Assembly (NCBI GenBank): GCA_016184365.1 | Contig: JACPCW010000110.1 | Coordinates: 28,611 to 92,610, forward strand | Length of the DNA: 64,000 nucleotides | Direction: 5' to 3' | Source of the DNA: Candidatus Rokuibacteriota bacterium | Lineage (GTDB): Bacteria; Methylomirabilota; Methylomirabilia; Rokubacteriales; CSP1-6 | In this document: piece after piece, positions 1-64,000 of the stretch | Layout of the letters: the number at the start of each line of letters is the position of its first letter | Position numbering within the stretch: position 1 is the first letter of the stretch | Translations under genes and position numbers: made by a program | Notes under the pieces: generated by a model | The model's input: the letters and a program-made list of their open reading frames with translations, nothing else | Database searches by the model: none | What the model was told of the DNA's origin: nothing

Positions 1-296
1 TCGACGGTCGCGTGCGCCTGACGCATTCGATGCACGACAACGTCCACGGCTTCGACGTCGTCTACGAGATCGACACCGCGACCGGGCGCTTCGTGCGTGC
101 GGAGCACACGACCTCGCGGCTGCCGTACGCCGGCGTGTGCACGGAGCCGCAGCGCCGGATGGCGGGCATGCTCGGCGAGACGCTCGACGCCGGGCTGGCG
201 AAGCGCGTTCAGTCGCATCTGGGCGGCCGCCTCGGGTGCGCGCAGCTCTACGACCTCACCGCCGACCTCCTGAAGCTCGTGGCCGCGCCGGTATAG
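1..296 (+). CDS. hypothetical protein, 3' partial (open to window start)
   Basis: Frame is open from nt 1 and stops with TAG at 294-296. Protein-like composition, distinct from shadow ORFs. Confidence 0.4.
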   Translation, partial: DGRVRLTHSMHDNVHGFDVVYEIDTATGRFVRAEHTTSRLPYAGVCTEPQRRMAGMLGETLDAGLAKRVQSHLGGRLGCAQLYDLTADLLKLVAAPV

Positions 297-308
297 ACTG
301 GACCTCTC

Positions 309-1331
309 ATGTCGTTCCTCCCCGTCGGAAAGCTGCGCGCCGAGGCGCTGCAGGCCTTCTTCGACGCGCATCCGGTTCGCGATCCGCGTGTCGTCGTCGG
401 TCCGCGCGTCGGCGAAGACGCGGCCGTCCTCGACATGGGCGACCGGTATCTCGTCGCGACGACGGATCCGATCACGTTCGCCACCGACGAGGTCGCGCGC
501 TACGCCCTCCACGTGAACGCCAACGACGTCGCGGTCCGCGGCGCGAAGCCGAAGTGGTTCCTCGCGACGCTGCTGCTGCCCGCGGCGGGAACGTCCGACG
601 CGACCGTGAAGACGCTGTTCGCCGATCTCGCCGAGGCGTGCGACGAGCTCGAGATCACGCTCGTCGGCGGCCATACCGAGATCACGCACGGCCTCGATCG
701 CACCATCGTCGTCGGCACCATGCTCGGCGAGGTGGCGAAGGACCGGCTCGTCACGACGGGCGGCGCGCAGGTGGGCGACGCCGTCGTGCTGACGAAGGGC
801 ATTCCGATCGAAGGCGCCGCGATCATCGCGCGTGAAAAGGAGCCGGAGCTGCTCGCCCTCGGCATTCGCAAGAGCGTGATCCAGCGCGCGAAGCGCTTCC
901 TGACCACGCCGGGCCTCAGCGTGCTGCCGGAGGTCGAGATCGCGTGCGAGCTGGCGCGCGTGCACTCGATGCACGATCCCACCGAAGGCGGCCTCGCCAC
1001 CGCGCTCCACGAAGTCGCGGACGCCGCGGGCGTCGGGCTCCGCATCGATCGCGATCGCATCACGGTGATCCCGGAGGGCGCCGAGCTCTGCCGCGCGGTC
1101 GGGCTCGATCCGCTCGGCACGATCGCGTCGGGCGCGCTGCTGATGACGCTCGCGCCCGCGGACGCCGCCATCGTCATCCACGCGCTCGGCCGCGAGCGCA
1201 TCGACTCGCACTACATCGGCAGCGTCGTGCCGCGCGCGGAGGGCGTCACGCTCGTCGACGGCGCCACGCGCGTGCCGATGCCCGTGTTCGCCCAGGATGA
1301 AATCACGAAGCTCTTCGCCGGAGGAGGCTAG
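309..1331 (+). CDS. AIR synthase-related (PurM superfamily) protein
   Basis: 340 aa with PurM-like N and C domains (..VGEDAAVLD.., ..TGGAQVGDAVVLTKGIPIEG..). The GGAGGAGG RBS for the next gene overlaps its 3' end. Confidence 0.7.
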   Translation: MSFLPVGKLRAEALQAFFDAHPVRDPRVVVGPRVGEDAAVLDMGDRYLVATTDPITFATDEVARYALHVNANDVAVRGAKPKWFLATLLLPAAGTSDATVKTLFADLAEACDELEITLVGGHTEITHGLDRTIVVGTMLGEVAKDRLVTTGGAQVGDAVVLTKGIPIEGAAIIAREKEPELLALGIRKSVIQRAKRFLTTPGLSVLPEVEIACELARVHSMHDPTEGGLATALHEVADAAGVGLRIDRDRITVIPEGAELCRAVGLDPLGTIASGALLMTLAPADAAIVIHALGRERIDSHYIGSVVPRAEGVTLVDGATRVPMPVFAQDEITKLFAGGG

Positions 1332-1332
1332 C

Positions 1333-2931
1333 GTGCCGCAGATCGGGTACTCGCATCGGCCGGTCGCGATGGGACGTCGCGGGATGGTCGCGTCGAATCA
1401 TCCGTACGCGACGCTCGCCGGCGTGGACGTGCTGCGAGCGGGCGGAACCGCCGCGGACGCGGCCGTCGCCGTGAACGCCGTGCTCGCCGTGACGCAGCCG
1501 TACTGCTGCGGCGTCGGCGGCGACCTGTTCTGCCTCTACTACGAGGCGGCGGCGCGCCGGGTGCACTTCCTGAACGGCGCGGGTCGATCCGGCTCGCGTG
1601 CGACGCTCGCCGAGCTCCAGCGTCGCGGCTGGAAGGAGATTCCGACGCAGGGCCCCGCGACGGTGAGCGCGCCGGGCTGTGTCCGCGGCTGGGCGATGCT
1701 GCTCGACCGCTTCGGCACCCGGCCGCTCGGCGAGCTCCTGCGGCCGGCGATCCGGTACGCCCGCGAGGGCTTTCCGACGACGTTGCTCGTGAGCCAGGCG
1801 GCGAACGAAGGCTCGGGTGTCTTTCACGACCCCGAATGGCGCCGCATCTTCCTCCCCGGCGGCGCCGCGCCGCGTCCCGGCACGCCGCTCGTCCAGGCCG
1901 ATCTCGCGCGCACGCTGACGGACCTCGCCGAGCAGGGCCCCGACCTCTTCTATCGCGGCCGTGTGGCCGCGGCGATCGCGCAGCGGCTCGAGGCCGAGGG
2001 ATTTCTCACCCCCGACGACCTCGCGGCCCACACCGGTGAATGGGACGAGCCGATCAGCACGACGTATCGCGGCGCGACGGTCTACGAGACGCCGCCGCCG
2101 ACGCAGGGGCTCGCCGCGCTCATCGCGCTCAACCTGCTCGAAGGCTTTCCGCTCTCGCGCCTCGCGGTTCATTCGGCCGACCATCTCCATCTCCTGATCG
2201 AGGCGGTGAAGCTCGCCTATGCCGACCGCGAGCGATGGATCGGCGATCCCGCGCACGCGCGCGTGCCGGTGGGTGAGCTCCTCGACAAGGCCTACGCCGA
2301 CCGGCGGCGCCGCGGGATCGATCCGAAGAAGGCGCAGGCGCACACCTTCGGCGACCCGGACGGCGACACCACGGGGTTCGTCGTCGCCGACGCCGCCGGC
2401 AACGTGGTGAGCGTCATCCAGAGCCTCTTCAACTCGTTCGGCTCCGCCGTCGTCCCGCCGGGCACGGGCGTCGTGCTGCAGAACCGCGGCCGCCACTTCA
2501 CGACGGACCCGGCGCATCCCGCGTGCCTGGCGCCGCGCAAGCGGCCGTTCCACACGCTGATGGCGTCGATCGTGACGAAGGACGATCGCCCGCTGATGGG
2601 CTTCGCCACGATGGGCGGGAACGGCCAGGCGATGTTCCACGTCCAGGCGCTGACGAACGTGCTCGATTACGGCATGGACCCCCAGGAGGCGATCGAGCGT
2701 CCGCGCTTCCTGATCGGCGCGTTCCTGCCCGACGAGCCGAGCGACATGATCCGCCTGGAGCGGCGCGTCCCGGCGCGGGTCTTCTCGGCGTTGAGCCGCC
2801 GCGGCCACCGGGTGACCCCGGTGGCCGAGTTCTTCCACCGGGTCGGACACGCGCACGCGATCACCGTCGGCGACGGCACCTATTTCGGCGGCGCCGATCC
2901 GCGCGGCGACGGCGCCGCGCTCGGGTTTTGA
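1333..2931 (+). CDS. ggt: gamma-glutamyltranspeptidase
   Basis: Ntn-hydrolase GGT signature (..DAAVAVNAVLAVTQPYCCGVGGDLF.., ..GFVVADAAGNVVSV..). GTG start at 1333 follows the GGAGGAGG RBS. Confidence 0.85.
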   Translation: MPQIGYSHRPVAMGRRGMVASNHPYATLAGVDVLRAGGTAADAAVAVNAVLAVTQPYCCGVGGDLFCLYYEAAARRVHFLNGAGRSGSRATLAELQRRGWKEIPTQGPATVSAPGCVRGWAMLLDRFGTRPLGELLRPAIRYAREGFPTTLLVSQAANEGSGVFHDPEWRRIFLPGGAAPRPGTPLVQADLARTLTDLAEQGPDLFYRGRVAAAIAQRLEAEGFLTPDDLAAHTGEWDEPISTTYRGATVYETPPPTQGLAALIALNLLEGFPLSRLAVHSADHLHLLIEAVKLAYADRERWIGDPAHARVPVGELLDKAYADRRRRGIDPKKAQAHTFGDPDGDTTGFVVADAAGNVVSVIQSLFNSFGSAVVPPGTGVVLQNRGRHFTTDPAHPACLAPRKRPFHTLMASIVTKDDRPLMGFATMGGNGQAMFHVQALTNVLDYGMDPQEAIERPRFLIGAFLPDEPSDMIRLERRVPARVFSALSRRGHRVTPVAEFFHRVGHAHAITVGDGTYFGGADPRGDGAALGF

Positions 2932-3422
2932 TGCGGACGCCGCCCGTGCGGTCGTTCGCCGCCCGCGGCCTCGCGATCGCCATGGTCTTGCTCGCCATCG
3001 CGCCCGCGCTGGCCGCCGAGTGGGGCTCGATCGCGCCCGGCAAGAGCACGATCGAGTCCGTGCGCGCGACGTATGGCCAGCCGACGCGCCAGAACACGCA
3101 GAAGGTCGACGGGTACGACACGACGGAATGGCTGTATGAAGGCGATCGCGCGCCGCGCGGCCTGCAGCGGCTGGCCGTCGACTTCGGCCTGCTGACGCCC
3201 GCGGGCTATCGGCCCGATCTCGTGCGCACGATGCGGCTCGATCCGGTGCCCGGCGTGTTCACGCGCGAGACCGTGCTGCTCGGATGGGGCAAGCCGCACC
3301 GGGTCGGCAAGGAAGGGGACGCGCCGCTCTTCTTCTACCAGGACGGGCTGGTCGTCTTCTTCGACAAGGACGGGTGGCTCGCGTCCCGCCTGCTGTTCAC
3401 GCCGCCGCAGCCGAACCCGTAA
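2931..3422 (+). CDS. secreted hypothetical protein (signal peptide)
   Basis: ATG overlaps the ggt stop (TGATG). N-terminal signal peptide MRTPPVRSFAARGLAIAMVLLAIAPALAA. Confidence 0.6.
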   Translation: MRTPPVRSFAARGLAIAMVLLAIAPALAAEWGSIAPGKSTIESVRATYGQPTRQNTQKVDGYDTTEWLYEGDRAPRGLQRLAVDFGLLTPAGYRPDLVRTMRLDPVPGVFTRETVLLGWGKPHRVGKEGDAPLFFYQDGLVVFFDKDGWLASRLLFTPPQPNP

Positions 3423-3425
3423 CCG

Positions 3426-4121
3426 CTACCGCGCCCCCGCCTGCCGCAGGAGCTCCACCATCGCGGCGTAGCCGCGCCCGCGCGCGAGCGCCAGCGGCGT
3501 GCGCCCGTCGCGATCCGCGAGGCTCACGTTCGCGCCGGCCTCGACGAGCGCCCGCAGCGTCTCGGTGTGGCGCCGGCCGCCGTCGCCGAGCACGATCGAC
3601 TCGATCAGCGCCGTCCATCCGAGGTTGTTGACGTGATCGAGCGGTGCGCCCGCGCGGATGAGCGTCCGCACGACCGCCACGTGGCCGAGATGCGCGGCCG
3701 CGATCAGCGCGGTGCCGTCGTACCGGCTCGTGACGTTCCGGGGACTCGCGCCGAGCGCCAGCGCCGCCGTCAGCGTCGGCACGTCGTTCGCGACGGCCGC
3801 GATGGTGACGGCGTCGTAGCGATCGCCGTCGAGCGCGTTGGGATCGGCGCCCGCGGCCACGAGCGCGCGCATCGCGTCGTGGTGGCCGCCATGCGCGGCG
3901 ACGTGCAGCGGCGTACGGCCGCGCGCGTCGCGGACGTCGGCGTGCGTGCCTCGGCCGGCGAGCCGCGCGATCTCGGCCGCATCGCCGCGCGCGGCCGCCG
4001 CGAGCAGGCCGGTATAGCTCGCCCTCTCGCCGTCGGACGGCGCGACCTGCGCCGCGGCGCTGAGCGGTGCGGCCGCGACGAGCACCACGGCGGCGATCCG
4101 TGGGAGCGGGGGTCGGATCAC
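3426..4121 (-). CDS. periplasmic ankyrin-repeat protein
   Basis: GTG start overlaps the mak stop (GTGA). Signal peptide ([25 protein letters not shown]) is followed by ~5 ankyrin repeats (..GRTPLHVAAHGGHHDAMRALVAAGADPN..). Confidence 0.7.
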   Translation of the reverse strand: MIRPPLPRIAAVVLVAAAPLSAAAQVAPSDGERASYTGLLAAAARGDAAEIARLAGRGTHADVRDARGRTPLHVAAHGGHHDAMRALVAAGADPNALDGDRYDAVTIAAVANDVPTLTAALALGASPRNVTSRYDGTALIAAAHLGHVAVVRTLIRAGAPLDHVNNLGWTALIESIVLGDGGRRHTETLRALVEAGANVSLADRDGRTPLALARGRGYAAMVELLRQAGAR

Positions 4122-5470
4122 GCGGCGAGCGCCGCGACCGCGAGGCGCAGGCCCTCGACCGGAATGCCGAGCCATTCCGGCCGGTGGCTCGCCTCGTAGA
4201 CCACCTCGTATGCGGCCTTCTCGATGACGAACACGGCGACGGCGCGCGCGAAGCCGGTCTCGCTGCGCGGCACGAACGCCGCGTCGTGCGCGACGCGCCG
4301 GTAGCCGCGCACGAACGCCACGGAAGCGACGTCGCGCCATGCCGTGGCGCGCGCGTCGCCGGGATCCGGCGCGGCCGTGACGCCGGCATAGTCAATCGAC
4401 CGCAGCATCCCGGCGACGTCGCGCAGCGGGCTCGTCTTTTGGCGCCGCTCCTCGAGCGGCCGGAGTGGCTCGCCCTCGAAATCGAGGAGCACCCAGTCGT
4501 CGTCGGCGGCGCGATAGAGCGTCTGCCCGAGATGGAAGTCGCCGTGATGGCGCGTCTTCGCGCGGCCGAGCAGCGCGCCGAGCGCCTCGCGCACGTCGGG
4601 CGCATCGGGAATCCCGCGCGTCGGCGCGGCCGCGGCGGCGGTCGCGATCTGCCGCTGCACGTCGTTGGCCCACCGGGCGATGTCGGCCGGCGCGATCGGC
4701 TCGGGCGCGAACGCCGCGTCGCCGGTGACCGAGGCGAGCGCGACGTGCAGCGCCGCCGTGCGTTCGCCCAGCCGCTCGAGCGCGCCGAGCGGCACGGCGG
4801 CGACCGCGGCGAGGCCGTCGCGGTCGTCGGGGCGGGCCGGCACGCGCCCGAAGACCTCGCGGAGCCGGTCGACGACCCAGGCCCACCCGTCGTCGGCGCC
4901 GGTGACGAGCTCGTGCGCGACGACCAGCGTCGACGTGGCGCCGTCCGCGTCCCGGTATTCGACGTGGCCGTAGAGCCGCGGCGCATGCGTGAACGTCGTG
5001 CGCTCCGTGAGGAAGCCGGTGATTTCCTGCTCGGGATTCGGCCCTGCCGCGAGGCGGCGAAAGTGCTTGAGGATCGCCACGTCGCCGAGCACGACCGACG
5101 TGTTGCTCTGCTCCCCGGACAGACGCCGCGCCCGGAGCGCGGTGCCGTGGGGCACGCGAACCGCGCGCGTTGCGTGGCCGACGATCGCCCCCTGCTCGCC
5201 GCCGATCCGCCCGCTGTCGCGGATCAGCGCCAGCAGCGCCGACGGATACTCGCCGCCCTCGAGCGCGTCGGTGATGTCGCCGCCCGGCGCGAGCGGGATG
5301 GCGTACCGGTCTTCCGAGGCGTCGTCGAGCCGGAGGCGCACGATCGCGAGCATGACGTCGCCGACGCTGATGCGGTCCTCGACCTGCACGCGCGCGATGC
5401 GATGCGCTTTTCCGGCAAACCAGCGCTGCGCGCTGATCCACGCGGCGAGCCGCTCGGAGTCGGGAATCAC
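4118..5470 (-). CDS. mak: maltokinase (maltose 1-kinase)
   Basis: 451 aa. Pep2/Mak-like N-terminus (..[14 protein letters not shown]..) and kinase motifs ([16 protein letters not shown]). GTG start overlaps the treS stop (GTGA). Confidence 0.85.
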
Positions 5471-7140
5471 ACGGCCGTCTCCTCGATGCCATAGCGCACC
5501 GGACCACGATCGCGCCGCTCCAGGCGGAACCAGTAGTAGCCGTGCGGGCCGAGCGACAGGAAGTACGGCGTGTCGCCGACGGGCGGAAACCGCGTCTCGC
5601 CGAGCAGCTCGACCGGCGTGGCGCCCTGGTGGGCGCGCAGGTCGAGCTCGACGGGCTGCGACCGCTCCGAGAGATTGGCGACGACCAGGATGGCGTCGTC
5701 CTCGAAGCGGCGGATGAACGCGAGGACCGTGCCGTTCCGCGGGCGCAGGAACTCGATCGTGCCGCGCCCGAACGCGCCGCTCTGCTTCCGCACCGCGATC
5801 ATGCGCTTCATCGTGTTGAGCAGCGACGACGGCTGCCGCGACTGCGTCGCGACGTTGACCGCCTGGTGGCCGTAGACCGGGTCGTTGACCACCGGCAGGT
5901 AGAGGCGCGCCGAATCGGTCGTCGAGAAGTCGGCGTTGCGGTTCGACGACCACTGCATCGGGGTGCGCACGCCGTTGCGATCGCCGAGGTAGACGTTGTC
6001 GCCCATGCCGATCTCGTCGCCATAGTAGATGATCGGGCTGCCCGGCAGGGTGAGGAGCAGCGCGTTCAGCAGCTCGACGCGCCGGCGGTCGTTGTCCATC
6101 AGCGGCGCGAGCCGGCGCCGGATCCCGAGGTTGAGCTTCATCTGCGGATCCGACGCGTACGCGTAGTACATGTAGTCGCGCTCTTCGTTGGTGACCATCT
6201 CGAGCGTCAGCTCGTCGTGGTTCCTGAGGAAGAGGCACCACTGGCAGGCGGGCGGGATCGCCGGCGTGTGCGTGAAGATGTCCGTGATCGGCAGGCGGTC
6301 CTCGCGGCGGACGGCCATGTAGAGCCGCGGCATGAGCGGGAAGTGGAACGCCATGTGGAATTCGTCGCCGTCGCCGAAGTAGGGACGCACGTCTTCCGGC
6401 CACTGGTTGGCTTCCGCGAGCAGGATGCGGTCGCCGCCGTACTCGTCGTCGATGACGCGCCGGAACACTTTCAGGATGTCGTGCGACTCCGGCAGGTTCT
6501 CGCAATTCGTCCCTTCGCGCTCGATCAGATACGGCACGGCGTCGCACCGGAAGCCGTCGAGGCCGCGGTCGAGCCAGAAGCGCATCACGTCGAGCACCGC
6601 GGTGCGGACGGCCGGGTTGTCCCAGTTCAGGTCAGGCTGATGGCTGAAGAACCGGTGCCAGTAGTACTGCTTGCGCACCGGGTCCCAGGACCAGTTCGAC
6701 TTCTCGGTGTCGATGAAGATGACGCGCGCGTCGCGATACCGCTGGTCGGTGTCGCTCCAGACGTACCAGTCGCCGTACGGCCCGGTCGGGTCGGTGCGCG
6801 ACGCCTGGAACCACGGATGCTGGTCGGACGTGTGGTTCATCACGAGGTCCGCGATGACCCGCATGCCGCGCGCGTGCGCGCCGTCGAGGAATTTCTGGAA
6901 GTCCTCGACGGTGCCGTAATCCGGATGGATGCCCCGGAAATCGGCGATGTCGTACCCGTCGTCGCGGAGCGGCGAGGGGTACATCGGCAGGATCCACAGG
7001 CAGTCGACGCCGAGCTCCTTGACGTAGTCGAGCGAGGCCGTCAGCCCGGCGAAGTCACCGACACCGTTGCCGTCGGCGTCGAAGAACGCCTTGACGTGGA
7101 CCTCGTAGAAGATCGCGTCCTTGTACCAGTCCTGTGACAT
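5467..7140 (-). CDS. treS: trehalose synthase (maltose alpha-D-glucosyltransferase), GH13
   Basis: 557 aa starting [21 protein letters not shown]13 catalytic motifs present (..[10 protein letters not shown].., ..[11 protein letters not shown]..). Confidence 0.9.
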
Positions 7141-7204
7141 TTCAGATGGGGGGCCCCGACATGGCCCCCCATACCCCCCCGCGCTCGGCGCGCCCCAGGG
7201 AACC
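7141..7204. repeat. 64-bp GC-rich hairpin repeat, copy 1 (glgE-treS spacer)
   Basis: Stem TGGGGGGCC/GGCCCCCCA with 7-nt loop, plus a second inverted repeat GGGAACC..GGTTCCC. About 85% identical to 22629-22692. Confidence 0.7.
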
Positions 7205-7275
7205 TGTGGCACGCCTCGGGTTCCCGCCCGGACCTGTTGCCGAGACTCGCCGCCCGGCGCTTCCCGGTTTCCCTG

Positions 7276-9172
7276 TCATCGACGCCTCAGATGGAAGATC
7301 TGCGCCGGGTCCACGGCCGGGTCGAGCTTCACGTAGCCGCGCCGTCCGCGCCACTCCCACATCTGGTCGGACAGCAGCTCGTGCATCACGTACGTCTCGT
7401 CGTCCCGCAGCCCGAACCGCTCGATCGGCACGTCGACGACCGACTCGCGCGTGCGGGTCACGTCGAAGCTCGCCGCCACGAACACGGCGTCGTCGCGCTC
7501 CGGCGTGATCTTGCCGTACCACAGGACGGCATGCCGGATGCGCGCGCCGGATGGCGTTCACCCGCGTGATGAAGTCGACGAGGTTGCCGGGCGCCTGCCA
7601 GTCGCGCGCCTTGATCTCGTACTTCTCCGAGTCGAGATACTCCTCCGAGCCCGGCTCGCGCGGTACGTTCTCGCAGAGCTCGTAGCCGGAGTAGATGCCG
7701 TACAGCGACGAGAGCGTCGCCGCGAGCACGAGACGCATCTTGAACGCGGGCCGGCCGCCGAGCTGCAGCGTCTCGTGCAGGATGTCGGGCGTGTTCGGCC
7801 AGAGGTTGCCGCGGAAGTAGTCGCTGACCGGCGGCGTGGTGATCTCCGTCAGGTATTCCGCGAGCTCGCGCTTCTCGTTGCGCCACGTGAAGTACGTGTA
7901 GGACTGCGAGAAGCCCGATTTCGCCAGCACCTTCATCATCTTCGGCCGCGTGAACGCCTCCGCGAGGAACACGACCTCGGGATGCTCGTTCTGGATCTCG
8001 CGAATCAGCCACTCCCAGAACCGCACCGGCTTCGTGTGCGGGTTGTCGACGCGGAACGCGCGCACGCCGTGCGCGATCCAGAAGTCGACGATCCTCCGCA
8101 TCTCCTTCCACAGCGGCTCGGGATCGTCGCCGTAGAAGTTGACCGGGTAGATGTCCTGGTACTTCTTCGGCGGGTTCTCCGCGTACTTGATCGTGCCGTC
8201 GGGGCGGTGGAAGAACCATTCGGGGTGCTCGCGCACGTAGGGATGATCCGGCGAGCACTGGATCGCGAAGTCGAGCGCGACCTCGAGCCCGAGCGCGCGC
8301 GCCGTCTCGACGAAGCGATCGAAGTCGTCGATCGTGCCGAGATCGGGATGCACGGCGGCGTGGCCGCCTTCCGGGCCGCCGATCGCCCAGGGGCTTCCGG
8401 GCTCGCCGGGTTGCGCGACGAGCGCGTTGTTCCGGCCCTTGCGGTGCGCGCGGCCGATCGGATGGATCGGCGGCAGGTACACCACGTCGAAGCCCATCGC
8501 CGCGGCCCGGCGCAGCTGGAACTCGGCGTCGCGGAACGTCGCGTGCTTGCCCGGCGTCTGTCCCGAGCGCGGGAAGAACTCGTACCACGCGGCGAACCGC
8601 GCCCGCTCCCGATCGACGACCACGTCGAACTCGCGCGCCCACGTCGCGTCCGTGCGGTCGAGCGTGCCGTCCATCAGCGCGGCCAGCGCCGGCTCGCGCG
8701 CCGCCGCGACGGCCGCGGCCTGCTCGGCGCCGGCGAACCGCGCCGCATAGCCTTCGAGACCCTGGCGCACGCCGCCGCTCGCGCGGCCGGCGGCCGCGCG
8801 CAGGTGCTGGGCCCCTTCGAGCAGCTCGCTGCGGACGTCCTGCCCGGCGGCCACGCGCTTGTCGAAGTCCGCGAGCCACGAGCGGAAGACGTCCGTGACC
8901 GCTTCGATGGTGAACACGTAGCGCGAGTTCTCCGCGACTCGGAAGGCGCCGGCCCAGCGGTCGTTGTCGACGAACCGCATCGGCGTCTCCTGCCACGTGT
9001 CGGCGTTCCAGCGCCGGAACTTCAGGAACGCGAGGAGGTGGTCGTGGCCTTCTTTGAAGATGTCGGCCTGCACCTCGAAGAGGTCGCCGACCTCGCGCTT
9101 CACGGGGTACCGGCCGGCATCGACGGTCGATGAGACGGCTTCGATCACGATGCTCTTCTTCGGATCCTTCAT
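7276..9172 (-). CDS. glgE: alpha-1,4-glucan:maltose-1-phosphate maltosyltransferase, with apparent frameshift/indel near 3' end
   Basis: ATG at 9172 (MKDPKKSIVIEAV..) runs to ..RVNAIRRAHPA at ~7540, after which that frame becomes Arg-rich nonsense. The conserved GlgE C-terminus (..YGKITPERDDAVFVAASFDV..YVKLDPA..) continues in the +1 frame and ends at 7276. The ATG overlaps the stop of the upstream GT gene (ATGA). Confidence 0.8.
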
Positions 9173-10419
9173 CTCCACCTTTCCGCGAGGTACGGCTTCT
9201 GGCGTTCGAAGGCGACCGCGACCTCGTCCAGCAGCGCTTCCGTCGCGTCGGCGCTCCGCGGCTCGGCCTCGAGGACGAACGCGGCGGTGCGGCCGAGGTA
9301 GAGCGGCACGAGCGACCGCAGCAGGTGGTCGCGATGCACCACGTCGTAGTGAAAGCCGAGCGCGAAGTCGTAGACGACCCGCGCCCACAGGTCGTTCGGA
9401 AACCGGAATCGCGTGCCGTCGCCGGCATCGAGCCCCAGGACGTCGCCGAGCGTGTCGGGCGCGAGCACGTGCTCCCAGATCGGCAACAGGTCGCGCACGC
9501 CGAGGCGAAAGCCGTCGAGCATGCGCGCCACGTCGACGCGCGCGGGATCGACGCCGAGCTTCGCCGCGGTGCCGACGTCCGGCACGGGCTCGCTGCCCCG
9601 GACCGCGAGCCACAGGTCCTCGTGCGTGTGCATCACGCCGAAGATCGCGCCGAGCGTCTGCGCCACCATCGTCGGCAGATCGTTCGAGCGCGCCGTCGAG
9701 CGGACGACGCGCGGACCGAGCCAGGCTTCCCAGACCGCGAAGCCGTCGGCCACCGCCGTGCCGAACATCCACAGGTCGGTGACGTCGCGACGGAACCCGC
9801 CCCAGCGCGGCTGCACGAGGATGTGCTCGACGAGCCGTGCGGAATACGCCTGGTGGCCGGCGAACGGCTGGTGCAGGCGACGGCCGTACAGCATCCGGAT
9901 CAGCGGCGCCACGATCAGGTTGGTGATCGTGCCTTCGTACCGGTGCCGCGCGTACGCCCCGTTCACGAGGTCGGCCTTGCCCGCGAGCACGGGCTGCGCA
10001 AGGCGCGCGATCCATTCGTCCCGGATCGACACGACGTCCGCTTCCACGATCACCAGCGCGCGGGCGCCGAGGCGGTGCGCGGCCGTGAAGACGGCCGCGA
10101 GCGCGTCGCCGCGGCCCGGCACGCCGTGGAACGGCACGGTCAGCCGCTCGGCGAGCGGCGTCGGGTGCTCGATGCGCACGACGGGCAGCGCGGTCGACGT
10201 CACGGCATGCGCGGTGCCGTCGGACGACCCGGCGTCGGCGTTGAGAATCACCGCCGTCGCGCCGTCGAGGTGGCGCTCCACGCCGGCCGCGACGGCTTCG
10301 GCGACGACTTTGGCCGTCGCGGCGTTGTTGTACGTGAGGAGAGCGATCGCGACGCTGCGCGGTCCGAGCGTCGCGAGCTCGGCGTCGACGCGCTCGCCGA
10401 GCGCGACGGCGTGCGGCAT
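9169..10419 (-). CDS. GT-A fold (GT2-like) glycosyltransferase, function unknown
   Basis: GT2-like N-terminus (..IALLTYNNAATAKVVAEAV..ILNADAGSSDGT..). Start uncertain: ATG at 10419 or upstream at 10560. Coupled to glgE. Confidence 0.6.
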   Translation of the reverse strand: MPHAVALGERVDAELATLGPRSVAIALLTYNNAATAKVVAEAVAAGVERHLDGATAVILNADAGSSDGTAHAVTSTALPVVRIEHPTPLAERLTVPFHGVPGRGDALAAVFTAAHRLGARALVIVEADVVSIRDEWIARLAQPVLAGKADLVNGAYARHRYEGTITNLIVAPLIRMLYGRRLHQPFAGHQAYSARLVEHILVQPRWGGFRRDVTDLWMFGTAVADGFAVWEAWLGPRVVRSTARSNDLPTMVAQTLGAIFGVMHTHEDLWLAVRGSEPVPDVGTAAKLGVDPARVDVARMLDGFRLGVRDLLPIWEHVLAPDTLGDVLGLDAGDGTRFRFPNDLWARVVYDFALGFHYDVVHRDHLLRSLVPLYLGRTAAFVLEAEPRSADATEALLDEVAVAFERQKPYLAERWR

Positions 10420-10470
10420 GTCGAGCCGGACCACGGCTTCGCCGGGGGCCGGCGAGCGTGTGGGGGTCTG

Positions 10471-10520
10471 GGGGCCGTCGTGGCCCCCAGTGCGATCGAT
10501 TCGCCGGTCCCCGGGGGACC
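10471..10520. repeat. two GC-rich hairpins in treT-GT spacer
   Basis: TGGGGGCC-GTCGT-GGCCCCCA and GGTCCCC-G-GGGGACC perfect inverted repeats. Confidence 0.45.
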
Positions 10521-10570
10521 CGGGGCCCGGCCCTACGTTCGGATCAAGCGCGTCGGCCATCAGATCCCCG

Positions 10571-11761
10571 TCATCGCGTGAGGTGGATCAGCAGCGCCAG
10601 GTAGTCGGTGAGATGGCGGGTGATGAGGAACGAGCGCCGGACGAGCTCGCGGCCCGTCGCGCCCATGCGCGCCATGAGCTCCGGGTTGTTCAGCAGGTAG
10701 CGGATGCGGAACGCGGCGCCTTCGACCGACTGCACGGTGTAGCCCGTGACGTCGTAGATGACCTGCTGCGTGAGGCCGCCCGCGAAGCCCGCGATGACGG
10801 GCTTGCCCTTCCACATCGCCTCCGCGGCGGAGAGGCCGAAGCCTTCGCGCACGGATTTCTGCAGGACGATCGCCGCGGCGCGCTGGAGCGCGTTGATCTG
10901 CAGATGCGCGTCGGCCGGCAGCTCGAGCACGATCACGTCCTCGTCGTCGGTCGCGGCTTCGCGCAGCTGCGCGAGCACGTCGAGGCTCTCGCGCTCGTCG
11001 CCGGCGGTGCCCGCGAGCACGAGCCGCACCGGATGATCCTTCTTCACCAGCCGGTAGGCGTTCACGACGCCGACCGGATCGGCGCCCCCGGTGAACGGGC
11101 CGACCTGCACGAGGAGCGGCCGGTCGGTCGGCACGCGCAGCCGCCCGAGGATCGTCGCGACCTCGCGCGGGGGCAGATCGCGGTTCTTCGCGGACAGCGG
11201 ATCGATCGACGGATGGATCACGTACTGCGGCACGTTGAGCCGGCGCGCGAACTTCGGCAGCGAGAAGATCGTCGCGTCGTACTGCGAGAGGTGCGAGCGC
11301 ATGAACGACCACGCCCGGCGGTGCGCGCGGGAGCAGTCGAGGTGACACCGCCAGACCCAGCGGCCGTGGCCGGTCCGGTGGTGCACGAGCGTCGCGGGCT
11401 GCACGTCGTGCACGAGCACGAGGTCGCCGTCCAGCTGGAGCTTCTTGGCGTTGATGCGGTTCATCTCGACGTAATGCGCGAGGCTTTCGTCGGTGAGCAC
11501 GCGCTCCTCGCCCGTCAGCGCCGCGGTCAGCGCGCGCGCCGTCGCGTAGAACTGCGGGTCGCCGCCGGTGATCTCCCACGCGGCGTCGACGCCGAGGTCG
11601 GCCATGATCGGCACGAGCGCGTTCAGCATCTCGGCCGCGCCGGCGCCGAAGCGCCCGCCGGACAGGTGCAGGAAGCGCTTGCCCTGCACGCGCTCGGCCA
11701 GTCGCATGATGATGTCGACGACGCCCCGGGGCGCGACGTCGCGATACGCCTCGATCCGCAT
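10571..11761 (-). CDS. treT: trehalose glycosyltransferring synthase (GT4), NDP-glucose + glucose -> trehalose
   Basis: 396 aa starting MRIEAYRDVAPRGVVDII. Matches TreT-type GT4 (..FLHLSGGRFGAGAAEMLNALVPIM.., ..EGFGLSAAEAMWKGKPVIAG..). ATG overlaps the upstream stop (TGATG). Confidence 0.8.
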   Translation of the reverse strand: MRIEAYRDVAPRGVVDIIMRLAERVQGKRFLHLSGGRFGAGAAEMLNALVPIMADLGVDAAWEITGGDPQFYATARALTAALTGEERVLTDESLAHYVEMNRINAKKLQLDGDLVLVHDVQPATLVHHRTGHGRWVWRCHLDCSRAHRRAWSFMRSHLSQYDATIFSLPKFARRLNVPQYVIHPSIDPLSAKNRDLPPREVATILGRLRVPTDRPLLVQVGPFTGGADPVGVVNAYRLVKKDHPVRLVLAGTAGDERESLDVLAQLREAATDDEDVIVLELPADAHLQINALQRAAAIVLQKSVREGFGLSAAEAMWKGKPVIAGFAGGLTQQVIYDVTGYTVQSVEGAAFRIRYLLNNPELMARMGATGRELVRRSFLITRHLTDYLALLIHLTR

Positions 11762-12426
11762 CACCCGCGGCCCCCGTCGAGCGTGCCGTCGACGAGCGCG
11801 AGCACCCGGGCCCGAATGCGCTCGAGGTTCGTCATGTAGGTGTCCAGGCGCTCGATCCGCGTGGCGAGCTCCGGCAGGTGCAGCGACCCCCGGATCCATT
11901 CAGCGAAGTCGTCGGTGCGGCGCCGCAGTCGCGCGCGGGCCTCGACCATGTGCACGTAGATCGCGCTCGCGTCGACCTCGGCGAGCGCGGTGCGGAACTC
12001 GGCGAGCGTGAACGCCGGGCTGCCGAGCGCCACCTCGACGATGTGCGCCTGCTGGAAGTAGAACGGCTCGCCGAACTCGACGCGCGGCACCGTCGACAAT
12101 CGCGCGAGGTGGTCGTCGATGATGCCGCAGAGGTCGTCGCGGAGCTCGTCGAGGCTGCGCGAGTCGAACGGGTTCACGACGCCGAGCCGCTCGGCGAGCG
12201 CCATGTCCCGCACGTGGACCGCGACCCAGGCGGCGAAGTCGTTGCCGTACGGCGTGCTCATCGGCCGATGCCGCAGGAAGTAGCCGTGCGTGTGGTAGTA
12301 GACCGAATCGAGCGGCACCTCTTCGAGCCGGTCCATCAGCTCGCGCTCGTCGAGCGCGCGCCGGCCCACGACCTGCCGGAGCTCGACGCACCCCATGAAC
12401 TGGAACGAGGACTCGGCGCGGGTCAT
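11761..12426 (-). CDS. conserved hypothetical protein (treT-associated DUF)
   Basis: 221 aa starting MTRAESSFQFMGCVELRQ... ATG overlaps the treY stop (ATGA) and its stop overlaps the treT start. Confidence 0.55.
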   Translation of the reverse strand: MTRAESSFQFMGCVELRQVVGRRALDERELMDRLEEVPLDSVYYHTHGYFLRHRPMSTPYGNDFAAWVAVHVRDMALAERLGVVNPFDSRSLDELRDDLCGIIDDHLARLSTVPRVEFGEPFYFQQAHIVEVALGSPAFTLAEFRTALAEVDASAIYVHMVEARARLRRRTDDFAEWIRGSLHLPELATRIERLDTYMTNLERIRARVLALVDGTLDGGRG

Positions 12427-15302
12427 GCGGATCGCTCCAGCAGCGCGACGGGGAAATCCTCGAGGGCGGCGCCGGCGGTCACGACGACCGTGTCGCCCTC
12501 GGCAACGGGCGCGACCGTGCGTCCGGTGAACACGTTGCGGAGCGGCGTGCCGGCACTGACGGGCACCGCCACGCGCGTGTCGTCCCAGTACGCCACGCCG
12601 AGCGGCAGCACGTGGATGTCCCGGCGCGCGAGCAGCCGCGGCGCGATCACGACGGCGACGTCCGCGCCGCGCGCGCGGGCGAACGCGCAGACGCTGTCGC
12701 TCCACGTGCCCGTCGCCGTCAGCGGGTGGTACGCGCCGGAGATGAACAGCTCGCGGCGCAGCCGCCGGAACTGCAGCGCCTGCCGGATCAGGTAGAGCTT
12801 CACGCGGCCGTCCTCCGCCGTCTCGACCAGTCGGCGCGCCAGCCCGGCGAGGTCGGCCGTCGCGTCGATCTCGCGGGTGAGCTCCTCGAGCATGCGGCGC
12901 CGCAGCGCGAAGTCGACGGGCCGGCGATTGTCGGGGTCGACGAGCGAGAAATCCCAGAGCTCCGTGCCCTGGTAGAAGTCGGGGAGGCCGGGCGCGGCGA
13001 TCTTCACGAGCGTCTGGGCGAGCGAGTTCAACCGGCCGAAATGCGCGACGCGCTGCTGGAACTCGGCGAGGTCGCGCAGGAACTCGCGCGAGCGCCTCGG
13101 GTCGACGATCGCCTCGGCGAAGCGGCCGATGGCCTCGTCGTACCGCTGGTTCATGTTGATCCAGCTCGTGTGCGTCTTGGCCTCGCGCACCGCTTTCAGG
13201 ATGTACGCGCGCAGCCGCGCGCCATCGATCGGCCAGGCGCCCACGAGCGTCTGATAGAGCAGGTACTCCTCGTTCGCGCCCGGCACGGGGTCACCGTCGA
13301 CGACGGTGCGCAGACGCCGGTTCAGGCGCTGCCAGCGCCCGACCCGGCCGCGCCACTCGTCCGCGATCTCGGACAGCACGTTGATGCGCGCGCGCACGTC
13401 CTCGCTCCGCTTCGTGTCGTGCGTCGACGTCGCGGACAGCGACGCCGGCTCGCGGTCTTGCCGCTCGGCCATCGCGGTGTGGAACTCGCCGAGCGGGGTG
13501 CCGAACCGGCTCGGATCGCCGCCGACTTCGTTCAGCGACGTCAGGCGGTTGTACCGGTAGAGCGCGGTGTCCTCGTAGCCCTTCGCGGTGACGGGGCCGG
13601 TGATCTGCTGGACGCGCATCACGAAGTCGATCCGCTCGCGCCGCTCGGCCTCGTCGGCCCACGCCGGGAAGCGCAGCGCCAGGAGGTCGCGGACCCAGTC
13701 GTACGTCGAGACGTCCAGCGTCGGGGTGCGGCGCTTCGCGCCGTCGACGGCGCGATCGAGGCGCTCGATGTCCGCGCTGTCGTCGCCGCTCTCGCCGAAG
13801 TACGTCCGGTAGACGGGGAACGCCGCGATGATCTCGCGCAGCGCGCGCGTCAGGCTGCGCAGCGTGAAGTCGCGCGACGACCGGTGTTTCTCCGAGATGC
13901 GATTCAGCCGATGGCCGAGCACGTTCAGCTCGGACGCCATCGACGTCTCCATGATGAGGCGCTTGGCGTCGTACACGAGCTCGGTGAAGACGACGCGCTG
14001 CCGCAGGAGCCGCACGTACAGCCGTTCGAGCGCGATCGCCGCCTTGCGGTCGACGAAGATGCCGTTCAGGAGATTCAGGAAGTCGTAGCCCGTGCTGCCG
14101 GCGACGGCCCAGTTCTCCGGCAGCCGCTCGCCGGGCGACAGGATCTTTTCCGCCACGACGTAGAACGGCCGCCCGACCGCTTCGAGGCACGCCTCCTGGA
14201 GGCGCGCGAAGTACTCCGCCGGGGCGTAGAGGCCGTCCGGGTGATCGATGCGCAGGCCCGTGACGGCGCCGTCGCGGACGAGCTGGAAGATCACCCGATG
14301 CGTGCGATCGAAGACCTCGCGGTCCTCCATCCGGATCGCGGCGAGGTCGTTGATGTCGAAGAAGCGCCGGTAGTTGATCTCCTCCCCGGCGACTCTCCAG
14401 TACGCGGGGCGGTACGCCTGGTCGCTGACGAGGTCGTCGAGCAGATCGAAGCTCCGGGGCTCGCCGGGCGTGCCGTTGAAGCGCCGGACGTTCTCGTCGA
14501 CGAACGCGCGCACCCCGGGCGACCGTTCCAGCAGCGCGACGAGGCGCTGGCGCCCGCGCTCCTTTTCCCCGTCGCGCGCGGCGACGCGCGCGGGATCGCG
14601 CTCGGTCCGCGGCGGAATCGTGGCGAGCCAGGTGATGACGCTCTTGAGCTCGACGAGATCCGCGTGGTCCGCGCCGAGCGCGTCCTGGAGCTGTTCGAGG
14701 CGGTGCCCGAGGACGCGGCCGTACGACCGCGCGGCGATCGGCAGGCGCCACTCGTAATAGACGAGCTCGAACAGGCCCTCGGTGAGCGCGAGCGAGAGCT
14801 CGCCGCGGTCGAGCACGGCGCCGTACTGGTCGCCGAGGATGGGCAGGAGCACGCGATCGTGGAGCTCGGCCTTCACCGGCCGCCAGTCGATGTCGAAGTA
14901 CGCGGCGTAGCGCGACGACGGCCCGTGCTCGAGCACGTCGCGCCACCAGTGATTCCGCGCGTGCGCGATGCCCATGTGGTTCGGCACGAGGTCGATCAGC
15001 AGTCCGAAGCCGCGGCGCTTCAACGCGTCCGCGAGGATCCGGAATCCCGCCTCGCCGCCCAGCTCGCCGCGCAGCGTGTCGTGATCGCTGACGTCGTAGC
15101 CGTGCGATCCGCTCGACGCGCTCTCGAAGAACGGCGACGTGTAGAGGTCCGTGATGCCGAGCGCGTCGAGATAGTCGAGGAGCCCGGCCGCGTCCTCGAA
15201 GCCGAGCTCCGGCCCGAGCTGCACGCGATACGTCGCGAGCGGCACCCGCGCGAGCGCGTCGGGCTCGCTGCGCAGGCGGTTGCGCGCGCGCGACGCCGTC
15301 AT
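12423..15302 (-). CDS. treY: malto-oligosyltrehalose synthase, GH13
   Basis: 959 aa starting MTASRARNRL.. and showing ..LGITDLYTSPFFES.., ..LLIDLVPNHMG.., ..GLRIDHPDGL... ATG overlaps the upstream GH57 stop (ATGA). Confidence 0.85.
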   Translation of the reverse strand: MTASRARNRLRSEPDALARVPLATYRVQLGPELGFEDAAGLLDYLDALGITDLYTSPFFESASSGSHGYDVSDHDTLRGELGGEAGFRILADALKRRGFGLLIDLVPNHMGIAHARNHWWRDVLEHGPSSRYAAYFDIDWRPVKAELHDRVLLPILGDQYGAVLDRGELSLALTEGLFELVYYEWRLPIAARSYGRVLGHRLEQLQDALGADHADLVELKSVITWLATIPPRTERDPARVAARDGEKERGRQRLVALLERSPGVRAFVDENVRRFNGTPGEPRSFDLLDDLVSDQAYRPAYWRVAGEEINYRRFFDINDLAAIRMEDREVFDRTHRVIFQLVRDGAVTGLRIDHPDGLYAPAEYFARLQEACLEAVGRPFYVVAEKILSPGERLPENWAVAGSTGYDFLNLLNGIFVDRKAAIALERLYVRLLRQRVVFTELVYDAKRLIMETSMASELNVLGHRLNRISEKHRSSRDFTLRSLTRALREIIAAFPVYRTYFGESGDDSADIERLDRAVDGAKRRTPTLDVSTYDWVRDLLALRFPAWADEAERRERIDFVMRVQQITGPVTAKGYEDTALYRYNRLTSLNEVGGDPSRFGTPLGEFHTAMAERQDREPASLSATSTHDTKRSEDVRARINVLSEIADEWRGRVGRWQRLNRRLRTVVDGDPVPGANEEYLLYQTLVGAWPIDGARLRAYILKAVREAKTHTSWINMNQRYDEAIGRFAEAIVDPRRSREFLRDLAEFQQRVAHFGRLNSLAQTLVKIAAPGLPDFYQGTELWDFSLVDPDNRRPVDFALRRRMLEELTREIDATADLAGLARRLVETAEDGRVKLYLIRQALQFRRLRRELFISGAYHPLTATGTWSDSVCAFARARGADVAVVIAPRLLARRDIHVLPLGVAYWDDTRVAVPVSAGTPLRNVFTGRTVAPVAEGDTVVVTAGAALEDFPVALLERSA

Positions 15303-17689
15303 GCCGGCAGCGGAAGCGCGAAGCCGAGCAGCTCCGCGAGGGGGGTGAGCGACGCGTGCGCTTCGGGCCGCGCGCGCCACAGGTCGAAGAACTCGTTCTG
15401 CACGACCCAGAGCTCGAACGGCGCGTCGATCGTGCGCGCGCCGGTGACGATCGCGACCGCTTCCGCGATGCGCGCGGTCGTCGGCTCGGCACGGACGCGG
15501 TCGAGCGCGTCGTGGATCGCGCGGGTCACGGCGTCTCTCGCGGGCTCGAGCTCGAGGCGCAGGCCGAGGCGGCGGGCCTCCTCGGCGACTTCGAGCGCGG
15601 GCGCCGGAATCCCGCCGAGCGCCGGGGCGCCTCGCAGCAGGGCGACCGTCTCCAGCTCCATGACGTGTCGGCCGATCAGCGACAGCGTCTCCGGAATGGG
15701 CGCGTCCGCCGCGCGCAGGTAATGGACGAGCTTGCGGCTCTCGTCCCAGATCCGCCGGTACGTGGCCTCGTGCCGCTCGAGCACGGCCGCGGTCACGTCC
15801 GCGAGCACGCGGCGGCGTTCCTCGAGGAAGAGGTCGGGCAGGCCGAAGGACGGCCCCGGGAAGGCGTCGTCCATCGCGCGGACCATGTCGGCCATGCTGT
15901 GCCGCTGGTACCGGCCGAGCAGGTCCGTCTGGAGCGCTTCGTACGCCGCGCGGTCCTCGAACGGCCGGACGCCGCACGTGAAGTCGTGGCCGCCGAAGTG
16001 GAGGACGCCGTAGACCGACTCGCGCGCGTCCCCGGTGACTCCGGAGCTGACGCGGACGTGCGCGATGCGCAGCGCCGTCGTGTCGTAGGCCTCGCGCTCG
16101 TCGTCGAGACGCTCGATGCGCCAGGCGTAGACCCGGGCGTCCTCCGGCCGCTCCTCGAACATCCCGCTGATCGCGTAGTGGGCGATCACCCGGCGAACGT
16201 CGACCACGGCCGGGCGGACGTACCGCCGGTAGACGGCGGCGCCGTCGGGCAGGTCCCGGTCGTTCGTGGCGGCCGCGCCGAGGCGGCGGACGAAGTCCGC
16301 CTCGAGCGAGGGGCCGCCGAGGTCGTGCAGGTACTGCATCGCCATGGCCGCGTATTTCAAGATCTGGACCGGTTCCAGGCCCGCCAGCTCGTCGAAGAAC
16401 CAGCCGCACGACGTGTACATGAGCAGCCGGTTGCGCTGGAGCTCCAGGAGCCGGCGCGCCTCCACGCTGCCGCCGGCGTCCAGGGTGGCGCGCTGGTGGC
16501 CGCTCAGGAAGTCGGCAACCCGGCCGGGCGAGCGGTCGAGGATGACGTCCACGTAGCGGTCGCGTGCCGCCCACGGGTCTTTCAGGATCTCGCCGGCCCG
16601 GGCCTCGTAGAAGGGGTCGATCTGGTCACGGAGCCAGTCGAGCGCCTCGCGAAGCGGCCCGCGCCAGCGCTGGTGGCTGTCGCCGCGGACGCGGCATCCG
16701 CAGTCCGCCCGCCACCGCTCGACGCCGTGCGAGCAGCTCCACGAGGTCAGCTCGTGGAGCTCGACCTCGTGCGTCGGCGGGTGCCCGGCGAGGAACGCGC
16801 CGTAGTTCGTGAGGTCGGCGACCGCCTCGCGCTCGATCTGCTGGATGGCGGCGGCGAGCGCCATCTCGCCGAACCGGCTGTGATGGCCGTACGACTCGCC
16901 GTCGGTGGCGCAATGGACGAGCTGCGGCCAGTTCCGGGCGTCGGAAAACCCGCCGCGCAGACGTTTCACGAGGTTCTCCCCGCGGTTCAGGGCGTCTCCG
17001 AACGCGATCGCCCGCGACACGGGACCGTCGTAGAAGAAGAGCGCCAGCGACTGGCCGCGCGGCCCGCGCCAGAGATAGGCGCGGCTCGGATCGATCCGCT
17101 CCCCGACGTCCGTCCACGCCTCGGCGCCGATCGGCCGGATCCGCCACGCCTGGTGCGGGGCGAGGACCGTGAACCGGAGGCCGTGATCGGCCAGGATCGC
17201 GAGCGTTCCGTTGTCGACCGCGGTCTCCGGCAGCCACATGCCTTCGGGCTCGCGCCCGAAGCGCGCGCGGAAGTCCGCGAGGCCCCACCGCACCTGCGTC
17301 ACGCGGTCGCGGCGCGTCGCGAGCGGCATGATCATGTGGTTGTAGACCTGCGCCATCGCGTTCCCGTGGCCGTCGCGCGCCGCGGCGCTCGCGCGGTCGG
17401 CCGCCACGATCTTCGCGTACACGCTACTCGCGTGCCGGTCGAGCCACGTCAGCAGCGTCGGGCCGACGTTGAACGAGATCTTTTCGAAGTTGTTGACGAT
17501 GTCGTGGATGCGGTTGCGGTCGGTCACGCGCCGCGCGGCGGTGTTGGGCGCGTAGCACTCGGCGGTCACGCGGGCGTTCCAGTCGTGATACGGCGCGGCC
17601 GAGTCCTGCACCTCGACGGCTTCGAGCCACGGGTGCTCGCGGGGCGGCTGGTAGAAATGACCGTGAATGACGATCGAACGGGCGGGCAA
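15299..17689 (-). CDS. GH57 family glycoside hydrolase (DUF3536-type, alpha-glucan active)
   Basis: GH57 motif HGHFYQPPREHPW at the N-terminus. TTG start at 17689. GGAGGAG RBS sits in the 3' end of glgC. Confidence 0.75.
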   Translation of the reverse strand: MPARSIVIHGHFYQPPREHPWLEAVEVQDSAAPYHDWNARVTAECYAPNTAARRVTDRNRIHDIVNNFEKISFNVGPTLLTWLDRHASSVYAKIVAADRASAAARDGHGNAMAQVYNHMIMPLATRRDRVTQVRWGLADFRARFGREPEGMWLPETAVDNGTLAILADHGLRFTVLAPHQAWRIRPIGAEAWTDVGERIDPSRAYLWRGPRGQSLALFFYDGPVSRAIAFGDALNRGENLVKRLRGGFSDARNWPQLVHCATDGESYGHHSRFGEMALAAAIQQIEREAVADLTNYGAFLAGHPPTHEVELHELTSWSCSHGVERWRADCGCRVRGDSHQRWRGPLREALDWLRDQIDPFYEARAGEILKDPWAARDRYVDVILDRSPGRVADFLSGHQRATLDAGGSVEARRLLELQRNRLLMYTSCGWFFDELAGLEPVQILKYAAMAMQYLHDLGGPSLEADFVRRLGAAATNDRDLPDGAAVYRRYVRPAVVDVRRVIAHYAISGMFEERPEDARVYAWRIERLDDEREAYDTTALRIAHVRVSSGVTGDARESVYGVLHFGGHDFTCGVRPFEDRAAYEALQTDLLGRYQRHSMADMVRAMDDAFPGPSFGLPDLFLEERRRVLADVTAAVLERHEATYRRIWDESRKLVHYLRAADAPIPETLSLIGRHVMELETVALLRGAPALGGIPAPALEVAEEARRLGLRLELEPARDAVTRAIHDALDRVRAEPTTARIAEAVAIVTGARTIDAPFELWVVQNEFFDLWRARPEAHASLTPLAELLGFALPLPA

Positions 17690-17696
17690 CGGCGTG

Positions 17697-18938
17697 TTAC
17701 ATCTCCTCGAGACCCAGGAGGAACTCGCGGCGTCCGCCGCGCGGGACGACGACGATGCCGGACCCGTCGACGTGGTAGCGCCGCCGGTCGGCCTCGCGGT
17801 CGAAGCCGATCTCGGTGTCCGCGGCGACGATGTTGTAGCGGTCGACGATCGCGCGGCGCAGGCGCGCGCCCTTCCCCACCGTCGTGTGGTCCATGATGAT
17901 CGAGTCCTCGATGTGCGCGCCTTCGTTGACCCACACGCTCCGGCCGAGGATCGAGTTCCGCAGCGTGGCGCGCTTCACGAGCGACCCTTCCGCGACCTGC
18001 GTGTTGTCGATGTCCGAGCCGATGAAGCGCGCGGCCGGACCGGGATGCACGCCGGTGCGGATCGGCCAGTAGCGGTTGTCCAGGTCGAAGCGCGGCGATT
18101 CGCCGAGCAGGTCCATGTGCGCGTCCCAGTACGACTCGATGCTGCCCACGTCGCGCCAGTACCCGACTTCCTCGTACGGCTTGATGCCCGGCACCTCGTT
18201 GGCCGTGAAGTCGTACGCGAACACGCGGCCGCCCGGCACGAGCTCCGGAATGATCGAGCGGCCGAAATCGTGGTCGGTCGACCGCCGCGCGTCGGCGAGG
18301 AGCGCGTCGACCAGCGCGCGCCGGCTGAAGAGGTAGTTCCCCATCGAGACCAGCGAATGCGCCGGGTCGTCGGGCATGGACTTCGGCTCGCGCGGCTTTT
18401 CGTCGAACTCGATGACGCGCGACGCGCGGTCCACCGCGAGCACGCCGAACGACGAGGCCTCGCGGATCGGGACGTGGCGCGCCGCGACCGTGACGTCCGC
18501 GCCGGTCTCGCGGTGGAACGACACCATCTGCGCGACGTCCATCCGGTACACGTGGTCGGCGCCGAACACGGCGATGACGTCGGGGTTGAAGTCGTCGACC
18601 AGGTTCAGGTTCTGCAGCACGGCGTCGGCGGTGCCGCGGTACCACGCGGGACCGAAGCGCATCTGTGGCGGCACGACGGCGACGAAGTAGTCGGGGACGA
18701 TGCCCGTCGTGCGCCAGGACAGGCGCAGGTGCTCGATGAGCGACTGGGACTTGTACTGGACCAGGACGTAGAGCGACAGCATCTCGGAGTTCACGAAGTT
18801 CGACAGCACGAAGTCGATGATGCGGTAGCGCGCGCCGAACGGCACCGCGGGCTTCGAGCGTTCGCGGGTGAGCGGATGCAGGCGCTCGCCCTTGCCGCCC
18901 GCCATGATCATCGTCAGAACGCGCGGGCGCCGGGCCAT
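17697..18938 (-). CDS. glgC: glucose-1-phosphate adenylyltransferase
   Basis: 413 aa with ..MIMAGGKGERLHPLTRERSKPAVPFGARYRIIDF.. and a C-terminal LbH domain. Confidence 0.9.
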   Translation of the reverse strand: MARRPRVLTMIMAGGKGERLHPLTRERSKPAVPFGARYRIIDFVLSNFVNSEMLSLYVLVQYKSQSLIEHLRLSWRTTGIVPDYFVAVVPPQMRFGPAWYRGTADAVLQNLNLVDDFNPDVIAVFGADHVYRMDVAQMVSFHRETGADVTVAARHVPIREASSFGVLAVDRASRVIEFDEKPREPKSMPDDPAHSLVSMGNYLFSRRALVDALLADARRSTDHDFGRSIIPELVPGGRVFAYDFTANEVPGIKPYEEVGYWRDVGSIESYWDAHMDLLGESPRFDLDNRYWPIRTGVHPGPAARFIGSDIDNTQVAEGSLVKRATLRNSILGRSVWVNEGAHIEDSIIMDHTTVGKGARLRRAIVDRYNIVAADTEIGFDREADRRRYHVDGSGIVVVPRGGRREFLLGLEEM

Positions 18939-18942
18939 GGGA

Positions 18943-20646
18943 TCAGCGCGCGACGATGGCCGCGTTTCCCCAGGCGGGGTCGAGGTCGGGGAAGCAGAAG
19001 TCCTCGCGCTCGAGGCGGCGCAGGAGATCGGCGCCCTCGACGCTCATCGGATCGCCCGCCATGAGCCGGCGCGCCATCTCGCCAAGGCGTTTGAACTCGG
19101 CGTAGTGCTCGGCGACGCGGCGCTCGGCGTAGTCGCGCGCGGCGCCGGTCGTGATGAGGAACTGCCAGTCCGAGGCCTGGAGCAACAGGAGCTCGCGCGT
19201 CGCCTGCGTGATGACGCGCTTCAGCTCGCGCGGATCGTCCGTCGCGTGCGCGAGCAGCTCGACCCACTCCGTCTCGGCGCTGTACACGCGGTCCCACGTC
19301 CATTCGGTGTCCGGGTTCAGCCAGACGCGATGGTCGCCGCCCTCGCCCCACGACCCTTCCGGCAGCGACAGCGTCGTGCGCGCCGGCACGGCCTCGAGCG
19401 CCTCGCCGAGCGTCATCGCCGGCACCTTCGCGCGCGCGAGCTCGCGGGCCACTTCGCCGAGCCACGCCGGCCCCTCGAACCACCAGTGGCCGAACAGCTC
19501 CGAGTCGTACGGCGAGCAGACGACGGCTTCCCCGTCGCGCCGCGCGTCCGCGATCGTGCTCTTGACGAGCTCCGCGAAGTGGCGCGCCTGGAGGTGCACC
19601 TTCTCGCGCGCGACGTCCGGGTCGTAGACCTGCTTTCCGCCGAGATCGCGCGAGGCGTCCGTGATGCGCCAGAACCGCAGGCCGCCCGGGAAATGCTTCT
19701 TGTGGAACTCGAGATAGTTGAACTCTCCGGGATAACCGTGATCGCGGCTCCACACCTGCAGCGTCGTGCGCGGGTCGCGAAAGAACGCCGTCGCGTCTCC
19801 GGTCCCGCCGCGCGACGCCACGCGGTACGACGCGTACGGCGACCGCGGGCCGGCGCTCGACGCCTTCATCGCCGGCGCTCCCGTCATCTCCGGTCCGAGC
19901 GGGAAGTAGTCGCGGTACACGAAGATCGGCGCGCCGGCGGAGAGCAGGTGGGCGTCGGCGACGAAGTACTCGAGGTTGTACTGCGCGAGGAATTCCTCGA
20001 TGCCGGGCCGCATGCGCCGTTCGCGTCCGCTCTCGCGTCCCGTCGGCGGCGTCCATTCGTAGCGCGGGCGATACGCGCATTCGGGCAGCCAGATGCCGCG
20101 CGGTGCCACGCCGAAGTGACGGCGATGCGTTTCGACGGCCGTGCGGAGCTGGAGATGGATCGATTCGTCGCGCGACAGCAGCGGCAGATACCCGTGCGTC
20201 GCGGCGCACGTCATGATTTCCACGTGGCCCGCGCGTTGCAAATCGGCGAACGTGCCGACGATGTCGCCGCCGATGCGACGGTGGAGCTCCCACATCCGCT
20301 CGTAGAACTCTTCCCAGAAGTGGGTGAGGCGGACGAGCTCCTTCTGACCTTCGCGTCCGAAGTGCTCGCGGCTCTCGACGCACGCGCGGCGGACGTTGTC
20401 GTAGTAGAACGAGAGCTCCTTCTGGAATTCGGGCGAGGCGAGCTGCTCGGCGAGGATCGGCGAGATGTTGAGCGTCCACTTCGGCGAGATGCCGTCGGCC
20501 ACCAGCCGATGAATGGTCTCGAGCAGCGGCAGATAGCACTCGAATGCGGCTTCGTTCAGCCAGTCGCTGCCATGCGGCCAGCGGCCGTGATTGACCACCA
20601 TCGGAAGATGGGAGTGGAGGACAAGTGAGAACGGAGACGCCATCAC
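18943..20646 (-). CDS. GH57-type 1,4-alpha-glucan branching enzyme
   Basis: 567 aa starting MMASPFSLVLHSHLPMVVNHGRWPHG.. (GH57 branching-enzyme signature). First gene of the operon. Confidence 0.8.
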   Translation of the reverse strand: MMASPFSLVLHSHLPMVVNHGRWPHGSDWLNEAAFECYLPLLETIHRLVADGISPKWTLNISPILAEQLASPEFQKELSFYYDNVRRACVESREHFGREGQKELVRLTHFWEEFYERMWELHRRIGGDIVGTFADLQRAGHVEIMTCAATHGYLPLLSRDESIHLQLRTAVETHRRHFGVAPRGIWLPECAYRPRYEWTPPTGRESGRERRMRPGIEEFLAQYNLEYFVADAHLLSAGAPIFVYRDYFPLGPEMTGAPAMKASSAGPRSPYASYRVASRGGTGDATAFFRDPRTTLQVWSRDHGYPGEFNYLEFHKKHFPGGLRFWRITDASRDLGGKQVYDPDVAREKVHLQARHFAELVKSTIADARRDGEAVVCSPYDSELFGHWWFEGPAWLGEVARELARAKVPAMTLGEALEAVPARTTLSLPEGSWGEGGDHRVWLNPDTEWTWDRVYSAETEWVELLAHATDDPRELKRVITQATRELLLLQASDWQFLITTGAARDYAERRVAEHYAEFKRLGEMARRLMAGDPMSVEGADLLRRLEREDFCFPDLDPAWGNAAIVAR

Positions 20647-20728
20647 CGAATGCCTTTCCTGATCAGGGCCGGGAGTGCCGCACCTCGTCCGATCGAACGT
20701 CGGGGTCGCTCGCGATCAATTGGACCGT
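20647..20728. promoter_or_regulatory. divergent intergenic/promoter region (GH57-BE operon <-> treZ)
   Basis: 82-bp spacer between divergent start codons. No confident -10/-35 read. Confidence 0.3.
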
Positions 20729-22504
20729 ATGAATCCGCTTGGCGCAAGCATTCGTGAGGGCGGCGTCGCGTTCCGCGTGTGGGCGCCGCGCTGCCGCAGC
20801 GTCGACGTCGTCGCCGACGGGCGGCGACCGATTCCACTCGCGGTCGGACCAGACGGCCTCTTCGAGGTGTCGCTGCCGGCCGTGACGGCCGGCGCGCGAT
20901 ACCAGTATCGGCTCGACGGCGAGCGCTTCCGTCCCGATCCCGTGTCGCGGTGGCAGCCGGAGGGCGTCCACGGCCCGTCCGTCGTCGTCGATCCGCACGA
21001 CTTCGCGTGGACGGATCAGACGTTCCGCGGCCATCCGCGGGCCGAGCTCGTGTTCTACGAGCTGCACGTGGGCACGTTCACGACGGCCGGCACGTTCGAG
21101 GCGATGATCCGCCACCTCGGCGCGCTGGTGGACCTCGGCGTGACGGCGATCGAGCTCCTGCCGATCGCGGAATTTCCCGGCTCGCGCAACTGGGGCTACG
21201 ACGGCGCGCATCTCTACGCGCCGCAGTCGACGTACGGCGGCCCCGCGGGGCTGCGCCGGCTCGTCGATGCCGCTCACCGCGTCGGCCTGTCCGTGTTTCT
21301 CGACGTCGTCTACAACCATCTCGGTCCGGAGGGGAATTACCTCGCCGAGTTCGGACCGTACTTCACGGATCGCTACCGGACGCCGTGGGGCACGGCCGTG
21401 AACTACGACGGGGCCGACGGCGCGGGTGTGCGGCGCCACGTCGTCGAGAACGCGACGTACTGGGCGCGCGAGTTCCACGTCGACGGGCTGCGGCTGGATG
21501 CGATCCACGCGATCTTCGACGAGAGCCCGGTGCACATCCTCACCGAGCTCACCGAGGCCGCGCGGAAGGAGGCCGCCGCGCTCGGGCGACCGTTCTACGT
21601 CGTCGCCGAGTCGCACGACAACGACCGGCGCCTCGTGCTCCCGCGCGAGCAGGGCGGCGTCGGTCTCGACGGCGTGTGGTCCGACGACTTCCATCACGCC
21701 GTGCACGCGCGGCTCACGGGCGAGCACGGCGGGTACTACACGGACTTCACGGAGCCGTCGCTGCTGCCGAAGGCGATCGCGGAGGGCTTCGCGTTCCAGG
21801 GGGAGTTCTCGCAGTACTTCGCCGCGCCGCGCGGCACGCCGAGCGCGGACGTGCCCGGCGAGCACTTCGTCATCTTCGTGCAGAACCACGACCAGGTCGG
21901 CAACCGCGCGCAGGGCGACCGGCTCGGCTCGATCGTGCCGTTCGAGGCGGTGAAGCTCGCGGCCGCGCTGATGTTCGTCGCCCCGGCGCTGCCGCTCATC
22001 TTCATGGGCGAGGAGTACGGCGAGACCGCGCCGTTCCAGTTCTTCACGTCGTTTCTCGACCGCGACCTCGCGGACGCCGTGCGCCACGGACGGACGGCGG
22101 AGTTCAGCCGGTTTGCCTGGCAGGGCGCCGTGCCCGATCCCGGCGAGCCGTCCACGTTCGTGCGCTCGCGCCTGTCGCACGCGCTCGCGCAGGCGCCGCG
22201 TCACCGCGAGCTCCGCGAGTACTACCGCCAGTGGCTGGCGCTCCGCCGCTCGCATCCGGCGCTGGGCAGCCGCGGCAAGGACCGGACGCGCGCGACGCTC
22301 GACGATCCGGTGCTCGTCGTCGATCGCGCCAGCGGCACCGGCGAGCGCGTGCGGCTCGTCGCCAATCTCTCGCGCGAGCGACGGCCGGCGCCGGAGATGC
22401 ATGGCTGGCGCGCGCTGCTCGACAGCGCGGATGCGCGCTGGGGCGGACCCGGCGAACCGGCGCTGGTACCGTTCCACGCCTTGCTCCTCGAAGCGACCGG
22501 GTGA
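20729..22504 (+). CDS. treZ: malto-oligosyltrehalose trehalohydrolase, GH13
   Basis: 591 aa starting MNPLGASIREGGVAFRVWAP. Motifs ..GLRLDAIHAI.. and ..FVQNHDQVGNR... Confidence 0.85.
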   Translation: MNPLGASIREGGVAFRVWAPRCRSVDVVADGRRPIPLAVGPDGLFEVSLPAVTAGARYQYRLDGERFRPDPVSRWQPEGVHGPSVVVDPHDFAWTDQTFRGHPRAELVFYELHVGTFTTAGTFEAMIRHLGALVDLGVTAIELLPIAEFPGSRNWGYDGAHLYAPQSTYGGPAGLRRLVDAAHRVGLSVFLDVVYNHLGPEGNYLAEFGPYFTDRYRTPWGTAVNYDGADGAGVRRHVVENATYWAREFHVDGLRLDAIHAIFDESPVHILTELTEAARKEAAALGRPFYVVAESHDNDRRLVLPREQGGVGLDGVWSDDFHHAVHARLTGEHGGYYTDFTEPSLLPKAIAEGFAFQGEFSQYFAAPRGTPSADVPGEHFVIFVQNHDQVGNRAQGDRLGSIVPFEAVKLAAALMFVAPALPLIFMGEEYGETAPFQFFTSFLDRDLADAVRHGRTAEFSRFAWQGAVPDPGEPSTFVRSRLSHALAQAPRHRELREYYRQWLALRRSHPALGSRGKDRTRATLDDPVLVVDRASGTGERVRLVANLSRERRPAPEMHGWRALLDSADARWGGPGEPALVPFHALLLEATG

Positions 22505-22508
22505 TACG

Positions 22509-22530
22509 GTCACGCCCGTGCCCGGGCGTT
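22509..22530 (+). terminator. possible hairpin just after treZ stop
   Basis: ACGCCCG-tgc-CGGGCGT stem-loop followed by TTTCGA. The T-tract is weak. Confidence 0.3.
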
Positions 22531-22628
22531 TCGATCCCATCGATCACGTGCTCGCTCTCGATCTCGGCCGGCGTGGCGTCGCGGATCTCTTCACTCCGGG
22601 CGCTGCGATCGCCGCCGCCCGAGGATTA

Positions 22629-22692
22629 TTGAACTGGGGGGCCCCGACATGGCCCCCCAGACCCCCCAACGCTCGGAGCGCCGCGGGAAACC
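22629..22692. repeat. 64-bp GC-rich hairpin repeat, copy 2
   Basis: ttgaacTGGGGGGCCccgacatGGCCCCCCAgacccccc..cgcgggaaacccgcg, ~85% identical to 7141-7204. Confidence 0.7.
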
Positions 22693-22712
22693 CGCGACGC
22701 TCCTCGACAACC

Positions 22713-23732
22713 GCATGGCGCGTCCTGATCGCGACCGGGTTCACCGTCGCCGCCGACACGCCGGAGACGGACGGACCGCCGGGCGCCGCGGCGCTGGGCC
22801 GCGCGCTCCGTCTGGCTGGTGCGCGCGTCTCATACGTCACCGACGCGCACAACGTGCCGATCGTCGAGGCGGCGCTCAAGGTTCACGACGAGCCCGTCGA
22901 CATCCTCGTGTACCCCGACGGTGACGGGCACGGCGCCGCGTGGCTCGCGCGCGAACGCCCGACGCACCTCGTCGCCATCGAACGCCCCGGCCGCGCTTCG
23001 TCCGGCGACTATCTCAACCTTCGCGGCCTGCCCATCAACGACTGGAATCGGCGCATCGACGAGCTCTTCATCGCGGCTCACCTCGCGCGTTCCGACGCCT
23101 CGCTCGCGGAGCAGCGGAATCCCTCGGGCCCGGCGCGTCGGGTACGGAGTGGGGCGGGGTCCGATGACCACGAGATTTCAGCCTCCGGCGACCCTCGGCG
23201 CCGTTCCCACTCAGATCCCTTGCGGCCTCATGGGCGGTCGGCTGGCACGGGTCCCTGGACCCCGCCCCACTCCGCACCCGCCGCTCCTACCCGCGGCGTT
23301 TCTCGCGCCTCGTATCGTCGCGCCGGCTCTCGCGCCGCCGCCGACCGCGCATCGTCGGCGTCGTTCGTCGCGCCCGTCACCGTTGGGATTGGTGATGGCG
23401 GCAATGAGATCGGGATGGGCAATGTTCGCGCGCGCCTGCTGCGACGACGCTCGCCGCTCGCTCGCGTCGCCTCCGTCGTTCGTGTCGATCATCTCGTCGC
23501 GGCCGGCACGTCGAACTGGGGCGCCTACGGTGTCGTCGCCGCGCTGTCGCGGCTGACCGGGCTCGAGCTGCTCCACGATCCGGCGCTCGAGTCGCGCGTC
23601 ATCGATGCCTGCGTGGCTGCCGGCGCGTTCGATGGCGTGACGCGCCGGCGCGAGCCAACGGTCGACGGGCTTGCCGCCGACGTTCACGCCGAGATCGTTC
23701 ATCTGCTCCACCTCGCGGCGCGCTGCGAATGA
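22713..23732 (+). CDS. hypothetical protein with GIGDGGNEIGMG motif (DUF4392-like); start unresolved
   Basis: Protein-like frame from ..AWRVLIATGFTVAADTPETDGPPGAAALG.. to ..VGIGDGGNEIGMGN..LAARCE. No in-frame ATG; a nearby ATG at 22715 sits in another frame within a GCGCG run. Interrupted by a ~90-aa low-complexity insert coinciding with the 23138-23280 IR element. Confidence 0.45.
   Translation, partial: AWRVLIATGFTVAADTPETDGPPGAAALGRALRLAGARVSYVTDAHNVPIVEAALKVHDEPVDILVYPDGDGHGAAWLARERPTHLVAIERPGRASSGDYLNLRGLPINDWNRRIDELFIAAHLARSDASLAEQRNPSGPARRVRSGAGSDDHEISASGDPRRRSHSDPLRPHGRSAGTGPWTPPHSAPAAPTRGVSRASYRRAGSRAAADRASSASFVAPVTVGIGDGGNEIGMGNVRARLLRRRSPLARVASVVRVDHLVAAGTSNWGAYGVVAALSRLTGLELLHDPALESRVIDACVAAGAFDGVTRRREPTVDGLAADVHAEIVHLLHLAARCE
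23138..23280. mobile_element. MITE-like element with 24-bp terminal inverted repeats, in-frame inside the DUF4392-like CDS
   Basis: CGGGTaCGGAGTGGGGCGGGGTCC ... GGACCCCGCCCCACTCCGcACCCG (23/24 match) flanks ~95 bp. The host ORF reads through as a low-complexity segment. Confidence 0.5.
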
Positions 23733-24475
23733 GGGGACGGCTGCTCGTCGCGACCGCGCTGCTGCTCGCCGGCTGCGCCGCCGGCGTGAAAACCGTCGCG
23801 TACCAGGTGGCGGGCGGTGTGCGCGAAGCGCTCGAATGCCGGCCGCCGGGCGCCGGGCCGTTCCCGGCCGTCGTCTTCAATCACGGCAGCATCGTCGACG
23901 GTCACGGATACGCCGGCGCCTCGCGCGTCGGCTACCGGCTCGATCGCTTCTGTGAAGCGCTCGCCGCCGAAGGCTGGCTCGCGTACGCGCCGATCCGGGA
24001 GCCGGCGCCGCGCGGGCGCGGCTTCGACAGTTACGAAGACGTGTACGTCGACATCGTCGCCGGCGCGATCGACTCGGTGAAGCGGCGCCGCGACGTCGAC
24101 AAGTCACGCATCGCGCTCATGGGATTTTCGATGGGCGGGCTCGTGAGCCTGCGCACGAGCCTGGGCCGGAACGATCTCGCCGCGCTCGTGCTGCTCGCGC
24201 CCGCGGCGGGCCGCGGCATCATGCAGTCGACGCTCGACGACGTCGCACGCGTGGCACCGCCCGTGCTCGTCATGGTCGAGGCTGGCGATTCACCGCACAT
24301 CCTGAACGGCGTCGACAACCTGACGATCGCGCTGCGATCGCGCAACAAGGACGTGAAGGTCATCCGCTACGACCGCGGGGGCGGACACCAGCTCTTCTAC
24401 GACGTCACGTACTGGTGGCCGGACGCGCGCACGTTCCTCGCCGACAAGCTCAAGCCGCGTCCGGGGGGCCGGTGA
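23729..24475 (+). CDS. alpha/beta hydrolase lipoprotein (dienelactone-hydrolase-like)
   Basis: Lipobox LLLAGC. Nucleophile-elbow GFSMGG. ATG overlaps the upstream stop (ATGA). Confidence 0.7.
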   Translation: MRGRLLVATALLLAGCAAGVKTVAYQVAGGVREALECRPPGAGPFPAVVFNHGSIVDGHGYAGASRVGYRLDRFCEALAAEGWLAYAPIREPAPRGRGFDSYEDVYVDIVAGAIDSVKRRRDVDKSRIALMGFSMGGLVSLRTSLGRNDLAALVLLAPAAGRGIMQSTLDDVARVAPPVLVMVEAGDSPHILNGVDNLTIALRSRNKDVKVIRYDRGGGHQLFYDVTYWWPDARTFLADKLKPRPGGR

Positions 24476-24491
24476 CGGTATCATGGCCGGC

Positions 24492-25811
24492 ATGACGATT
24501 CTCGAGCGCTTCCGATCGCTCCATCCCAAGTCCGCGGCGCTGGCCGGCCGCGCGCGCCAGGCCATTCCGGGCGGCATCACGCACGACATCCGCCACCTGA
24601 CGCCGTTCCCGATCTACGTCGACCGTGCGAGCGGCCCGCGGAAGTGGGACGTCGACGGCCACGAGTACATCGACTACTGGATGGGGCACGGCGCGCTGTT
24701 CCTCGGCCACTGCCATCCGGCCGTGGTCAGCGCCGTGCAGGCGCAGGTCGCGCGCGGCACGCACCTCGGCGGCAGCCATGAGCTCGAAGTGCGGTGGGCC
24801 GAGCTCGTGAATCGCCTCGTGCCGTGCGCCGAGCTGACGCGCTTCACGATGTCGGGGACGGAGGCGACGCACCTCGCGCTGCGCCTGGCGCGCGCTTTCA
24901 CCGGGCGGTCGAAGATCCTGAAGCTCACGGGACATTTTCACGGCTGGCACGACGGCGTCGTCGCCGGCGTCGCGCCGCCGTACGACGTGCCGATCTCCGC
25001 GGGCGTGCCGGACGCGACGCTCGATCAGGTCGTGATCTGTCCGCCGAACGACGCCAAGGCGGTGGACGTGGCGCTCGAGAGCGGCGAGATCGCGGCCGTG
25101 ATCCTCGAGCCGGCCGGCGGCAGCTCGGGAACGATCCCGACGATTCCCGGCTATCTACAAGAATTGCGACGCATCACGACTGAGCACGGCGCGGTGCTGA
25201 TCTTCGACGAGGTCATCACGGGCTTCCGGTACGCGCCGGGCGGCGCGCAGGAGTATTACGACGTCACGCCGGATCTGACGACGCTCGCGAAGATCGTCGC
25301 CGGCGGCCTGCCGGGCGGCGCGGTCACCGGCAAGCGTGAGATCATGTCGATGCTCACGCATCGCGGCGATCCGGCCTGGGACCGCACGAAGCGCGTCGCG
25401 CACGCGGGGACGTTCAACGCGAATCCGCTGTCGGCGTCCGCCGCCATCGCGACGCTCGAGCAATGCGCGGACGCGTCGCTGCAGGCGCGCGCCAACAAGA
25501 CCGGCGAGGAGCTGCGCCGCGGATTGAACGACGCGATGAAGCGCGCGGGCGCGCCGGGCGTCGTGTACGGCGAGGCCTCCATTTATCACGTGTCGTTCGA
25601 GGGCAAGCCCGGGCTCGCCGGGCCGGATCGCCCGCGCCGCGGCGATCTCTATCAGCTGCTGCGCTGCGCGCTGCTGAACGAGGGCGTCGATTGCTCGCAG
25701 AACCACGGCTGGATCTCCGCGGTGCACGGCGACGCGGAGGTCGGGCGCAGCGTCGCCGCCTACGAGCGTGCGTTCCGCGCGATGGTCGCGGACGGAGCCT
25801 TCAAGGGCTGA
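24492..25811 (+). CDS. class-III aminotransferase (glutamate-1-semialdehyde 2,1-aminomutase-like)
   Basis: ..IDYWMGHGALFLGH.., ..FDEVITGFRYAPGGAQEYY.. and ..AKIVAGGLPGGAV.. (PLP-Lys context). Confidence 0.8.
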   Translation: MTILERFRSLHPKSAALAGRARQAIPGGITHDIRHLTPFPIYVDRASGPRKWDVDGHEYIDYWMGHGALFLGHCHPAVVSAVQAQVARGTHLGGSHELEVRWAELVNRLVPCAELTRFTMSGTEATHLALRLARAFTGRSKILKLTGHFHGWHDGVVAGVAPPYDVPISAGVPDATLDQVVICPPNDAKAVDVALESGEIAAVILEPAGGSSGTIPTIPGYLQELRRITTEHGAVLIFDEVITGFRYAPGGAQEYYDVTPDLTTLAKIVAGGLPGGAVTGKREIMSMLTHRGDPAWDRTKRVAHAGTFNANPLSASAAIATLEQCADASLQARANKTGEELRRGLNDAMKRAGAPGVVYGEASIYHVSFEGKPGLAGPDRPRRGDLYQLLRCALLNEGVDCSQNHGWISAVHGDAEVGRSVAAYERAFRAMVADGAFKG

Positions 25812-26230
25812 TGCGCATCGCGGCGCTCCGCGGGCTCGCCGTCCTGGCGGTGATCGCGCTCTGCGCCGGCTGCATCCACTATCCGACGGTCGAGGAGGCG
25901 GGGAACGCGCGCATCCAGCCCCAGAACGGCCGCGTCGTGCGCGACGCCGACGGCAGCGCGCGCTTCTACGTCGATCTCCACAGCACGGGCAAGTTCGGCG
26001 ACGTCCTCACGGGCGTGAACATGGCGCTCGCGCGGGAGGCGCGGCTCGTGGACGCCGCGGGGGGCGACCGCCTCGAAGTTCCGGGCATCACCCTCGTCGC
26101 GCTGCGTCCCGGCGGGCCGCACGTGCGCGTCGACGGACTCACGCGCGCGCTCGTCCCGGGCGAGGTCGTGATCGTGACGCTCGTCTTCGAGAAGAACGGC
26201 AACATCGGCGTCGTCAGCGTCGTCGAGTAG
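25811..26230 (+). CDS. small lipoprotein, unknown function
   Basis: TGATG overlap with the upstream stop. Lipobox ..AVIALCAGC. Confidence 0.55.
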   Translation: MRIAALRGLAVLAVIALCAGCIHYPTVEEAGNARIQPQNGRVVRDADGSARFYVDLHSTGKFGDVLTGVNMALAREARLVDAAGGDRLEVPGITLVALRPGGPHVRVDGLTRALVPGEVVIVTLVFEKNGNIGVVSVVE

Positions 26231-26282
26231 CGCCCCGTTCGTTTACAGCCCCGGGTCGCTTTGGTATGGTGGATCGTCTGCC

Positions 26283-26359
<77 letters not shown>

Positions 26360-26401
26360 TTTTTTCGCGTGGCTAGAGCGCGCCTCCGGTTCTCGCCTCG
26401 G

Positions 26402-26440
26402 CCGACTGGCCGTGTCGTCAGCGGAAAACGACACGGCCAG
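26402..26440 (+). terminator. tRNA-proximal hairpin (15-bp perfect stem)
   Basis: GACTGGCCGTGTCGT-cagcggaaa-ACGACACGGCCAGTC. A TTTTTT tract directly follows the tRNA. Confidence 0.45.
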
Positions 26441-26836
26441 TCGTCGATGTTCCAGCAGCGCGCTCAACCTCGGACCCGCGCAAGCCTGAAAATCGAAGGT
26501 ACTCGCTCGAGTCTCGTATTTGCCTGGACAGGACGCGCACAGGAATTGAGGTCCTGGTTACGCTTCGTCTTTTCCGAGGATTGTGACGAACGTGGCCGGG
26601 CTCACGATGGGGACGCTCCGAGACCGTCTGATGGCCGGCACGGCGCCGTCCCGGGACGCGTACGCCGGCGGCAGCGACCGCCTCAAGGAATTCGACGACG
26701 TCAGGCCTCGGTCATCCACGTCGTTCTCTGATCCACCGCTCGTAGAAGGTCTTGCCCTGGGCGACCCCAGCGCTGTGGCGATCTTTGGACATTGTCGTCA
26801 TTCCGGCCCGCGCCTGTGTCGCCGCTATGTCCCTCA

Positions 26837-26934
26837 GCCACTCCTCGAAGCGCGGCTCGCTGACGGCGAGACCTTCGAGGAGATCGCCCCGGTAGAGCGT
26901 CGCCGCCTCGTCGAGCGCCTCGGGCGTTGCTGCC
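26837..26934. repeat. 98-bp direct repeat (SARP BTAD-domain fragment), copy B
   Basis: Near-identical to 27523-27620. Minus strand encodes AATPEALDEAATLYRGDLLEGLAVSEPRFEEWL, then diverges. Confidence 0.7.
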
Positions 26935-26946
26935 GGCGGCCGGCGC

Positions 26947-27215
26947 ATGACCGAGTGCGCCGCCCGCCTGGTCGACGAGGTGCTGCCGCGGGTACCCGTG
27001 CGCCAGTGGGTGCTGACCCTACCGTGCCGGCTGCGCTCTCTGCTGGCGTGGGATCACGGGCTGGCGCGCGCCGTGCTCGGCGTAGCTGTGCGCGTGTTGC
27101 TCTGCTTCCAGCGTCACCGCGCCCGCCGCTACGGCGTTCGCGACGGGCGATCGGGCTCGGTGACGGTCATCCAGCGCTTCGGGGGCGGACTCAATCTGAA
27201 TGTCCACTTATGCGC
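26947..27215 (+). pseudogene. IS91-family (HUH rolling-circle) transposase remnant
   Basis: ..VPVRQWVLTLPCRLR.. and ..VTVIQRFGGGLNLNVHL.. are hallmark IS91 transposase blocks. Only ~90 aa remain, internally shortened. Confidence 0.5.
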
Positions 27216-27288
27216 TGGGGTTCGGCGTCGCATACGTCCGGGTGCGGACACGCCTGCCCGGCCGGCATCTGGCGGCGGCGGCGGCATC

Positions 27289-27876
27289 CTACACCGTCAT
27301 CTTGCCGTCGGTGGCGTTCGTGACCGGCTGATCGCGCTCGCGCGCGTGCTGCCGATCGTCGTGCGCAGCGTCGAGGATGGCCTCGGCCAGATCGAGCGCG
27401 CCCTCGAGGAGGCGGCAACGACCTGCGGCGCCGGATGGCGGCGTCGGTCGGTCCGGCGCGCGTGGGATGCGCGAGGAGCCTCGCCAGCGCTTCGAGGACG
27501 AGCTCGCGGAGGCGCTCGCGCTCGGCGAGCAGCCACTCCTCGAAGCGCGGCTCGCTGACGGCGAGACCTTCGAGGAGATCGCCCCGGTAGAGCGTCGCCG
27601 CCTCGTCGAGCGCCTCGGGCGTTGCTGCACCCGGTCGGCGACGAGGATGTCGGCGTTGCGGAGCGCTCGGAGGGCATGGCGCAGGCTGTCGCGTGCCTGC
27701 GTCGTGCCGGCGTCAACCCACAGCAAGGCAGCGAGCTTGTCCCGGGGATGGCGCTGGCCGGGGTTGAGGGCGAGGTACGCGAGCAGCGCCTGGGCCTTGG
27801 CGGGCAAGGCGAGAGCGGCTCCGGCCGGGAGCCGGAGCTCGAAGCCGCCCAGCAGGTCGAGGCGGAGGCGCTCCAT
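27289..27876 (-). pseudogene. SARP-family regulator fragment (partial tandem duplicate, frameshifted)
   Basis: MERLRLDLLGGFELRLPAGAALALPAKAQALLAYLALNPGQRHPRDKLAALLW.. (wHTH) then a frameshift into the 98-bp repeat (copy A 27523-27620). Upstream region (27880-27990) also resembles the intact gene's promoter (ggaactataga box). Confidence 0.6.
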
Positions 27877-28002
27877 GGCGACCGGCCCGTGTCATGACGG
27901 GCCGCGGGAACTATAGACCGGGAGCGACGGCGTGCGTTCCCCGCATTTTCGGCCCGGGCGGGGCCTCGGGACGACGGCGGCCCCCGAGCTCAGGTCTCCG
28001 CG

Positions 28003-31000
28003 TCAACCCGGCGGCACGTCGAGCTCGCGAGCGACCTGGCCGGTCCGGGCGACCCACGCGGGCAATCCGAGCCCGGTGAACAGCGCGCGCGCCGCGCACA
28101 GGTGCTCCGCGGCGTCGTCGCGTCCTCCGGCAGCGTGAGCGAGCCTCGCCAAGTCCAGGTGGGTCCGACCCACCTCCAGCCCGGCCTCGACGGCGGCGAA
28201 GATCGCGAGCGCCTCGCCGATCCGGGCGCGGGCGTCGGACAAACGTCCGCGCGCCTGCGCGACCCGACCCAGCCCCCGCTCGGCCCAGCCGCGCGCGTAA
28301 CGGTAGTCCACTTCGCGCGTGCTCCGGATCACCTCCACCGCCGCGGCGTGGGCGTCGTCGAGCCGTCCCTCGAGCCGATAGGCGTCGGCCAGCATGGCGA
28401 GGAACAGCCACTGCGGACGCTGCGCGCCGAAGCCCCGGCCGAGCGTGACGGCCTCTTCCAGCGTCGCCACCGCGCGCGAGACGTCACCGGCTTCGAGCAG
28501 AACGTAGCCGAGCGCAGCGATGGCGTTGACCCGGCCCACCGGATTGGGCGCGCTCGCCAGCGCGCGCTCGCAGAGGGCGACGGACGCCTCCACGTCGCCC
28601 TCGGCGGCCGAGATCCAGCCGAGCGTCCACAGTCCGTAGCTTTCGAGGTGCGCATCGGCGAGCGCCGCGCCGGTCTCGAGCAGGCGTCGGCCCGCCTCGC
28701 GCGCGGCCGTGAGCTCACCGAGCAGCGTCTGGTGGACGGCGACGATCCAGTGCGAGAGGCCAAGCCACCACCGCTCGTCGGTCCGCTCGAGTCTCGTCGC
28801 GGCCGCACGACCGTGCTCGGCACCGCTCCTGAGCGATCCCGTGAACAACGCCTCCTGGGCGAGGAGGAAGAGCGCCTTGCCCGCCGTGACGTCGTCGCCG
28901 CACCGCGTGGCTTCCTCGAGCGCACGGCGGGCGCACGCCACGGACGCCCCGTGGTCGCCGAGGACGCCGCGCATCCGGCCGAGGAGGAAGTAGTACGGCG
29001 CGGTCGCGGCGGGATCGGCCAGACGCTCGACGCGTGGCCCTGCGCTGACCAGCAGCTCGACGCTCGTGGCGATGCGCCCCAGGAAATAGTGCGCCTGGGC
29101 CAGGCGGAGAACGAGCGGGACGTAGCGCCGGTCCCGCTCGTCGGCTGCGAGGCGGTCGGTGCGGCGGAGAGCTTCCTCCATCGAGCTCACCGCGTCGGCG
29201 AGCGCGTAGCTCCGGGTCGCCCGATCGGCGAACCGGGTGAGGTACTCCACGGCCTTGGCCTCGTCCGTGGTGCGGGAATAGTGGTACGCGAGCTGGTCGG
29301 CGACCTCGTCCAGGCGCTGCCGGTTGAGCGCTTCGAGCGCGCGGGCCACCGCGGCGTGGAGCATCTGGCGCTTCGGCTTCAGCACGCCCGCGGCGATCAC
29401 CTGGCGGATGCGGTCGTGGGTGAAGTCGAATCCATCCCCGGCACCGTGCAGGATGCGGCGTCGGACCAGCTCCTCGATGCCTTCCGCAGCCTCCGACTCC
29501 GCGCGCCCGCTGGCGCGCTGGAGCAACGGGAACTCGAACTCGCGGCCGATGACCGCCGCCACCGCCGCGAGCTCCCGCCCGCGGTCGCTGAGCCGCTCCA
29601 GGCGGCTCGCGGTCAGGGCCCGCACGCTGTCTGGAAGCGGCGCTGGCGCCGCCGAGAGTGCCGAGGCCGTGCGGTCGGCGAGCGCGCGCACCATCTCGAC
29701 GATGACGAACGGGTTGCCCTCACTCACCTGCCAGACTCGTTCTCCGAGTCGGGCGATGGTCTCGGCGTCGCCGCCCACCCGGCTCAGCGAGCGTACCAGG
29801 CGCGCGGTGTCCTCGGCGGAGAGCGGGGCCAGCGGCAGCGGAGTGAAGGACGCCTCGCATCCGAGCTCGTCCAGGATGTTGCGAAGCAAGGGGCCGCGAT
29901 CCAGATCCTCTTCGCGCGCGGTGAGCACGAGCAGCGTTCGCGCGGTTGGCAGTCGCCGGCCGAGGAAGGCGATGAGGCGCAGGGTCATCTCGTCCGCCCA
30001 GTGGACGTCCTCGAGCATCAGGACGAGCGGCTGGGGGGCGGCGAGACGGGAAAGCAGCTGGCCCACGGCCTCGAAGAGCCGGAGGTAATCGTCGCCGGGC
30101 GAAGGGAGGCCGGGGACGGCGACCTCGGGCAGCACGCGGGCGAGCTCGCTACGCCAGACCGGTTCGAGGGCGTCGAGCAGCGCCTCGTCGGCGACGACCT
30201 GGCCGGTGCGGAAGGCGTCCACCCAGGGGCCGAAGGGAAGGATCTGCTCGCTCTCGTACGACCGGCCGAGGAGCACGCGGGCACCCCGGTGTTCGGCCTC
30301 CGCGGCGAGGGCGCGCACCACGGTCGTCTTGCCGACGCCGGCCTCGCCCACGATGGCGACGACTCGCCCGCGACCCCGTTGCGCCTCGTCGAGCGCGTTG
30401 CGGAGCGTCACCAGTTCGGCGGCGCGGCCGACGACGGGCGTGTCGGGCGTGACGCCGTCCCCGCGCATAGCGGCGGCCGGCAGACGTGCTGGCTCCCGGC
30501 TCCAGGGTGACGCACGGGGAGCGAGACCCTCGGGCCGCCGCAGGATCTCCTGATAGAGCTCGCGGGTCTCCGCCTCCGGCTCGGCCCCGAGCTCGCGATC
30601 GAGCACGCTTACACAGACCTGGTACTGCCGCAATGCGGCCCCGCGCCGCCCCTGGCGCGCGTAGAGCCGCATCAGCGCGCGATGGACGGCTTCCTGGAGG
30701 GGATCGAGCGACAGGAGCCGGGAGGCGACCACCACGGCGCGCTCGGTCGACCCGGCCTTCGCGTGGAGCGCGAGGAGCTTCGCGAGGGTCTCGAGCGCGA
30801 GCTCGCGTAACCGCTCGCGCTCGGCGAGCAGCCACTCCTCGAAGCGCGGCTCATTCACCGCGAGGCCTTCGAGCAGGTCACCCCGGTAGAGATCGGCGGC
30901 CTCCGCGAGCGCCTCGGGGGTGCCGGCCGTGACGCACCGCTCGAACCGGACGACGTCGACGTCCAGCGCATCGGGATCGACGGCGAAGCCGGCGGAGTCG

Positions 31001-31236
31001 GTGCTCACGAGCCGGGCCGTGCGGAGCGAGCGGGCGGCGTGGCGCAGGCTGTCGCGCGCCTGGATGTCGCCGGCGTCGCCCCACAGCAGGGCCGTGAGCT
31101 TGTCGCGGGGATGGCGCTGGCCCGGGTGGAGGGCGAGGTACGCGAGGAGCGCCCGGGCCTTGGCGGGCACGGCCACAACGTCTCCGGTGGGGATCCGGAG
31201 CGCGAAACCACCCAGCAGCTCGAGGCGGAAGGTCAT
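28003..31236 (-). CDS. SARP/AfsR-family transcriptional regulator (wHTH + BTAD + NB-ARC ATPase + TPR)
   Basis: 1077 aa starting MTFRLELLGGFALRIP. Walker A ..IVGEAGVGKTT... C-terminal TPR-like region. Confidence 0.85.
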   Translation of the reverse strand: MTFRLELLGGFALRIPTGDVVAVPAKARALLAYLALHPGQRHPRDKLTALLWGDAGDIQARDSLRHAARSLRTARLVSTDSAGFAVDPDALDVDVVRFERCVTAGTPEALAEAADLYRGDLLEGLAVNEPRFEEWLLAERERLRELALETLAKLLALHAKAGSTERAVVVASRLLSLDPLQEAVHRALMRLYARQGRRGAALRQYQVCVSVLDRELGAEPEAETRELYQEILRRPEGLAPRASPWSREPARLPAAAMRGDGVTPDTPVVGRAAELVTLRNALDEAQRGRGRVVAIVGEAGVGKTTVVRALAAEAEHRGARVLLGRSYESEQILPFGPWVDAFRTGQVVADEALLDALEPVWRSELARVLPEVAVPGLPSPGDDYLRLFEAVGQLLSRLAAPQPLVLMLEDVHWADEMTLRLIAFLGRRLPTARTLLVLTAREEDLDRGPLLRNILDELGCEASFTPLPLAPLSAEDTARLVRSLSRVGGDAETIARLGERVWQVSEGNPFVIVEMVRALADRTASALSAAPAPLPDSVRALTASRLERLSDRGRELAAVAAVIGREFEFPLLQRASGRAESEAAEGIEELVRRRILHGAGDGFDFTHDRIRQVIAAGVLKPKRQMLHAAVARALEALNRQRLDEVADQLAYHYSRTTDEAKAVEYLTRFADRATRSYALADAVSSMEEALRRTDRLAADERDRRYVPLVLRLAQAHYFLGRIATSVELLVSAGPRVERLADPAATAPYYFLLGRMRGVLGDHGASVACARRALEEATRCGDDVTAGKALFLLAQEALFTGSLRSGAEHGRAAATRLERTDERWWLGLSHWIVAVHQTLLGELTAAREAGRRLLETGAALADAHLESYGLWTLGWISAAEGDVEASVALCERALASAPNPVGRVNAIAALGYVLLEAGDVSRAVATLEEAVTLGRGFGAQRPQWLFLAMLADAYRLEGRLDDAHAAAVEVIRSTREVDYRYARGWAERGLGRVAQARGRLSDARARIGEALAIFAAVEAGLEVGRTHLDLARLAHAAGGRDDAAEHLCAARALFTGLGLPAWVARTGQVARELDVPPG

Positions 31237-31286
31237 GACCGGGCAGTCGGAACTATAGATTGATCGCCCTGCCTCCCTTCCGCGCA

Positions 31287-31317
31287 TTTTTCCGGTGCGA
31301 TTCCCAGGTTTTTCCGG
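31287..31317. promoter_or_regulatory. direct repeats TTTTTCCGG x2 at 22-bp periodicity in divergent promoter (candidate SARP-binding site)
   Basis: tttttccgg at 31287-31295 and 31309-31317, lying between the SARP start (31236) and the small ORF (31341). Confidence 0.35.
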
Positions 31318-31340
31318 CTCGGCCCGGTACAAGGGGCGCC

Positions 31341-31532
31341 GTGACGTTCATCGTCCGGCTGTCCAGCGACGCCGCCGGCCGCGTCACCGGCATCGTCGAG
31401 CGCGTCAGGAACGGCCAGAAGGAACGCTTCGAGGGGCTCGAGGGCCTGGCGCCGGCGCTCGCGCGGATGGCGCGGCCGGAGGACTTCGCGCCGGCCGTCG
31501 AAGGGACCCGAACGGAAGGAGAACTGCGATGA
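31341..31532 (+). CDS. small hypothetical protein (63 aa) coupled to collagen-like gene
   Basis: GTG start with AAGGGG RBS-like sequence upstream. Stop overlaps the downstream ATG (ATGA). Confidence 0.3.
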
Positions 31533-32902
31533 GCACGACCCGCACCTGGCACACCACGATGGTTGTCGGAGCACTGATCGCGCTCACCGCGATGATGCTC
31601 GCGCCCGGCGGCGGAGCGCGGCCCCACGTCGCCTTCGCGCATGGCGGCGATGCCGGCGTCATTCACGCCTGCGTCCAGCAGGGCAGCCAGCAGGTTCGCA
31701 TCGTCGGGCCCGCCGAGAGCTGCCGCGGTCCGGAGACGGCGGTGCACTGGTCGATTGTCGGACCGATCGGCCCGGCGGGTCCCGTCGGCCCGGCCGGGCC
31801 TCAGGGGCCTCAGGGACCCAAAGGCGACAAGGGCGATCAAGGCGCGACGGGGCCGCAAGGTGTCGCCGGGCCGGTGGGACCGGCAGGCCCGCAAGGACCG
31901 ACGGGATCCACCGGCGATACCGGGCCGCAAGGATCTCAGGGTGTGGCGGGGCCGTCGGGTCCCGCCGGCCCGGCCGGGCCGCAGGGTGCGAAAGGTGACA
32001 GGGGCGACCCCGGTCCGGTCGGGCCGCAAGGACCTCCAGGTCTGTCGGGCACGTTCGTCGGCGATGTCACCACGGTCGAGGACACGGCGCTCGGCACCAT
32101 GACCGATACGAGCCGCGTCACCGTGACGATCGGTGGCATCGGGACTTTCACGCCGGTCGCCATGTCCAGGATCGGCTTCGACGTGGCCGTGGTCGAGTTC
32201 GACGCGGCGGGAATCTGGCGCGAGTTCGGTCCCGGGATCGTCACGCCCCGAAACGTGACCTTCCGAGGGCTGGTTGGCTCGTCGCCGAGTTCGGCACTCG
32301 ACGGCTGGGTCAGGGACGTTGCCGACGGTCGAGTCGACCGGAGGGACATCACCCTCACCGTGGCGAGCAAGGGGACGACAACGTTCCAGCTGATCTTGCA
32401 GAACTGCCTCCCGATCGCATCCCAGCCGTTCGCGTTCGACGCTCTCGATCCGAACCTCACCTACGGCGAGCTGACCGTCACGCTCCAGGCAATCGAGATC
32501 GTGACGTTCGACCTGCCTCCCGTTTCGGCTCGCGCACTGGTGCAGGCCGATCGGGGAAACGATGGATGGGTCCAGCTGGCGGCCGGTGGGCTCGAAGGTG
32601 GTGCGATCACGATCGATCCTTCGAGCAAGAGCGTCACGCCCATCAGGCTGACATCGGTCACCCCGCTCGCCGGAGAGGGGCCGCCAGCGTTCCTCCTGTG
32701 GCTAGCGGACCTCGTCGAGGGGAGCCCGACCGCGGTCACCGCCTCGGTCCTGGTGAACACCGTGGCCAAGGACGGCTCGGTGGAGCCGCGCCTCTCGTAC
32801 GTGGACGTGTTCCCCACGCGGGTCACGTTCTTCAACCCGCTCCGGCCCGACGACCTCGGGGTCACGATCGACGTGACCCTGCAGGCCAACCGGATCCCCT
32901 GA
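31529..32902 (+). CDS. secreted collagen-like protein with two C-terminal phage-tail-tube (T4 gp19 / eCIS tube)-like domains
   Basis: GGAAGGAGA RBS. Signal peptide [30 protein letters not shown]. About 35 uninterrupted G-X-Y triplets. Then two tandem ~140-aa domains matching the tail-tube pattern (..[29 protein letters not shown]..; ..[25 protein letters not shown]..). Confidence 0.8.
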
Positions 32903-32933
32903 CGCCCCGGGGCCGCCGACGAGGAGGCGTGTC

Positions 32934-35900
32934 ATGACGCTGTGGAGCACCGTCGTCCGGACCGTGATCGCGTTCCTCCGCCCGGGGCTCGCCGCGCTGG
33001 TCATCCTCGGCGTCGCGGTCTTGGAGCCTCCTGCCGCCTTCGCCGCCGCGATCGTCGTCACCACGCTCGACGACGGGATGAACAGCGACGGCGACTGCTC
33101 GCTGCGGGAGGCGATCACCGCTGCCGACACGAACGTGCCGGTGGACGGCTGCCCCGCTGGCAGCGCCTCGTCGATGGACACGATCACGTTCGCGGTCGGC
33201 GGGACGATCGCGCTCGGCGCGGCCCTCCCGGACATCGCCGACCCGGCCGGGGTGACCATCGACGGCTCCGGGGCCATCGCGATCACCGGCGGCGCGGGCC
33301 GGATCGTGAGAGTGCTGCCGTGCGCCCGGCTCGACCTGCACGGGCTCGTCGTGACCGAGACGGTCGGCGACGCGGTCCTGAACGACGGCCACCTCTCGGT
33401 CGTCGACACGGTCTTCCGCGGCACGAAGGGCAACGCGATCAACACCACGGGGCCCACGAACGTCAGCGGCAGCCTCTTCGCGAGCAACGGCCGCGGCATC
33501 TCGGCCAACCGAGCGACGGTGAGGATCCTGAGCAGCGCGTTCACCGACAACCAGGACGGCTTCTACGGCGCCTCGGCGCTCTGGGTCACCTTCAGCACGG
33601 TGACGATCGCCCGGAGCACGTTCACCGACAACCGCGGCGGGGAACGCGGCGCGATGCTCCTCTACGGGAGCACCGCCACGATCACCGACAGCACGTTCCG
33701 GAACAACCGGGCGTACCGGCAAGACATCGACGCGCGCGGGGGCGCCATCGAGAGCTCGGGCACGACGCTCGTCGTCGCCGGCAGCACGTTCGTCGACAAC
33801 TATGCGTTGTATGTCGGGCTCAACGGCGCCCACGCCCGGGGCGGCGCGCTGCACGTCGACCACGGCGCGGTCACCGTGAGCAACAGCACGTTCGTCGCCA
33901 ACCTGGCGCTGGCGTACAACTACAACGGGTTCAGCCGCGCCTTCGGCGGCGCCATCCAGACCAGGGGAGGCTCCGGCACCGTCGACCTCGTCAACTCGAC
34001 CTTCGCCGATAACCAGGCGCGGAGCCACTCCGGCTCGAGTGAGCCGCGCCCCGACCTGAGCGCCGGCGGCACGATCCATCGCGAGGGCCTGACCGTGACG
34101 CTCCGGAACACGCTCGTCGCCAAGGCCCTGGACGGTACCTGGGACGCGGTGCCCGCCTGCTTCGGCGCGCTGGTGGACGGCGGCGGCAACCTCTCGAGCG
34201 ACGGAACCTGCCCGGGCCTGCACGCCGACCCGCTGCTCGACCCGGCGGGGCTCGAGGACAACGGCGGTCCCACGGAGACGATCGCGCTCCAGCCGGGAAG
34301 CCCGGCGATCGCGGCCGGCGTCGGCGCGACGTGCGCCGCCGCGCCCGTGAACGGCGTCGACCAGCGCGCCGCACTGCGGCTCTCCTGCGACGTCGGCGCG
34401 TTCGCGTACGCGTCGGCGGCGCCGCCGGTGTCGGCGCCCGACGCCCTGCCTCCGCTCCCGGCTCAGTCCGGGTGTCCCGTCTTCAACCAGCCGCCGGTCG
34501 TCACGAACCCGGGCGACCAGACGAGTGCCGAGGGCGGCGCACCGTCGCTCCAGATCGGCGCGAGTGACCCGGACGGTGACGCGATCGGCTACGCGGCGGT
34601 GGGCCTGCCGCCCGGCCTGGCGATCGACGCCGCGACTGGCCTCGTGACGGGGATGCTCGGCTACGATGCGGCCGGCTCGTACGGCGTGACCATCACCGTC
34701 ACCGACGCGCGCGGGGCCAGCTCGAGTGTGAGCTTCACGTGGGCGGTGACGGACGTGAACCGTCCGCCGGCGGTCACGAACCCAGGGAGCCAGACGAGCG
34801 CGGAGGGGACGAGCCCCTCGCTGCAGATCAGCGCGAGCGACCTCGACGCAGACGCCCTCACGTACTCCGCGACGGGTCTGCCGCCGGGGCTTGGCATCGA
34901 CGCGGCGACCGGGCGCATCGCCGGCACCCTCGGCTACAGCGCGGCCGGTACGTACGCGGTGACGGTCAGCGTCAGCGACGGCAGCGGCGGCTCGGCCTCG
35001 GTCTCGTTCACGTGGACGGTCGCCGACATCAATCGCGCGCCGATCGCCCGGGCCGACTCGGCGACGACCGTCGAGGACACGCCCGTCACCGTCAACGTGC
35101 TGGCCAACGACGACGATCCCGACGGCGACGCGCTGACCGTGCTCGGCGTCGCGCAGCCGTCGCGCGGGACCACGCTCCTGAACGCCGACGGCACCGTGAC
35201 CTACGTCCCGGCGTCGAACTTCAACGGGTCCGACGGCTTCAGCTACACGATCCGCGATGCGCTCGGCGCCACGGCGACGGCGACGGTGACGCTCCAGGTG
35301 ACGCCGGTGAACGATCCGCCGACGCTCGCTCCGATCGCCGACCAGACCCACACGGTGGGCCAGGCGGTCACGCTCGATGTCGTCGCCGCGGACGCCGACG
35401 GCGACGGCCTGAGCTTCACGGCCACCGACCTCCCGGCCGGCATCACGGTGAATCCCGCGACCGGCACGATGTCGGGCGTGCTGCAGGCGCCGGGCGCGCA
35501 CCAGGCGACGGTGACCGTGTCCGACGGCAACGGCGGTCGCGCCAGCGCGTCGTTCCGCTGGAGTGCCGTCACGGCGAACCGGCCGCCGGTCTGCACGGCG
35601 ACGGCGAGCCCGTCGGTGATCTGGCCGCCGAACCACAAGCAGAAGGTCGTCGTCCGCCTCGTGGGTGTCGCCGATCCCGACGGCGACCCGGTCAGCGTCA
35701 CCATGACCGGCATCCTGCAGGACGAGCCGACCAACACGCTCGGCGACGGCGAGACGTGGATCGACGGCGGTGGGGTCGGGACCTCGGAGGCGTGGGTGCG
35801 CGCCGAGCGCTCGGGAACGCCGCGCGTGCCTGGTAACGGCCGGGTCTACGAGATCCTCTACAGGGCCGAGGACGGTCACGGCGGCTCGTGCACGGGTTCG

Positions 35901-36011
35901 GCGCTGGTCGGCGTGCCCCACGACCAAGGCAAGGGGCCGGCGATCGACGACGGCATCCGGTACGATTCGACGGTCGCGGGAGGCCCGCGCGCAGTGCGTC
36001 CTACCAGATGA
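32934..36011 (+). CDS. large secreted adhesin-like protein (CSLREA motif, beta-helix repeats, 4x putative Ig domains, cadherin-like domains)
   Basis: GAGGAGG RBS. Signal peptide. ..DGDCSLREAITAAD... Repeated N-S-T-F/beta-helix motifs. Four ..GLPPGL.IDAATG.. Ig repeats. ..VLANDDDPDGDALTV... Confidence 0.8.
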   Translation: MTLWSTVVRTVIAFLRPGLAALVILGVAVLEPPAAFAAAIVVTTLDDGMNSDGDCSLREAITAADTNVPVDGCPAGSASSMDTITFAVGGTIALGAALPDIADPAGVTIDGSGAIAITGGAGRIVRVLPCARLDLHGLVVTETVGDAVLNDGHLSVVDTVFRGTKGNAINTTGPTNVSGSLFASNGRGISANRATVRILSSAFTDNQDGFYGASALWVTFSTVTIARSTFTDNRGGERGAMLLYGSTATITDSTFRNNRAYRQDIDARGGAIESSGTTLVVAGSTFVDNYALYVGLNGAHARGGALHVDHGAVTVSNSTFVANLALAYNYNGFSRAFGGAIQTRGGSGTVDLVNSTFADNQARSHSGSSEPRPDLSAGGTIHREGLTVTLRNTLVAKALDGTWDAVPACFGALVDGGGNLSSDGTCPGLHADPLLDPAGLEDNGGPTETIALQPGSPAIAAGVGATCAAAPVNGVDQRAALRLSCDVGAFAYASAAPPVSAPDALPPLPAQSGCPVFNQPPVVTNPGDQTSAEGGAPSLQIGASDPDGDAIGYAAVGLPPGLAIDAATGLVTGMLGYDAAGSYGVTITVTDARGASSSVSFTWAVTDVNRPPAVTNPGSQTSAEGTSPSLQISASDLDADALTYSATGLPPGLGIDAATGRIAGTLGYSAAGTYAVTVSVSDGSGGSASVSFTWTVADINRAPIARADSATTVEDTPVTVNVLANDDDPDGDALTVLGVAQPSRGTTLLNADGTVTYVPASNFNGSDGFSYTIRDALGATATATVTLQVTPVNDPPTLAPIADQTHTVGQAVTLDVVAADADGDGLSFTATDLPAGITVNPATGTMSGVLQAPGAHQATVTVSDGNGGRASASFRWSAVTANRPPVCTATASPSVIWPPNHKQKVVVRLVGVADPDGDPVSVTMTGILQDEPTNTLGDGETWIDGGGVGTSEAWVRAERSGTPRVPGNGRVYEILYRAEDGHGGSCTGSALVGVPHDQGKGPAIDDGIRYDSTVAGGPRAVRPTR

Positions 36012-36166
36012 CTTCGACGAGTCCCGAGTGGCGGATATCGGGATCGCGCGACAAGAGCGGCAGGTTCAAATGGCGCGCCGCTGCACAGATCAGGGCGTCA
36101 AATGGATCGCGATTCGGACGGTGCGCGTCGGCGTCGTAGATCTGCTCGGGAGTCAGGTCGAACGAG
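35990..36166. repeat. 172-bp direct repeat copy 1 (3' end of a PIN-toxin gene, minus strand)
   Basis: ~97% identical to 39598-39775. Minus strand encodes ..DPFDALICAAARHLNLPLLSRD.DIR.SGLVEVIW*. Confidence 0.75.
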
Positions 36167-36179
36167 CCGCGCGAACGAT

Positions 36180-36482
36180 TACCTGCGGGACTGGGAGGCG
36201 CAGCGGACGCGCGTGCTGTTCGGCGTGCCGGGCGTCGGTGCGCAGGACAAGGCCATCACCGAGAGCCAGGGCGTGTACGACCGGACGCTCGAACGGCTCG
36301 GGCGCGCGGATCTCGGCATCATCCGCGTGCGGAAACGCCTGCTCGACGCGGCGCTGGCGCTGCGCGAGCAGCGCACGCCGCCGCCGGGGCTCGACGCGGC
36401 GAGCTACCGCGTCAGACCGGCGTCGGTGCTGCTGCCGAAGGACACGCCGTGGGCCGAGGCGGCCGCCGAGCGGCTCCTCTAG
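36180..36482 (+). pseudogene. Rieske-type oxygenase alpha-subunit 3' fragment
   Basis: ..DKAITESQGVYDRTLERLGRADLGIIRVRKRLLDAA.. resembles an oxygenase C-terminus. No N-terminal Rieske or catalytic part. Abuts repeat copy 1. Confidence 0.4.
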
Positions 36483-37792
36483 TCCTCCTGCATCAGATGA
36501 TCGCGCTGGGTCGTGCCCGTGTAGTCACGGCGGAGGCGGCCGCGGCGCTGGAGCTCCGGCACCACCAGGTCGACGAACTCCTCGATCGCGCCCGGCGAGT
36601 AGATCGGTGACAGCATGAACCCGTCGCCGCCCACCGCGTCGAAGTACGCCTCCATCTGATCGGCCACCTGGGCCGGGGTGCCCACCATCTGCAGGAGGCC
36701 CACGCTCTGGCCGTGGCGCTGCGCCACCTCGCGCACGGTGAGCAGCTCGCCGGTCAGGGTGCGGTAGCGCGTCTGCATCCGCTGGAGCTCGGGCTCCGTG
36801 CGATGAGCCATCAGCTCGTCGAGCGAGAGCTTGGAGAGGTCGAAGTCGAGGTGGCCGGAGAGGATCGCCAGTGCGCCCTCGTGCGGCACGAGCGCATTGT
36901 GCTCCTCCTGCTTCTCGTGCGCGTGCGCCTCGCTCTCGCCGAGGATCGGCTGGATGCCGAAGAGGATCTTGCACGCCTCCGGCGGACGCCCCGCGTTGAC
37001 CGTGGCGCTCTTGATGTCGTCGTAGTACGCCCTGGCGCCGGTGAGGTTCGGCTGGATGGCGAAGATCGCGTCCGCGTAGCGCGCGGCGAACGAGCGGCCC
37101 TTGGGCGAGGTGCCCGCCTGCACGATCGCCGGCCCGTTCTGCGGCGATGGGATGACGTTCAGCGGGCCGCGCGACTTGAAGAAGCGGCCCTCGAACTCGA
37201 TGCGGTGCACCTTGGCGGGGTCGGCGAAGATGCCGGCCTCGCGGTCCATCACGACCGCGTCGGGCTCCCAGCTCTCCCACAGCGTGCGGCAGACCTGGAT
37301 GAACTCGTGCGCGCGCTCGTACCGCTCGCCCGTCGGCCGGAGCGTCTCGCCGTAGTTCGCGGACTGGTTGTGGTTCAGCGTCGTCACCACGTTCCAGGCC
37401 GCGCGGCCGCGCGTGAGGTGGTCCAGCGTCGCCCACAGGCGCGCGGCGTAGAACGGGTGCGCGTGGCTGATGGAGAAGGTGGCCCCCAGGCCGATCCGCG
37501 ACGTCACCGCGGCCATGAAACCGAGGAGCGGGATGGGGTCGTGCTCGGGCGCCTGCGTGGCATGCCGGATGGCGGGCGCCATCGACCCCGTGTACGTGTC
37601 GGAGATGTAGTTGAGGTCGGCGAAGAAGACCATGTCGAACCTGCCGCGCTCGCAGACCTGCGCGATGTGCTGGTAGAGCTCCGGCTTCGTCCAGTCGTAC
37701 CCGGCGGCTGCCGTCCGCGGATGCCGCCACATCGCGAGGCTGTGGTACGTCGGCCCGTGGCAGAGGAACTGCGCGAGGTGCATCATGCGCAC
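36479..37792 (-). CDS. LLM-class flavin-dependent monooxygenase (NtaA/SsuD/DszA-like)
   Basis: 437 aa with ..GFMAAVTSRIGLGATFSISHAHPFYAARLWATLDHLTRGRAAWNVVT... Confidence 0.8.
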   Translation of the reverse strand: MRMMHLAQFLCHGPTYHSLAMWRHPRTAAAGYDWTKPELYQHIAQVCERGRFDMVFFADLNYISDTYTGSMAPAIRHATQAPEHDPIPLLGFMAAVTSRIGLGATFSISHAHPFYAARLWATLDHLTRGRAAWNVVTTLNHNQSANYGETLRPTGERYERAHEFIQVCRTLWESWEPDAVVMDREAGIFADPAKVHRIEFEGRFFKSRGPLNVIPSPQNGPAIVQAGTSPKGRSFAARYADAIFAIQPNLTGARAYYDDIKSATVNAGRPPEACKILFGIQPILGESEAHAHEKQEEHNALVPHEGALAILSGHLDFDLSKLSLDELMAHRTEPELQRMQTRYRTLTGELLTVREVAQRHGQSVGLLQMVGTPAQVADQMEAYFDAVGGDGFMLSPIYSPGAIEEFVDLVVPELQRRGRLRRDYTGTTQRDHLMQED

Positions 37793-37803
37793 GGCGCTGG
37801 GCC

Positions 37804-37990
37804 ATGTCGACCACGCACATCGGGCTCGGCGCCACCGTGTCGACGAGCTTCGGCGAGCCCTACCACGTGGCGCGGACGTTCGCGTCGATCGATCACCTCT
37901 CGAAGGGCCGCGCCGCCTGGAACGTGGTGACGAGCTCGGCCGGGCGGGCCGCGCTGAACTTCAGCCGCGACGTGGCCGCCACGGCGGCCG
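37804..37990 (+). pseudogene. LLM monooxygenase internal fragment (inverted partial paralog)
   Basis: MSTTHIGLGATVSTSFGEPYHVARTFASIDHLSKGRAAWNVVTSS aligns to residues ~95-145 of the adjacent LLM. Nothing else of the gene is present. Confidence 0.4.
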
Positions 37991-38051
37991 CCCGCGCACA
38001 CCGACACGACGGCGGTGGCATGGGTGAGAAGGGCCGCCGTGCGCGCGAGGT

Positions 38052-38468
38052 TCAGGCGTATCGGCGGACAACGAGCTCGGGAATGCGGTCGTAGTGCCTC
38101 GGATTGCCCGTGACGAGCTCATCGTCGCGGTGCAGCGCCGTACAGGCGATGAGAAGGTCCGACGTCGGCAAACGGCGGCCCTCGATGACGAGACGTGCGT
38201 CGAGCTCGCCGTAGAGTCGCGCGATGGCGAGCGTGAGCGGCACCACCGGGATCGCGGCCAGGATGGCCTCGACGAATTCCGTCCGCCGTGCCCGTCGCGC
38301 CGCCGAATCGGCCCGCCAGCAGCCGTGGACGAGTTCTCCGGCGCTCATCACGGAGAGCGCCAGCTCGACGTCGCCGTACTGGTCGAGCAACCCGGCGATG
38401 ACCGCCTCGGCGGTTTCGGTTCGCCGCTCGGCCGCGACGAAGACGGTCGAGTCGATCAGGAGTCCCAC
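38052..38468 (-). CDS. vapC: PIN-domain toxin
   Basis: MGLLIDSTVFVAAER.. and a C-terminal ..TGNPRHYDRIPEL... Start overlaps the antitoxin stop by 13 nt. Confidence 0.8.
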   Translation of the reverse strand: MGLLIDSTVFVAAERRTETAEAVIAGLLDQYGDVELALSVMSAGELVHGCWRADSAARRARRTEFVEAILAAIPVVPLTLAIARLYGELDARLVIEGRRLPTSDLLIACTALHRDDELVTGNPRHYDRIPELVVRRYA

Positions 38469-38758
38469 GGCGTATGGTCGGACGATTCGGCGGCGATGAT
38501 CGCGAGCAGGTCTGCCCCGAAACGCCCATCCAGCCGGACCGGCACACGGCTTCGGAGAATCTCCAATGCCTGCGAAGCCGTGCGCCCGCGCAAGGGCGGC
38601 GCCGACATGAGGCAGACGTCCTTGCCACGCCGGTGGATGAGGAACTGCGAGCCGCCCTCCACCTCGTCCAGGAGGCGCGCGAACGACCGGCTCGCCTGCG
38701 TCGCCGACAGCCGACCGGCTCGGCGCTTCGGGCGTCGGTGGTCTGATTTCTTCGTCAT
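38456..38758 (-). CDS. Phd/YefM-type antitoxin
   Basis: ..LSATQASRSFARLLDEVEGGSQFLIHRRGKDVCLMS... Confidence 0.65.
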   Translation of the reverse strand: MTKKSDHRRPKRRAGRLSATQASRSFARLLDEVEGGSQFLIHRRGKDVCLMSAPPLRGRTASQALEILRSRVPVRLDGRFGADLLAIIAAESSDHTPWDS

Positions 38759-38871
38759 GAATCTGATTCTAGGGCACGACGGCCGAGGGCACCAGCAGCG
38801 CCTCGCAGACCACCGCCGACGCCATCCTCGGCCGCCTCGGCGGCCTGGACACCGCCAACCTGGACGCGTCC

Positions 38872-39305
38872 GTGTCCTCGTGCGCCTCGCAGGCGACCGC
38901 AGACGCCATTCTCCGGCGGGTCAGCGGCCTCACCACCGCGAACCTGGACATCGCGGTCTCGTCGCGCGCCTCGCAGGCCAGCGTCGACGCGCTGGCGACC
39001 AGGCTCCAGGCGCTCGGCCTGGACGGGCTCGGCGCGCACCTGGACCTGCTCCTGCGCGCGAAGATCGAGGTGGCGCTGGCGAGCGGCGACGCCCGGGTCG
39101 TCCTCTTCTACGCGCCGGCCAGCGCGGGGGGCACCTGGAGACGGTCCGGGCGATCGTGGCCGACGCCGTCCAGATGGCCCGCCAGTCCGGCGTCGACGTG
39201 GGCAAGGCGGAGCGCAGCCTCGCCGGCGGTGATCTCGCGTACGCCGCCGGACGGTACGTGGAGGCGTATGACCGGTTCCGGAGGGCCTACCAGGAGCTCG
39301 ACTAG
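38872..39305 (+). CDS. repeat-containing hypothetical protein with frameshift at a G6 run (~39125)
   Basis: Tandem ~28-aa repeats (ASQ.TADAIL.R..GL.TANLD..VSS). Reading frame shifts at gcGGGGGGcacc into ..HLETVRAIVADAVQMARQSGVDVGKAE..YQELD*. Confidence 0.35.
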
Positions 39306-39401
39306 CGCCGCTCCGACGCGCCCCGCGCGTCCGGCCCACCGTAGTACCCGGTGGGCCGGGCGCCGGCGGCGCCCGATGCCGGACAGCACGGAAGGGTCCA
39401 C

Positions 39402-39597
39402 ATGAGCGACGCCGTGAAGCTCGCCGTCGGCCTGACGTACGCGCGATCGGTGATGGCCACAGACGACCTCACCCCGGCGCACCTGCGTGGCGACCCGATC
39501 CGGGTCCTGTCGACGCCCGACATGATCCGGCTCATCGACCAGACGGCGATCGAGGCATCAAATGCGCGACAGCTGGCACATCCTGGCCGCGACACGC
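39402..39597 (+). pseudogene. hotdog-fold thioesterase 5' fragment
   Basis: MSDAVKLAVGLTYARSVMATDDLTPAHLRGDPIRVLSTPDMIRLIDQTAIEA resembles a FlK/PaaI-like N-terminus. Truncated at repeat copy 2. Confidence 0.35.
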
Positions 39598-39775
39598 GCA
39601 GTGCGTCCTACCAGATGACTTCGACGAGTCCCGAACGGCGGATATCGGAATCGCGCGACAGTAGCGGCAGGTTCAAATGGCGCGCCGCTGCACAGATCAG
39701 GGCGTCAAATGGATCGCGATTCGGACGGTGCGCGTCGGCGTCATAGATCTGCTCGGGAGTCAGGTCGAACGGTTG
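39598..39775. repeat. 172-bp direct repeat copy 2 (3' end of intact PIN-toxin gene)
   Basis: See 35990-36166. Confidence 0.75.
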
Positions 39776-40009
39776 ATACGCCGGACTGCTGAAGAGGTCG
39801 GCGCAGAATTCGCCGAACGACCGCTGCAGGTCGACCCGATTCGCCGACGCGAGCAGCGAGCACTCCCACAGCACCGCGACGGGGACGTAGACGACCGCGG
39901 CCCGACGTTCCGCCGCCTCGAACACCGCGGCGGCGCGTCGTCCGAGTCGGCGACTCGCGGCAGCGTGAAACAGCAAGGGATGCGTGTCGGTGACGGCCGC
40001 TTCAACCAC
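39608..40009 (-). CDS. PIN-domain toxin
   Basis: GTG start overlaps the antitoxin stop (GTGGTTGA). ..VTDTHPLLFHAA.. and a C-terminal ..DPFDALICAAARHLNLPLLSRDSDI... Confidence 0.7.
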   Translation of the reverse strand: MVEAAVTDTHPLLFHAAASRRLGRRAAAVFEAAERRAAVVYVPVAVLWECSLLASANRVDLQRSFGEFCADLFSSPAYQPFDLTPEQIYDADAHRPNRDPFDALICAAARHLNLPLLSRDSDIRRSGLVEVIW

Positions 40010-40298
40010 GCGCCGTCTTTCGCTTCCGCGCGGGCTCGATGCGGGGCCCGCGGCCGGTCCGGAACAGCGCGCGGACCAGCGCATCTGCGCGCGCCAGTGA
40101 CGGATCGCCGCTCACGATGCGAATCGTCCCCTTCACGGATCGACGGGGCGCATCGGGGGCTCGGATTCCGGCGCGTGCGTCGGCGATAAGCCGGTCGAGC
40201 GTTTCGCTGACGCTCCGATGCCGGGCCGCGCGGCTGCGCCCTCGGAGCCACAGGAGGTTGTCGTCGCGAAGGGTGACGGAAATCGCCTGCTTCGGCAT
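40002..40298 (-). CDS. ribbon-helix-helix-type antitoxin
   Basis: MPKQAISVTLRDDNLLWLRGRS..SVSETLDRLIADARA. Confidence 0.5.
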   Translation of the reverse strand: MPKQAISVTLRDDNLLWLRGRSRAARHRSVSETLDRLIADARAGIRAPDAPRRSVKGTIRIVSGDPSLARADALVRALFRTGRGPRIEPARKRKTARG

Positions 40299-40711
40299 AT
40301 ACGATATTCATACGATAACCTGACGCCCTCGTCAATCCACGCCACGGTCGAAGCCCCGGCGGCGACTGAGGCGATCCCGGCGGCCCTCGCGGTGTCGGCA
40401 GACTTGACGGACGGGCGCCACCGTTCGCCACCTCGCGGGGCATCGGCGACGTTGCGACGATCGGGACGCTGAGCGCCGGCCGGGTGCGCCGGGCCCTGTT
40501 CGCTCGCGACGTCTGGCGATTGCGCCGTGAACGACCGCCTTTGTACCCTCCGTTGCTGCCGCAGCGATCTCGTCCATGACTGGCCGTACCACTGGCCGTG
40601 TTCCCAGCGGTGCGGGCGCGTACCGGCGCGTAGAGCAGATCGCGGAACTCCTTGAAATCACATACAGGCGGTACCCGCGCGTACCCGCCGGAAACACCCA
40701 GCACCGCACTG

Positions 40712-40762
40712 AAAATCCTGGTGTCCACCATTCACCCCGTCCTGCCCGCCATTTTTCGCGCA
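40712..40762 (+). repeat. degenerate duplicate of tRNA-Phe 3' half (attR-like island boundary)
   Basis: ACTGAAAATCCTGGTGTC matches 18/18, then ..TTCA-CCCC-GTCCTGCCCgCCATTTTTCGCG parallels the T-arm, acceptor 3' strand and post-tRNA flank of 26311-26370. Confidence 0.5.
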
Positions 40763-40920
40763 GTCAGCAAGCGCCGAAACGGGCCGCTGCGGGCGACCGG
40801 CCGTGACGTTCTTCGGCGAAAGAGACCCGCGGTGAAGTCACTTTGGGCCCGACAACCCAATCGTCGCCGCCCGAGGCCCGTCGTGGTGCAGACTGGTGCA
40901 TCGTGGTGTAAACTGGCGCC

Positions 40921-41184
40921 ATGGCTGAAACGGAGAGGACGGTCCGTCAGAGCGTCTCGATTCCGGTCGGTATCGCCAAGCGTGTGCGCACCTTGGCCAG
41001 GACGCGGAAAACGAGCGCCGCAGATGGCATGCACGCGGGCCGGATCGCGGAGTGCGTCGATGTATGCCGCCCGAACCTCCGCGCCAAAGGCCTCTCTGAC
41101 CGAGCCCCAGCGATCCAGCGCGTTGCGCCGGACGACCTGTGGCATCCGCCGGAACATCTTGCTTGCGCTCCTCGCCCGGCGTGA
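40921..41184 (+). CDS. possible small RHH (CopG/Arc-like) DNA-binding protein
   Basis: MAETERTVRQSVSIPVGIAKRVRTLARTRKTS.. follows a beta-strand/helix RHH pattern. A competing antisense ORF (40732-41157) was rejected. Confidence 0.3.
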   Translation: MAETERTVRQSVSIPVGIAKRVRTLARTRKTSAADGMHAGRIAECVDVCRPNLRAKGLSDRAPAIQRVAPDDLWHPPEHLACAPRPA

Positions 41185-41518
41185 GGCAGAGCCCTGCAGA
41201 CGTACGGCTCGTCACCGCAGCATGCGTCGACGATTGCACTGGACATCATGCGCCTCGATGCGCGGATAGACAGGCAGTGGAATCTTGCCCCGGCACCTGA
41301 GCGACCCCCGCCACGCCGGCGCGCGGATCACGAGCAGCGACGGTGAACAGCGAGACCGTCCCTGAAGACGAGAGCTTGGCGGCCGGGTCGTCAACGGGAG
41401 GAGCGAGGATGAACAGAAGCGCCTTGACAGCGGATGCGTTCTCATAGCGTGATCTCGCCTTCGGGATCCCGCGCGGCAACGACGGCCTGTTCGTCGCCCC
41501 ATGATCGGAGGAGCGTCC

Positions 41519-42484
41519 ATGACGACTCGCGCGACGGAGCGGAGCTTCCGGGACACGCTGTTCGCCGACCTCGAGACGGCGGCGCTGGACCTGCCGGGCG
41601 CCAGGTCGGACTCGCTGATCCAGCCGAAGCGCGACGAGGTGCGCCCGTACCACTGGCGCTGGGCCGAGATCGAACGGTTCTTTCAGCCGAGCACGGAGGT
41701 CCTGACCCCGGGCGAAGCCGGAGCCGAGCGGCGCATCCTCCGCCTGGCGAATCCCGGCATCCCGGACCGAACGGTCACGCTGACGCTGTCGGTCTCGGTG
41801 CAGTATCTGCTGCCGGGAGAGGTCGCGCCGGCGCACCGTCATACGCCATGCGCGATTCGCTTCTTCGTCCGCGGCGGGGCCGCCTACACCACCGTCGAGG
41901 GTCACAAGTGCGTGATGGAGCCCGGCGACCTCGTCCTCACGCCGCCCCTCATGTGGCATGACCACGGCAACGAGGGCCCCGAGCCGGTCGTGTGGATCGA
42001 CGCCCTCGACTTTCCGCTCGTCCGGTACCTCGACGCCGTCGTCTACGAGCACGGTCACGTCGATCGCCAGGCGGTCGACGCGCTGAAGACGTCCGACCAG
42101 CGATATGGATGGAGCGGGCTCCGGCCGATCCAGGACGAGGGCGCCGGATACCCACTGCTCCATTACCACTGGGCGGAGACGCACGAGGCGCTTCGCCGCC
42201 TGGCGGAGGTCGAGGCGACGCCGTTCGACGACGTCGCCATGGAGTACGTCAATCCGGCGACGGGACGCTCCGTGTTCCCGACCATGGCGTGCTGGATCCA
42301 GATGCTCCGTCCGGGCGTCCGGACACGAGCCCACCGGCAAACGAGCAGCGCGGTGTACTACGTCGTGTCCGGCCACGGGCACAGCATCGTCGGCGGCTAC
42401 AGCGTGACCGTGCAGGACGTCCCTGCGCTCAAGGCGCTCGGGCTCTACCGGGAAGAGCCGCATCCGGACGGACATCAGCCATGA
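41519..42484 (+). CDS. bicupin dioxygenase (gentisate 1,2-dioxygenase-like)
   Basis: GGAGGAG RBS. Two cupin motifs (..PGEVAPAHRHTPCAIRFFVRGG..; ..HRQTSSAVYYVVSGHG..). Confidence 0.7.
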   Translation: MTTRATERSFRDTLFADLETAALDLPGARSDSLIQPKRDEVRPYHWRWAEIERFFQPSTEVLTPGEAGAERRILRLANPGIPDRTVTLTLSVSVQYLLPGEVAPAHRHTPCAIRFFVRGGAAYTTVEGHKCVMEPGDLVLTPPLMWHDHGNEGPEPVVWIDALDFPLVRYLDAVVYEHGHVDRQAVDALKTSDQRYGWSGLRPIQDEGAGYPLLHYHWAETHEALRRLAEVEATPFDDVAMEYVNPATGRSVFPTMACWIQMLRPGVRTRAHRQTSSAVYYVVSGHGHSIVGGYSVTVQDVPALKALGLYREEPHPDGHQP

Positions 42485-44820
42485 GCGAGCTGATCGGGCG
42501 CCCCATCACGCGCAACGAGGACCCGCGGCTGTTACGAGGCCAGGGGTCGTACGTGAGCGACCTCCGGGTGCCCGGGATGCTCGCCGCCGTGATCGTGCGG
42601 AGCACCCACGCGCACGCTCGTCTCGTCGACGTCGATCCGAGCCACGCGCTCGTACACCCGGACGTGGTCGCCGTCTACACGTGGCGCGACCTCGGACGTG
42701 CGCAGCGCCCGATTCCGACCTTCGGATCGATTCCGGAATCGCTGGCGAGGGCGCTGGATCCCACCGTGCGTCCGGCGCCCGTCTACCCGCTCGCCCAGGA
42801 CAGGGTCCGGTACGTCGGCGAGCCCATCGCCCTCGTGGTGGCGCGCGACCGCTACGTGGCCGCGGACGCGCTCGACCTCGTGCGGGTGACCTACGAGCCG
42901 CTGCCTCCGGTGGTCGACGTCGAGCAGGCGATACGCGCCGATTCGCCGAAGCTCTTCGATGGCTGGGACGACAACACCGCGCTGCACCTCCGCGTCGCCT
43001 GCGGCGACGTCGACGCGGCCTTCCGCGGCGCCGCCGGCCGATTCGCCGAGCGCTACGAGAGTCACCGCTACACCGGCGTCCCGCTCGAGGGACGCGGGAT
43101 GCTCGCCATCCCCGACGCGGCTGGTGGCGGGCTCACCGTGTGGAGCAGCTCGCAGCTCCCGTACTATCACCGCGCGACGATCTGCGACGCCCTCGGACTG
43201 CCGGAACATGCCGTGCGGGTCGCCCAGCCCGACATCGGCGGCGGCTTCGGACAGAAAGCCGGGCTGTATCCGGAGGACGTCCTGATCCCGTTCGCAGCCC
43301 ACGGGCTCGGCCGGCCGGTGAAGTGGCTCGAGGAACGACGCGAGCACTTCGTCGCGAGTTCGCACTCGAGGCAGCAGCTTCACGACGTGGAGGTCGCCTT
43401 CGACCGGTCCGGCCGTCTCCTCGGCCTGCGTGACCGGGTCCTCATCGATCTCGGCGCCTACCTCACCTTCCCGATCGTGCTGCCGTACCTCGCGCTCTGC
43501 CACATGCTCGGTCCCTACCGCGTCCCGGCGCTGAGCGCGGACCTCCGCTCGGTGCTGACGAACAAGGTTCCGTCGGCGCCGTACCGCGGCGCGGGTCGGC
43601 CCGAAGGGGTGTTCGTGATCAACCGCGTGATGGACCGCATCGCGCGGGAGACCGGGCTCGATCCCGTCGAGGTGCGGCGGCGCAACCTCATCGCCAGGGA
43701 AGAGATGCCGTATGCGGCGGGAATTCTCTACCGCGACGGCGCCCCGATGGTGCTCGACAGCGGCGATTACCCGGCGGCGTTGGACGCATGCCTGCGCGCG
43801 ATCGGCTACGACGCGTTCCGGGCCGAGCAGGCGGAACGCAGGAGGAGCGGCATCCATCTGGGCATCGGGATCGCCTGCAACGTCGAGGCGTCGGGGATCG
43901 GGCCCTACGAGGCCGGCCGGGTCGCGATCGACAGCGCCGGGGAGGTCTCCGTGTACGCCGGCGTCACCAACCAGGGCCAGGGACACGGCACCGTCTTCGC
44001 CCAGGTCTGCGCCGAGAGCCTCGGCCTGTCGCCTCGGCGCGTCAGGGTCGTGACGGGCGACACCGCGACGCTCGCGTTCAGCCGCGGCACCTATCACAGC
44101 CGTGGCGCCGTCACCGCCGGCAACGCCGTCCACCTGTCCGCCGAGAAGGTGCGACGGAAGATTCTCCGCCTCGCGGCCCACCACCTGGAAGTCGCCGAAG
44201 CGGATCTCGAACTGCGCGACGGCGTGGTCGGGGTCAGAGGCATGCCGGACCGGAACCTCACGTTCGCCCGCTGCGCGCAGTTGACCAGCCCGGGTTCGGC
44301 GCTCCCGCCCGGTCTCGAGCCGGGCCTCGACGAGACGACATATTTCAACGCGCCGTCCGCGACCTGGGGCGGTGCGGTCCACGCCGCCATCGTGGAGGTC
44401 GACATCGAAACCGGGGCGGTCAGGATCCGGCGATGGGTCGTCGTGCACGACTGCGGCCGGGTCTTGAACCCGCTCGTGCTCGTCGGCCAGATCCACGGCG
44501 GCGTGGCGGCCGGCATCGGCGGCGCGCTGATGGAACATCTCGTCTACGACGCCGACGGGCAGCTCCAGACGACGACGTTCATGGACTACGCGCTTCCGGC
44601 GGCGGCTGATGTCCCGGCGATCGAGATCGTCCACCAGGAAGTCCTCTCCCCGCTCAACCCGCTCGGCGTGAAGGGCGCCGGCGAGGGTGGGACCATCGGT
44701 CCGCCGGCGGCGCTCGCGGCCGCGGTCGAGGACGCGCTGTCCCCGTTCCGGATCAGCGTCACGCGGACCCCGCTGAGCCCGAGCGCCGTGCTGGCCGCGC
44801 TCCGGCGCGCACGGCCTTGA
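42481..44820 (+). CDS. xanthine dehydrogenase/aldehyde oxidase-family molybdopterin-binding subunit
   Basis: ATG overlaps the upstream stop (ATGA). ..GGGFGQK.. and ..GVKGAGEGGTIGPPAA.. are MoCo-domain signatures. Confidence 0.85.
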   Translation: MSELIGRPITRNEDPRLLRGQGSYVSDLRVPGMLAAVIVRSTHAHARLVDVDPSHALVHPDVVAVYTWRDLGRAQRPIPTFGSIPESLARALDPTVRPAPVYPLAQDRVRYVGEPIALVVARDRYVAADALDLVRVTYEPLPPVVDVEQAIRADSPKLFDGWDDNTALHLRVACGDVDAAFRGAAGRFAERYESHRYTGVPLEGRGMLAIPDAAGGGLTVWSSSQLPYYHRATICDALGLPEHAVRVAQPDIGGGFGQKAGLYPEDVLIPFAAHGLGRPVKWLEERREHFVASSHSRQQLHDVEVAFDRSGRLLGLRDRVLIDLGAYLTFPIVLPYLALCHMLGPYRVPALSADLRSVLTNKVPSAPYRGAGRPEGVFVINRVMDRIARETGLDPVEVRRRNLIAREEMPYAAGILYRDGAPMVLDSGDYPAALDACLRAIGYDAFRAEQAERRRSGIHLGIGIACNVEASGIGPYEAGRVAIDSAGEVSVYAGVTNQGQGHGTVFAQVCAESLGLSPRRVRVVTGDTATLAFSRGTYHSRGAVTAGNAVHLSAEKVRRKILRLAAHHLEVAEADLELRDGVVGVRGMPDRNLTFARCAQLTSPGSALPPGLEPGLDETTYFNAPSATWGGAVHAAIVEVDIETGAVRIRRWVVVHDCGRVLNPLVLVGQIHGGVAAGIGGALMEHLVYDADGQLQTTTFMDYALPAAADVPAIEIVHQEVLSPLNPLGVKGAGEGGTIGPPAALAAAVEDALSPFRISVTRTPLSPSAVLAALRRARP

Positions 44821-45003
44821 CAACGAGGAGGGGTCCGGCGATGCTCGGCGCGCCCGATTCCGTGACGGCTCCGCGACCGGGCGGACGAGCCGCCCACGCG
44901 TAGTTCACCCCCCTCGGACGAAGCCTCGGAGAGGGGCGCAGAGCACCGGCTGCGCCCCGAGCAAAGGCGCCACCGCAACGCGCCGAGAAAGGAGTCGAGG
45001 ACA

Positions 45004-46125
45004 GTGAAGACTCACCGTCGGTTCCAGGCCATCGCCCTCCTCGTCGTGGTCGGACTGTTGGTCGCGTACGGTCTCGGGCTCTCGCCCGCGGGAGCGCAGA
45101 GGCCCACCGTCCTGAAGGTCCAGGCCAGCTTTCCCGCGGCAAGCCTGATCTACACCTCGGTGCTGCCCGTGTTCGCCGAGCGAGTGGAGAAGGCCTCCGG
45201 CGGCCGCCTCAAGATCGAGCCGATGCCGGCCGGCACGATCGTTCCCGCGTTCGAGGTGGTCGACGCCACCAACCGCGGCGTCCTCGACGGCGCCTACACG
45301 TGCACCTACTACTACATCGGGAAGCACAAGGCGGCGGCGCTGTTCACCGACGTGCCGGGCGGGCCGTTCGGGCTGGACACGTACGACTACATGTCGTGGC
45401 ACTACCAGGGCGGCGGGCTCCAGCTCCTCAACGAGTTCTACCAGCAGGTCCTCAAGATGGACATCGTCGCCTATCCGATCTTCCCGACGACCCCGCAGGC
45501 GCTCGGCTGGTTCAAGAAGCCGATCAAGAGCGCGCGCGACATGAAGGGCCTGAAGTTCCGCGTCCCCGGGATCGCGGCCGACGTCTACAAGGCGATGGGC
45601 GTCTCGGTCGTGACGCTCGCGGGTGGAGAGCTCCTGCCGGCGGGCGAGCGCGGCGTGCTCGACGCGACCGAGTGGTATACCCCGGGCGAGGACATCCGGA
45701 TGGGCTTCCATCAGGTCTGGAAGTTCTATCACTACCCCGGCCCGCACGAGATGGCCGGGGCCTGCGATCTCCTGCTGAAGAAGAGCGTGTTCGAGAAGCT
45801 CCCGGCCGATCTCCAGGAGATCGTCAAGTCGGTCACGCTCGAGACGGCGTTCCGGACGCTCATGGAGTTCAACCGCAAGGACGCCGAGGGGCTGCGCGAT
45901 CTCAAAGACAAGCACGGCGTCACGCTGGTGCGGACGCCCGTGGACCTGATGACCGAGCACTTCAAGGCGTGGGACAAGATCGCCGCGGCGGAGGCCGGCA
46001 AGGACGCCTTCTTCAAGAAGGTCCTCGACTCGCAGAAGAACTACGCGGCGCTGGTGGTGCCGGCGCGGCGGTTCATGAGCTCCTACGAGATGACCGCGGC
46101 CCACTACTACGGCGAGATGAAGTAG
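45004..46125 (+). CDS. dctP: TRAP transporter substrate-binding protein
   Basis: AAAGGAG RBS and GTG start. Signal peptide. DctP-family fold. Confidence 0.8.
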   Translation: MKTHRRFQAIALLVVVGLLVAYGLGLSPAGAQRPTVLKVQASFPAASLIYTSVLPVFAERVEKASGGRLKIEPMPAGTIVPAFEVVDATNRGVLDGAYTCTYYYIGKHKAAALFTDVPGGPFGLDTYDYMSWHYQGGGLQLLNEFYQQVLKMDIVAYPIFPTTPQALGWFKKPIKSARDMKGLKFRVPGIAADVYKAMGVSVVTLAGGELLPAGERGVLDATEWYTPGEDIRMGFHQVWKFYHYPGPHEMAGACDLLLKKSVFEKLPADLQEIVKSVTLETAFRTLMEFNRKDAEGLRDLKDKHGVTLVRTPVDLMTEHFKAWDKIAAAEAGKDAFFKKVLDSQKNYAALVVPARRFMSSYEMTAAHYYGEMK

Positions 46126-46205
46126 CGGGCCGGGGTGCGCGAGAACCCGGAGCCACCGGGTCGCCGGTGGCTCCGCGAGCCCCGCGCCGGCCGTCCCGGA
46201 GCGCC

Positions 46206-46727
46206 ATGAACCGAGACGCGCTGCTCGAGGTCACGAGTCGCATCGACGCGATCGGCCGGCACACCGGGACGATCGTCGGCGTGCTCATCCTGCCGCTCGT
46301 CGTCGCGCTCACGTACGAGGTGTTCGCCCGCTACGCCTTCCACGCCCCGACGGTGTGGGCGTACGACATCTCGTACATGCTCTACGGCGCGCACTTCATG
46401 CTGGGCGCGGGGTACACCCTGCTCCGGGGCGGCCACATCCGGACCGACATCCTCTACCAGAAGTGGTCGCCGCGAACGCAGGGCGTCATCGACGCCGCGC
46501 TGTATCTGTTCCTCTTCTTTCCCGGCATCATCTTCTTCTTCGTGATGGGCTTCATCGAGGCGTGGCAGTCCTGGAGCATGGGCGAGTCGTCCGACGCGAG
46601 CCCCTGGCGGCCGCCGCTCTATCCGCTCAAGGCCGTCATCCCGCTGACCGCGCTCCTGCTGCTGCTCCAGGGCGTCTCCGAGCTGCTCAAGAGCCTGTAC
46701 GTGGCGCGCACGGGCCGGCGACTGTGA
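46206..46727 (+). CDS. dctQ: TRAP transporter small permease
   Basis: 173 aa with 4 transmembrane segments. Stop overlaps the dctM start (GTGA). Confidence 0.8.
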   Translation: MNRDALLEVTSRIDAIGRHTGTIVGVLILPLVVALTYEVFARYAFHAPTVWAYDISYMLYGAHFMLGAGYTLLRGGHIRTDILYQKWSPRTQGVIDAALYLFLFFPGIIFFFVMGFIEAWQSWSMGESSDASPWRPPLYPLKAVIPLTALLLLLQGVSELLKSLYVARTGRRL

Positions 46728-48040
46728 GCCCCGAGTACCTCGGCCTGATCCTGCTGGGCGCCCTCCTGGCGGGGATCTTCGTCGGGTTCCCCATCGCGTT
46801 CACCCTCATCATCCTCGCCCTCGTCTTCGGCTACATCGGGTTCGGCCACGTCGTCTTCTACCTGATGGTCTTCCAGACGGTCGGGATGATGAAGGAGGAG
46901 ACCCTGGCCGCCGTGCCGCTCTTCATCTTCATGGGCCACGTGCTCGAGCAGGCGGGGCTGATGGAGCGGCTGTTCAAGGCGTTCCAGTTCATCCTGGCGC
47001 CCGTGCGGGGCTCGCTCTACCTCGGCGTCCTCCTGACGGCGACCCTCTTCGCGACCGCGACGGGGATCATCGGCGCCTCCGTGACGGTCATGGGCATGAT
47101 GGCGGCGCCCGCGATGATCCGGGCCCGGTACGACCCGAAGCTCTCCGCCGGCGCCATCACGGCCGGCGGATGCCTCGGCATCCTCATCCCGCCGAGCGTG
47201 ATGCTGGTCGTCATGGGCCCCGTGGTCGGGGTCTCCGTGATCGAGCTCTTCGCCGCCGCCATCGTCCCGGGGCTCATCCTCGCCGGCCTCTACATCGGCT
47301 ACGCGATGGTCCGCAGCCACCTCGACCCGACGCTGGGCCCGCCGCTGCCGCTCGAGGAGCGGGCGACGTCCTACGGCCAGATCGTCCGGGAGCTCTTCGC
47401 GGGCGTGATTCCCCTGGCCGTGATCATCTTCGCGGCGCTCGGAAGCATCATTGCGGGGCTGGCGACGCCGACCGAGGCGTCGGCCATGGGCGCTTTCGGG
47501 GCCATGGTCCTCACGGCCGCCTACGGGCGGCTGAACTGGGGCGTCGTGCGGGACGCGTACCTGAACACGCTCCAGACTTCCAGCCTCGTGCTCTTCCTCG
47601 CCGTCGCCTCCAACATCTACGGGTCGGTCTTCACCCGCCTCGGCACCGGCACGATGATCGCTAACGGCCTCCTCGCGTTGCCGGTGCCGCCGCTCGCGAT
47701 GATGGCGGTCCTGATGGCGGTCATCTTCGTGCTGGGCTGGCCGCTCGAGTGGCCGGCGATCGTCTTCATCTTCCTGCCGATCTTCCTGCCGGTGGTCGAA
47801 GCGCTGAAGTTCGACCTGGTGTGGTTCAGCACGCTCGTGGCCGTCAACCTCCAGACGGCCTACCTCTCGCCGCCCGTGGCGATGGCCGCCTACTATCTGA
47901 AGGCGGTGGCGCCGAGCTGGGAGCTCCTGGACATCTACAAGGGGATGTTCGCGTTCATGCTCCTTCAGGTCGTCGGGCTCGCCATCGTGTTCTTCTTCCC
48001 GGCGGTGGCGCTCTGGCTGCCCAATCTGCTGTTCCGCTGA
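46724..48040 (+). CDS. dctM: TRAP transporter large permease
   Basis: 438-aa polytopic protein of DctM family. Confidence 0.85.
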   Translation: MSPEYLGLILLGALLAGIFVGFPIAFTLIILALVFGYIGFGHVVFYLMVFQTVGMMKEETLAAVPLFIFMGHVLEQAGLMERLFKAFQFILAPVRGSLYLGVLLTATLFATATGIIGASVTVMGMMAAPAMIRARYDPKLSAGAITAGGCLGILIPPSVMLVVMGPVVGVSVIELFAAAIVPGLILAGLYIGYAMVRSHLDPTLGPPLPLEERATSYGQIVRELFAGVIPLAVIIFAALGSIIAGLATPTEASAMGAFGAMVLTAAYGRLNWGVVRDAYLNTLQTSSLVLFLAVASNIYGSVFTRLGTGTMIANGLLALPVPPLAMMAVLMAVIFVLGWPLEWPAIVFIFLPIFLPVVEALKFDLVWFSTLVAVNLQTAYLSPPVAMAAYYLKAVAPSWELLDIYKGMFAFMLLQVVGLAIVFFFPAVALWLPNLLFR

Positions 48041-48044
48041 CGCC

Positions 48045-48971
48045 GTGGCCCGCACACCAGGGTTCACGTCCAACCCGCGCATCCCGTTCCAGATGTCGAC
48101 CGAGCGGCCGCCGCTGGCGCCGCCCGAGGGCAAGCCGCTCATCGTGCACGTGCTCGTGGCGCTGGAACACTGGCGGTTCGATGATCACATGCCTCGTCAC
48201 ATCATGCCGGCGCCGCACGGCTTGCGGCCGGTGCCCGACGTGCCGAACTGGAGCTGGGCGGAATACGGGATGCGGTGCGGCATGCCGCGGCTCCTCCGCG
48301 TGCTCGGCGAGCGCGGAATCAAGGCCGACGCCTGCATCAACGCGAGCGTGCTCGACGCCTATCCCTCGGTGGCCGAGGCGGTGCGGGACGCCGGATGGGA
48401 GTTCCAGGGGCACGGCATCCACCAGCGCGCGGTGGGCGACGACGCGGACGAGCGCGCGCTGATCCGCGCCGCGCTCGACGCGCTCGAGCGGGTCTGCGGC
48501 TACCGGCCCCGAGGGTGGACGGGACCCGGGCTGCGCGAGACGATGGACACGCTCGATCACCTGCGCGAGGCCGGGGTCGTCTACACGTGCGACTGGGTCG
48601 TCGACGACCTCCCGTGCTGGATCCGGACCCGGCACGGGCCGATGGTCGCGGTGCCGTACACGCTCGATCTCAACGACAGCGTCATCTACGCGGTGGAGAA
48701 GCACAGCTCCGACGAGCAGTACCGCCGCCTCGTGGCGACGCTCGAGGCGATCGAGCCGGAACTGGCGCGCGGACCCCGGGTCGTCTCGCTCTCGTTCCAC
48801 CACCACCTGAGCGGCGTGCTCCACCGTGTCCGCTACGTCGAGAGGATGCTGGACATGCTCCTCGCTCGGCACGACACGATCTTCATGACCGGCGGCCAGA
48901 TCGCCGACTGGTTCATCGAGGCCGACCGCGCCAACGACGGCGCGCCGAACCAGGGCAAGGCTCCGGGCTGA
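48045..48971 (+). CDS. polysaccharide-deacetylase-family protein (PuuE/allantoinase-like)
   Basis: ..PLIVHVLVALEHW.. and ..DSVIYAVEKHSSDEQY... Start is 48045 or 48093. Confidence 0.65.
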   Translation: MARTPGFTSNPRIPFQMSTERPPLAPPEGKPLIVHVLVALEHWRFDDHMPRHIMPAPHGLRPVPDVPNWSWAEYGMRCGMPRLLRVLGERGIKADACINASVLDAYPSVAEAVRDAGWEFQGHGIHQRAVGDDADERALIRAALDALERVCGYRPRGWTGPGLRETMDTLDHLREAGVVYTCDWVVDDLPCWIRTRHGPMVAVPYTLDLNDSVIYAVEKHSSDEQYRRLVATLEAIEPELARGPRVVSLSFHHHLSGVLHRVRYVERMLDMLLARHDTIFMTGGQIADWFIEADRANDGAPNQGKAPG

Positions 48972-48987
48972 TCGGAGCCCCGCGTCC

Positions 48988-49854
48988 CTACACCTTCAGG
49001 CGGTCGCGCAGGCCGTCACCGAGCAGGTTGATCGAGAGCACGGTCAGCATGAGGAACAGGCCAGGGAACAGGAGAATCCAGACGCCGATCTGCACGTAGG
49101 CGCGGCCCTCGGCCATGACGTTGCCCCACGACGGAATGTGGGGCGGCGTCCCGGCGCCGAGGAACGACAGATACGACTCGACCAGGATCGCCGACGCGCA
49201 GACGTGCGTGCCCTGCACGATGAGCGGCGCGACCAGCGCGGGCAGGATGTAGCGGATCAGGATGCGCGGCGTGCCGGCGCCGATCGCGCGCGCGCCCTCG
49301 ACCATCGTGTGCTCGCGGAGGCTCAGGACCGACGCGCGCACCACCCGGATCACGCGCGGCACCTCCGGCACGACGAGTGCCGCGATCACGGTCTCGACGC
49401 TCGCCTTGACGAGCGCCATCAGCGCGAGCGCCAGGAGCACCGACGGGATCGCCATGAGCCCGTCGACGACGCGCATCACGACGGTGTCGAGCGCGCGATA
49501 GAACCCGCTGGTCAGGCCGATCGCCGCGCCGATCAGGAGGCTGATCAACGCGACCGTGATGCCGACGCGCAGCGAGATGCGGCCGCCGTAGAGCGTGCGC
49601 GCGAAGACGTCACGGCCGAAGTGGTCGGCGCCGAACGGCTGGTCGGCGGACGGCGGACTCAGGCGCGCCATCGGCCGCATCTGCTGCGGGTCGCGCGCGG
49701 TCAGGAGCGGTGCGCCGATCGCGCTCGCGGCGAGGAGCATCAGGCAGGCGAGGCCGGCGACGAGGGTGGGATTGCGGACGATGAACCGTCGCACGCGCGC
49801 GGCGCGACTCGACGGCATCCCCGGCGCCTCGAGCACCTCGGCCGCGACCGCCAT
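48988..49854 (-). CDS. ABC transporter permease (DppC/OppC-type)
   Basis: Binding-protein-dependent permease signature ..SLREHTMVEGARAIGAGTPRILIRYILP... Confidence 0.85.
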   Translation of the reverse strand: MAVAAEVLEAPGMPSSRAARVRRFIVRNPTLVAGLACLMLLAASAIGAPLLTARDPQQMRPMARLSPPSADQPFGADHFGRDVFARTLYGGRISLRVGITVALISLLIGAAIGLTSGFYRALDTVVMRVVDGLMAIPSVLLALALMALVKASVETVIAALVVPEVPRVIRVVRASVLSLREHTMVEGARAIGAGTPRILIRYILPALVAPLIVQGTHVCASAILVESYLSFLGAGTPPHIPSWGNVMAEGRAYVQIGVWILLFPGLFLMLTVLSINLLGDGLRDRLKV

Positions 49855-50795
49855 CAGTAGCGGATTCTCGGATCCAGCACGACGTAGAGCAGATCGATCA
49901 CGAGGTTGATCAGGACGTAGACGCCGGACACGATCAGGATGACGGCCTGGATCACCGGGTAGTCCCGGCGAAGAATGGCGTCGACGGTGAGCCGGCCGAT
50001 GCCCGGCAGCGCGAACACGCTTTCGGTGACCACGACGCCGCCCACCATGAGCGCGACCCCGACGCCGATGATCGTCACCACGGGCAGGCTGGCGTTCTTG
50101 AGCGCGTGACGCATCAGCACGCCGGCGGGCGGCAGGCCCTTCGCGTACGCGGTCCGGATGTAGTCCTCGCGCAGCACGGTCAGCATGCTCGCCCGCGTCA
50201 TGCGGGTGATCAGCGCGACGTACACGAAGCCGAGCGTCATCGCCGGCAGGATGAGCTGGCGCAGGAACGGCCAGAAGCCCTTCGCGATCGGCGAATAGCC
50301 CTGCACCGGCAGCCAGCCGAGCTGCACCGCGAACACCCAGACGAGCAGGAAGCCCAGCCAGAAGACCGGCATCGAGAATCCGGACACCGCGAAGACCATG
50401 ACGCTGCGGTCGATCCAGCTCCCCTGCTTCCAGGCGGCGAGGACGCCGAGCGGCACGGCCACCGTCACCGCGATCAGCATCGTCAGCGTCGCCAGCGCGA
50501 CCGTGGGCTCGACGCGCTGCTTGATGAGCGTCGTCACCGGCAGCCCGGAGAAGATCGACGTGCCGAGATCGCCGCGCAGGAGATTGCCGAACCAGATCGC
50601 GAGCTGCTTCGGCAGGGGCTGGTCGAGACCGAGGCTCGAGCGGATGCGCACGACGTCGTCGGGGCTCGCGTAGTCGCCGGCGATCACCGAGGCCGGATCG
50701 CCGGGCGCCAGGCGCAGCAGACCGAAGACCGCGAGGGCCACGACCCCCATGACGGGGATCGTGGCCAGGAGTCGCCTGACGAGCAGCGGGAGCAA
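49854..50795 (-). CDS. ABC transporter permease (DppB/OppB-type)
   Basis: ..LVRRLLATIPVMGVVALAVFGLLRLAPGDP... TTG start inferred. Stop overlaps the DppC start. Confidence 0.75.
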   Translation of the reverse strand: MLPLLVRRLLATIPVMGVVALAVFGLLRLAPGDPASVIAGDYASPDDVVRIRSSLGLDQPLPKQLAIWFGNLLRGDLGTSIFSGLPVTTLIKQRVEPTVALATLTMLIAVTVAVPLGVLAAWKQGSWIDRSVMVFAVSGFSMPVFWLGFLLVWVFAVQLGWLPVQGYSPIAKGFWPFLRQLILPAMTLGFVYVALITRMTRASMLTVLREDYIRTAYAKGLPPAGVLMRHALKNASLPVVTIIGVGVALMVGGVVVTESVFALPGIGRLTVDAILRRDYPVIQAVILIVSGVYVLINLVIDLLYVVLDPRIRY

Positions 50796-50812
50796 GCGAC
50801 TACGCCGGCGGC

Positions 50813-52402
50813 CTAGCCCTCGACCGAGACGTTCCAGTAGAGGCTCGCCGGGAACGTCAGCACGCCCTTCACGTTCTTGCGGTACGCCGTCGGCTGCGTC
50901 CACTGGCCCCACGGCACGTACGGCACCTCGTCGTACGCGAGCGTCTGCACCTGCTCGGCGATCTGCTTGCGCTTGCCCTGGTCCGTCGCGCGAATCCAGT
51001 CGTGCCGCAGCTTCTCCATCTGCTCCGAGCAGTACCAGCCGAACCAGGCCTTGTCGCACGCGCCCGACAGGCCGGTGTTCACGGCGGGCGTCATGACGTC
51101 CGGGGAGATCCACGTCGCCATCATCAAGTTCCAGCCGCCGGCGCTCGGCGGATCCTTCTTGCTGCGCCGGGCGATGACGCTCGCCCAGTCCGACGCTTGA
51201 AGATCCACGTTGACGCCGATCTTGCCGAGCAGCTCGCGCGTGACGAGCGACGAGCCGTGCAGGCTCGGGTTGTCGGCGGGGTCGAGCAGCACGATCGGCT
51301 TGCCGTCGTAGCCGCTCTCCTTCATGAGCTGCCGCGCGCGCTCGAGATCCGGCTTGCGCGGCGCGCCGGCGGCCGTCTCGTACGGCGTGCCGCACATGTA
51401 GTACGTCGGGCACGTGCGGTAGTACTTCGGGTTGCCGATGACCGTCTGGAGGTACATCTCCTGGTCGACCATGTGCAGCAGCGCCTGCCGCGCCTTCTTG
51501 TTGTTGAACGGCGGGAACAGGTGGTTCGGCCGCACCCAGCCCTGGATGCCGCCGGGATTCTTCACGAACACGGTGATGTTCGGATTCTTCTCGAGGCGCG
51601 TCGCGAAGTCGGCGGGCGGGTTGTCCCACCAGTCGATCTCACCGGCCTCCAGCGCCGCGCTCGCGGTCGCCGCATCGGGGATGTAGCGCGCGATCACGCG
51701 GTCGACGTTCGCGCGCTTGCCGCCGGCGGCGCCGCTCGGGTTCTCGTTGCGCGGCACGTAGCCCTCGAAGCGCGTGTACACCACCTGGTTGCCGGGCTGC
51801 CACTCGTCCTTCACGAACCGGTACGGGCCGGAGCCGACGACTTCCTTGATCTGCTGGTTGGCGTCGGTCGAGGCCAGCCGCGCGGGCATGATGAACGGCA
51901 CGTTGCTCGAGGGCTTGCCGAGCGCGTCCAGCACCGCGCCGAACGGCTCCTTCAGCTCGAGCACGAACGTCTTCTTGTCGGTCGCGGCGAGCTTGCCGGT
52001 GGCGGCCATCATCAGCTTGCCGAGCGAGTCCTTCTTGCCCCAGCGCGCGAGCGACACGACGCAGTCCTCGGCGGTCACCGGAGAACCGTCGTGGAACTTG
52101 AGGCCGTCGCGGAGCGTGAACGACCACTTCATGTGGTCCTTGCTCGTCGTCCACTTGTCCACCATCTGCGGCTTCACGTTCAGGTTCGCGTCGCTCGCGA
52201 ACAGCGTGTCGTACACGAGGTATGCGTGATCGCGGGTGACGTAGGCCGTCGTCCAGATGGGGTCGAGGACCTTGAGGTCGGCGATCGGGACGATGCGGAT
52301 GGCGCCGCCGCGCTTCTGCGCGCGGGCGGAGGGCGCCACCGCGACCGCGCCGGACACGGTCGCTGCGCCGATCAGGAATGCTCGTCGCGAAATGCGTGCC
52401 AT
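50813..52402 (-). CDS. ABC transporter substrate-binding protein, family 5 (peptide/opine type), Tat signal
   Basis: GAAGGAGG RBS. MARISRRAFLIGAATVSGAVAVAPSARA. Confidence 0.85.
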   Translation of the reverse strand: MARISRRAFLIGAATVSGAVAVAPSARAQKRGGAIRIVPIADLKVLDPIWTTAYVTRDHAYLVYDTLFASDANLNVKPQMVDKWTTSKDHMKWSFTLRDGLKFHDGSPVTAEDCVVSLARWGKKDSLGKLMMAATGKLAATDKKTFVLELKEPFGAVLDALGKPSSNVPFIMPARLASTDANQQIKEVVGSGPYRFVKDEWQPGNQVVYTRFEGYVPRNENPSGAAGGKRANVDRVIARYIPDAATASAALEAGEIDWWDNPPADFATRLEKNPNITVFVKNPGGIQGWVRPNHLFPPFNNKKARQALLHMVDQEMYLQTVIGNPKYYRTCPTYYMCGTPYETAAGAPRKPDLERARQLMKESGYDGKPIVLLDPADNPSLHGSSLVTRELLGKIGVNVDLQASDWASVIARRSKKDPPSAGGWNLMMATWISPDVMTPAVNTGLSGACDKAWFGWYCSEQMEKLRHDWIRATDQGKRKQIAEQVQTLAYDEVPYVPWGQWTQPTAYRKNVKGVLTFPASLYWNVSVEG

Positions 52403-52466
52403 GCGTGCCTCCTTCGGTGAGGCCGGCATTATGCATGCCGCTCGGGGTTCGTGCAAAGATCGCGGC

Positions 52467-53849
52467 ATGACCCTCGTGATTCGCGACACCACCGTCGTCA
52501 CGTCCGATGCGGCGCGCACGGTGCGCCATGGCGCCTCGATCGCCGTCGGCGGCGACCGCGTCGCCGCCGTGGGCCCGCGCGACGAGATCGACCGCCGCTT
52601 TCCCGACGCCGAGCGTGTCGACGGCCGCGGCAAGGCCGTGTTCCCCGGGCTCGTGAACTGCCACACGCATCTGTGGTTCACGGTGGCGCGCGGCATCCAG
52701 GAGGACTTCGGATTCCCGTCGACGCTCGCGTTCCCGCAGACGGTGACGGATCTGCTGTCCCCCGAGGAGAACGCCGTGTTCGCCACGCTCGGCGCGCTCG
52801 AAGCGCTGCGCGGGGGCACCACGACGCTGTTCGACGTCGGCTTCCGCATTCCGGACTATGCGAAGCCCGTGGTCGCGAGCGGGCTGCGCATCGTGTTCGG
52901 GCCGTCGTCGAGCGATCTCGATCCGGCCGGCGTCCGCGACGGCCGGTTCACGTACTCGCCGGCGCGCGGTGAAAAGACGCTGCGCGCGGTCGACGACCTG
53001 ATTTCCGGATGGCACGGCGCCGAGCGCGGCCGCATCACCTGCCTCGTCGCCGCGCACGCCGCCGAGGCGTGCTCGCCGGATCTCCTGCGCGCCGCGCGCG
53101 AGCTCGCCGAGCGCCGGAACCTCGGCACCACGATCCACGTGAACCAGAGTCAATGGGAGGTGGACGCCGTCATGCGGGTGCGCGGCCTCCGCCCGACGGA
53201 GTACCTGTTCCAGTGCGGGTTCCTCGGTCCGCGCATGATCGGCGCGCACTGCCGCTACCTCTCGCCCGCGGAAGTCGCGCTGCTGGGCCGCAGCCGCGTG
53301 TTCGTCTCCCACAACGCCGCGATGGCCGCGCGCCGGGGATCGGCGCCGCCGATCCAGGCGCTCGAGGCCGCGGGCGCCACGATCGCGATGGGCTCCGACA
53401 ACATGGCGCACGACATGCTCGAAGTGATGCGCACCGGGCTCTTCATGGAGCGCGTGGCGCGCCAGGACGGCGAGCGTCCGTGGCCCGAAGACGTGCTGGA
53501 GTGGACGACGCGGAACGGCGCCATCGCGCTCGGGCTCGGCGCCGAGGTCGGCAGCCTCGAGGTGGGGAAGAAAGCGGACCTCGCGGTCGTGGACGCGCGC
53601 CGCCCGCACCTCGTGCCGAACGTCCGGATCGTGTCGGCGTTCATCCACAACGGCCAGGCCGGTGACGTCGAGTCCGTCATGGTCGATGGTCGCTGGCTGA
53701 TGCGCGATCGCCGCGTGCTGACGATCGACGAAGCCGACGTCGTCGCGCGGGCGGAGGCGCTGGGCCAGCGCGTGTGGCGCCAGCTCGTCGAGAAGTATCC
53801 GGACGTCCCGTTCCCGATCCGGCTGCCCGGCTCGGCGCCCTCCGCCTGA
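52467..53849 (+). CDS. amidohydrolase (guanine/8-oxoguanine/chloro-triazine deaminase family)
   Basis: ..GLVNCHTHLWF.. metal-binding HxH. ..HAAE.. and ..SDNM.. motifs. Confidence 0.8.
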   Translation: MTLVIRDTTVVTSDAARTVRHGASIAVGGDRVAAVGPRDEIDRRFPDAERVDGRGKAVFPGLVNCHTHLWFTVARGIQEDFGFPSTLAFPQTVTDLLSPEENAVFATLGALEALRGGTTTLFDVGFRIPDYAKPVVASGLRIVFGPSSSDLDPAGVRDGRFTYSPARGEKTLRAVDDLISGWHGAERGRITCLVAAHAAEACSPDLLRAARELAERRNLGTTIHVNQSQWEVDAVMRVRGLRPTEYLFQCGFLGPRMIGAHCRYLSPAEVALLGRSRVFVSHNAAMAARRGSAPPIQALEAAGATIAMGSDNMAHDMLEVMRTGLFMERVARQDGERPWPEDVLEWTTRNGAIALGLGAEVGSLEVGKKADLAVVDARRPHLVPNVRIVSAFIHNGQAGDVESVMVDGRWLMRDRRVLTIDEADVVARAEALGQRVWRQLVEKYPDVPFPIRLPGSAPSA

Positions 53850-53898
53850 GTGGCGTCGTCGGCACGGGTCCGCGACACCGGCGCCGCGCGCGTGCGTG

Positions 53899-54930
53899 TC
53901 ACGCCGCGCTGTCGTGGATCGTCACGCGCGTCCCCGTGCCCGACGCGAGTGCGGCCGCCAGCACACCCCGCGCGGTCACGACGTCCTGGACGGCGAGCCC
54001 GGTCGACTTGAAGACGCAGATCTCGTCGTCGCGCTGCCGGGCCGGCGCGCGGCCGAGCAGGATCTCGCCGAGCTCGGCGGCGATCGCCGTCGCGTCCAGC
54101 TCGCCCGACGCGATGCCGGCCACGAGCTCTCCGGCTTCGTGGAGCGCGGCCTCCCGCGAATCCACCACGAGCCGGTTGCCCCGGAGCGCTCCGACCGGCA
54201 GCTCGCGGTGACGGGCCGCGACGGAGGCGATCGTCGTCCCCGGACGGAGGTGGCGAGCCGCGAGCACCGGCGTCGGTGACGACGTGGCGGCCACCACCAG
54301 GTCGGCATCGGCCGGGGCCGCAGGATCGTCGGCCGCGGTCACGGCGAGGCCGAGATGGCCCGACATCTCCGCCGCGTAGCGCCGGCGATGCTCCGGCGTC
54401 GGAGAGTAGACGACCGCCGTGCGGAGCCGTCTCACGTGCGTCAGCGCCTCCAGGACGAGCCGCGCCAGCGGGCCGCTCCCGTACACGCCGGCAGTGGTCG
54501 CGTCCGGGCGCGAGAGCACGCGCACCGCGAGGGCCACCGCGGCGGCGGTGCGGGCGTTGGTCAGGTAGGTCGCGCTCAAGAACGCCAGCGGCAGACCGGT
54601 CTCCGGGTCGAGCAGCACGAGCGTGCCCAGCAGCGTCGGCAGGCCACGCTCGCCGTTGGTCAGGCAGCGCGCCAGCACCTTGCACCCGAGACCCCCAAGG
54701 GCGGGGACGGAGCCGAGCATCGCGGTGCTCGCCCGCTCGGGGGAGAGCTCGATGCGCGTCCGGAGCGGCGCGAGCACGCGGCCGGCGGAGAACTCGCGGA
54801 ACGCGAGCGCCTGCTGCTCGATGCAGTCCGGGAAGGTGAGCAGGCGGCGCACCTCGGCGTCGGTCAGGACGACGGTCTGGCGACGGTCGCGCAGCCCGGT
54901 GATCAGCTCCGTGGCGGTGTGCTCGTCCAT
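53899..54930 (-). CDS. ornithine cyclodeaminase/mu-crystallin family protein
   Basis: 343-aa Rossmann-type OCD family. Confidence 0.75.
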   Translation of the reverse strand: MDEHTATELITGLRDRRQTVVLTDAEVRRLLTFPDCIEQQALAFREFSAGRVLAPLRTRIELSPERASTAMLGSVPALGGLGCKVLARCLTNGERGLPTLLGTLVLLDPETGLPLAFLSATYLTNARTAAAVALAVRVLSRPDATTAGVYGSGPLARLVLEALTHVRRLRTAVVYSPTPEHRRRYAAEMSGHLGLAVTAADDPAAPADADLVVAATSSPTPVLAARHLRPGTTIASVAARHRELPVGALRGNRLVVDSREAALHEAGELVAGIASGELDATAIAAELGEILLGRAPARQRDDEICVFKSTGLAVQDVVTARGVLAAALASGTGTRVTIHDSAA

Positions 54931-55139
54931 GGCGCGGGTGCCCGTATCACATCGGTCGCGCCCGGCGACGCCAACCGGCCGTCCGCATCATTTTCCCGGT
55001 GCGCCTGGCGGACTCGCGCCGCGGCACCGATTATTCGATTGCCGCGAACGGCGGTCCGCCGCAGACTCGCCGCATGCGAGGCTGGGCACGCCGTGCCGTG
55101 GCACTCGCGCGACACCGGACGACGAGGAGGCACTCCCGC

Positions 55140-56981
55140 ATGTCCCGCCCCGTGCCCCAGCAGGACGCGATGCCGACCACCCGCGGCCTCAACTTCTACC
55201 GGGAGGACGCGAACCTCCAGTGGCTCTGCCGTGCGCTCATGCCCCGCGAGGTGTTCGAGCGCGCGGAGCCGCACCTGGTCGCGATGGGCGAGGCGGCCGG
55301 CGACGTGCTCGACGCCCTCGCCGCCGAGGCCGACCGTAACCCGCCGACCCTCCGGCCCTACGACGAGCGTGGACGCCGCATCGACGAGGTCGTGCGCCAC
55401 CCGTCGTACCGGGAGCTCGAGCGCCTCGCGTTCTCGCGCTTCGGGCTCGCCGCGATGTCGCACCGCGACGGCGTGCTCGGCTGGCCGGGACAGGCGCCGC
55501 ACCTCCTCAAGTACGCGCTCGTCTACCTGTTCTCGCAGGCGGAGTTCGGCCTCCTCTGCCCGGTGAACGTGACCGACTCGACAACGCGCATGCTGCGCCG
55601 CTACGGCAGCGCGGACCTCCAGGCCCGGTACCTTCCGCGGCTCACGACCACGGACTTCGACGCGCTCTGGCAGGGAACGCAGTGGATGACGGAGAAGACC
55701 GGCGGCTCGGACGTCGGCGCTTCGACGACGGTGGCGCGACGGGACGCGGACGGCGCCTGGCGACTCTGGGGCGACAAGTGGTTCTGCTCGAACGCGAACG
55801 CCGACGTGGCCCTCACGCTCGCCCGCCCGGAGGGCGCGCCGCCGGGGACGAAGGGCCTCGCGATGTTCCTCGTTCCCAAGGTCCTGCCCGACGGGACGAA
55901 GAACGCGTGGACGCTCAACCGGCTCAAGGACAAGCTCGGCTCGCGCTCGATGGCGACGGGCGAGGTGACCTACGCCGGCGCCGTCGCGTGGCTCGTCGGG
56001 GAGCCCGATCAGGGCTTCAAGCAGATGATGGAGATGGTCAACGTCTCGCGCCTGGCGAACGCGATCCGCGCCGCCGGCATCATGCGGCGGAGCCTGCTCG
56101 AGTCGCTCGTCCACGCGCGGGGCCGCGCCGCCTTCGGCCGGGCGCTCGCGGAGCTGCCGCTGCTCCGCCAGAACCTCTTCGAGATGCTGCTCGACAGCGA
56201 GGCCGCGACGACCGTCGTCCTCGGCGCCGCGGCCGTCTTCGACGGCTGGGACGCCGGGTCCGCCGAGGATCGGAAGCTCTTCCGCCTCCTCACCCCGCTC
56301 GCGAAGTACTGGACGACGATGCGCGCACGCTGGGTGGCGAGCGAGGCCATGAACGTGCGTGCCGGCAACGGCTACATCGAGGAGTGGCCGAACGCGCGGC
56401 TCGTCCGCGACAGCTACCTCGGCGCCATCTGGGAGGGCACGTCCAACGTCGTCGCGCTCGACGTGCAGCGCGCCCTCATGCGCGAGGGGTGTCTCGATCC
56501 GTTCCTCGGGCTCGTGTCGCGCCGTCTCGCCACCGTGTCCGACCGCGGCGCGAAGCCGTGGGTGGACGTGGCGCTCCGGACGCTGGAGACCGTCGAGCAG
56601 CAGGTGCGGCGCTGGCCCGATCTCTCGAAGCCCGAGCGCGAGCTGGAAGCCCGGCCGGTCGCCGACACGGCCTACCACCTCTACGCCTCGAGCCTCCTCT
56701 TCTCGGACGGCCAGACGCTGCGGGAGGACGTCGACGACTGGCGGAAGCTGCTGGTCGCGGTGCTCTACGCGCGGCGCTGGCTGCGCGCGCACGCGCCGAA
56801 CGCCGCCGTGTTCCCGGCGCGCGATCTCGCCTGGCTGGACGCCGTCGTGGACTGGGAGCCGGTGCCGGCGTCCGCGCTGCCGCCGCCCGACGACCCCACC
56901 ATGCACGCATTCGCGTCAACTGTCTGGCGCCCGGCTACGTCGACACCGACTTCGTCTACCTCGCCTCCTCGGCCTTCATGA
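55140..56981 (+). CDS. AidB-like acyl-CoA dehydrogenase family protein
   Basis: GAGGAGG RBS. ..FCSNANADVALTLAR.. and ..GNGYIEEWPNARLVRDSYLGAIWEGTSNV... The last ~20 codons overlap an SDR remnant. Confidence 0.7.
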   Translation: MSRPVPQQDAMPTTRGLNFYREDANLQWLCRALMPREVFERAEPHLVAMGEAAGDVLDALAAEADRNPPTLRPYDERGRRIDEVVRHPSYRELERLAFSRFGLAAMSHRDGVLGWPGQAPHLLKYALVYLFSQAEFGLLCPVNVTDSTTRMLRRYGSADLQARYLPRLTTTDFDALWQGTQWMTEKTGGSDVGASTTVARRDADGAWRLWGDKWFCSNANADVALTLARPEGAPPGTKGLAMFLVPKVLPDGTKNAWTLNRLKDKLGSRSMATGEVTYAGAVAWLVGEPDQGFKQMMEMVNVSRLANAIRAAGIMRRSLLESLVHARGRAAFGRALAELPLLRQNLFEMLLDSEAATTVVLGAAAVFDGWDAGSAEDRKLFRLLTPLAKYWTTMRARWVASEAMNVRAGNGYIEEWPNARLVRDSYLGAIWEGTSNVVALDVQRALMREGCLDPFLGLVSRRLATVSDRGAKPWVDVALRTLETVEQQVRRWPDLSKPERELEARPVADTAYHLYASSLLFSDGQTLREDVDDWRKLLVAVLYARRWLRAHAPNAAVFPARDLAWLDAVVDWEPVPASALPPPDDPTMHAFASTVWRPATSTPTSSTSPPRPS

Positions 56982-57028
56982 CCGGACAGACGATCTACCT
57001 CGACGGCAGGCAGACCATCACGGGGTAG
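56925..57028 (+). pseudogene. short-chain dehydrogenase C-terminal remnant
   Basis: VNCLAPGYVDTDF-VYLASSAFMTGQTIYLDGRQTITG* matches the SDR C-terminus with ~30 aa missing. Confidence 0.4.
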
Positions 57029-57229
57029 GCCGAAGACTTCGGCCTCGGGCCGGAGCGACTCGCATGTTCAGCGTCTCGCCCGCGTGGAACACGACCTGGC
57101 CCGGCGCGGTGGCCGGGATCCTGGTCATGCGCGACGTCGCGAACCCGGCCACGCACGTCGGCCTGGAGCGCCGGGTGGCGGAGCGGGAGGCCGAGCTGCG
57201 CGCCCGCTTCGGCGGCAGCGATCGAGCGG

Positions 57230-57579
57230 CGCTGCGCGCGATGCCGGCGCTGTGCGCCTACGCCGCGTACTACGTGGCGTTCAAGCTTGCCGACATGGCG
57301 GCGCGGATCGACGCCGTGCGGCTCATGATCCACCGCGCCGCGCGCCTCCGCATGGCGGGCCGCGAGTCCGTGCGCGAGGCGTCGATGGCGAAGTGCCTCG
57401 CGAGCGAGCTCGCCGTCCGCGTCGCCGCCGACGCCCTCCTCCTCCACGGCGGTGCCGGCTACCTCGAAGAGATGAAGATCGCGCGTCTCTACCGCGACGC
57501 GCCCGAGGCGTGGATCGGGGAGGGGACGAACGAGATCCAGCTCGGCGTGATCGCGCGCTCGCTCGGGCTCGGGTCGTGA
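57230..57579 (+). pseudogene. acyl-CoA dehydrogenase 3' fragment
   Basis: ..FKLADMAARIDAVRLMIHRAA..AKCLASELAVRVAADALLLHGGAGYLEEMKIARLYRDAPEAWIGEGTNEIQLGVIAR.. No N-terminal ACAD domains upstream. Confidence 0.5.
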
Positions 57580-57585
57580 CTGTCG

Positions 57586-58884
57586 CTAGCGGATCATGGT
57601 CTGCGGGATCAGCAGGATGATCTGCGGAAACGCGAGCAGGATGGCGACGTTGACGATGTCGACGACGACGAACCAGCCGCACCCCCGGAACATGTCGCCC
57701 ATGCTGACGTTCGGCGCCACCCCGCGCAGCACGTACACGTTGAGCCCGACCGGCGGCGTGATGAGCCCGATCTCCACCATCCGGATGACGAGGACACCGA
57801 AGACGATCGGGTGGACCCCGAGATGCTGGATCGTCGGCAGGACGACCGGCACCGTCAGCAGCAACATGCCGATGCCGTCCAGGAACATGCCCAGGACGAG
57901 ATAGAGGCCGAGGATCCCGATCAGCACGACCATCGGCGGCACGTCGAGCCCTGCGATCGACTGCGCGACGGCGCCGGGCATGCCCGTGAATCCCAGGAAG
58001 TTGACGTAGATGAGCACCCCGGCGACGATCGCGAAGATCAGCGAGGAGGCTCGGGCCGTCTCGACCATCGCGGCCCAGAACTGCCGCCATCTGAGTCGCC
58101 GCACGGCCATCGCGAGCGCGCCGAGCGCGCCGACGCCGGCCGCCTCGGTCGGCGTCGCGACGCCGGTGTAGATGCTGCCCATCACCAGCACGACCAGGAC
58201 GATCATTCCCGAGACCCCGATGAGCGACCGGAAGCGCTCCGCCCACGTGATGCCCCGGATCGGCGGCCCGAGGCGCGGATCGATACGGAAGCGCACGAGC
58301 AGCATGATCGCGTAGCTGAACGCCTCGAGGAGGCCCGGGAGGATGCCGGCGAGCAGCAGCGCGCCGATCGACTCCTCGGCGATGAAGCCGTAGACGACCA
58401 TCAGCACCGAGGGCGGGATCATGGTCGCCAGGGTCCCGCCGGCCGCCACGCAGCCGGTCGAGATCTTGTCGTCGTACCCGTACTTCTTGAGCTCCGGCAA
58501 GGCGACCCGGCCCATGACCGCGGCCGAGGCGGTCGAGGCGCCGCACGCCGCGGCGAAGCCGGCCGCGCCGACGATCGTCGCGATCGCGAGGCCCCCGGGC
58601 AGGTGGCCGAACCACTGCCGCGCCGTCCAGTAGAGGTCGCGCGTGATCCCGGCGTGATAGGCGAAGTAGCCCATCGCGATGAAGAGCGGCAGCACGAGCA
58701 GGTTGTAGTTCGTGACGTGACCGAAGATGCTCGTGGCGGACAGCGCCGCCGCCGGATCGTAGCCGCGCAGGAACCACAGGCCGAGGAATCCGCAGAGCGC
58801 GGTCGCGAACGCGATCCGCACGCCCGAGGCGAGCAGCACCGTCAGCGCGACGAACGAGGCGACGCCGAGCGTGACCGGGTCCAT
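57586..58884 (-). CDS. dctM: TRAP transporter large permease
   Basis: 432-aa DctM-family. Confidence 0.85.
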   Translation of the reverse strand: MDPVTLGVASFVALTVLLASGVRIAFATALCGFLGLWFLRGYDPAAALSATSIFGHVTNYNLLVLPLFIAMGYFAYHAGITRDLYWTARQWFGHLPGGLAIATIVGAAGFAAACGASTASAAVMGRVALPELKKYGYDDKISTGCVAAGGTLATMIPPSVLMVVYGFIAEESIGALLLAGILPGLLEAFSYAIMLLVRFRIDPRLGPPIRGITWAERFRSLIGVSGMIVLVVLVMGSIYTGVATPTEAAGVGALGALAMAVRRLRWRQFWAAMVETARASSLIFAIVAGVLIYVNFLGFTGMPGAVAQSIAGLDVPPMVVLIGILGLYLVLGMFLDGIGMLLLTVPVVLPTIQHLGVHPIVFGVLVIRMVEIGLITPPVGLNVYVLRGVAPNVSMGDMFRGCGWFVVVDIVNVAILLAFPQIILLIPQTMIR

Positions 58885-58896
58885 CGGACGGGGCTC

Positions 58897-59490
58897 CTAC
58901 TCGACCGCCGGCCCGGAGTGCGTGTCGGGCTCGTTCGCCGGGAAGCGTTCGGGATCGAACAGGTGCAGGACCTGGACGAACATGCGCAGGGACACGAGCC
59001 CGTAACCCAGCGGAATCGCCGCCGCCGCGGGCCACGTCTTGAAGTACGGCGGCGTCATGGTGACGTCGTCGTACGCCCAGAGCTGGAGGGCGTTCTTCCC
59101 GCTGAAGTACGCGAGGATCGCGCAGACCAGGATGCTGACGAGGAGCGTCGCCATCGTGGCGTAACGCCGCGCCGCCGGCGACAGCGCGTCCAGCACGAGG
59201 TCCATGCCGACGTGGCCGCGCGTGGCCTGCGTGTAGGACAGCGCGAGGAACACGATGATCGGCATGAGGAGCTCCGCGCCTTCGAGGTGGCCGGGGATCG
59301 GGGAGTTGAAGGCGTAGCGCATCACGACTTCGGCGCAGACGAAGCCCATCACGAACAGGATCGCCACGACGGAGCCGCAGAGCAGCGCGTACTCGACCAG
59401 CCACAGCGCGCGGCCGACGGGGCCGGCGACCGCCGTCGCCGCCGCCATGAGGGCGACGACGACGGCCACGAGGATCGCGAGCTCGTACAA
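58897..59490 (-). CDS. dctQ: TRAP transporter small permease
   Basis: 197-aa DctQ-family. Confidence 0.8.
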   Translation of the reverse strand: MYELAILVAVVVALMAAATAVAGPVGRALWLVEYALLCGSVVAILFVMGFVCAEVVMRYAFNSPIPGHLEGAELLMPIIVFLALSYTQATRGHVGMDLVLDALSPAARRYATMATLLVSILVCAILAYFSGKNALQLWAYDDVTMTPPYFKTWPAAAAIPLGYGLVSLRMFVQVLHLFDPERFPANEPDTHSGPAVE

Positions 59491-59512
59491 GTCCCGGGCC
59501 GCTCGGCCTGGG

Positions 59513-60553
59513 CTACTTCTCGTGCTTCGCGGTTTCGGCCTTGACGAAGTCGAGGATCTGCCGGCCGGGCCGCCCGGCGGCCTCCTGCTCCTTCACCCAG
59601 GCCTCCCAGATCTCGTTGGCGCCCGCGGCCAGCTTGGCGCGCTCGGGGGGCGGGAACGGCGTCACCTCGAGCTTCTGCTTGAAGAGCGGGATCCACTTCT
59701 CGTCGGCGTCCCTGTACGCCTTCACCAGCGCCCGCGTCGCCAGCTCCTGCGCCTGCGGCAGCGTGGCCTTGAGCGCCTCGGGGAGCTTGTTCCAGGCGGT
59801 CAGGCTGATGCCCTGGAAGCACTGGAAGCCGCTCATGGCCATGCCGTCGGTCACGTACTTCGAGACCTCGTACATCTTGTAGGCGCCGAAGGTGTACGAG
59901 TACGGGAACCCGAAGCTGTCGATCGTGCCGCGCTCGAGCGCGGTGTAGCCTTCTGGCGCCGTCACCATCGTCGGCACCGCCCCGAAGGCCTGGAGCGCCT
60001 TCGCGTTCAGGCCCGAGATGCGCATCTTCACGCCCTTCATGTCCGCCACGGAGGCGATCCGCTTGTTCCCCATGAACTCGTACGCCGGCAGGAACGTCGG
60101 CCCGAAATACTTGATGTTCCAGCGCTCCGCCATCTCCTTGACGATCAGCGGGTGGCTCAGCACGGTGTGCTCGACCTCGGCGCGCGCGACGAGATCCCGC
60201 GGCGTCAGGAACGGCAGCTCCATCACGCTCAGGAGCGGGAACTTGTTCGGGTAGTAGCCGGCGCACATCTGGGCGCCTTCGTAGCCGCCGGCCTTGATCG
60301 CCTCGGGCGCCTGCCGCTCCGGCCCGAGCGCGGCCCCGTAGGCGATCTTCACCTCGACGTCGCCGTTGGATTCCTTCTTGTAGAACTCCGCCATCGCCTC
60401 GATGCCCTTCGTCACCGCGCGCGGCGGGCCGAAGACGTTGTGATTCCAGACCTGCTTCTGGGCGAACGCGGGCGTGGCTCCACCGATCGCGGTCGCCGCG
60501 AACCAGACTACAGCGATCGTTCCGGCCACAACGGGGATCGGAGATCGGATCAT
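59513..60553 (-). CDS. dctP: TRAP transporter substrate-binding protein
   Basis: 346 aa with signal peptide, DctP-family. Confidence 0.85.
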   Translation of the reverse strand: MIRSPIPVVAGTIAVVWFAATAIGGATPAFAQKQVWNHNVFGPPRAVTKGIEAMAEFYKKESNGDVEVKIAYGAALGPERQAPEAIKAGGYEGAQMCAGYYPNKFPLLSVMELPFLTPRDLVARAEVEHTVLSHPLIVKEMAERWNIKYFGPTFLPAYEFMGNKRIASVADMKGVKMRISGLNAKALQAFGAVPTMVTAPEGYTALERGTIDSFGFPYSYTFGAYKMYEVSKYVTDGMAMSGFQCFQGISLTAWNKLPEALKATLPQAQELATRALVKAYRDADEKWIPLFKQKLEVTPFPPPERAKLAAGANEIWEAWVKEQEAAGRPGRQILDFVKAETAKHEK

Positions 60554-60757
60554 CTCGCACCTCCCTGGTCTCGTCCGAGCCGTGGTGCCGCATTAAGGAG
60601 CGTCGCAGGAACACGAGTCAATGAGGCAGACGTCTCATGGACCCGGAAATGACCCCCCGCCCGCGGTCCCGCGCCCGCCACGCGCGGGGCAGGCGCGTAC
60701 AAGAACTCGGCACGTCCGTGCATTGAGCGCTCGCGCGCGCCGCTTCACGATGCGCGC

Positions 60758-61957
60758 ATGAACTACGACGCTCGCCCGCCGTCGAAGTCCTGGGAAGCCG
60801 GTCGACTCGTCAGCGTCTGGATCAAACCGACCGAGCGCTGTCAGCTCCGGTGCGCGCACTGCTTCGTGAACCAGGAATACCTGCGGTCGAGTCGCAAGTG
60901 GGACGTCGCCACCTTCGAGCGGATCGTCGTGCGCTTCCAGGAGTACTTCCGGGCGCATCCCGTGCCGGGACGCACGATGCAGCTCGTGTGGCACGGCGGC
61001 GAGCCGCTGCTGATGGGGCCGGCGTTCTTTCGCGATGCGATGCCGCGCGTCCGTGCGCTGCTCGGCGAGGTCGGCGTGACCGTGCGCACCGCGATCCAGT
61101 CGAACCTCCTGCTGATCGATCGCGAGTGGCTCGCGCTCCTGCGCGACGAGTTCGGCGGTGGCATCGGGACGTCGTTCGACTGGGGACTCCGCAACCTCGC
61201 CGGCAGCTGGGAGGCGTTCCGCGACCGGTGGCTCGACAAATACCGGCAGTGTCGCGACGCGGGCGTCGCCGTCGGCGCCATCACCGTCGTGAATCGCGCG
61301 TGCGTCGATCGGCCCGACGAGGTCTACGACTTCTTCGGCGCGCTCGGGTGTCCCTTCGAGACGTATCCGATGGCGCCGTGGGGCGAGGGGAACGGCAAGG
61401 CGAACATCGGGACGTACGGCATCAGCGCCGACGAGTACGGGCGCTGGCTCGTGCGTATCTGGGAGCGCTATCGCGACGACCCCGCGCCGCGCGCGCGGCC
61501 GGTGTTCCTCGATCGTCTGGCGCGGGCGGTCGCGCTCGGCGAGCCGGTCGGCAACCACATGGCCGGTGACTGCGCCGCCGGCAATCTCGTCGTGTCCACC
61601 GACGGCACCGTCTCGTACTGCCCGGCGCTGGCCGGCTCGCGCGAGCATCTCTACGGCAACCTGCTCGACACCGATCTCGCGACGCTGCTGCACAGTCCCG
61701 TCCGCCTGACCGTCTTCCGGCGCCAGCTCCTGCTCCCCGACGAATGTCGCGAGTGCTCGTGGAGCCGCATCTGTCACGGCGGGTGTCCGGCCGACGCGCT
61801 CGGATTCCTCGGCGACGCGCTCCGCAAGGACCCGTACTGCGCCGCGTACCTTCGCGTGTTTCCCGTCATCGCCGACGACCTCGCGCACGGACGCGTCCCC
61901 GCGCCACTGCGGCCGGTGATCGCGGACGCCGCGCGCGTCGCCGCGCTCGTGTCATGA
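60758..61957 (+). CDS. radical SAM enzyme with SPASM auxiliary domain
   Basis: CX3CX2C (..ERCQLRCAHCF..) plus C-terminal CX2CX5CX3C (..CRECSWSRICHGGCP..). Stop overlaps the downstream ATG (ATGA). Confidence 0.8.
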   Translation: MNYDARPPSKSWEAGRLVSVWIKPTERCQLRCAHCFVNQEYLRSSRKWDVATFERIVVRFQEYFRAHPVPGRTMQLVWHGGEPLLMGPAFFRDAMPRVRALLGEVGVTVRTAIQSNLLLIDREWLALLRDEFGGGIGTSFDWGLRNLAGSWEAFRDRWLDKYRQCRDAGVAVGAITVVNRACVDRPDEVYDFFGALGCPFETYPMAPWGEGNGKANIGTYGISADEYGRWLVRIWERYRDDPAPRARPVFLDRLARAVALGEPVGNHMAGDCAAGNLVVSTDGTVSYCPALAGSREHLYGNLLDTDLATLLHSPVRLTVFRRQLLLPDECRECSWSRICHGGCPADALGFLGDALRKDPYCAAYLRVFPVIADDLAHGRVPAPLRPVIADAARVAALVS

Positions 61958-64000
61958 AAGTCGCGGCCGCCCTGGCGGCGATGTGCGCGCTCGGCGCGCT
62001 GGCGGCTGCCGGCGAGGCGGCCGGCAGCGCGCAGGTCGACGCCGCGCGCAGCCGGGGGCTGGCCTGGATGCTGACGCACCAGCGCGCTGACGGCAGCTGG
62101 CGCGGCCCGGCCGGCTCGGAGTTCGTCGCGACCGCGACCGCGATCGAGGCGCTCGAGATCAGTGGCGTGAAGAGCTACCCGTATGCCGCCGGCGTGGCAT
62201 GGCTGGGCAATGCGCATCCGAGCAGCGTCGATTCGCTCGCACGGCAGGTGATCGCGACGGCCACGGCCGGTCTCGACGTGACCTCCGCCGCGGAAACGTT
62301 ACGCGCGTGGCGCAACCCGAGCTTCGGGTGGGGCGCGTACGCGCGCTACGACACGACGTTCCCCGACACCGCGCTCGCGCTCACGGGGCTACGCCTCGCG
62401 CAGCTCGCCGCGCCGGACAGCGAGATCGAGGCGGCGCTGTGCCTGGTCGCGAGCGCGCAGAACGCCGGCGAGGCATCGGTGCACGGCAGCTGGTCGTACG
62501 TTCGGCCGGCGGGCGGCACGGCGCCGCCGTCGGCGCGCGGCGCCATCGTCCCGACCGTCTACAACCTGCTCGAGATCGACGCGACGAGCCGCGCGCGCGG
62601 CTGGACGTCGCTCGGCTCGTGTGCCGGCACGACGTATGGCGTCGCGACGATCGTCGACGCCGGTCTTGCGTGGCTGCTCTCGACGCGCCGTCACGCCGAC
62701 GGCGGCTTCGGTGACGGCGGTGTCAGCGAGGTGCTCGAGACGGCGCTCGTCTATCGGGCGCTGACCGCGCTTCGGCCGAACGATGCGGCGACCGCCGCGG
62801 CGCTCGACTTCCTGGTCGAGCGCCAACGCCAGGACGGCAGCTGGAGCGCCGACGTGCTGCACACCGCGACGGTGCTCGCGGCGCTTCCGTCGCCGGCTGC
62901 GGCACTGGCCGACAGCGATCGCGATGGGGTGCCGGATACGGTCGAGACGAGTCTGCCGACCGATCCGAACGTTCCTGACAGCCGATGGCTCGCGCGCGGA
63001 CGAAACGCGCGTCAGGTTCCGACACCGGGCGCGGCGAACGACTTCGGCCTCGTCGCCATCGCTGCCGCGGCGGGTGCTGCGACCACCGCGTCGGATAGCG
63101 ACGGGTCCCCGACGGGCGTGGCCGCGGGCACGTCTTCGCCGCCGTCGCGGCCCGACCCACTGACGCTGGGCGTGCCGTCCGAGCGCTTCGGACTTGACCC
63201 CTTGACTGGCGCGGCACGGGTCGAGCTGCCGCTCGTCGTTCCGGTCGGCGCCGGCCGGCTCGCGCCGAGTCTCACGCTTCGCTACGACAGCGGGGCGGTC
63301 GACGAGCTCGCCGTGAGCGCGCCGGCGGCGATGACGGGACTCGGCTGGACGCTCGACGTCGGTCCCGTCATCGTCCGCGATCCGCGCGACACGGTCGCGA
63401 CGGCCGACGACGCGTTCACGCTGCTGCGGGACGGCGCGCGTCACGACCTCGTCGTCGTCGATGCGGCGGCGTCGCTCTATCGCACGCGCGACGACACGTT
63501 CGTCCGGCTCGAGCACGACCGCAGTGCCGACGCGTGGACGCTCACGACGAAAGACGGCGTCGTCTGGCGGATGGGATCGACGGCGGCGAGCCGGACGACG
63601 ACGCTCGGTCCCGATCGGGCCACTCCGGTGACGCGCGCGTATCACGTGGACGAGATGCGGACACCGAGTGGTGTCTCCGTCCGCCACACGTACACGAAAC
63701 AGCCCGCGACGCTTCCGAGCGGCCAGACCTACGACCAGGCGATCTACCCGGCGACGATGGCGTGGGCGTCTGTCGGCGGCGCGCCCGTCGGCACGCCGCG
63801 CGAGGTGACGTTCACATACGGAGACCGATCCGACTGGCCCGCTGACGCCGGGACGCCGGCGTTCGTCGACAGACAACGCCTGGAGTCGCTCACGATCCGC
63901 GTCGGGACCGCGGTCGTGCGCACCTACGTCTTCGCGTACGACCATTCCATCGACCGTGATCCCGGGGCCGTCTGGGCCGGTGGCGCCACCGGGGATCTCA
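61954..64000 (+). CDS. giant secreted protein, 5' partial: QW-repeat alpha/alpha-toroid domain + TSP3-like Ca motif + SpvB/TcB-like domain
   Basis: Signal peptide MKVAAALAAMCALGALAAAG. QW motifs (RGLAWMLTHQRADGSWRG; ALDFLVERQRQDGSWS). DSDRDGVPD. SpvB-type ..LAPSLTLRYDSGAV....GLGWTLDVGPVI... Open to window end. Confidence 0.75.
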   Translation, partial: MKVAAALAAMCALGALAAAGEAAGSAQVDAARSRGLAWMLTHQRADGSWRGPAGSEFVATATAIEALEISGVKSYPYAAGVAWLGNAHPSSVDSLARQVIATATAGLDVTSAAETLRAWRNPSFGWGAYARYDTTFPDTALALTGLRLAQLAAPDSEIEAALCLVASAQNAGEASVHGSWSYVRPAGGTAPPSARGAIVPTVYNLLEIDATSRARGWTSLGSCAGTTYGVATIVDAGLAWLLSTRRHADGGFGDGGVSEVLETALVYRALTALRPNDAATAAALDFLVERQRQDGSWSADVLHTATVLAALPSPAAALADSDRDGVPDTVETSLPTDPNVPDSRWLARGRNARQVPTPGAANDFGLVAIAAAAGAATTASDSDGSPTGVAAGTSSPPSRPDPLTLGVPSERFGLDPLTGAARVELPLVVPVGAGRLAPSLTLRYDSGAVDELAVSAPAAMTGLGWTLDVGPVIVRDPRDTVATADDAFTLLRDGARHDLVVVDAAASLYRTRDDTFVRLEHDRSADAWTLTTKDGVVWRMGSTAASRTTTLGPDRATPVTRAYHVDEMRTPSGVSVRHTYTKQPATLPSGQTYDQAIYPATMAWASVGGAPVGTPREVTFTYGDRSDWPADAGTPAFVDRQRLESLTIRVGTAVVRTYVFAYDHSIDRDPGAVWAGGATGDL

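Follow-up and report, generated by a model that had tools for sequence, protein, structure and literature searches.

The analyzed window is a 64-kb (64,000-nucleotide) stretch of contig JACPCW010000110.1 from a Candidatus Rokuibacteriota bacterium. GC3 frame analysis and ORF mapping located eleven consecutive minus-strand genes at positions 3426–20646 and a plus-strand gene that diverges from them and ends at 22504, exactly matching the minus-strand gene count and the coordinates of a first-pass annotation made from the same DNA. Junction sequences contain 4-nt ATGA/GTGA overlaps at 6 of the 10 operon junctions. ATGA overlaps link GH57-DUF3536 to TreY, TreY to DUF5752, and GT-A to GlgE, and GTGA overlaps link TreS to Mak and Mak to the ankyrin gene; the DUF5752–TreT junction can be read as a GTGA overlap or, alternatively, as a 1-nt TGATG overlap. 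The remaining four junctions are gaps of 4 nt (branching enzyme to GlgC), 7 nt (GlgC to GH57-DUF3536), 1 nt (GlgE to TreS), and 10 nt (TreT to GT-A). The tight packing described in the annotation is borne out, but "almost entirely" overlapping overstates a pattern seen at six junctions, and one gap exceeds the claimed maximum of 7 nt. Given a TGA stop, an [A/G]TGA overlap has a chance probability of ~50%; the cluster is nonetheless non-random, since the frame switches at each junction and the gene order is conserved elsewhere. The proposed starts are anchored by family or structure alignments that begin within ~20 residues of every one and by the GH57 HxHxxQP motif, which opens at residue 9 of gene 3, the gene with the TTG start. 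The gene cluster is a real, tightly packed operon, and its members are probably co-transcribed.

Family models or solved-structure homology back every enzyme that the annotation had named: the GH57 branching enzyme, GlgC, TreY, TreT, GlgE, TreS, Mak, and TreZ. Gene 1 (18943–20643; minus strand, as are genes 2 to 11) encodes a GH57 glycogen branching enzyme of 566 aa from ATG 20643, with a GTG one codon upstream at 20646. It carries the Pfam domains Glyco_hydro_57 (103.6 bits) and BE_C (81 bits) and the GH57 motifs HSHLP, WLPECAY, DSELFGHWW, and ASDWQF. It matches the branching-enzyme models of Thermus and Thermococcales over its full length (484 and 478 bits, respectively), in both cases below the lineage-specific cut-off. 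After a 4-nt gap, gene 2 (17697–18938, 413 aa) encodes the glucose-1-phosphate adenylyltransferase GlgC (NCBIfam NF002023, 565.5 bits against a cut-off of 458; Pfam NTP_transferase and LbH_GLGC).

The GlgE-route enzymes lie at the other end of the operon. Gene 8 (7142–9172, 676 aa), which has an ATGA overlap with gene 7, encodes the α-1,4-glucan:maltose-1-phosphate maltosyltransferase GlgE (Pfam GlgE_dom_N_S, 163.7 bits), and solved GlgE structures (S. coelicolor GlgE) are matched at E = 1e-176. A 1-nt gap precedes gene 9 (5467–7140, 557 aa), encoding the maltose α-D-glucosyltransferase/trehalose synthase TreS (TIGR02456, 930.3 bits against a cut-off of 678.35). Gene 10 (4118–5470, 450 aa), with a GTGA overlap with treS, encodes a Mak/Pep2-type maltokinase that exceeds the Pfam Mak_N_cap cut-off (31.6 bits versus 22) and falls slightly under that of the putative maltokinase model TIGR02457 (328.6 bits versus 375).

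Malto-oligosyltrehalose synthase (TreY, 959 aa; TIGR02401, 946.9 bits against 498.65) is encoded by gene 4 (12423–15302), which has an ATGA overlap with gene 3, and malto-oligosyltrehalose trehalohydrolase (TreZ; TIGR02402, 693.1 bits against 538.8) by the plus-strand treZ gene (20729–22504). The latter is upstream of the operon and divergent from it, as in every related locus reaching that far, and encodes 591 aa from ATG 20729, with alternative in-frame starts at TTG 20720 and GTG 20675. The branching-enzyme gene and treZ are separated by a short divergent control region of ~85 nt (20644–20728). Across 27 related intergenic regions that were compared, two elements are conserved: GAAAGG, the ribosome-binding site of gene 1, and TTGGACCGT, immediately 5' of the treZ ATG; a consensus scan of the control region found no sigma-70-like promoter.

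The earlier function list covered 8 of the 11 minus-strand genes, leaving unnamed the GH57-DUF3536 protein, the OrfY/DUF5752 protein, and a GpgS-like GT-A glycosyltransferase. The first of these, gene 3 (15299–17689, 796 aa), begins with TTG after a 7-nt gap and matches Pfam DUF3536 (340 bits) and Glyco_hydro_57 (62.5 bits). Its catalytic motifs are intact (HGHFYQPP, WLPET, DGESYGHH, and GWFFDE), and no sequence relative was found in the PDB. Two relatives have been partly characterized: one cleaves CNP-maltotrioside only, and 4-α-glucanotransferase activity was suggested for the other. These activities are weak and mutually inconsistent. Gene 3 overlaps the treY start and occupies the position of treX/glgX in other treY-treZ clusters. 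It is a candidate α-glucan-active enzyme.

Gene 5 (11761–12426, 221 aa; ATGA overlap with treY) encodes a DUF5752/OrfY-family protein (Pfam DUF5752, 197 bits) and is a full-length homologue of Thermoproteus tenax OrfY (PDB 4CSO; E = 8.6e-21 by profile and 6.8e-15 by single sequence). The depositors of 4CSO labeled it a "transcription factor," a name implying DNA binding; OrfY may bind DNA accordingly, or it may act on TreT. A TreT-like gene directly follows DUF5752 in all retrieved loci that continue beyond it (L021 and L054 stop at a contig edge). The same succession occurs in 21 of 21 loci outside Rokubacteria, among them loci from Zixibacteria, Acidobacteriota, Ignavibacteriales, Sumerlaeota, and Firmicutes, and OtsB and OtsA come after the pair in 11–12 of the 21. 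In the operon, the partner is gene 6 (10571–11764), a GT4 TreT-type trehalose glycosyltransferring synthase of 397 aa (GTG 11764) or 396 aa (ATG 11761) with 138 bits on Pfam TreT_GT1. It aligns end-to-end with the solved TreT structures 6ZJ4 (T. uzoniensis TreT, E = 1.7e-101) and 2X6Q (E = 4.9e-83), scoring better against Thermoproteus-type TreT than against the Pyrococcus enzyme. The 6ZJ4 depositors name their enzyme "trehalose phosphorylase/synthase." On the GlgM/GlgA_Coryne model, gene 6 scores only 58 bits, against a cut-off of 302.

Gene 7 (9169–10560) encodes a GT-A glycosyltransferase that ends in a helical domain and is 463 aa long when read from ATG 10560. NCBI calls a 421-aa protein from GTG 10434, which would leave a 136-nt gap after the TreT gene; a 10-nt gap is the better reading, because the closest homologue (P0002) shares the N-terminus starting at ATG 10560. 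Predicted hairpins in the GC-rich 136-nt spacer implied by the NCBI call were not significant (z = -1.84). Direct matches are to MGS_GT and GpgS, and they are weak (GpgS, 40 bits against a cut-off of 262). With a profile of the gene-7 family, GpgS structures are matched across residues 28–214 (E = 3e-5), and ~200 C-terminal residues of gene 7 were without match. All top Foldseek matches are GpgS and MpgS, from a model that is poor over residues 153–297. JGI names several relatives "glucosylglycerate synthase," and glucosylglycerate synthase has been described as using ADP-glucose and D-glycerate. The family is large (635 clusters at E ≤ 1e-30); in distant lineages its genes adjoin TreS, OtsA/OtsB, or TreS-Mak/GlgB, and downstream of them lies a mechanosensitive-channel-like gene. 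From one source's automated names, distant GpgS similarity, and gene context, gene 7 is a candidate glucosylglycerate-synthase-like enzyme and, as such, a second candidate consumer of ADP-glucose in the operon.

Gene 7 could instead be something other than an osmolyte synthase: a dedicated glycogenin-like glucosyltransferase that primes GlgE, or a protein that activates a trehalose enzyme without being catalytic itself. GlgE depends on an acceptor, the neighborhood lacks a GlgA gene, and the gene 7 stop overlaps the glgE start; an activating role has a precedent in the T. tenax msc-gt-tpsp operon, where the glycosyltransferase, an unrelated GT4 protein, activates TPSP, and gene-7 relatives occur in analogous GT-msc-otsA-otsB arrangements. 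The T. tenax protein, however, differs in fold (GT-B), and the gene-7 family is widespread without glgE, as in a second rokubacterial clade and in loci L084, L087, and L088. One family member comes after genes for a GpgS-like protein and an MPGP-family phosphatase, and the structures closest to gene 7 are those of synthases that make glycosides of glycerate or phosphoglycerate, all of which makes a primer or activator role highly improbable.

All ten genes in order plus the divergent treZ occur in 16 of ~46 collinear Rokubacteria/Methylomirabilota loci, with GlgC within the operon in all complete ones. The ~30 further collinear loci are fragments, mostly ending at contig edges, and by tblastn summary a few fragments are without one or two genes. 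One additional locus (L083) has the same gene order, and the second rokubacterial clade retains (TreY)-DUF5752-TreT-GT-A-TreS-Mak. The ten-gene operon with divergent treZ is characteristic of Rokubacteria (phylum Methylomirabilota). Many uncultured soil Rokubacteria are among its carriers. Gene 11 (3426–4121, 231 aa; Ank_2, Ank_4, and Ank domains) encodes a small ankyrin-repeat protein and differs in this respect. The signal-peptide-like N-terminus of its product and its GTGA coupling to mak are as annotated, but it does not belong to the conserved unit: tblastn gave no hit in any of 81 related loci, L001 and L083 carry no gene at that position, and orthologues with 72–83% identity are located in unrelated neighborhoods. 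The ankyrin gene is a local, lineage-specific add-on.

The reading that we favor, and consider somewhat better than even, is that the ten-gene operon and treZ fuse three known modules that would move glucose between branched storage α-glucan and compatible solutes. In the supply module, GlgC would provide ADP-glucose, from which the Thermoproteus-type TreT, always paired with its OrfY/DUF5752 partner, would form trehalose with free glucose as the acceptor; the GT-A enzyme would probably draw on the same nucleotide sugar for a second glycoside, most likely glucosylglycerate. In the storage module, TreS would convert trehalose to maltose, Mak would phosphorylate maltose to maltose-1-phosphate, and GlgE would polymerize it into linear α-1,4-glucan, to be branched by the GH57 enzyme rather than by a GH13 one. 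For the return, GH57-DUF3536 probably trims or disproportionates chains, after which TreY and TreZ would free trehalose. The closed glucan/trehalose route proposed in the first-pass annotation is plausible: the loop closes on paper, but the route does not supply the free glucose that TreT uses as its acceptor, and the operon has no gene for producing or importing glucose.

A stricter version of the proposal, in which the cycle is self-contained and GlgA-independent with TreT as the only point at which ADP-glucose enters trehalose and glucan, appears doubtful. The absence of glgA was upheld over the DNA covered: neither the operon nor the other ORFs scanned in the 64-kb window yielded a glgA-like gene, and GT5 GlgA, GlgM-type GT4, and OtsA domains were likewise not found there. 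Complete loci all retain glgC as a member of the operon, and GlgA-less organisms dependent on GlgE are documented. The search, however, covered 64 kb of a multi-megabase genome, and glgA, glgM, or otsA/otsB may be present elsewhere in it; in other phyla, the DUF5752–TreT pair coexists with OtsA/OtsB. Gene 7, a nucleotide-sugar glycosyltransferase gene between treT and glgE, encodes another candidate ADP-glucose user, and therefore TreT is not demonstrably the only entry, as had been claimed; TreT also requires free glucose.

The direction of flux could also be reversed, such that trehalose or maltose is taken in and stored as glucan, with TreT converting trehalose and ADP to ADP-glucose and glucose. 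TreT of Thermococcales is reversible, the reverse reaction has been proposed for Thermococcus litoralis, and TreS-Mak-GlgE could store maltose directly. This catabolic or assimilatory direction is nevertheless improbable. GlgC in the operon argues that ADP-glucose is made rather than salvaged, and without GlgA salvaged ADP-glucose would have no obvious consumer. No transporter gene lies within or adjoining the operon, and gene 6, accompanied by an OrfY partner, is nearer to the Thermoproteus-type enzyme than to the Pyrococcus one; T. tenax TreT has been described as unidirectional.

Set against known systems, the three-module assignment has its closest chemical counterpart in the actinobacterial GlgE pathway with TreY/TreZ recycling (Mycobacterium and Streptomyces; TreS-Pep2/Mak-GlgE-GlgB plus TreX-TreY-TreZ). 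The chemistry is identical, GlgE, TreS, Mak, TreY, and TreZ are clearly homologous, and GlgA-independent use is documented. Unlike in actinobacteria, trehalose entry in the rokubacterial operon would be through a GT4 TreT, not OtsA/OtsB, and without GlgM; branching would be by a GH57 enzyme, not GH13 GlgB; a GH57-DUF3536 gene lies upstream of treY, where GH13 TreX/GlgX is missing; and the genes form one operon that includes glgC, the OrfY homologue, and the GpgS-like GT-A gene. The branching enzyme shares the GH57 plus BE_C architecture and all conserved GH57 motifs with those of Thermus and Thermococcus but scores under the equivalog cut-offs (484 versus 920) and is partnered with GlgE, not GlgA.

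Genes 5 and 6, full-length homologues of OrfY and TreT from the T. tenax unidirectional TreT pathway, lie side by side in this operon, as they do in all related loci examined, with a Thermoproteus enzyme as the best match for gene 6. In T. tenax, too, orfY and treT are reportedly neighbors (Kouril et al. 2008). Here, the host belongs to a mesophilic bacterial phylum rather than being a hyperthermophilic archaeon, and the pair lies inside a glycogen/GlgE operon. For gene 7, the GT-A domain is closest to GpgS, MpgS, and MGS (GT81/GT78), although similarity to GpgS is weak and ~200 C-terminal residues have no counterpart. ADP-glucose use by Persephonella marina Ggs fits the presence of glgC, with the likeness drawn through the names of relatives, distant GpgS similarity, and gene context. 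The GT-msc-otsA-otsB and similar arrangements of gene-7 relatives recall the T. tenax msc-gt-tpsp operon, in which genes for trehalose synthesis are accompanied by genes for a small mechanosensitive channel and for a glycosyltransferase whose catalytic role is unclear; the T. tenax glycosyltransferase is a PimA-like GT-B enzyme (GT4), whereas gene 7 is GT-A, and no msc-like gene was found among the scanned ORFs of the window. Because GlgA-independent GlgE routes and TreY/TreZ recycling have already been described, the cycle itself is not new, and the enzyme families are all known; the novelty is the arrangement, which joins storage glucan to the stress sugar trehalose.

Codon-position GC content and a sliding frame plot resolved 11 consecutive minus-strand genes (3426-20646) plus a single plus-strand gene, divergent from the others, that ends at 22504; the map is identical in its coordinates to the array described in the first-pass annotation. 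Given that the G+C content of the window is ~71%, raw ORF lists were full of spurious frames. All 11 genes share a strand, and their ten junctions span -4 to +10 nt. Junction sequences revealed 4-nt overlaps at six of the ten: ATGA at GH57-DUF3536/TreY, TreY/DUF5752, and GT-A/GlgE (where the GT-A stop overlaps the glgE start), and GTGA at TreS/Mak, Mak/ankyrin, and DUF5752/TreT, the last of which could alternatively be a 1-nt TGATG overlap. The other four are gaps of 1 nt (GlgE/TreS), 4 nt (branching enzyme/GlgC), 7 nt (GlgC/GH57-DUF3536, with a TTG start), and 10 nt (TreT/GT-A). The previously proposed tight packing is thus real but was slightly overstated: it does not consist almost entirely of overlaps, and one gap exceeds the claimed maximum of 7 nt. 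An ATGA or GTGA overlap arises readily by chance; support for an operon comes from two other features, a change of reading frame at every junction and the conserved gene order. Alignments to protein families and structures begin within ~20 residues of each proposed start, and in the TTG-started gene 3, for which no alternative start codon is available upstream, the first GH57 motif (HGHFYQPP) falls at residue 9, making the proposed starts credible. A consensus scan found no sigma-70 promoter-like sites. Terminator-like sites numbered four, with two lying on the minus strand, below the 5.5 expected by chance, and the scan is uninformative on transcript number. By strand, spacing, and conserved order, genes 1-10 are predicted to constitute a single operon whose members would be co-transcribed.

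Pfam, NCBIfam, and PDB sequence searches bore out the enzyme identities that had been proposed, with Mak as a putative assignment, leaving three genes (3, 5, and 7) that the earlier inventory had not accounted for. Gene 1 encodes a branching enzyme with GH57 and BE_C domains and intact catalytic motifs. GlgC (gene 2; NF002023, 565.5 bits versus a cut-off of 458), TreY (gene 4; TIGR02401, 947 versus 499), TreS (gene 9; TIGR02456, 930 versus 678), and the divergent TreZ (plus strand, 20729-22504; TIGR02402, 693 versus 539) each exceed the threshold of the corresponding model. GlgE (gene 8) matches Pfam GlgE_dom_N_S at 163.7 bits and solved GlgE structures at E 1e-176. The putative Mak (gene 10) passes Pfam Mak_N_cap (31.6 versus 22) and falls slightly below the TIGR02457 cut-off (328.6 versus 375). 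For TreT (gene 6), the TreT-specific N-terminal domain is present (Pfam TreT_GT1, 138 bits versus 27), and homology to characterized TreT proteins is full-length, with end-to-end alignments to 6ZJ4 (E 1.7e-101, residues 4-397) and 2X6Q (E 4.9e-83). The same protein reaches only 58 bits on the GlgM/GlgA_Coryne model. Its score on the NCBIfam TreT_Thcocales equivalog (301 bits, cut-off 775) says little about function, as that model is Thermococcales-specific. No GlgA (GT5 or GT3) was found in the operon or among the ORFs scanned across the 64-kb window, and the proposed lack of glgA holds at that scope; glgB, glgP, and otsA were likewise missing from the scanned window ORFs. A GH13 GlgB is absent from the operon as well, which encodes the GH57 branching enzyme instead. 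No protein reached the glgX_debranch cut-off for a GH13 debranching enzyme (TreX/GlgX), with only secondary matches of other GH13 enzymes being retrieved.

All three unaccounted genes belong to poorly understood families. Gene 3 encodes a GH57-DUF3536 protein of 796 amino acids in which every GH57 catalytic motif is intact; a PDB search retrieved no solved relative by sequence. Experimental work covers only two GH57-DUF3536 relatives. A chromogenic maltotrioside, but no polymer, was cleaved by one of them; for the other, 4-alpha-glucanotransferase activity has been suggested. The gene stands upstream of treY, in the position that TreX/GlgX takes in other clusters. Gene 5 encodes a DUF5752 protein of 221 amino acids (Pfam DUF5752, 197 bits versus a cut-off of 23) and is a full-length homolog of Thermoproteus tenax OrfY (PDB 4CSO, E 8.6e-21), which its depositors labeled a transcription factor. 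A DUF5752 structure model built from a shallow alignment was discarded (pLDDT 58); the PDB sequence match to 4CSO made a prediction unnecessary. Full-text searches for literature on DUF5752, or on OrfY with trehalose, returned nothing.

To assess conservation, a DUF5752 alignment was scanned against one genome per species, yielding 80 loci that were then searched by tblastn with the window proteins. In the main rokubacterial clade, 16 loci carry all ten genes in the window order: branching enzyme, GlgC, GH57-DUF3536, TreY, DUF5752, TreT, GT-A, GlgE, TreS, and Mak. In these complete loci, treZ is divergent and the flanks hold gamma-glutamyltranspeptidase and AIR-synthase-like genes, as in the window. 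About 30 further collinear fragments were recovered, mostly cut at contig ends, a few of them without one or two genes by tblastn, and independent gene calls on two further contigs gave the same order. A second rokubacterial clade keeps only (TreY)-DUF5752-TreT-GT-A-TreS-Mak. Outside Rokubacteria (21 loci, named members of which come from Zixibacteria, Acidobacteriota, Ignavibacteriales, Sumerlaeota, and Firmicutes), the sole common genes are DUF5752 and, directly after it, a TreT-like GT4 gene of 40-48% identity. OtsB and OtsA come next in 11-12 of the 21, completing a trehalose module of four genes that is found in several phyla. Because DUF5752/OrfY directly precedes a TreT-like gene across the loci, it emerges from these genomic comparisons as a constant partner of TreT within trehalose gene clusters, a pairing that in turn supports the trehalose assignment of gene 6. 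We found no literature description of a DUF5752/OrfY-TreT pairing in bacteria. An apparent DUF5752-TreT fusion of 641 amino acids at two of the non-rokubacterial loci (L078 and L080) proved to be an artifact of upstream ORF extension in GC-rich DNA. The flanking genes at 297-3422 in the window, which encode the AIR-synthase-like protein, the gamma-glutamyltranspeptidase, and a small protein of ~160-170 amino acids without a family match, are syntenic with the operon across Rokubacteria; the small gene converges on the operon end.

The eleventh gene (3426-4121, minus strand) stands apart from this conserved set. As previously noted, the ankyrin product begins with a signal-peptide-like sequence, and the start codon of the gene overlaps the stop codon of mak, but the proposed coupling is not supported: by tblastn, none of the related loci holds a counterpart. 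In close relatives, mak is directly followed by the convergent small gene and then the transpeptidase gene, and the ankyrin gene sits between mak and that small gene in this genome only. The family (~230 amino acids) is very abundant and unusually conserved, with at least 8,000 matches, all at E<=1e-10. Orthologs of 72-83% identity are very common in metagenomes and lie in unrelated neighborhoods, also in a further rokubacterial genome. Members with a named source belong to Rokubacteria and Betaproteobacteria, again with varied neighborhoods. Judged by its genomic distribution, the gene is a lineage-specific insertion, with no support for a functional tie to the pathway.

The third unaccounted gene, gene 7 (9169-10560, minus strand), encodes a GT-A glycosyltransferase whose C-terminal domain is helical. 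The alignment of this protein shows a conserved E-A/P-D motif. On the NCBIfam model for GpgS (glucosyl-3-phosphoglycerate synthase), it scores 40 bits, where the cut-off is 262, and its catalytic domain bears a distant likeness to GpgS structures (E 3e-5, profile against PDB). When the predicted structure was queried with Foldseek, the top 36 matches were all GpgS, followed by MpgS, at TM-scores of 0.25-0.38; these values are low because the model is good only for residues 10-150 and 300-415. The NCBI call for this gene is 421 amino acids long, implying a 136-nt gap after TreT. The closest homolog has the same N-terminus (MADA.DP.V.PGPGSPG) as the reading that starts at the ATG at 10560; relative to this homolog, the window protein carries a 27-residue (~81 nt) in-frame insertion in a low-complexity, P/G-rich N-terminal tail. 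The stretch at 10435-10560 (minus strand), non-coding in the NCBI gene call, contains two GC-rich hairpins, which are not significant (fold z = -1.84); an in-frame insertion in the putatively disordered N-terminal tail of gene 7 is the better reading.

An exhaustive profile search placed gene 7 in a family of 635 clusters (50% identity) at E<=1e-30, mostly ~420 amino acids long, with fusions to universal stress protein and TrkA-N domains. Several relatives, close and distant, carry the automated JGI name "glucosylglycerate synthase." Neighborhoods were examined for four distant members, three of which (at loci L084, L088, and L089) have a small mechanosensitive-channel-like gene downstream. 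The first of these three has a bona fide TreS gene divergent to it; the second begins the order GT, mechanosensitive-channel-like gene, OtsA, OtsB; the third has divergent GlgB and TreS-Mak fusion genes. The fourth member (locus L087) is preceded by a GpgS-like gene and a gene for an MPGP-family phosphatase, an arrangement like that of gpgS-gpgP-ggs in Persephonella marina. These neighborhoods tie the family to trehalose and osmotic-stress contexts. Gene 7 is a candidate glucosylglycerate synthase (Ggs). The combination of a glycosyltransferase, a channel-like gene, and trehalose genes parallels the msc-gt-tpsp operon of T. tenax, although the glycosyltransferase fold differs there. Glucosylglycerate synthase condenses ADP-glucose with D-glycerate, and the presence of glgC in the operon would fit such a role.

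Upstream of the operon, ~85 nt (20644-20728) separate the branching-enzyme gene from the divergent treZ, whose start is most likely ATG 20729 or TTG 20720. Nearly all related loci conserve TTGGACCGT ahead of the treZ ATG and GAAAGG ahead of the start of the branching-enzyme gene. Near the treZ start, a TGACC-N3-GGTCA palindrome, overlapped by a second one (GGTC-CAAT-GACC), occurs in 8 of 27 related loci (L007, L008, L012, L014-L017, and L038), compared with ~1% of random 64-nt windows, and may serve one sublineage as an operator or as a 5'-UTR hairpin. The idea of an OrfY operator was set aside, the palindrome being confined to those eight loci and missing from the window. Elsewhere in the window, a tRNA-Phe (GAA) at 26284-26359 was the only Rfam or ARAGORN match. 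Three large genes within 28003-36011 are unrelated to the operon: a minus-strand BTAD-AAA-TPR (SARP/STAND-like) regulator of 1,109 amino acids, a plus-strand collagen-triple-helix-repeat protein of 535, and a plus-strand Ig/cadherin/beta-helix protein of 1,025 with beta-helix, PKD, He_PIG, Big_9, and cadherin-like domains. The other scanned ORFs encode TRAP and ABC transporters, a molybdenum hydroxylase, an amidohydrolase, acyl-CoA dehydrogenases, and further unrelated proteins. Between 38094 and 41269 (~3 kb), the longest ORFs (403, 323, 205, and 170 amino acids) had no Pfam match and failed the GC3 coding filter.

Family and structure matches uphold the previously proposed enzyme set and glucan/trehalose loop; enzyme family membership is established, and the flux directions given here are those that the gene content suggests. 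GlgC would make ADP-glucose, which TreT, possibly aided by OrfY, would join to free glucose to form trehalose. The synthetic direction of TreT is favored by three points: gene 6 gives a better score with the Thermoproteus-type TreT than with the Pyrococcus enzyme, T. tenax TreT has been described as unidirectional, and glgC is part of the operon. TreS, Mak, GlgE, and the GH57 branching enzyme would then convert trehalose to branched glucan, from which TreY and TreZ, probably with GH57-DUF3536, would regenerate trehalose. GT-A probably produces a second glycoside. The claim that TreT is the only entry from ADP-glucose is not supported, with GT-A a second candidate user of ADP-glucose in the operon and TreT dependent on free glucose. 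We also considered that GT-A is an ADP-glucose-dependent initiator that makes the first GlgE acceptor, rather than an osmolyte synthase, with OrfY acting as a switch between storage and trehalose. If so, Rokubacteria would both start and elongate glycogen without GlgA, with TreT supplying the precursor of maltose-1-phosphate. We regard this scheme as highly improbable and retain GT-A as a candidate osmolyte synthase.

Rokubacteria are abundant, uncultured inhabitants of soil and groundwater, and the literature searched held no description of their carbon storage or trehalose metabolism, this cluster included. One conserved operon uniting ADP-glucose supply, TreT, the GlgE route, a GH57 branching enzyme, and TreY/TreZ predicts that carbon is buffered between glycogen and compatible solutes, which could plausibly help these bacteria to survive drying and rewetting. 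The operon also provides a testable context for OrfY/DUF5752, whose association with TreT extends well beyond Rokubacteria, for the GT-A family, and for GH57-DUF3536, found where a debranching enzyme would be expected.

Current knowledge of alpha-glucan and trehalose metabolism is not overturned by these results. Actinobacteria are already known to run the glucan/trehalose loop and to use GlgE independently of GlgA, and both have been proposed for some archaea; what is new is the gene arrangement. Known GlgE systems are entered through OtsA/OtsB or GlgM and employ a GH13 branching enzyme, whereas entry here would be by TreT and branching by a GH57 enzyme. Unlike TreX-TreY-TreZ systems, the cluster has no GH13 debranching enzyme. 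It further differs from known GlgE systems in bringing glgC, an OrfY homolog, and a GpgS-like GT-A together within one conserved operon of an uncultured phylum.

Follow-up and report, generated by a model that had tools for sequence, protein, structure and literature searches.

Organization of the locus

The locus lies in a 64-kb stretch of DNA (the window) from a MAG of Candidatus Rokubacteria, a soil bacterium, and is built around the gene of a 457-aa protein, here called the central protein (MBI2206371.1, a "collagen-like protein" in the NCBI annotation). As the first-pass annotation had read from the letters, a small ORF precedes this gene and that of a 1025-aa protein (MBI2206372.1, "tandem-95 repeat protein") follows it (Table 1). 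The stop codon of the small ORF overlaps the start of the central gene as ATGA (31529–31532); judged by this junction, the small ORF is translationally coupled to the central gene. A gap of 31 bp, also as annotated, separates the central gene from the 1025-aa gene, with which it is probably co-transcribed; the gap contains GAGGAGG.

Table 1. Features of the locus, numbered from the first letter of the window, and the collagen-free comparison proteins
Feature	Position	Strand	Basis
BTAD + AAA_16 (STAND-type) + TPR regulator, SARP/AfsR-like	28003..31332	-	Pfam
63-aa small protein, GTG start	31341-31532	+	ORF, eight homologues
Central protein, 457 aa	31529-32902	+	ORF
Sec-type signal peptide (predicted), aa 1 to about 37	31529..31639	+	Hydrophobicity scan, direct reading
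Two-cysteine motif (33 letters), directly N-terminal to collagen	31658..31759	+	Sequence comparison
Collagen-like region, 33 uninterrupted G-X-Y triplets, aa 78-176	31760..32056	+	Regex count
Tube-fold domain A, aa ~197-327	32117..32509	+	Homology to eCIS tube proteins Pvc1/Afp1
Tube-fold domain B, aa ~336-457, diverged duplicate	32534..32899	+	Profile match, hhalign
1025-aa adhesin-like CSLREA / beta-helix / choice-of-anchor-Q / He_PIG / Big_9-cadherin "tandem-95" protein, exported (predicted)	32934..36011	+	Pfam, NCBIfam
Truncated 3' remnant of PIN/VapC gene	35988..36164	-	Repeat search, blastn, translations
Tandem tube-domain proteins without collagen: P0009, P0012, P0013, P0016, P0018-20; loci L013, L016-L021, L023, L025			

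The central protein begins with a predicted signal peptide, in agreement with the first reading. Its n-region (R5) and the 19 letters of its h-region and cleavage motif were recognized by direct reading, and the hydrophobic segment peaks at a Kyte-Doolittle value of 2.38 at residue 11, after which AFA follows. The two-cysteine motif is common to the collagen-bearing relatives P0003, P0010, and P0017 and the L005 paralogue, and matches no Pfam or NCBIfam model. The collagen-like region matches Pfam PF01391 with an E-value of 3.5e-15 and 56 bits (cut-off 27.2). The predicted G-X-Y stalk is thus real and has the long uninterrupted repeat of bacterial collagen-like proteins, though it is slightly shorter than the approximately 35 triplets first counted. 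Since a collagen triple helix rises by 0.286 nm per residue, the region would measure about 28 nm as a triple helix.

BclA (Bacillus anthracis exosporium), Scl1/Scl2 (Streptococcus), Lcl (Legionella), and C1q-type proteins are likewise built from a signal peptide, a G-X-Y stalk free of interruptions, and a globular domain other than collagen. However, the matches to the NCBIfam models of Lcl, SclB, and SclA are confined to the collagen part and fall far below the equivalog cut-offs (69 bits vs 500, 68.5 vs 325, and 57 vs 400, respectively). Unlike Scl/BclA/Lcl-type proteins, the central protein has no LPXTG anchor, nor was a lipobox or sorting-tag motif found in it, and its head is a pair of tube-fold domains instead of a C1q/TNF jelly-roll or V domain.

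Tandem tube-family domains and their relatives

A single-sequence phmmer search of the PDB with the central protein matched Pvc1 at E = 2.7e-4. A profile of 12 family sequences matched eCIS tube proteins and nothing else, through both of its halves; domain B is covered by profile positions 146–254, which match the tube proteins 8bl4_v and 7adz_1a, and its C-terminal end is a family motif of ten letters. The two domains were aligned to each other by hhalign with a probability of 93% (E 2.8e-7), pointing to an internal duplication. An AF2 model of the two-domain part (pLDDT 83.8, pTM 0.82) was compared with the PDB using Foldseek, and the best 22 matches are all tube-family proteins of CIS, T6SS, or phages (best E 4.8e-6, target TM 0.72); none of the structure matches superposed the whole chain on a known tandem tube protein. 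The central protein thus has the fold of the Phage_T4_gp19/eCIS tube family and a homology to it that profiles detect, and it carries two such domains in a single chain, as had been proposed from conserved blocks. Of the curated models, Pfam PF06841, suggested earlier as a check, does not match the central protein at E ≤ 1, and TIGR02241 reaches only E = 0.08 and 12.7 bits, below its cut-off of 62.4. P0017, a relative with the same collagen architecture, exceeds the PF06841 cut-off (38.1 bits vs 28.2). Collectively, these observations support a signal peptide, a collagen region, and two tandem tube-family domains as the composition of the central protein.

The closest true family is formed by the tandem tube proteins without collagen, whose members, unlike the central protein, score above the PF06841 gathering threshold. 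hhalign aligned the central protein to this family with a probability of 99.7% (E 5e-26) over 201 columns in identical domain order, domain B falling on the second domain. These proteins lack the collagen stalk, contain two or three tube domains, stand in an orphan context, and occur with predicted Sec or Tat signals in at least five phyla. The family of the central protein is rare, with 20 representatives in 1.84 billion proteins. An N-terminal hydrophobic signal is present in 11 of the 20; of the remaining nine, the majority seem to be truncated at the N-terminus or to start within a domain. Nearly all complete relatives carry predicted Sec or Tat signals, and two from Anaerolineales have twin-arginine signals of the form RRxFLK.

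Among characterized proteins, those of eCIS inner tubes (Pvc1/Pvc5 of Photorhabdus PVC, Afp1/Afp5, AlgoCIS, and Streptomyces CIS; PF06841/TIGR02241) have the fold and sequence homology in common with both domains, and their subunits of about 149 aa are roughly equal in size to domain A (~130 aa) and domain B (~120 aa). Yet in the central protein two domains share one chain, with the signal peptide and the collagen stalk in front of them, and the protein scores below the curated thresholds. eCIS tube proteins are cytoplasmic and have no export signal, whereas a predicted signal peptide recurs across this family, Tat motifs included. The genomic setting also differs. In accordance with the first-pass annotation, no sheath, baseplate, or spike genes turned up in a sample that spans most of the 64-kb window; the sampled genes belong to metabolic and regulatory families only, and the window holds no second tube-like ORF. 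As the gene lies well away from any injection machinery, so far as the sampled window shows, a building block of the tube seems to have been co-opted as the head piece of an exported fibre.

Alternatively, the protein might serve as tube, tube initiator, or fibre in a contractile injection system or prophage tail whose genes lie elsewhere in the genome. Its fold and sequence family would suit such a role, and phage fibres often contain collagen-like repeats. We nevertheless consider this very unlikely. The predicted Sec signal peptide conflicts with cytoplasmic assembly, and the gene is orphaned not only in the window but also at the loci of eight relatives (P0003, P0010, P0017, P0002, P0015, P0012, P0009, and L013), where no sheath or baseplate genes were found. 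Searches of IMG/VR, INPHARED phages, and PLSDB plasmids likewise yielded no relatives. At L014, a genuine eCIS locus (Pvc16_N, sheath, eCIS_core), there is neither a covalent A-B fusion nor a collagen stalk. Its two adjacent 149-aa tube genes correspond to domains A and B of the tandem family, in that order, which is also the order in the central protein; the best segment is 60% identical. The domain pair therefore looks as if it arose when two neighboring eCIS tube genes were fused; an export signal would have been gained after the fusion, and the collagen stalk would have been added in one branch.

No description of a protein combining collagen with tandem tube domains was found in the literature searched, in line with the first impression that it fits no described contractile-injection or phage context. 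To our knowledge, and in the literature searched, the tandem tube proteins without collagen are themselves undescribed.

Neighboring genes

The small ORF has a coding-like GC content by codon position (0.75/0.53/0.88) and belongs to a Rokubacteria-type family of 57–63 aa. Its eight homologues share 62–77% identity, residues 1–43 being almost invariant. The AF2 model (pLDDT 79) predicts a beta-beta-beta-alpha fold, for which no match was found in the PDB. At three other loci, the homologue overlaps a short-chain dehydrogenase (adh_short) gene by 4 nt, and the divergent gene upstream is a BTAD-AAA-TPR regulator, a TPR protein, or a cut gene, one each. Indeed, a 1114-aa regulator of identical architecture lies directly upstream of the small-ORF homologue at the P0028 locus; at the P0026 locus, the direct divergent neighbor is a 419-aa TPR protein, and a 1097-aa BTAD-AAA_16 regulator stands two genes further upstream. 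The regulator of the present locus has a longest ORF of 1109 aa, with a likely true start (MTFRLELLGG) at 31236. It shows the SARP/BTAD-STAND-TPR layout, in which BTAD (9.6e-28, 97.8 bits) is followed by an AAA_16 NTPase (2.2e-32, 113.3 bits) and TPR repeats of several Pfam families, and scores 89.7 bits against the AfsR equivalog, far from the cut-off of 1430. As this comparison of loci indicates, the small ORF is a partner of the regulator/promoter region and not of the collagen-tube gene.

The 1025-aa protein exceeds the cut-offs of CSLREA_Nterm TIGR04214 (32.7 bits vs 25), choice-of-anchor Q NF041518 (45.8 vs 25), and the tandem-95 repeat NF012211 (135.2 vs 90). Pfam also matches Beta_helix, Big_9/Cadherin_4/5, and He_PIG; the CSLREA, beta-helix, and cadherin-like parts were thus correctly anticipated, and the putative-Ig repeats number three He_PIG stretches instead of four.

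The first-pass annotation had regarded the three genes as one secreted module. On that view, the small ORF could act as chaperone or assembly factor, with the collagen-tube protein as fibre and the CSLREA/Ig protein as tip adhesin or partner. Their common orientation, the ATGA overlap, the ribosome-binding site GAGGAGG in the short gap, the predicted signal peptides of both large proteins, and the lack of a terminator-like site between the genes are in keeping with this proposal. However, we consider a dedicated module unlikely, as the small-ORF homologues are coupled to adh_short at the three loci described above, and six loci of collagen/EGF-tube relatives have no small ORF and no CSLREA/beta-helix adhesin beside the tube gene. 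Moreover, the vapC remnant at the right-hand edge, which abuts and overlaps the stop codon of the adhesin gene, shares 97% identity with the 3' end of an intact vapC (39595–39771), indicating a recent local rearrangement. By these comparisons, the neighborhood of small ORF, regulator, and adhesin around the central gene is specific to this genome.

Possible architecture of the exported protein

On balance, we lean toward the view that the product of the central gene is an exported fibre protein with a stalk and a head, and that it acts outside any contractile injection system. After Sec export, three chains would zip into the collagen triple helix, to be followed by a flexible linker of about 20 residues and then by domains A and B, whose fold is given by homology and modelling. 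Three chains with two domains each would supply six tube domains, enough for one pseudo-hexameric ring. In phage T5, a tandem duplication of the tube domain allows a trimer of pb6 to make such a ring (PMC5717097). The central protein has the same duplication and adds an obligate-trimer module, the collagen; pb6 polymerises around a tape-measure protein within the phage tail, whereas the ring of the central protein is a proposal. The same three-to-six symmetry is used by gp27/VgrG hubs. The result may be a trimeric stalk topped by a ring, located in the cell envelope or at the surface and laid out like BclA or C1q; by analogy, it would most likely serve as a structural or adhesive appendage. 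Here, it would be expressed from behind the conserved small ORF and the divergent BTAD-AAA-TPR regulator, probably on one transcript with the adhesin.

A ring of this kind might also bind rather than build, capturing effectors or spikes borne by incoming CIS/T6SS tubes in the envelope, or holding small cargo in its lumen. Hcp, which appears among the fold matches, forms rings that bind effectors in their lumen, and the spread of the collagen-free proteins over at least five phyla with export signals suggests a general envelope function of the ring itself. However, none of the relatives' loci examined has a conserved partner gene, and the PADLOC defence models gave no match; a binding or decoy function is accordingly very doubtful.

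Returning to the fibre reading, its boldest extension would be that tube-fold rings have escaped the contractile machine altogether. They would be exported through Sec or Tat and assemble outside the cytoplasm, needing neither sheath nor baseplate nor tape measure. In the branch with collagen, the covalently attached triple helix would be both axial core and trimer-to-hexamer organiser, giving an extracellular filament, cap, or conduit of a new kind; the tandem relatives without collagen would represent a simpler version. We judge this unlikely. Still less probable, at the level of a slim chance, is that the rings stack extracellularly into a sheath-less tube or daisy-chained filament, with the collagen helix along the axis as a built-in tape measure. 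A single ring about 4 nm high per 28-nm stalk could not build a continuous tube, one face of the ring would be closed off where the three N-terminal linkers come together on the axis, and the window genes sampled include no initiator, terminator, or sheath genes. In favor of stacking, a head-to-tail arrangement is inherent to tube-family proteins, and a collagen helix, about 1.5 nm across, would fit a tube lumen of about 4 nm. Furthermore, P0017 is adjoined by a tandem paralogue, which makes mixed assemblies conceivable.

Domain organization of the central protein

The locus comprises three closely packed ORFs on the + strand (window 31341–36011; window G+C ~71%), with a divergent regulator gene upstream. 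Two NCBI entries are identical to window proteins, i.e., MBI2206371.1 ('collagen-like protein') and MBI2206372.1 ('tandem-95 repeat protein'), and both originate from a 101-kb contig of a Candidatus Rokubacteria MAG. Scans of the locus for promoters, terminators, and Rfam families returned nothing.

Features of the locus and its right-hand edge (window coordinates)
Feature	Position	Strand	Remarks
BTAD + AAA_16 + TPR regulator, 1109 aa	28003–31332	divergent	upstream of the small ORF; Pfam
Small ORF, 63 aa	31341–31532	+	GTG start; ATGA overlap with start of next gene
Central gene, 457 aa	31529–32902	+	
Adhesin gene, 1025 aa	32934–36011	+	31 bp after central gene; GAGGAGG within that gap
Truncated vapC remnant, ~54 codons	35988–36164	−	overlaps last 24 nt of adhesin gene, abuts its stop codon
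PIN/VapC-type ORF(s)	38052–38758		toxin-antitoxin-like cluster
Apparent frameshifted gene	~38770–39305	+	downstream of adhesin
Intact PIN/VapC toxin gene	39608–40084	−	toxin-antitoxin-like cluster; 3′ end is the second repeat copy (39595–39771)

The first-pass annotation read the central protein as a signal peptide, a collagen segment, and two tandem tube domains, and each of these parts is upheld. The N-terminus is a typical export signal (R5, a hydrophobic stretch, and AFA, from sequence reading and a hydrophobicity scan), followed by a two-cysteine motif and 33 uninterrupted G-X-Y triplets (residues 78–176; Pfam Collagen, E 3.5e-15). The HMMER comparison of the protein with PF06841, which that annotation had proposed, was negative: Pfam gave no match in the remaining 282 residues, TIGR02241 ('phage tail region protein') reached only E 0.08, and searches of Pfam, PHROGs, and PADLOC yielded no tube or defence match.

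The tube assignment comes from other comparisons. A phmmer search of PDB sequences matched the central protein to Pvc1 of the Photorhabdus virulence cassette (E 2.7e-4) over nearly the full Pvc1 length, and a 12-member family profile retrieved from PDB only eCIS tube proteins, i.e., PlPVC1, Pvc1, Anabaena All3324, Streptomyces CIS, AlgoCIS, and Pvc5. Since some of these matches lie at profile positions 19–135 and others at 146–254, both halves are tube-like. The family profile also aligned with a tandem tube-protein profile (probability 99.7%, E 5e-26) over 201 columns, covering both domains in the same order. The tandem tube proteins score above the PF06841 gathering threshold, and the relative P0017, whose collagen architecture is the same, also does so unaided (38.1 bits vs 28.2). 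Domains A and B of the central protein arose by internal duplication (hhalign 93%, E 2.8e-7). In the PDB fold search, no chain superposed on both domains together. A generic β-sandwich resemblance was rejected because the sequence-profile matches are exclusively to tube proteins and because of the E 5e-26 link to the PF06841-positive family. Collectively, three independent lines, including sequence and transitive homology, show that the last 282 residues are two tube-protein domains.

Family architectures and injection-system context

Queried with the C-terminal half or the 12-sequence profile, a word-indexed protein search returned only the central protein and its relative P0015, so that an exhaustive HMMER scan was needed; among 1.84 billion representative proteins, it identified 20 at E ≤ 1e-3. 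These representatives sort into three groups. In P0003, P0010, and P0017, the layout is complete, with a signal peptide, the two-cysteine motif, collagen, and the double domain, and P0007 contains collagen and the double domain, its sequence starting just before the collagen; P0017 is flanked by a tandem paralogue. P0002 and P0015 carry EGF-like modules in place of collagen. Seven bare tandem proteins (P0009, P0012, P0013, P0016, and P0018–P0020) have two or three tube domains without a stalk, and the complete members among them have a signal peptide. A clear N-terminal hydrophobic signal is present in 11 of the 20 representatives; most others look N-terminally truncated or start inside a domain.

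Scanning GTDB for the tandem family gave 13 loci, all in MAGs, belonging to Chloroflexota/Anaerolineales, Planctomycetota, Acidobacteriota, Hydrogenedentota, and Verrucomicrobiota. Sec signals are present in most and RRxFLK twin-arginine signals in two. Such RRxFLK signal peptides precede the tandem tube-domain proteins of two Anaerolineales MAGs (L016, 9737–10864; L018, 564–1628), implying that an already folded tube-fold protein is exported. The collagen-type alignment had no match among the GTDB genomes, a collection from which the source genome itself is absent, and the metagenome scan found only the P0003 locus again. The family is rare, unannotated, spread over several phyla, and known here only from metagenome assemblies.

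On one metagenomic contig (L005, 9605–13176), two paralogues of 528 and 592 aa with the collagen and double-tube architecture lie side by side, so hetero-trimers or mixed assemblies are conceivable. In other loci, YD/RHS-like repeats are N-terminal to the tube domain(s) (L015, 8642–10783; L022, 6–3704), or the tube domain is followed by HEAAHVxQQ motifs resembling the eCIS_core/DUF4157 motif by eye (L024, 9026–11074). Judging by these three loci, tube folds seem to be joined to other modules quite often outside the canonical tube genes.

The sheath, baseplate, and spike genes whose absence the first-pass annotation had noted are indeed missing nearby. Window genes sampled across most of the 64 kb belong to metabolic or regulatory families only, including glycogen GH57 enzymes, GlgC, an aminotransferase, luciferase-like monooxygenases, TRAP and ABC transporters, amidohydrolases, and a xanthine-dehydrogenase-type enzyme, and tube profiles matched no other window ORF. 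Likewise, the loci of P0003, P0010, P0017, P0002, P0015, P0012, P0009, and L013 contain no sheath, baseplate, or spike genes. Because no relatives occur in IMG/VR, the INPHARED phages, or the PLSDB plasmids, an origin of the present gene from a phage or a plasmid was rejected. One locus, L014, is a genuine eCIS locus: besides Pvc16_N and an eCIS_core protein, it carries a sheath gene and a third tube gene, and the family match is divided between two adjacent 149-aa genes, the first equivalent to domain A and the second to domain B. The ancestor likely had two neighbouring tube paralogues, as in L014, which were later fused and exported.

A putative stalk-and-ring fibre

G-X-Y tracts of this length are obligate trimers with a helix rise of 0.286 nm per residue, and tube-family domains assemble as six-membered rings. 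After export, three chains would trimerise via the collagen; its 99 residues would form a stalk of ~28 nm, and three chains with two tube domains each would provide exactly one ring. The same trimer-to-pseudo-hexamer logic applies to gp27/VgrG hubs. In pb6 of phage T5, a tandem duplication of the tube domain allows a trimer to make a pseudo-hexameric ring (PMC5717097). The linker between collagen and domain A (~20 residues, of low confidence in the AF2 model) would be long enough for three chains to meet at the ring axis. Considering the collagen trimer, the six-membered tube rings, and this reach, the central protein is most likely an exported stalk-and-ring fibre with a tube-derived head, with putative trimerisation, ring closure, and location. 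Its role is probably that of a structural or adhesive envelope appendage. The rare family and its spread over several phyla would mean a second use of the tube fold, as an exported module of the envelope or surface. Self-assembly of the tube rings outside the cell without a sheath appears rather improbable.

To our knowledge, tube proteins (gp19, Hcp, and Pvc1) are known solely as components that are assembled in the cytoplasm for phage tails, T6SS, and eCIS, and literature searches (collagen with tail tube, PF06841 with collagen, and Sec/Tat-exported tube proteins) found no description of such a protein. The central protein belongs to the eCIS tube superfamily by descent but lacks three hallmarks of a functional tube protein, namely the curated HMM score, a CIS gene context, and a cytoplasmic location. 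In its working it would resemble bacterial collagen-like surface proteins, with a head of a new kind; its layout is similar to those of BclA and C1q, whereas its head is tube-derived. This exaptation of the tube domain is real and unannotated, and since public annotation shows only 'collagen-like protein', such cases are now invisible. The design rule, in which an obligate trimer with two tube domains per chain is expected to give a six-fold ring, is appealing for protein-nanotube engineering.

The flanking genes and the right-hand edge

The small ORF is genuine and conserved, with coding-like composition and eight homologues (57–63 aa, 62–77% identical), residues 1–43 being nearly invariant in the family. 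Its predicted fold is β-β-β-α, for which a PDB search gave no significant match. Its homologue follows a divergent BTAD-AAA_16-TPR regulator at the P0028 locus, a divergent TPR protein with a BTAD regulator further upstream at the P0026 locus, and a divergent cut gene at the P0025 locus and at L009. A 4-nt overlap with the next gene is found in all four loci showing that gene, which encodes a short-chain dehydrogenase at the P0025, P0026, and P0028 loci and the collagen-tube protein in the window. Neither the small ORF nor a CSLREA adhesin was found near tube-protein relatives in the loci inspected. The three genes, proposed in the first-pass annotation to form one secreted module, are therefore not a conserved unit; judging from gene order, the conserved unit appears to be a regulator and a leader ORF, with exchangeable cargo behind. 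In Rokubacteria-type soil-metagenome loci, a BTAD-STAND regulator and a conserved leader ORF before interchangeable cargo would represent a recurring locus type.

The adhesin matches CSLREA, β-helix, choice-of-anchor Q, He_PIG, and Big_9/cadherin domains (Pfam and NCBIfam), in agreement with its initial description. Co-transcription with the central gene is probable, but the connection to the tube protein is confined to this genome.

A 177-nt direct repeat (35988–36164 and 39595–39771, 3.6 kb apart) has one copy at the adhesin end and the other at the 3′ end of the intact vapC gene. The 97% identity of the vapC remnant to the intact copy points to recent recombination, insertion, or rearrangement at the right-hand edge of the locus. 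A cluster of several toxin-antitoxin-like genes lies just downstream of the locus, before the next metabolic genes, and its ORFs are PIN/VapC-type by translation, with small upstream partners. The apparent frameshifted gene is a pseudogene, an assembly error, or a programmed shift. Its first part has a coding-like GC3 of 0.98; it contains two tandem repeats of 84 nt (28 aa, ASQ.TADAIL.R..GL.TANLD..VSS; 38798–38965; 75% identical), and a frame change near 39120 leads to a plausible C-terminus, …YVEAYDRFRRAYQELD.

Follow-up and report, generated by a model that had tools for sequence, protein, structure and literature searches.

Organization of the operon

The window analyzed here, a stretch of 64,000 nucleotides from a MAG of Candidatus Rokubacteria (uncultured, soil), ends in a three-gene operon that encodes a radical SAM (rSAM)/SPASM enzyme, an RHS/YD-shell protein exported by Sec and a TPR protein that is also secreted; the window stops within the second of these genes (Table 1). 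As the first-pass annotation had described, the stop codon of the enzyme gene overlaps the ATG of the giant downstream protein, and the reading frame of that protein is still open at the window end, with 682 codons open. The full RHS protein and the TPR gene were read from a second contig (L001), which differs from the window at 1 of 4041 nt compared.

The same arrangement was found in contig L008, whose enzyme is 91% identical to that of the window. Positions 844-3196 of L008 align with window positions 60695-63056 at 86% identity (blastn) and include the same TCATGA junction. Upstream of position 60695 the contexts differ: the window has a TRAP dctP gene in divergent orientation, and L008 has a PIN/VapC-like fragment. 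A search for a sigma-70-like promoter at the operon leader was negative. As the ATGA overlap is conserved while the flanks differ, the rSAM and RHS genes travel together. Next to the operon, the window carries an ornithine cyclodeaminase-family gene and TRAP transporter genes; the other neighboring genes seen are acyl-CoA dehydrogenase-like and YbaK-like (both by eye) and are unrelated to Tc systems.

Table 1. Features of the rSAM-RHS-TPR operon; coordinates are window positions unless contig L001 is named
Feature	Coordinates	Strand	Remarks
Operon 5' leader	60695..60757	+	L008 homology starts here, 63 nt before rSAM ATG
Radical SAM/SPASM enzyme, 399 aa	60758..61957	+	GenBank MBI2206397.1, named only 'radical SAM protein'
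CX3CX2C motif C28, C32, C35 (RCQLRCAHC)	60839..60862	+	SAM-binding [4Fe-4S] cluster; read from sequence
SPASM domain	61571..61840	+	C272-x10-G283-x4-C288, C330-x2-C333-x5-C339-x3-C343, C361
rSAM/RHS ATGA stop/start overlap	61954..61957	+	TGA 61955-61957 overlaps ATG 61954-61956
Predicted Sec signal peptide of RHS protein, MKVAAALAAMCALGALAAAGEAAGSA	61954..62031	+	Judged by eye
Single alpha/alpha-toroid	62032..62898	+	Pfam, AF2, Foldseek; class II terpene cyclase-like, QW motifs
Putative bacterial TSP3-type calcium-binding loop, DSDRDGVPDTVE	62911..62946	+	Regex DxDxDGxxDxxE, residue 320
TcB/SpvB-like N-terminal part of RHS/YD shell, start	63199..64000	+	Pfam SpvB
Full RHS protein, 1796 aa	L001:1995-7385
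TPR gene, 483 aa, secreted	L001:7382-8833		Overlaps RHS stop codon

The enzyme is a SPASM-domain protein of an isolated clade

Both cysteine motifs reported in the first-pass annotation, CX3CX2C and the CX2CX5CX3C SPASM cluster, are present. C28, C32 and C35 are invariant in 16/16 aligned family members, as are the seven SPASM cysteines and G283 (alignment A1, 16 family members), and the full 7-Cys SPASM pattern indicates two auxiliary [4Fe-4S] clusters. Profile searches place the protein in the radical SAM superfamily (Pfam Radical_SAM PF04055, 34.6 bits, cut-off 29.5) and in the SPASM subfamily (NCBIfam TIGR04085, 49.5 bits over residues 272-361, cut-off 27; Pfam SPASM PF13186, 25.9 bits, cut-off 21.5). 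The subfamily check that had been suggested is thus positive for the SPASM domain, and goes no further: no curated maturase model reaches its cut-off. The best NCBIfam match is DynA (172.7 bits, cut-off 450), followed by anSME TIGR03942 (129 bits, cut-off 349.45); DarE (95 bits, cut-off 650) and FxsB (83 bits, cut-off 370) score lower, and the matches to TIGR03906 (33 bits) and PapB (34 bits) are weak and confined to the SPASM domain or the N-terminal core.

These matches raise the question of whether the enzyme, as an anSME homolog, converts a residue of an exported protein to formylglycine. Among solved structures its sequence comes closest to anSMEcpe (4K36/4K37, E 1e-18), anSME is its second-best NCBIfam match, enzymes of this kind act on whole proteins before export, and a single S-x-P-x-R string, SPPSR at residue 395, occurs in the RHS protein. 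We nevertheless regard this as extremely improbable: the anSME score falls far short of its cut-off, no called locus of the enzyme family contains a match to Pfam Sulfatase, the relatives pair with Cys-rich peptides, and the SPPSR string lies in a variable linker and is at chance level, about two such strings being expected in 1796 aa by a rough estimate. Clustering with anSME beside a sulfatase, named beforehand as evidence against a novel pairing, was therefore not found, and the earlier statement that the partner has no sulfatase motif has to be amended for this one string; the partner has no sulfatase domain.

The enzyme clade is tight, and its members were seen only in metagenomes and environmental assemblies, all of them on short metagenomic contigs. 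The 24 close relatives share 64-92% identity with the enzyme, after which identity falls to 32% or less. Among 1.84 billion cluster representatives, close matches were limited to two fragments (74-82% identity) and the representative of the cluster to which the enzyme itself belongs; the next match beyond the clade scored 158 bits at about 33% identity, and none of the matches listed from outside the clade exceeded about 36%. A true DynA (P0073, 555 bits against the DynA model) is only 29% identical to the enzyme.

The RHS protein joins a toroid and a putative calcium loop to a YD shell

The modules assigned to the giant protein in the first-pass annotation were all recovered. Its N-terminus is signal-like, and the RHS protein of L008 carries an equivalent signal peptide, MRAIAVAMLVLAALSTRVDA (by eye). 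The toroid contains two QW-type motifs (QRADGSW at residue 43, QRQDGSW at residue 291) and has the alpha/alpha fold of class II terpene cyclases, as seen from a Pfam SQHop_cyclase_C match of 28.7 bits on the downstream ORF (cut-off 26.1), an AF2 model with a pLDDT of 90 over residues 27-345, and best Foldseek matches in the PDB to 8PAK/8PAJ (E 1e-9), MstE and drimenyl-PP synthase (TM about 0.63), which are single-domain class II terpene cyclases. The catalytic DxDD general-acid motif is absent from the toroid, with SFPDTA in its place, also in the homolog consensus (aligned by eye). In addition, the same domain was seen in further secreted proteins of multidomain build, alongside dockerin, Ig or TSP3 modules, and the toroid is probably a non-catalytic binding module.

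The putative thrombospondin-type calcium loop fits its pattern, and its D/G/E positions are invariant in homologs (alignment A3), one of which (P0057) was named 'Bacterial TSP3 repeat' by JGI; the Pfam TSP search of the RHS protein returned nothing at E<=0.1. The SpvB domain scores 25.2 bits on the window ORF and 22.3 bits on the full protein (cut-off 22), and TcdB_toxin_midN 22.8 bits against a cut-off of 24.8. The RHS proteins of L005, L007, L019 and L020 are 44-48% identical to the window protein over an alignment that starts at residues 390-417, and the toroid is absent from the RHS proteins of the peptide-containing relatives described below.

Downstream of the window end, RHS repeats follow: in the full protein, RHS_repeat PF05593 scores 194.7 bits over 9 stretches and YD_repeat TIGR01643 scores 161 bits, which identifies an RHS/YD shell. 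An absence of RHS/Tc features in this region, which would have spoken against the first-pass assignment, was thus not observed. The toxin tip for which the downstream sequence was also to be inspected is not there: the RHS C-terminus in L001 ends in ...LNEYSYAANNPATPPGFAESDP at the Rhs core, about 10 residues past NNP, and carries no tip. The Rhs-core model TIGR03696 reaches 26.2 bits against a cut-off of 32.5, with only model positions 33-68 of 76 matched. The DPxG cleavage motif is absent from the protein, which reads DADA...NNPATPPGFAESDP up to its stop. The description "polymorphic-toxin-like" does not fit well, as a protein that ends at the Rhs core with neither DPxG nor tip is not a typical one.

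This C-terminal state appears to go with the enzyme. In the enzyme-linked RHS proteins with known ends (L001 and L017, the latter with a tail of only about 30 aa), motif and tip are missing and a TPR gene follows, whereas the enzyme-free relatives L023, L025, L027 and L028 keep NNPxxxxDPxG, carry tips of 250-300 aa and have no TPR neighbor; the comparison comprises 2 enzyme-linked and 4 enzyme-free complete C-termini. The TPR protein has FxSxx_TPR as its best NCBIfam match, at 130.8 bits against a cut-off of 300.

Relatives of the enzyme lie in RiPP-type cassettes beside the same RHS family

All clade members other than those of the reduced form described below lie in RiPP-type cassettes. A full cassette comprises an AraC-type regulator (five loci), a partner of 270-300 aa directly 5' of the rSAM gene (here protein X), the rSAM enzyme, a Cys-rich peptide and often SagB/YcaO; all nine loci showing X carry their own rSAM. 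Among the relatives, 10 loci continue past the enzyme gene, and in each of them a precursor-like peptide of 62-81 aa with a signal-like leader is encoded immediately 3' of that gene. These peptides share an invariant LSPxAL...PW...HCxP leader/junction followed by a hypervariable Cys-rich core rich in CD/CxxC motifs, and no Pfam or NCBIfam model matches the family. As every other clade member has the peptide and X, the default logic of the enzyme family is RiPP-like. The search for a small precursor peptide was therefore successful in the relatives' loci and negative in the window and L001.

Wherever the sequence reaches, full cassettes adjoin the same RHS family in varying gene order. L005 reads X-rSAM-peptide-YcaO-RHS and L007 reads X-rSAM-peptide-RHS; in L017 the end of an RHS gene is followed by TPR-X-rSAM-peptide-SagB/YcaO with overlapping starts and stops, and in L022 and L020 AraC-X-rSAM is joined through a 28-nt overlap to peptide-YcaO-RHS. 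The pairing of the rSAM/SPASM enzyme with an RHS protein is real, coupled at the level of translation and conserved (window, L001/L002, L008, L005, L007, L017, L022+L020), so that the lack of gene-pair conservation that would have counted against it was not encountered. It is also undescribed, as the first-pass annotation had proposed: a link between an rSAM/SPASM enzyme and an RHS/YD-repeat protein was found neither in the full-text literature searched nor in curated models.

Adjacency alone, without functional coupling, could in principle produce such loci if RHS genes were recombination hotspots in which an rSAM cassette lands. This would fit with the wide occurrence of the RHS family in the absence of the enzyme, with a crude tree in which the enzyme-linked RHS proteins do not form a single clade, and with the differing flanks of the window and L008. 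Set against this, one RHS family adjoins the cassette in every locus that is long enough. Four arrangements of the genes were seen, and in several of these a stop codon overlaps the start codon of the next gene; moreover, the presence of the enzyme goes together with that of the TPR gene and with the tipless state. We accordingly give chance adjacency a very low probability.

The window operon is a reduced form under purifying selection

X, the peptide and YcaO were found neither in the 64-kb window nor in the about 7 kb downstream in L001, and the enzymes of this window type nest among full-form enzymes in an NJ tree. Judged by gene content and tree position, the window operon is a derived, reduced form from which X, the peptide and YcaO were lost. 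Substitution rates against L008 (dN/dS 0.115 at a dS of 0.37 for the rSAM gene; dN/dS 0.23 for the RHS N-terminus) indicate that the enzyme is still under purifying selection despite this loss. The reduced-form enzyme has retained every cluster cysteine and about 130 family-invariant residues, and it has only one clade-specific change at family-invariant columns (A98V/I).

These values bear on the idea that the operon is a decaying remnant that has lost both precursor and toxin and whose enzyme has no current substrate. The missing X, peptide and YcaO and an RHS protein with neither tip nor cleavage motif are what such decay would leave behind. A remnant is nonetheless improbable given the low dN/dS of both genes, the intact residues of the enzyme and the 1796-aa RHS ORF, which is uninterrupted in independent assemblies; moreover, a tipless RHS gene with a TPR gene is also found in the full cassette L017.

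In our reading, which we hold at slightly better than even confidence, the operon is best explained overall as a reduced form of a conserved system in which a RiPP-type cassette is joined to an RHS gene. The enzyme would be a catalytically competent three-cluster SPASM protein of the anSME/DynA branch, an activity that we infer from the observed motifs and selection. It would work in the cytoplasm on a Sec-destined polypeptide and make a radical-based change at or near a Cys/Asp-rich sequence. Candidate changes are a thioether or C-C/C-O crosslink, or C-alpha/C-beta oxidation, as suggested by the precursors of the family and the chemistry of neighboring families. In the full system, gene order suggests that the target would be the small precursor, with X as its peptide-specific partner and YcaO adding azol(in)es. 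The window lineage has dropped X, the precursor and YcaO, with the enzyme kept and RHS-coupled.

As the enzyme has been kept nearly unchanged and coupled to RHS after these losses, a role tied to the RHS/TPR pair is tentatively favored. Candidate substrates of the window enzyme are its two partners, RHS and TPR, and a peptide from another locus. Our tentative preference, at less than even confidence, is that the enzyme acts on one of the two partner proteins ahead of their export; a Cys-rich precursor encoded elsewhere in the genome comes next in likelihood. Neither the RHS nor the TPR protein contains a segment similar to a precursor leader or core. The protein-directed modification proposed in the first-pass annotation stays a plausible hypothesis, arguably more so as the enzyme was retained without a peptide.

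The RiPP-like logic of the relatives is the starting point of an alternative in which the enzyme is a trans-acting RiPP maturase, with precursor and X at another locus and a regulatory or ecological link to RHS, such as a shared export compartment or shared function. A Cys-rich precursor directly follows the rSAM gene in every other clade member, the near absence of clade-specific changes at invariant positions implies the same type of substrate, and distant precursor genes are common in RiPP systems. X is tightly coupled to the enzyme in every full cassette and may be needed for its activity, which would argue for X and the peptide being supplied in trans. In addition, the full cassette L018 comes from run SRR12113401, which also yielded the window-type contig L003; the two could therefore belong to a single genome. 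We still consider a trans maturase unlikely: X, peptide and YcaO are missing within 64 kb upstream and about 7 kb downstream, and a second locus would be expected, like the nine X loci, to carry its own rSAM and so render the window copy redundant. That copy is nonetheless under purifying selection and start/stop-coupled to RHS in two diverged genomes.

Comparison with known systems

With respect to length class, the lack of an N-terminal RRE domain, and a CX3CX2C motif combined with a full 7-Cys SPASM domain for two auxiliary clusters, the enzyme resembles the anSMEs (AtsB/ChuR; TIGR03942; PDB 4K36-4K39), which modify whole proteins in the cytoplasm. Unlike them, it has neither a nearby sulfatase nor a conserved C/S-x-P-x-R motif, and its relatives pair with peptides, X and YcaO. 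The same RRE-less, anSME-like branch holds DynA/DarE, the dynobactin and darobactin maturases, and the cyclophane-forming SPASM maturases (XyeB, GrrM, FxsB, YhhB), which crosslink short ribosomal peptides encoded adjacent to them. In contrast to the peptides of DynA/DarE, the precursors of the enzyme family are Cys-rich rather than Trp/aromatic, and the window has none.

Cys-to-Asp/Glu or other thioethers are made by QhpD on QhpC of quinohemoprotein amine dehydrogenase and by the ranthipeptide/SCIFF maturases PapB and CteB, following a logic in which a SPASM enzyme acts on a small Cys-rich polypeptide that then reaches the periplasm. A likeness to these systems lies in the abundance of CD/CxxC motifs in the precursor cores of the enzyme family; unlike in the QhpD/QhpC system, no dehydrogenase subunits are present. 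Bufferins are likewise Cys-rich RiPPs with an N-terminal Sec-type export signal, modified in the cytoplasm by an MNIO to give a periplasmic product (PMC11626156). They are made with MNIO/DUF692 and DUF2063 proteins, whereas the enzyme family has rSAM/SPASM, X and YcaO; the RHS protein, too, sets the family apart from bufferins, as does the missing precursor in the window.

The RHS protein shares with RHS toxins and the TcB-TcC cocoon of Tc systems an SpvB-like N-terminus, an inserted three-repeat module, a YD/RHS run and an Rhs-core segment, and canonical DPxG motifs and tips at the C-terminus are found in close family members from other MAGs. It departs from these toxins in that both DPxG aspartyl-protease motifs are replaced (DADA, PPGF) and no C-terminal toxin is present, in its Sec signal and N-terminal terpene-cyclase-like toroid, and in the TPR gene that follows; no immunity-like small gene was seen, and no PAAR, VgrG or TcA occurs among the neighboring genes seen. 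As a YD shell without a toxin and with extracellular binding modules it is teneurin-like, since the YD shells of teneurins release no enzymatic toxin and are combined with such modules, but teneurins are eukaryotic, have different accessory domains and lack an rSAM partner.

Finally, co-encoding of an rSAM/SPASM enzyme with a TPR_12-type protein recalls the FxSxx-COOH system (FxsB and FxsT). Both of its models remain below their cut-offs here and no FxSxx-COOH precursor was seen; the likeness of the TPR protein to FxSxx_TPR is one of generic repeat type.

A SPASM radical-SAM enzyme outside the curated subfamilies

The radical SAM enzyme of the window (rSAM) carries the motif C28-x3-C32-x2-C35, read in its sequence, together with a complete SPASM cysteine pattern (C272-x10-G283-x4-C288, C330-x2-C333-x5-C339-x3-C343 and C361), and it passes the cut-offs of Pfam Radical_SAM, Pfam SPASM and NCBIfam TIGR04085. 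Its top curated models are DynA (172.7, cut-off 450) and anSME (129, cut-off 349), with the rest scoring lower, and by NCBIfam cut-offs it belongs to neither anSME, DynA/DarE, FxsB nor any other curated subfamily. The first-pass annotation had described a SPASM enzyme and would have been contradicted by clustering with anSME next to a sulfatase, which this HMMER check of the subfamily does not show. True DynA is just 29% identical to rSAM, and anSMEcpe is its closest solved structure by sequence. A search of 5.8 billion proteins returned 24 close relatives at 64-92% identity, after which identity drops to 32% or less. When 1.84 billion 50%-cluster representatives were scanned exhaustively with HMMER, the only close matches were the representative of the enzyme's own cluster and two fragments, the following match scoring 158 bits at about 33% identity; identity outside the clade reached at most about 36% among the matches listed, and the nearest proteins there are themselves DynA/anSME-like, mostly under cut-off. 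No relative was detected by an rSAM-profile search of genome contigs, one genome per GTDB species. NCBI annotates the enzyme as 'radical SAM protein' and its large partner as 'hypothetical protein'. Judged by sequence, the window enzyme is a genuine SPASM radical-SAM protein of a new SPASM subfamily. A defence-system reading was rejected, as the PADLOC matches were generic only (viperin-like and TPR).

Features of the window and gene orders of contigs carrying relatives of its enzyme
Sequence	Feature	Position	Strand	Details
Window	Glycogen/trehalose cluster	5467-22504		two alpha-amylase-family, TreT-like trehalose synthase, two GH57, GlgC
Window	tRNA-Phe	26284-26359		Rfam
Window	Large BTAD/AAA_16/TPR (STAND-type) regulator	28003-31332	-	
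Window	Secreted beta-helix/PKD/Ig/cadherin protein	32934-36011		1025 aa
Window	DctP	upstream of rSAM		MBI2206396.1
Window	46-aa ORF	60621-60761	+	TGA overlaps rSAM ATG; no Cys
Window	rSAM ORF	60758-61957	+	399 aa; GenBank MBI2206397.1
Window	RHS protein	ATG 61954, 682 codons open to window end	+	MBI2206398.1, HYU41_21410
Window	SPPSR (minimal S-x-P-x-R)	63136-63150	+	RHS residues 395-399; variable linker
L001	TPR protein	7382-8833		483 aa
L005	Cassette	X 5632-6540		X, rSAM, 70-aa peptide, YcaO, RHS
L006	Cassette	X 2086-2904; secreted protein 6358-7116		response regulator/AraC, X, rSAM, 75-aa peptide, 668-aa YcaO, secreted protein
L007	Cassette	X 1268-2119		AraC, X, rSAM, 80-aa peptide, RHS; without YcaO
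L009	Cassette			X, rSAM, peptide, YcaO
L010-L012	Cassette			rSAM, peptide
L013-L016	Cassette			X, rSAM
L017	Cassette	TPR 1297-2532; X 2529-3368		RHS C-terminal end, TPR, X, rSAM, peptide, start of SagB/YcaO-type gene
L018	Cassette	X 1522-2349; secreted protein 3746-4672		regulator, X, rSAM, 62-aa peptide, secreted protein
L022	Cassette	X 2089-2940		AraC, X, rSAM
L020	Cassette			peptide, 707-aa SagB-like/YcaO, RHS

The coupled partner and a third gene

The TGA of rSAM overlaps the ATG of the giant secreted protein (ATGA). The part of this protein beyond the window was taken from Logan contig L001, which matches the window over 4041 nt with a single mismatch, giving 1796 aa in total. The N-terminus is signal-peptide-like when judged by eye. 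The toroid scores 28.7 bits with Pfam SQHop_cyclase_C, contains two QW-like motifs and was modelled by AF2 as an alpha/alpha fold (pLDDT 90), for which the best PDB matches are single-domain class II terpene cyclases (TM ~0.63). Because SFPDTA occupies the position of the DxDD acid motif, and because further secreted proteins combine this domain with dockerin, Ig or TSP3 modules, the toroid looks like a binding module more than a cyclase. The protein also carries a TSP3-type loop, DSDRDGVPDTVE, conserved among homologs, and a Pfam-detected SpvB-type N-terminal shell segment that begins at about residue 416.

RHS/Tc features had been anticipated further downstream by the first-pass annotation, and the L001 continuation does contain RHS/YD repeats (PF05593, 194.7 bits; TIGR01643, 161 bits for the full protein), identifying the partner by its domains as a genuine RHS/YD-shell protein. 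The toxin tip that it had also considered there is missing. The protein stops with '...RLYDATLGRFLDADAEVRDLAPLQALNEYSYAANNPATPPGFAESDP*' at the point where a canonical RHS protein would have DPxGL followed by its toxin. Neither DPxG motif is present, and TIGR03696 stays below its cut-off, aligning over model positions 33-68 of 76 only. As a polymorphic toxin the protein lacks a cleavage motif, a tip and an immunity gene. The earlier statement that the partner has no sulfatase motif stood only in part, as there is no sulfatase domain and one SPPSR in the linker at residue 395; by a rough estimate about two such strings are expected in 1796 aa, which puts SPPSR at chance expectation. The reading of rSAM as an anSME was discarded on its score, the absent sulfatase and the chance-level SPPSR, and such a function is very unlikely. 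A modification site in the three-repeat Cys insert of the RHS protein (residues 730-850) was considered and not found convincing: the Cys pattern differs somewhat in enzyme-linked members, L029 blurs this difference, and the module is variable.

In L001, a GTGA overlap joins the RHS gene to a TPR gene whose product has TPR_12/TPR_10 matches and its own signal-like N-terminus, and this product is collinear with the TPR protein of L017, a contig with a larger cassette (36% identity over 380 aa). The gene 3' of it is unrelated (YbaK-like by eye), and on the 5' side rSAM is flanked by TRAP transporter genes in divergent orientation, an ORF that resembles an acyl-CoA dehydrogenase (by eye) and a gene of the ornithine cyclodeaminase family. 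The overlapping junctions and the unrelated flanking genes define a predicted three-gene operon of rSAM, tipless RHS and TPR. Both TPR proteins have Cys-Gly directly after the predicted signal (AVA/DCGNAKRH in L001, LWA/SCGVAQQH in L017, the slash marking the end of the signal), which could be a lipoprotein-like or modification site and loosely resembles the junction AxA/[NS]HC of the precursor peptides found in relatives.

Full cassettes in relatives

Nearly all relatives of rSAM sit on short metagenomic contigs, in which signal peptides were judged by eye. All clade members other than those of the window type have a RiPP-type cassette, the contigs with full cassettes encoding enzymes 70-78% identical to that of the window. 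L022 and L020 were taken as one locus because they overlap by 28 nt and come from the same sample. In L017, every junction from the RHS gene through rSAM overlaps. The partner protein X (270-300 aa) overlaps the rSAM start in all seven loci with both genes called, and it had no match in Pfam, NCBIfam or PDB sequences by profile search. An hhalign comparison aligned X weakly and collinearly with the latter half of the rSAM barrel (probability 5%, E 0.008), pairing 'YFNRLGF..ALP / RLWC.DP' with 'FFNELGC..YPMAP / RVWERYRDDP', and X may be a degenerate rSAM-barrel paralog.

The small peptides encoded directly after rSAM share an invariant LSPxAL...PW...HCxP leader and junction, in which the leader resembles a long Sec signal ending in AxA (by eye), followed by a hypervariable, Cys-rich core such as NHCSPPPTCDSSCDCNACDCAGCNFTNPA; no curated Pfam or NCBIfam family matched them. 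Bufferins offer a precedent for Cys-rich RiPP precursors with a Sec signal, but their enzyme class differs from the rSAM of this family (PMC11626156). The YcaO proteins of the cassettes are SagD/TOMM-like with scores below cut-off, and the N-terminal extension of at least one long YcaO (L020) gives a weak SagB-like match. In L005, L007 and L020 the RHS protein lacks the toroid and aligns to the window protein from residues 390-417 on at 44-50% identity, and the RHS end in L017 has no DPxG and extends about 30 aa beyond the core. In loci extending far enough, members of the rSAM clade have so far had an RHS gene of this family as neighbour without exception, so that the pairing on which the first-pass annotation rested is kept across relatives in several gene arrangements. 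The secreted proteins that follow the peptide or YcaO in L006 and L018 are coiled-coil-rich by eye and 30% identical to each other; that of L018 breaks off at '...YVANEIRFEPYYGSLK', which we take to resemble the start of a transglutaminase-like core.

A reduced locus with its enzyme under purifying selection

In the window, in L001-L004 and in L008, rSAM directly precedes a toroid-bearing RHS. Searches by tblastn for X, peptide, YcaO and TPR in the 64-kb window yielded nothing relevant, and X, peptide and YcaO are likewise absent downstream of the RHS gene in L001; the small co-encoded precursor that the first-pass annotation had raised is therefore missing from this locus. The 46-aa ORF was rejected as a precursor, as it has no Cys and starts outside the segment conserved in L008 (homology starts at 60695), and it is probably a chance ORF in GC-rich DNA. 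Reduced-form enzymes nest among full-form enzymes in an NJ tree without support values, and the window locus is, by this comparative reading, a derived, reduced form from which X, peptide and YcaO were lost.

The L008 enzyme is 91% identical to the window rSAM, and this pair gives a dN/dS of 0.115 at dS 0.37, with 0.23 for the RHS N-terminus; the enzyme is thus under purifying selection. A98V/I is the sole reduced-form-specific substitution at columns invariant among full-form enzymes, and the count of reduced-form changes at invariant columns is no higher than for any single full-form sequence. The ATGA junction is kept in L008, homology between the two loci starts only 63 nt before the rSAM ATG, and the contexts upstream differ. 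This combination of a conserved junction and differing upstream contexts suggests that the operon behaves as a unit. The operon could be pictured as a decaying remnant, which is unlikely given the dN/dS of rSAM and the intact 1796-aa ORF; rSAM is instead kept as a working gene in the absence of the genes that normally surround it. The partners common to both forms are the RHS and TPR proteins only. Directly upstream of rSAM in L008 sits a copy of a 110-190-nt segment that is repeated at 94-97% identity (window 35988-36164, 39595-39819 and 51880-51987; L008:486-783) and whose minus strand codes for the C-terminal end of a PIN/VapC-like toxin (...DPFDALICAAARHLNLPLLSRDPDIRHSGLVEVIW*, by eye).

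RHS relatives without the enzyme

With the shell N-terminal region as query, GTDB species genomes yielded family members (36-47% identity) from MAGs of Rokuibacteriota, Methylomirabilis, Deltaproteobacteria/Syntrophobacter and Chloroflexi, and no rSAM, X, peptide, YcaO or TPR was present in their flanks of up to 10 kb per side. An additional RHS member, in L019, has no rSAM within 1.8 kb upstream. As the GTDB members lack rSAM in their flanks, the RHS family evidently does not need the enzyme. The members with complete C-termini (L023, L025, L027 and L028) read '...NNPxxxxDP[SD]G' and then continue into tips of 250-300 aa. Both enzyme-linked RHS proteins with known ends are tipless and TPR-linked, versus none of the four enzyme-free ones (n=6), a small sample that is suggestive of tipless RHS and TPR going with the enzyme. 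A crude NJ tree without support values does not recover the enzyme-linked RHS proteins as a monophyletic group, which fits the shuffling typical of RHS loci and weakens an argument from co-diversification.

Candidate substrates and significance

RHS/YD shells are regarded as containers, each folding around a C-terminal toxin of its own that it later releases, and SPASM radical-SAM enzymes as maturases of short peptides or sulfatases. Both classes meet in the window locus, where they are translationally coupled. They stay linked in several gene orders, and their pairing goes along with an RHS protein that has lost its tip and gained a secreted TPR protein as partner. In the proposed mechanism, rSAM would act in the cytoplasm on a Sec-destined polypeptide. 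By analogy with the chemistry of anSME, QhpD, ranthipeptide and DynA-type enzymes, it would introduce a radical crosslink or an oxidation where the sequence is rich in Cys/Asp; X would serve as a precursor-specific partner, and YcaO would add azol(in)es.

For the window enzyme we tentatively favor, at somewhat less than even confidence, the RHS or TPR protein as substrate, because only these partners were retained, because rSAM is start/stop-coupled to RHS in two diverged genomes, and because the enzyme at a distant peptide locus would make a copy kept for that peptide alone superfluous. A somewhat less likely alternative is that rSAM serves a precursor and X encoded elsewhere in the genome. 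It would account for the unchanged rSAM residues and the tight coupling of X to the enzyme in every full cassette, and the full cassette L018 comes from the same run (SRR12113401) as the window-type contig L003; their enzymes are ~73% identical, and one genome might carry both loci.

A functional link between rSAM and RHS would mean one of two things: that SPASM enzymes have a new class of substrate, here an exported shell of 190 kDa or the TPR protein partnered with it, or that an RHS cocoon can be armed or used in a new way, through a Cys-rich RiPP that is made separately and exported by Sec. A broader proposal, which we consider unlikely, is that the RHS scaffold depends on cargo or a modification made by a radical-SAM module that replaces the C-terminal toxin of the cocoon. 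The shell, without cleavage site or tip, would then work periplasmically or extracellularly with the secreted TPR adaptor; in the full form a heavily crosslinked Cys-rich RiPP would be the separately encoded cargo or ligand, and in the reduced form the shell or TPR protein itself would receive the radical-SAM crosslinks. Such an arrangement, if real, would be without precedent in two respects, as an RHS system matured by post-translational enzymatic modification and as a RiPP pathway tied to the scaffold of a polymorphic toxin.

No paper on the pairing turned up in full-text literature searches for radical SAM/SPASM together with RHS, YD repeat or YcaO, and the new SPASM subfamily with its tipless RHS/TPR pair is an undescribed combination of known kinds. 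Four families (the enzyme clade, X, the precursor and the tipless RHS/TPR pair) are uncovered at curated cut-offs by the Pfam/NCBIfam models tested, and they provide concrete co-expression constructs for RiPP and polymorphic-toxin researchers; all four come from a phylum that is not known to have cultured members.

Other features of the window

An Rfam scan gave tRNA-Phe as the sole match. One of the two GH57 genes in the glycogen/trehalose cluster encodes a branching enzyme with a BE_C domain, and the cluster is bracketed by the copies of a 72-nt direct repeat (7147-7218 and 22635-22706, 83% identical) that contains a palindrome of G/C runs, TGGGGGGCCCCGACATGGCCCCCCA. Between 26742-27866 and 30736-31229, repeats of 186 and 215 nt (64-84% identity) connect a region of short ORFs (26.7-27.9 kb) with the 5' portion of the STAND-type regulator gene, which suggests that these short ORFs are partial paralogs of the regulator's N-terminal domain. 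Finally, an ORF at 31295-32902 (+) contains collagen-like G-X-Y triplet repeats at 31769-32008.
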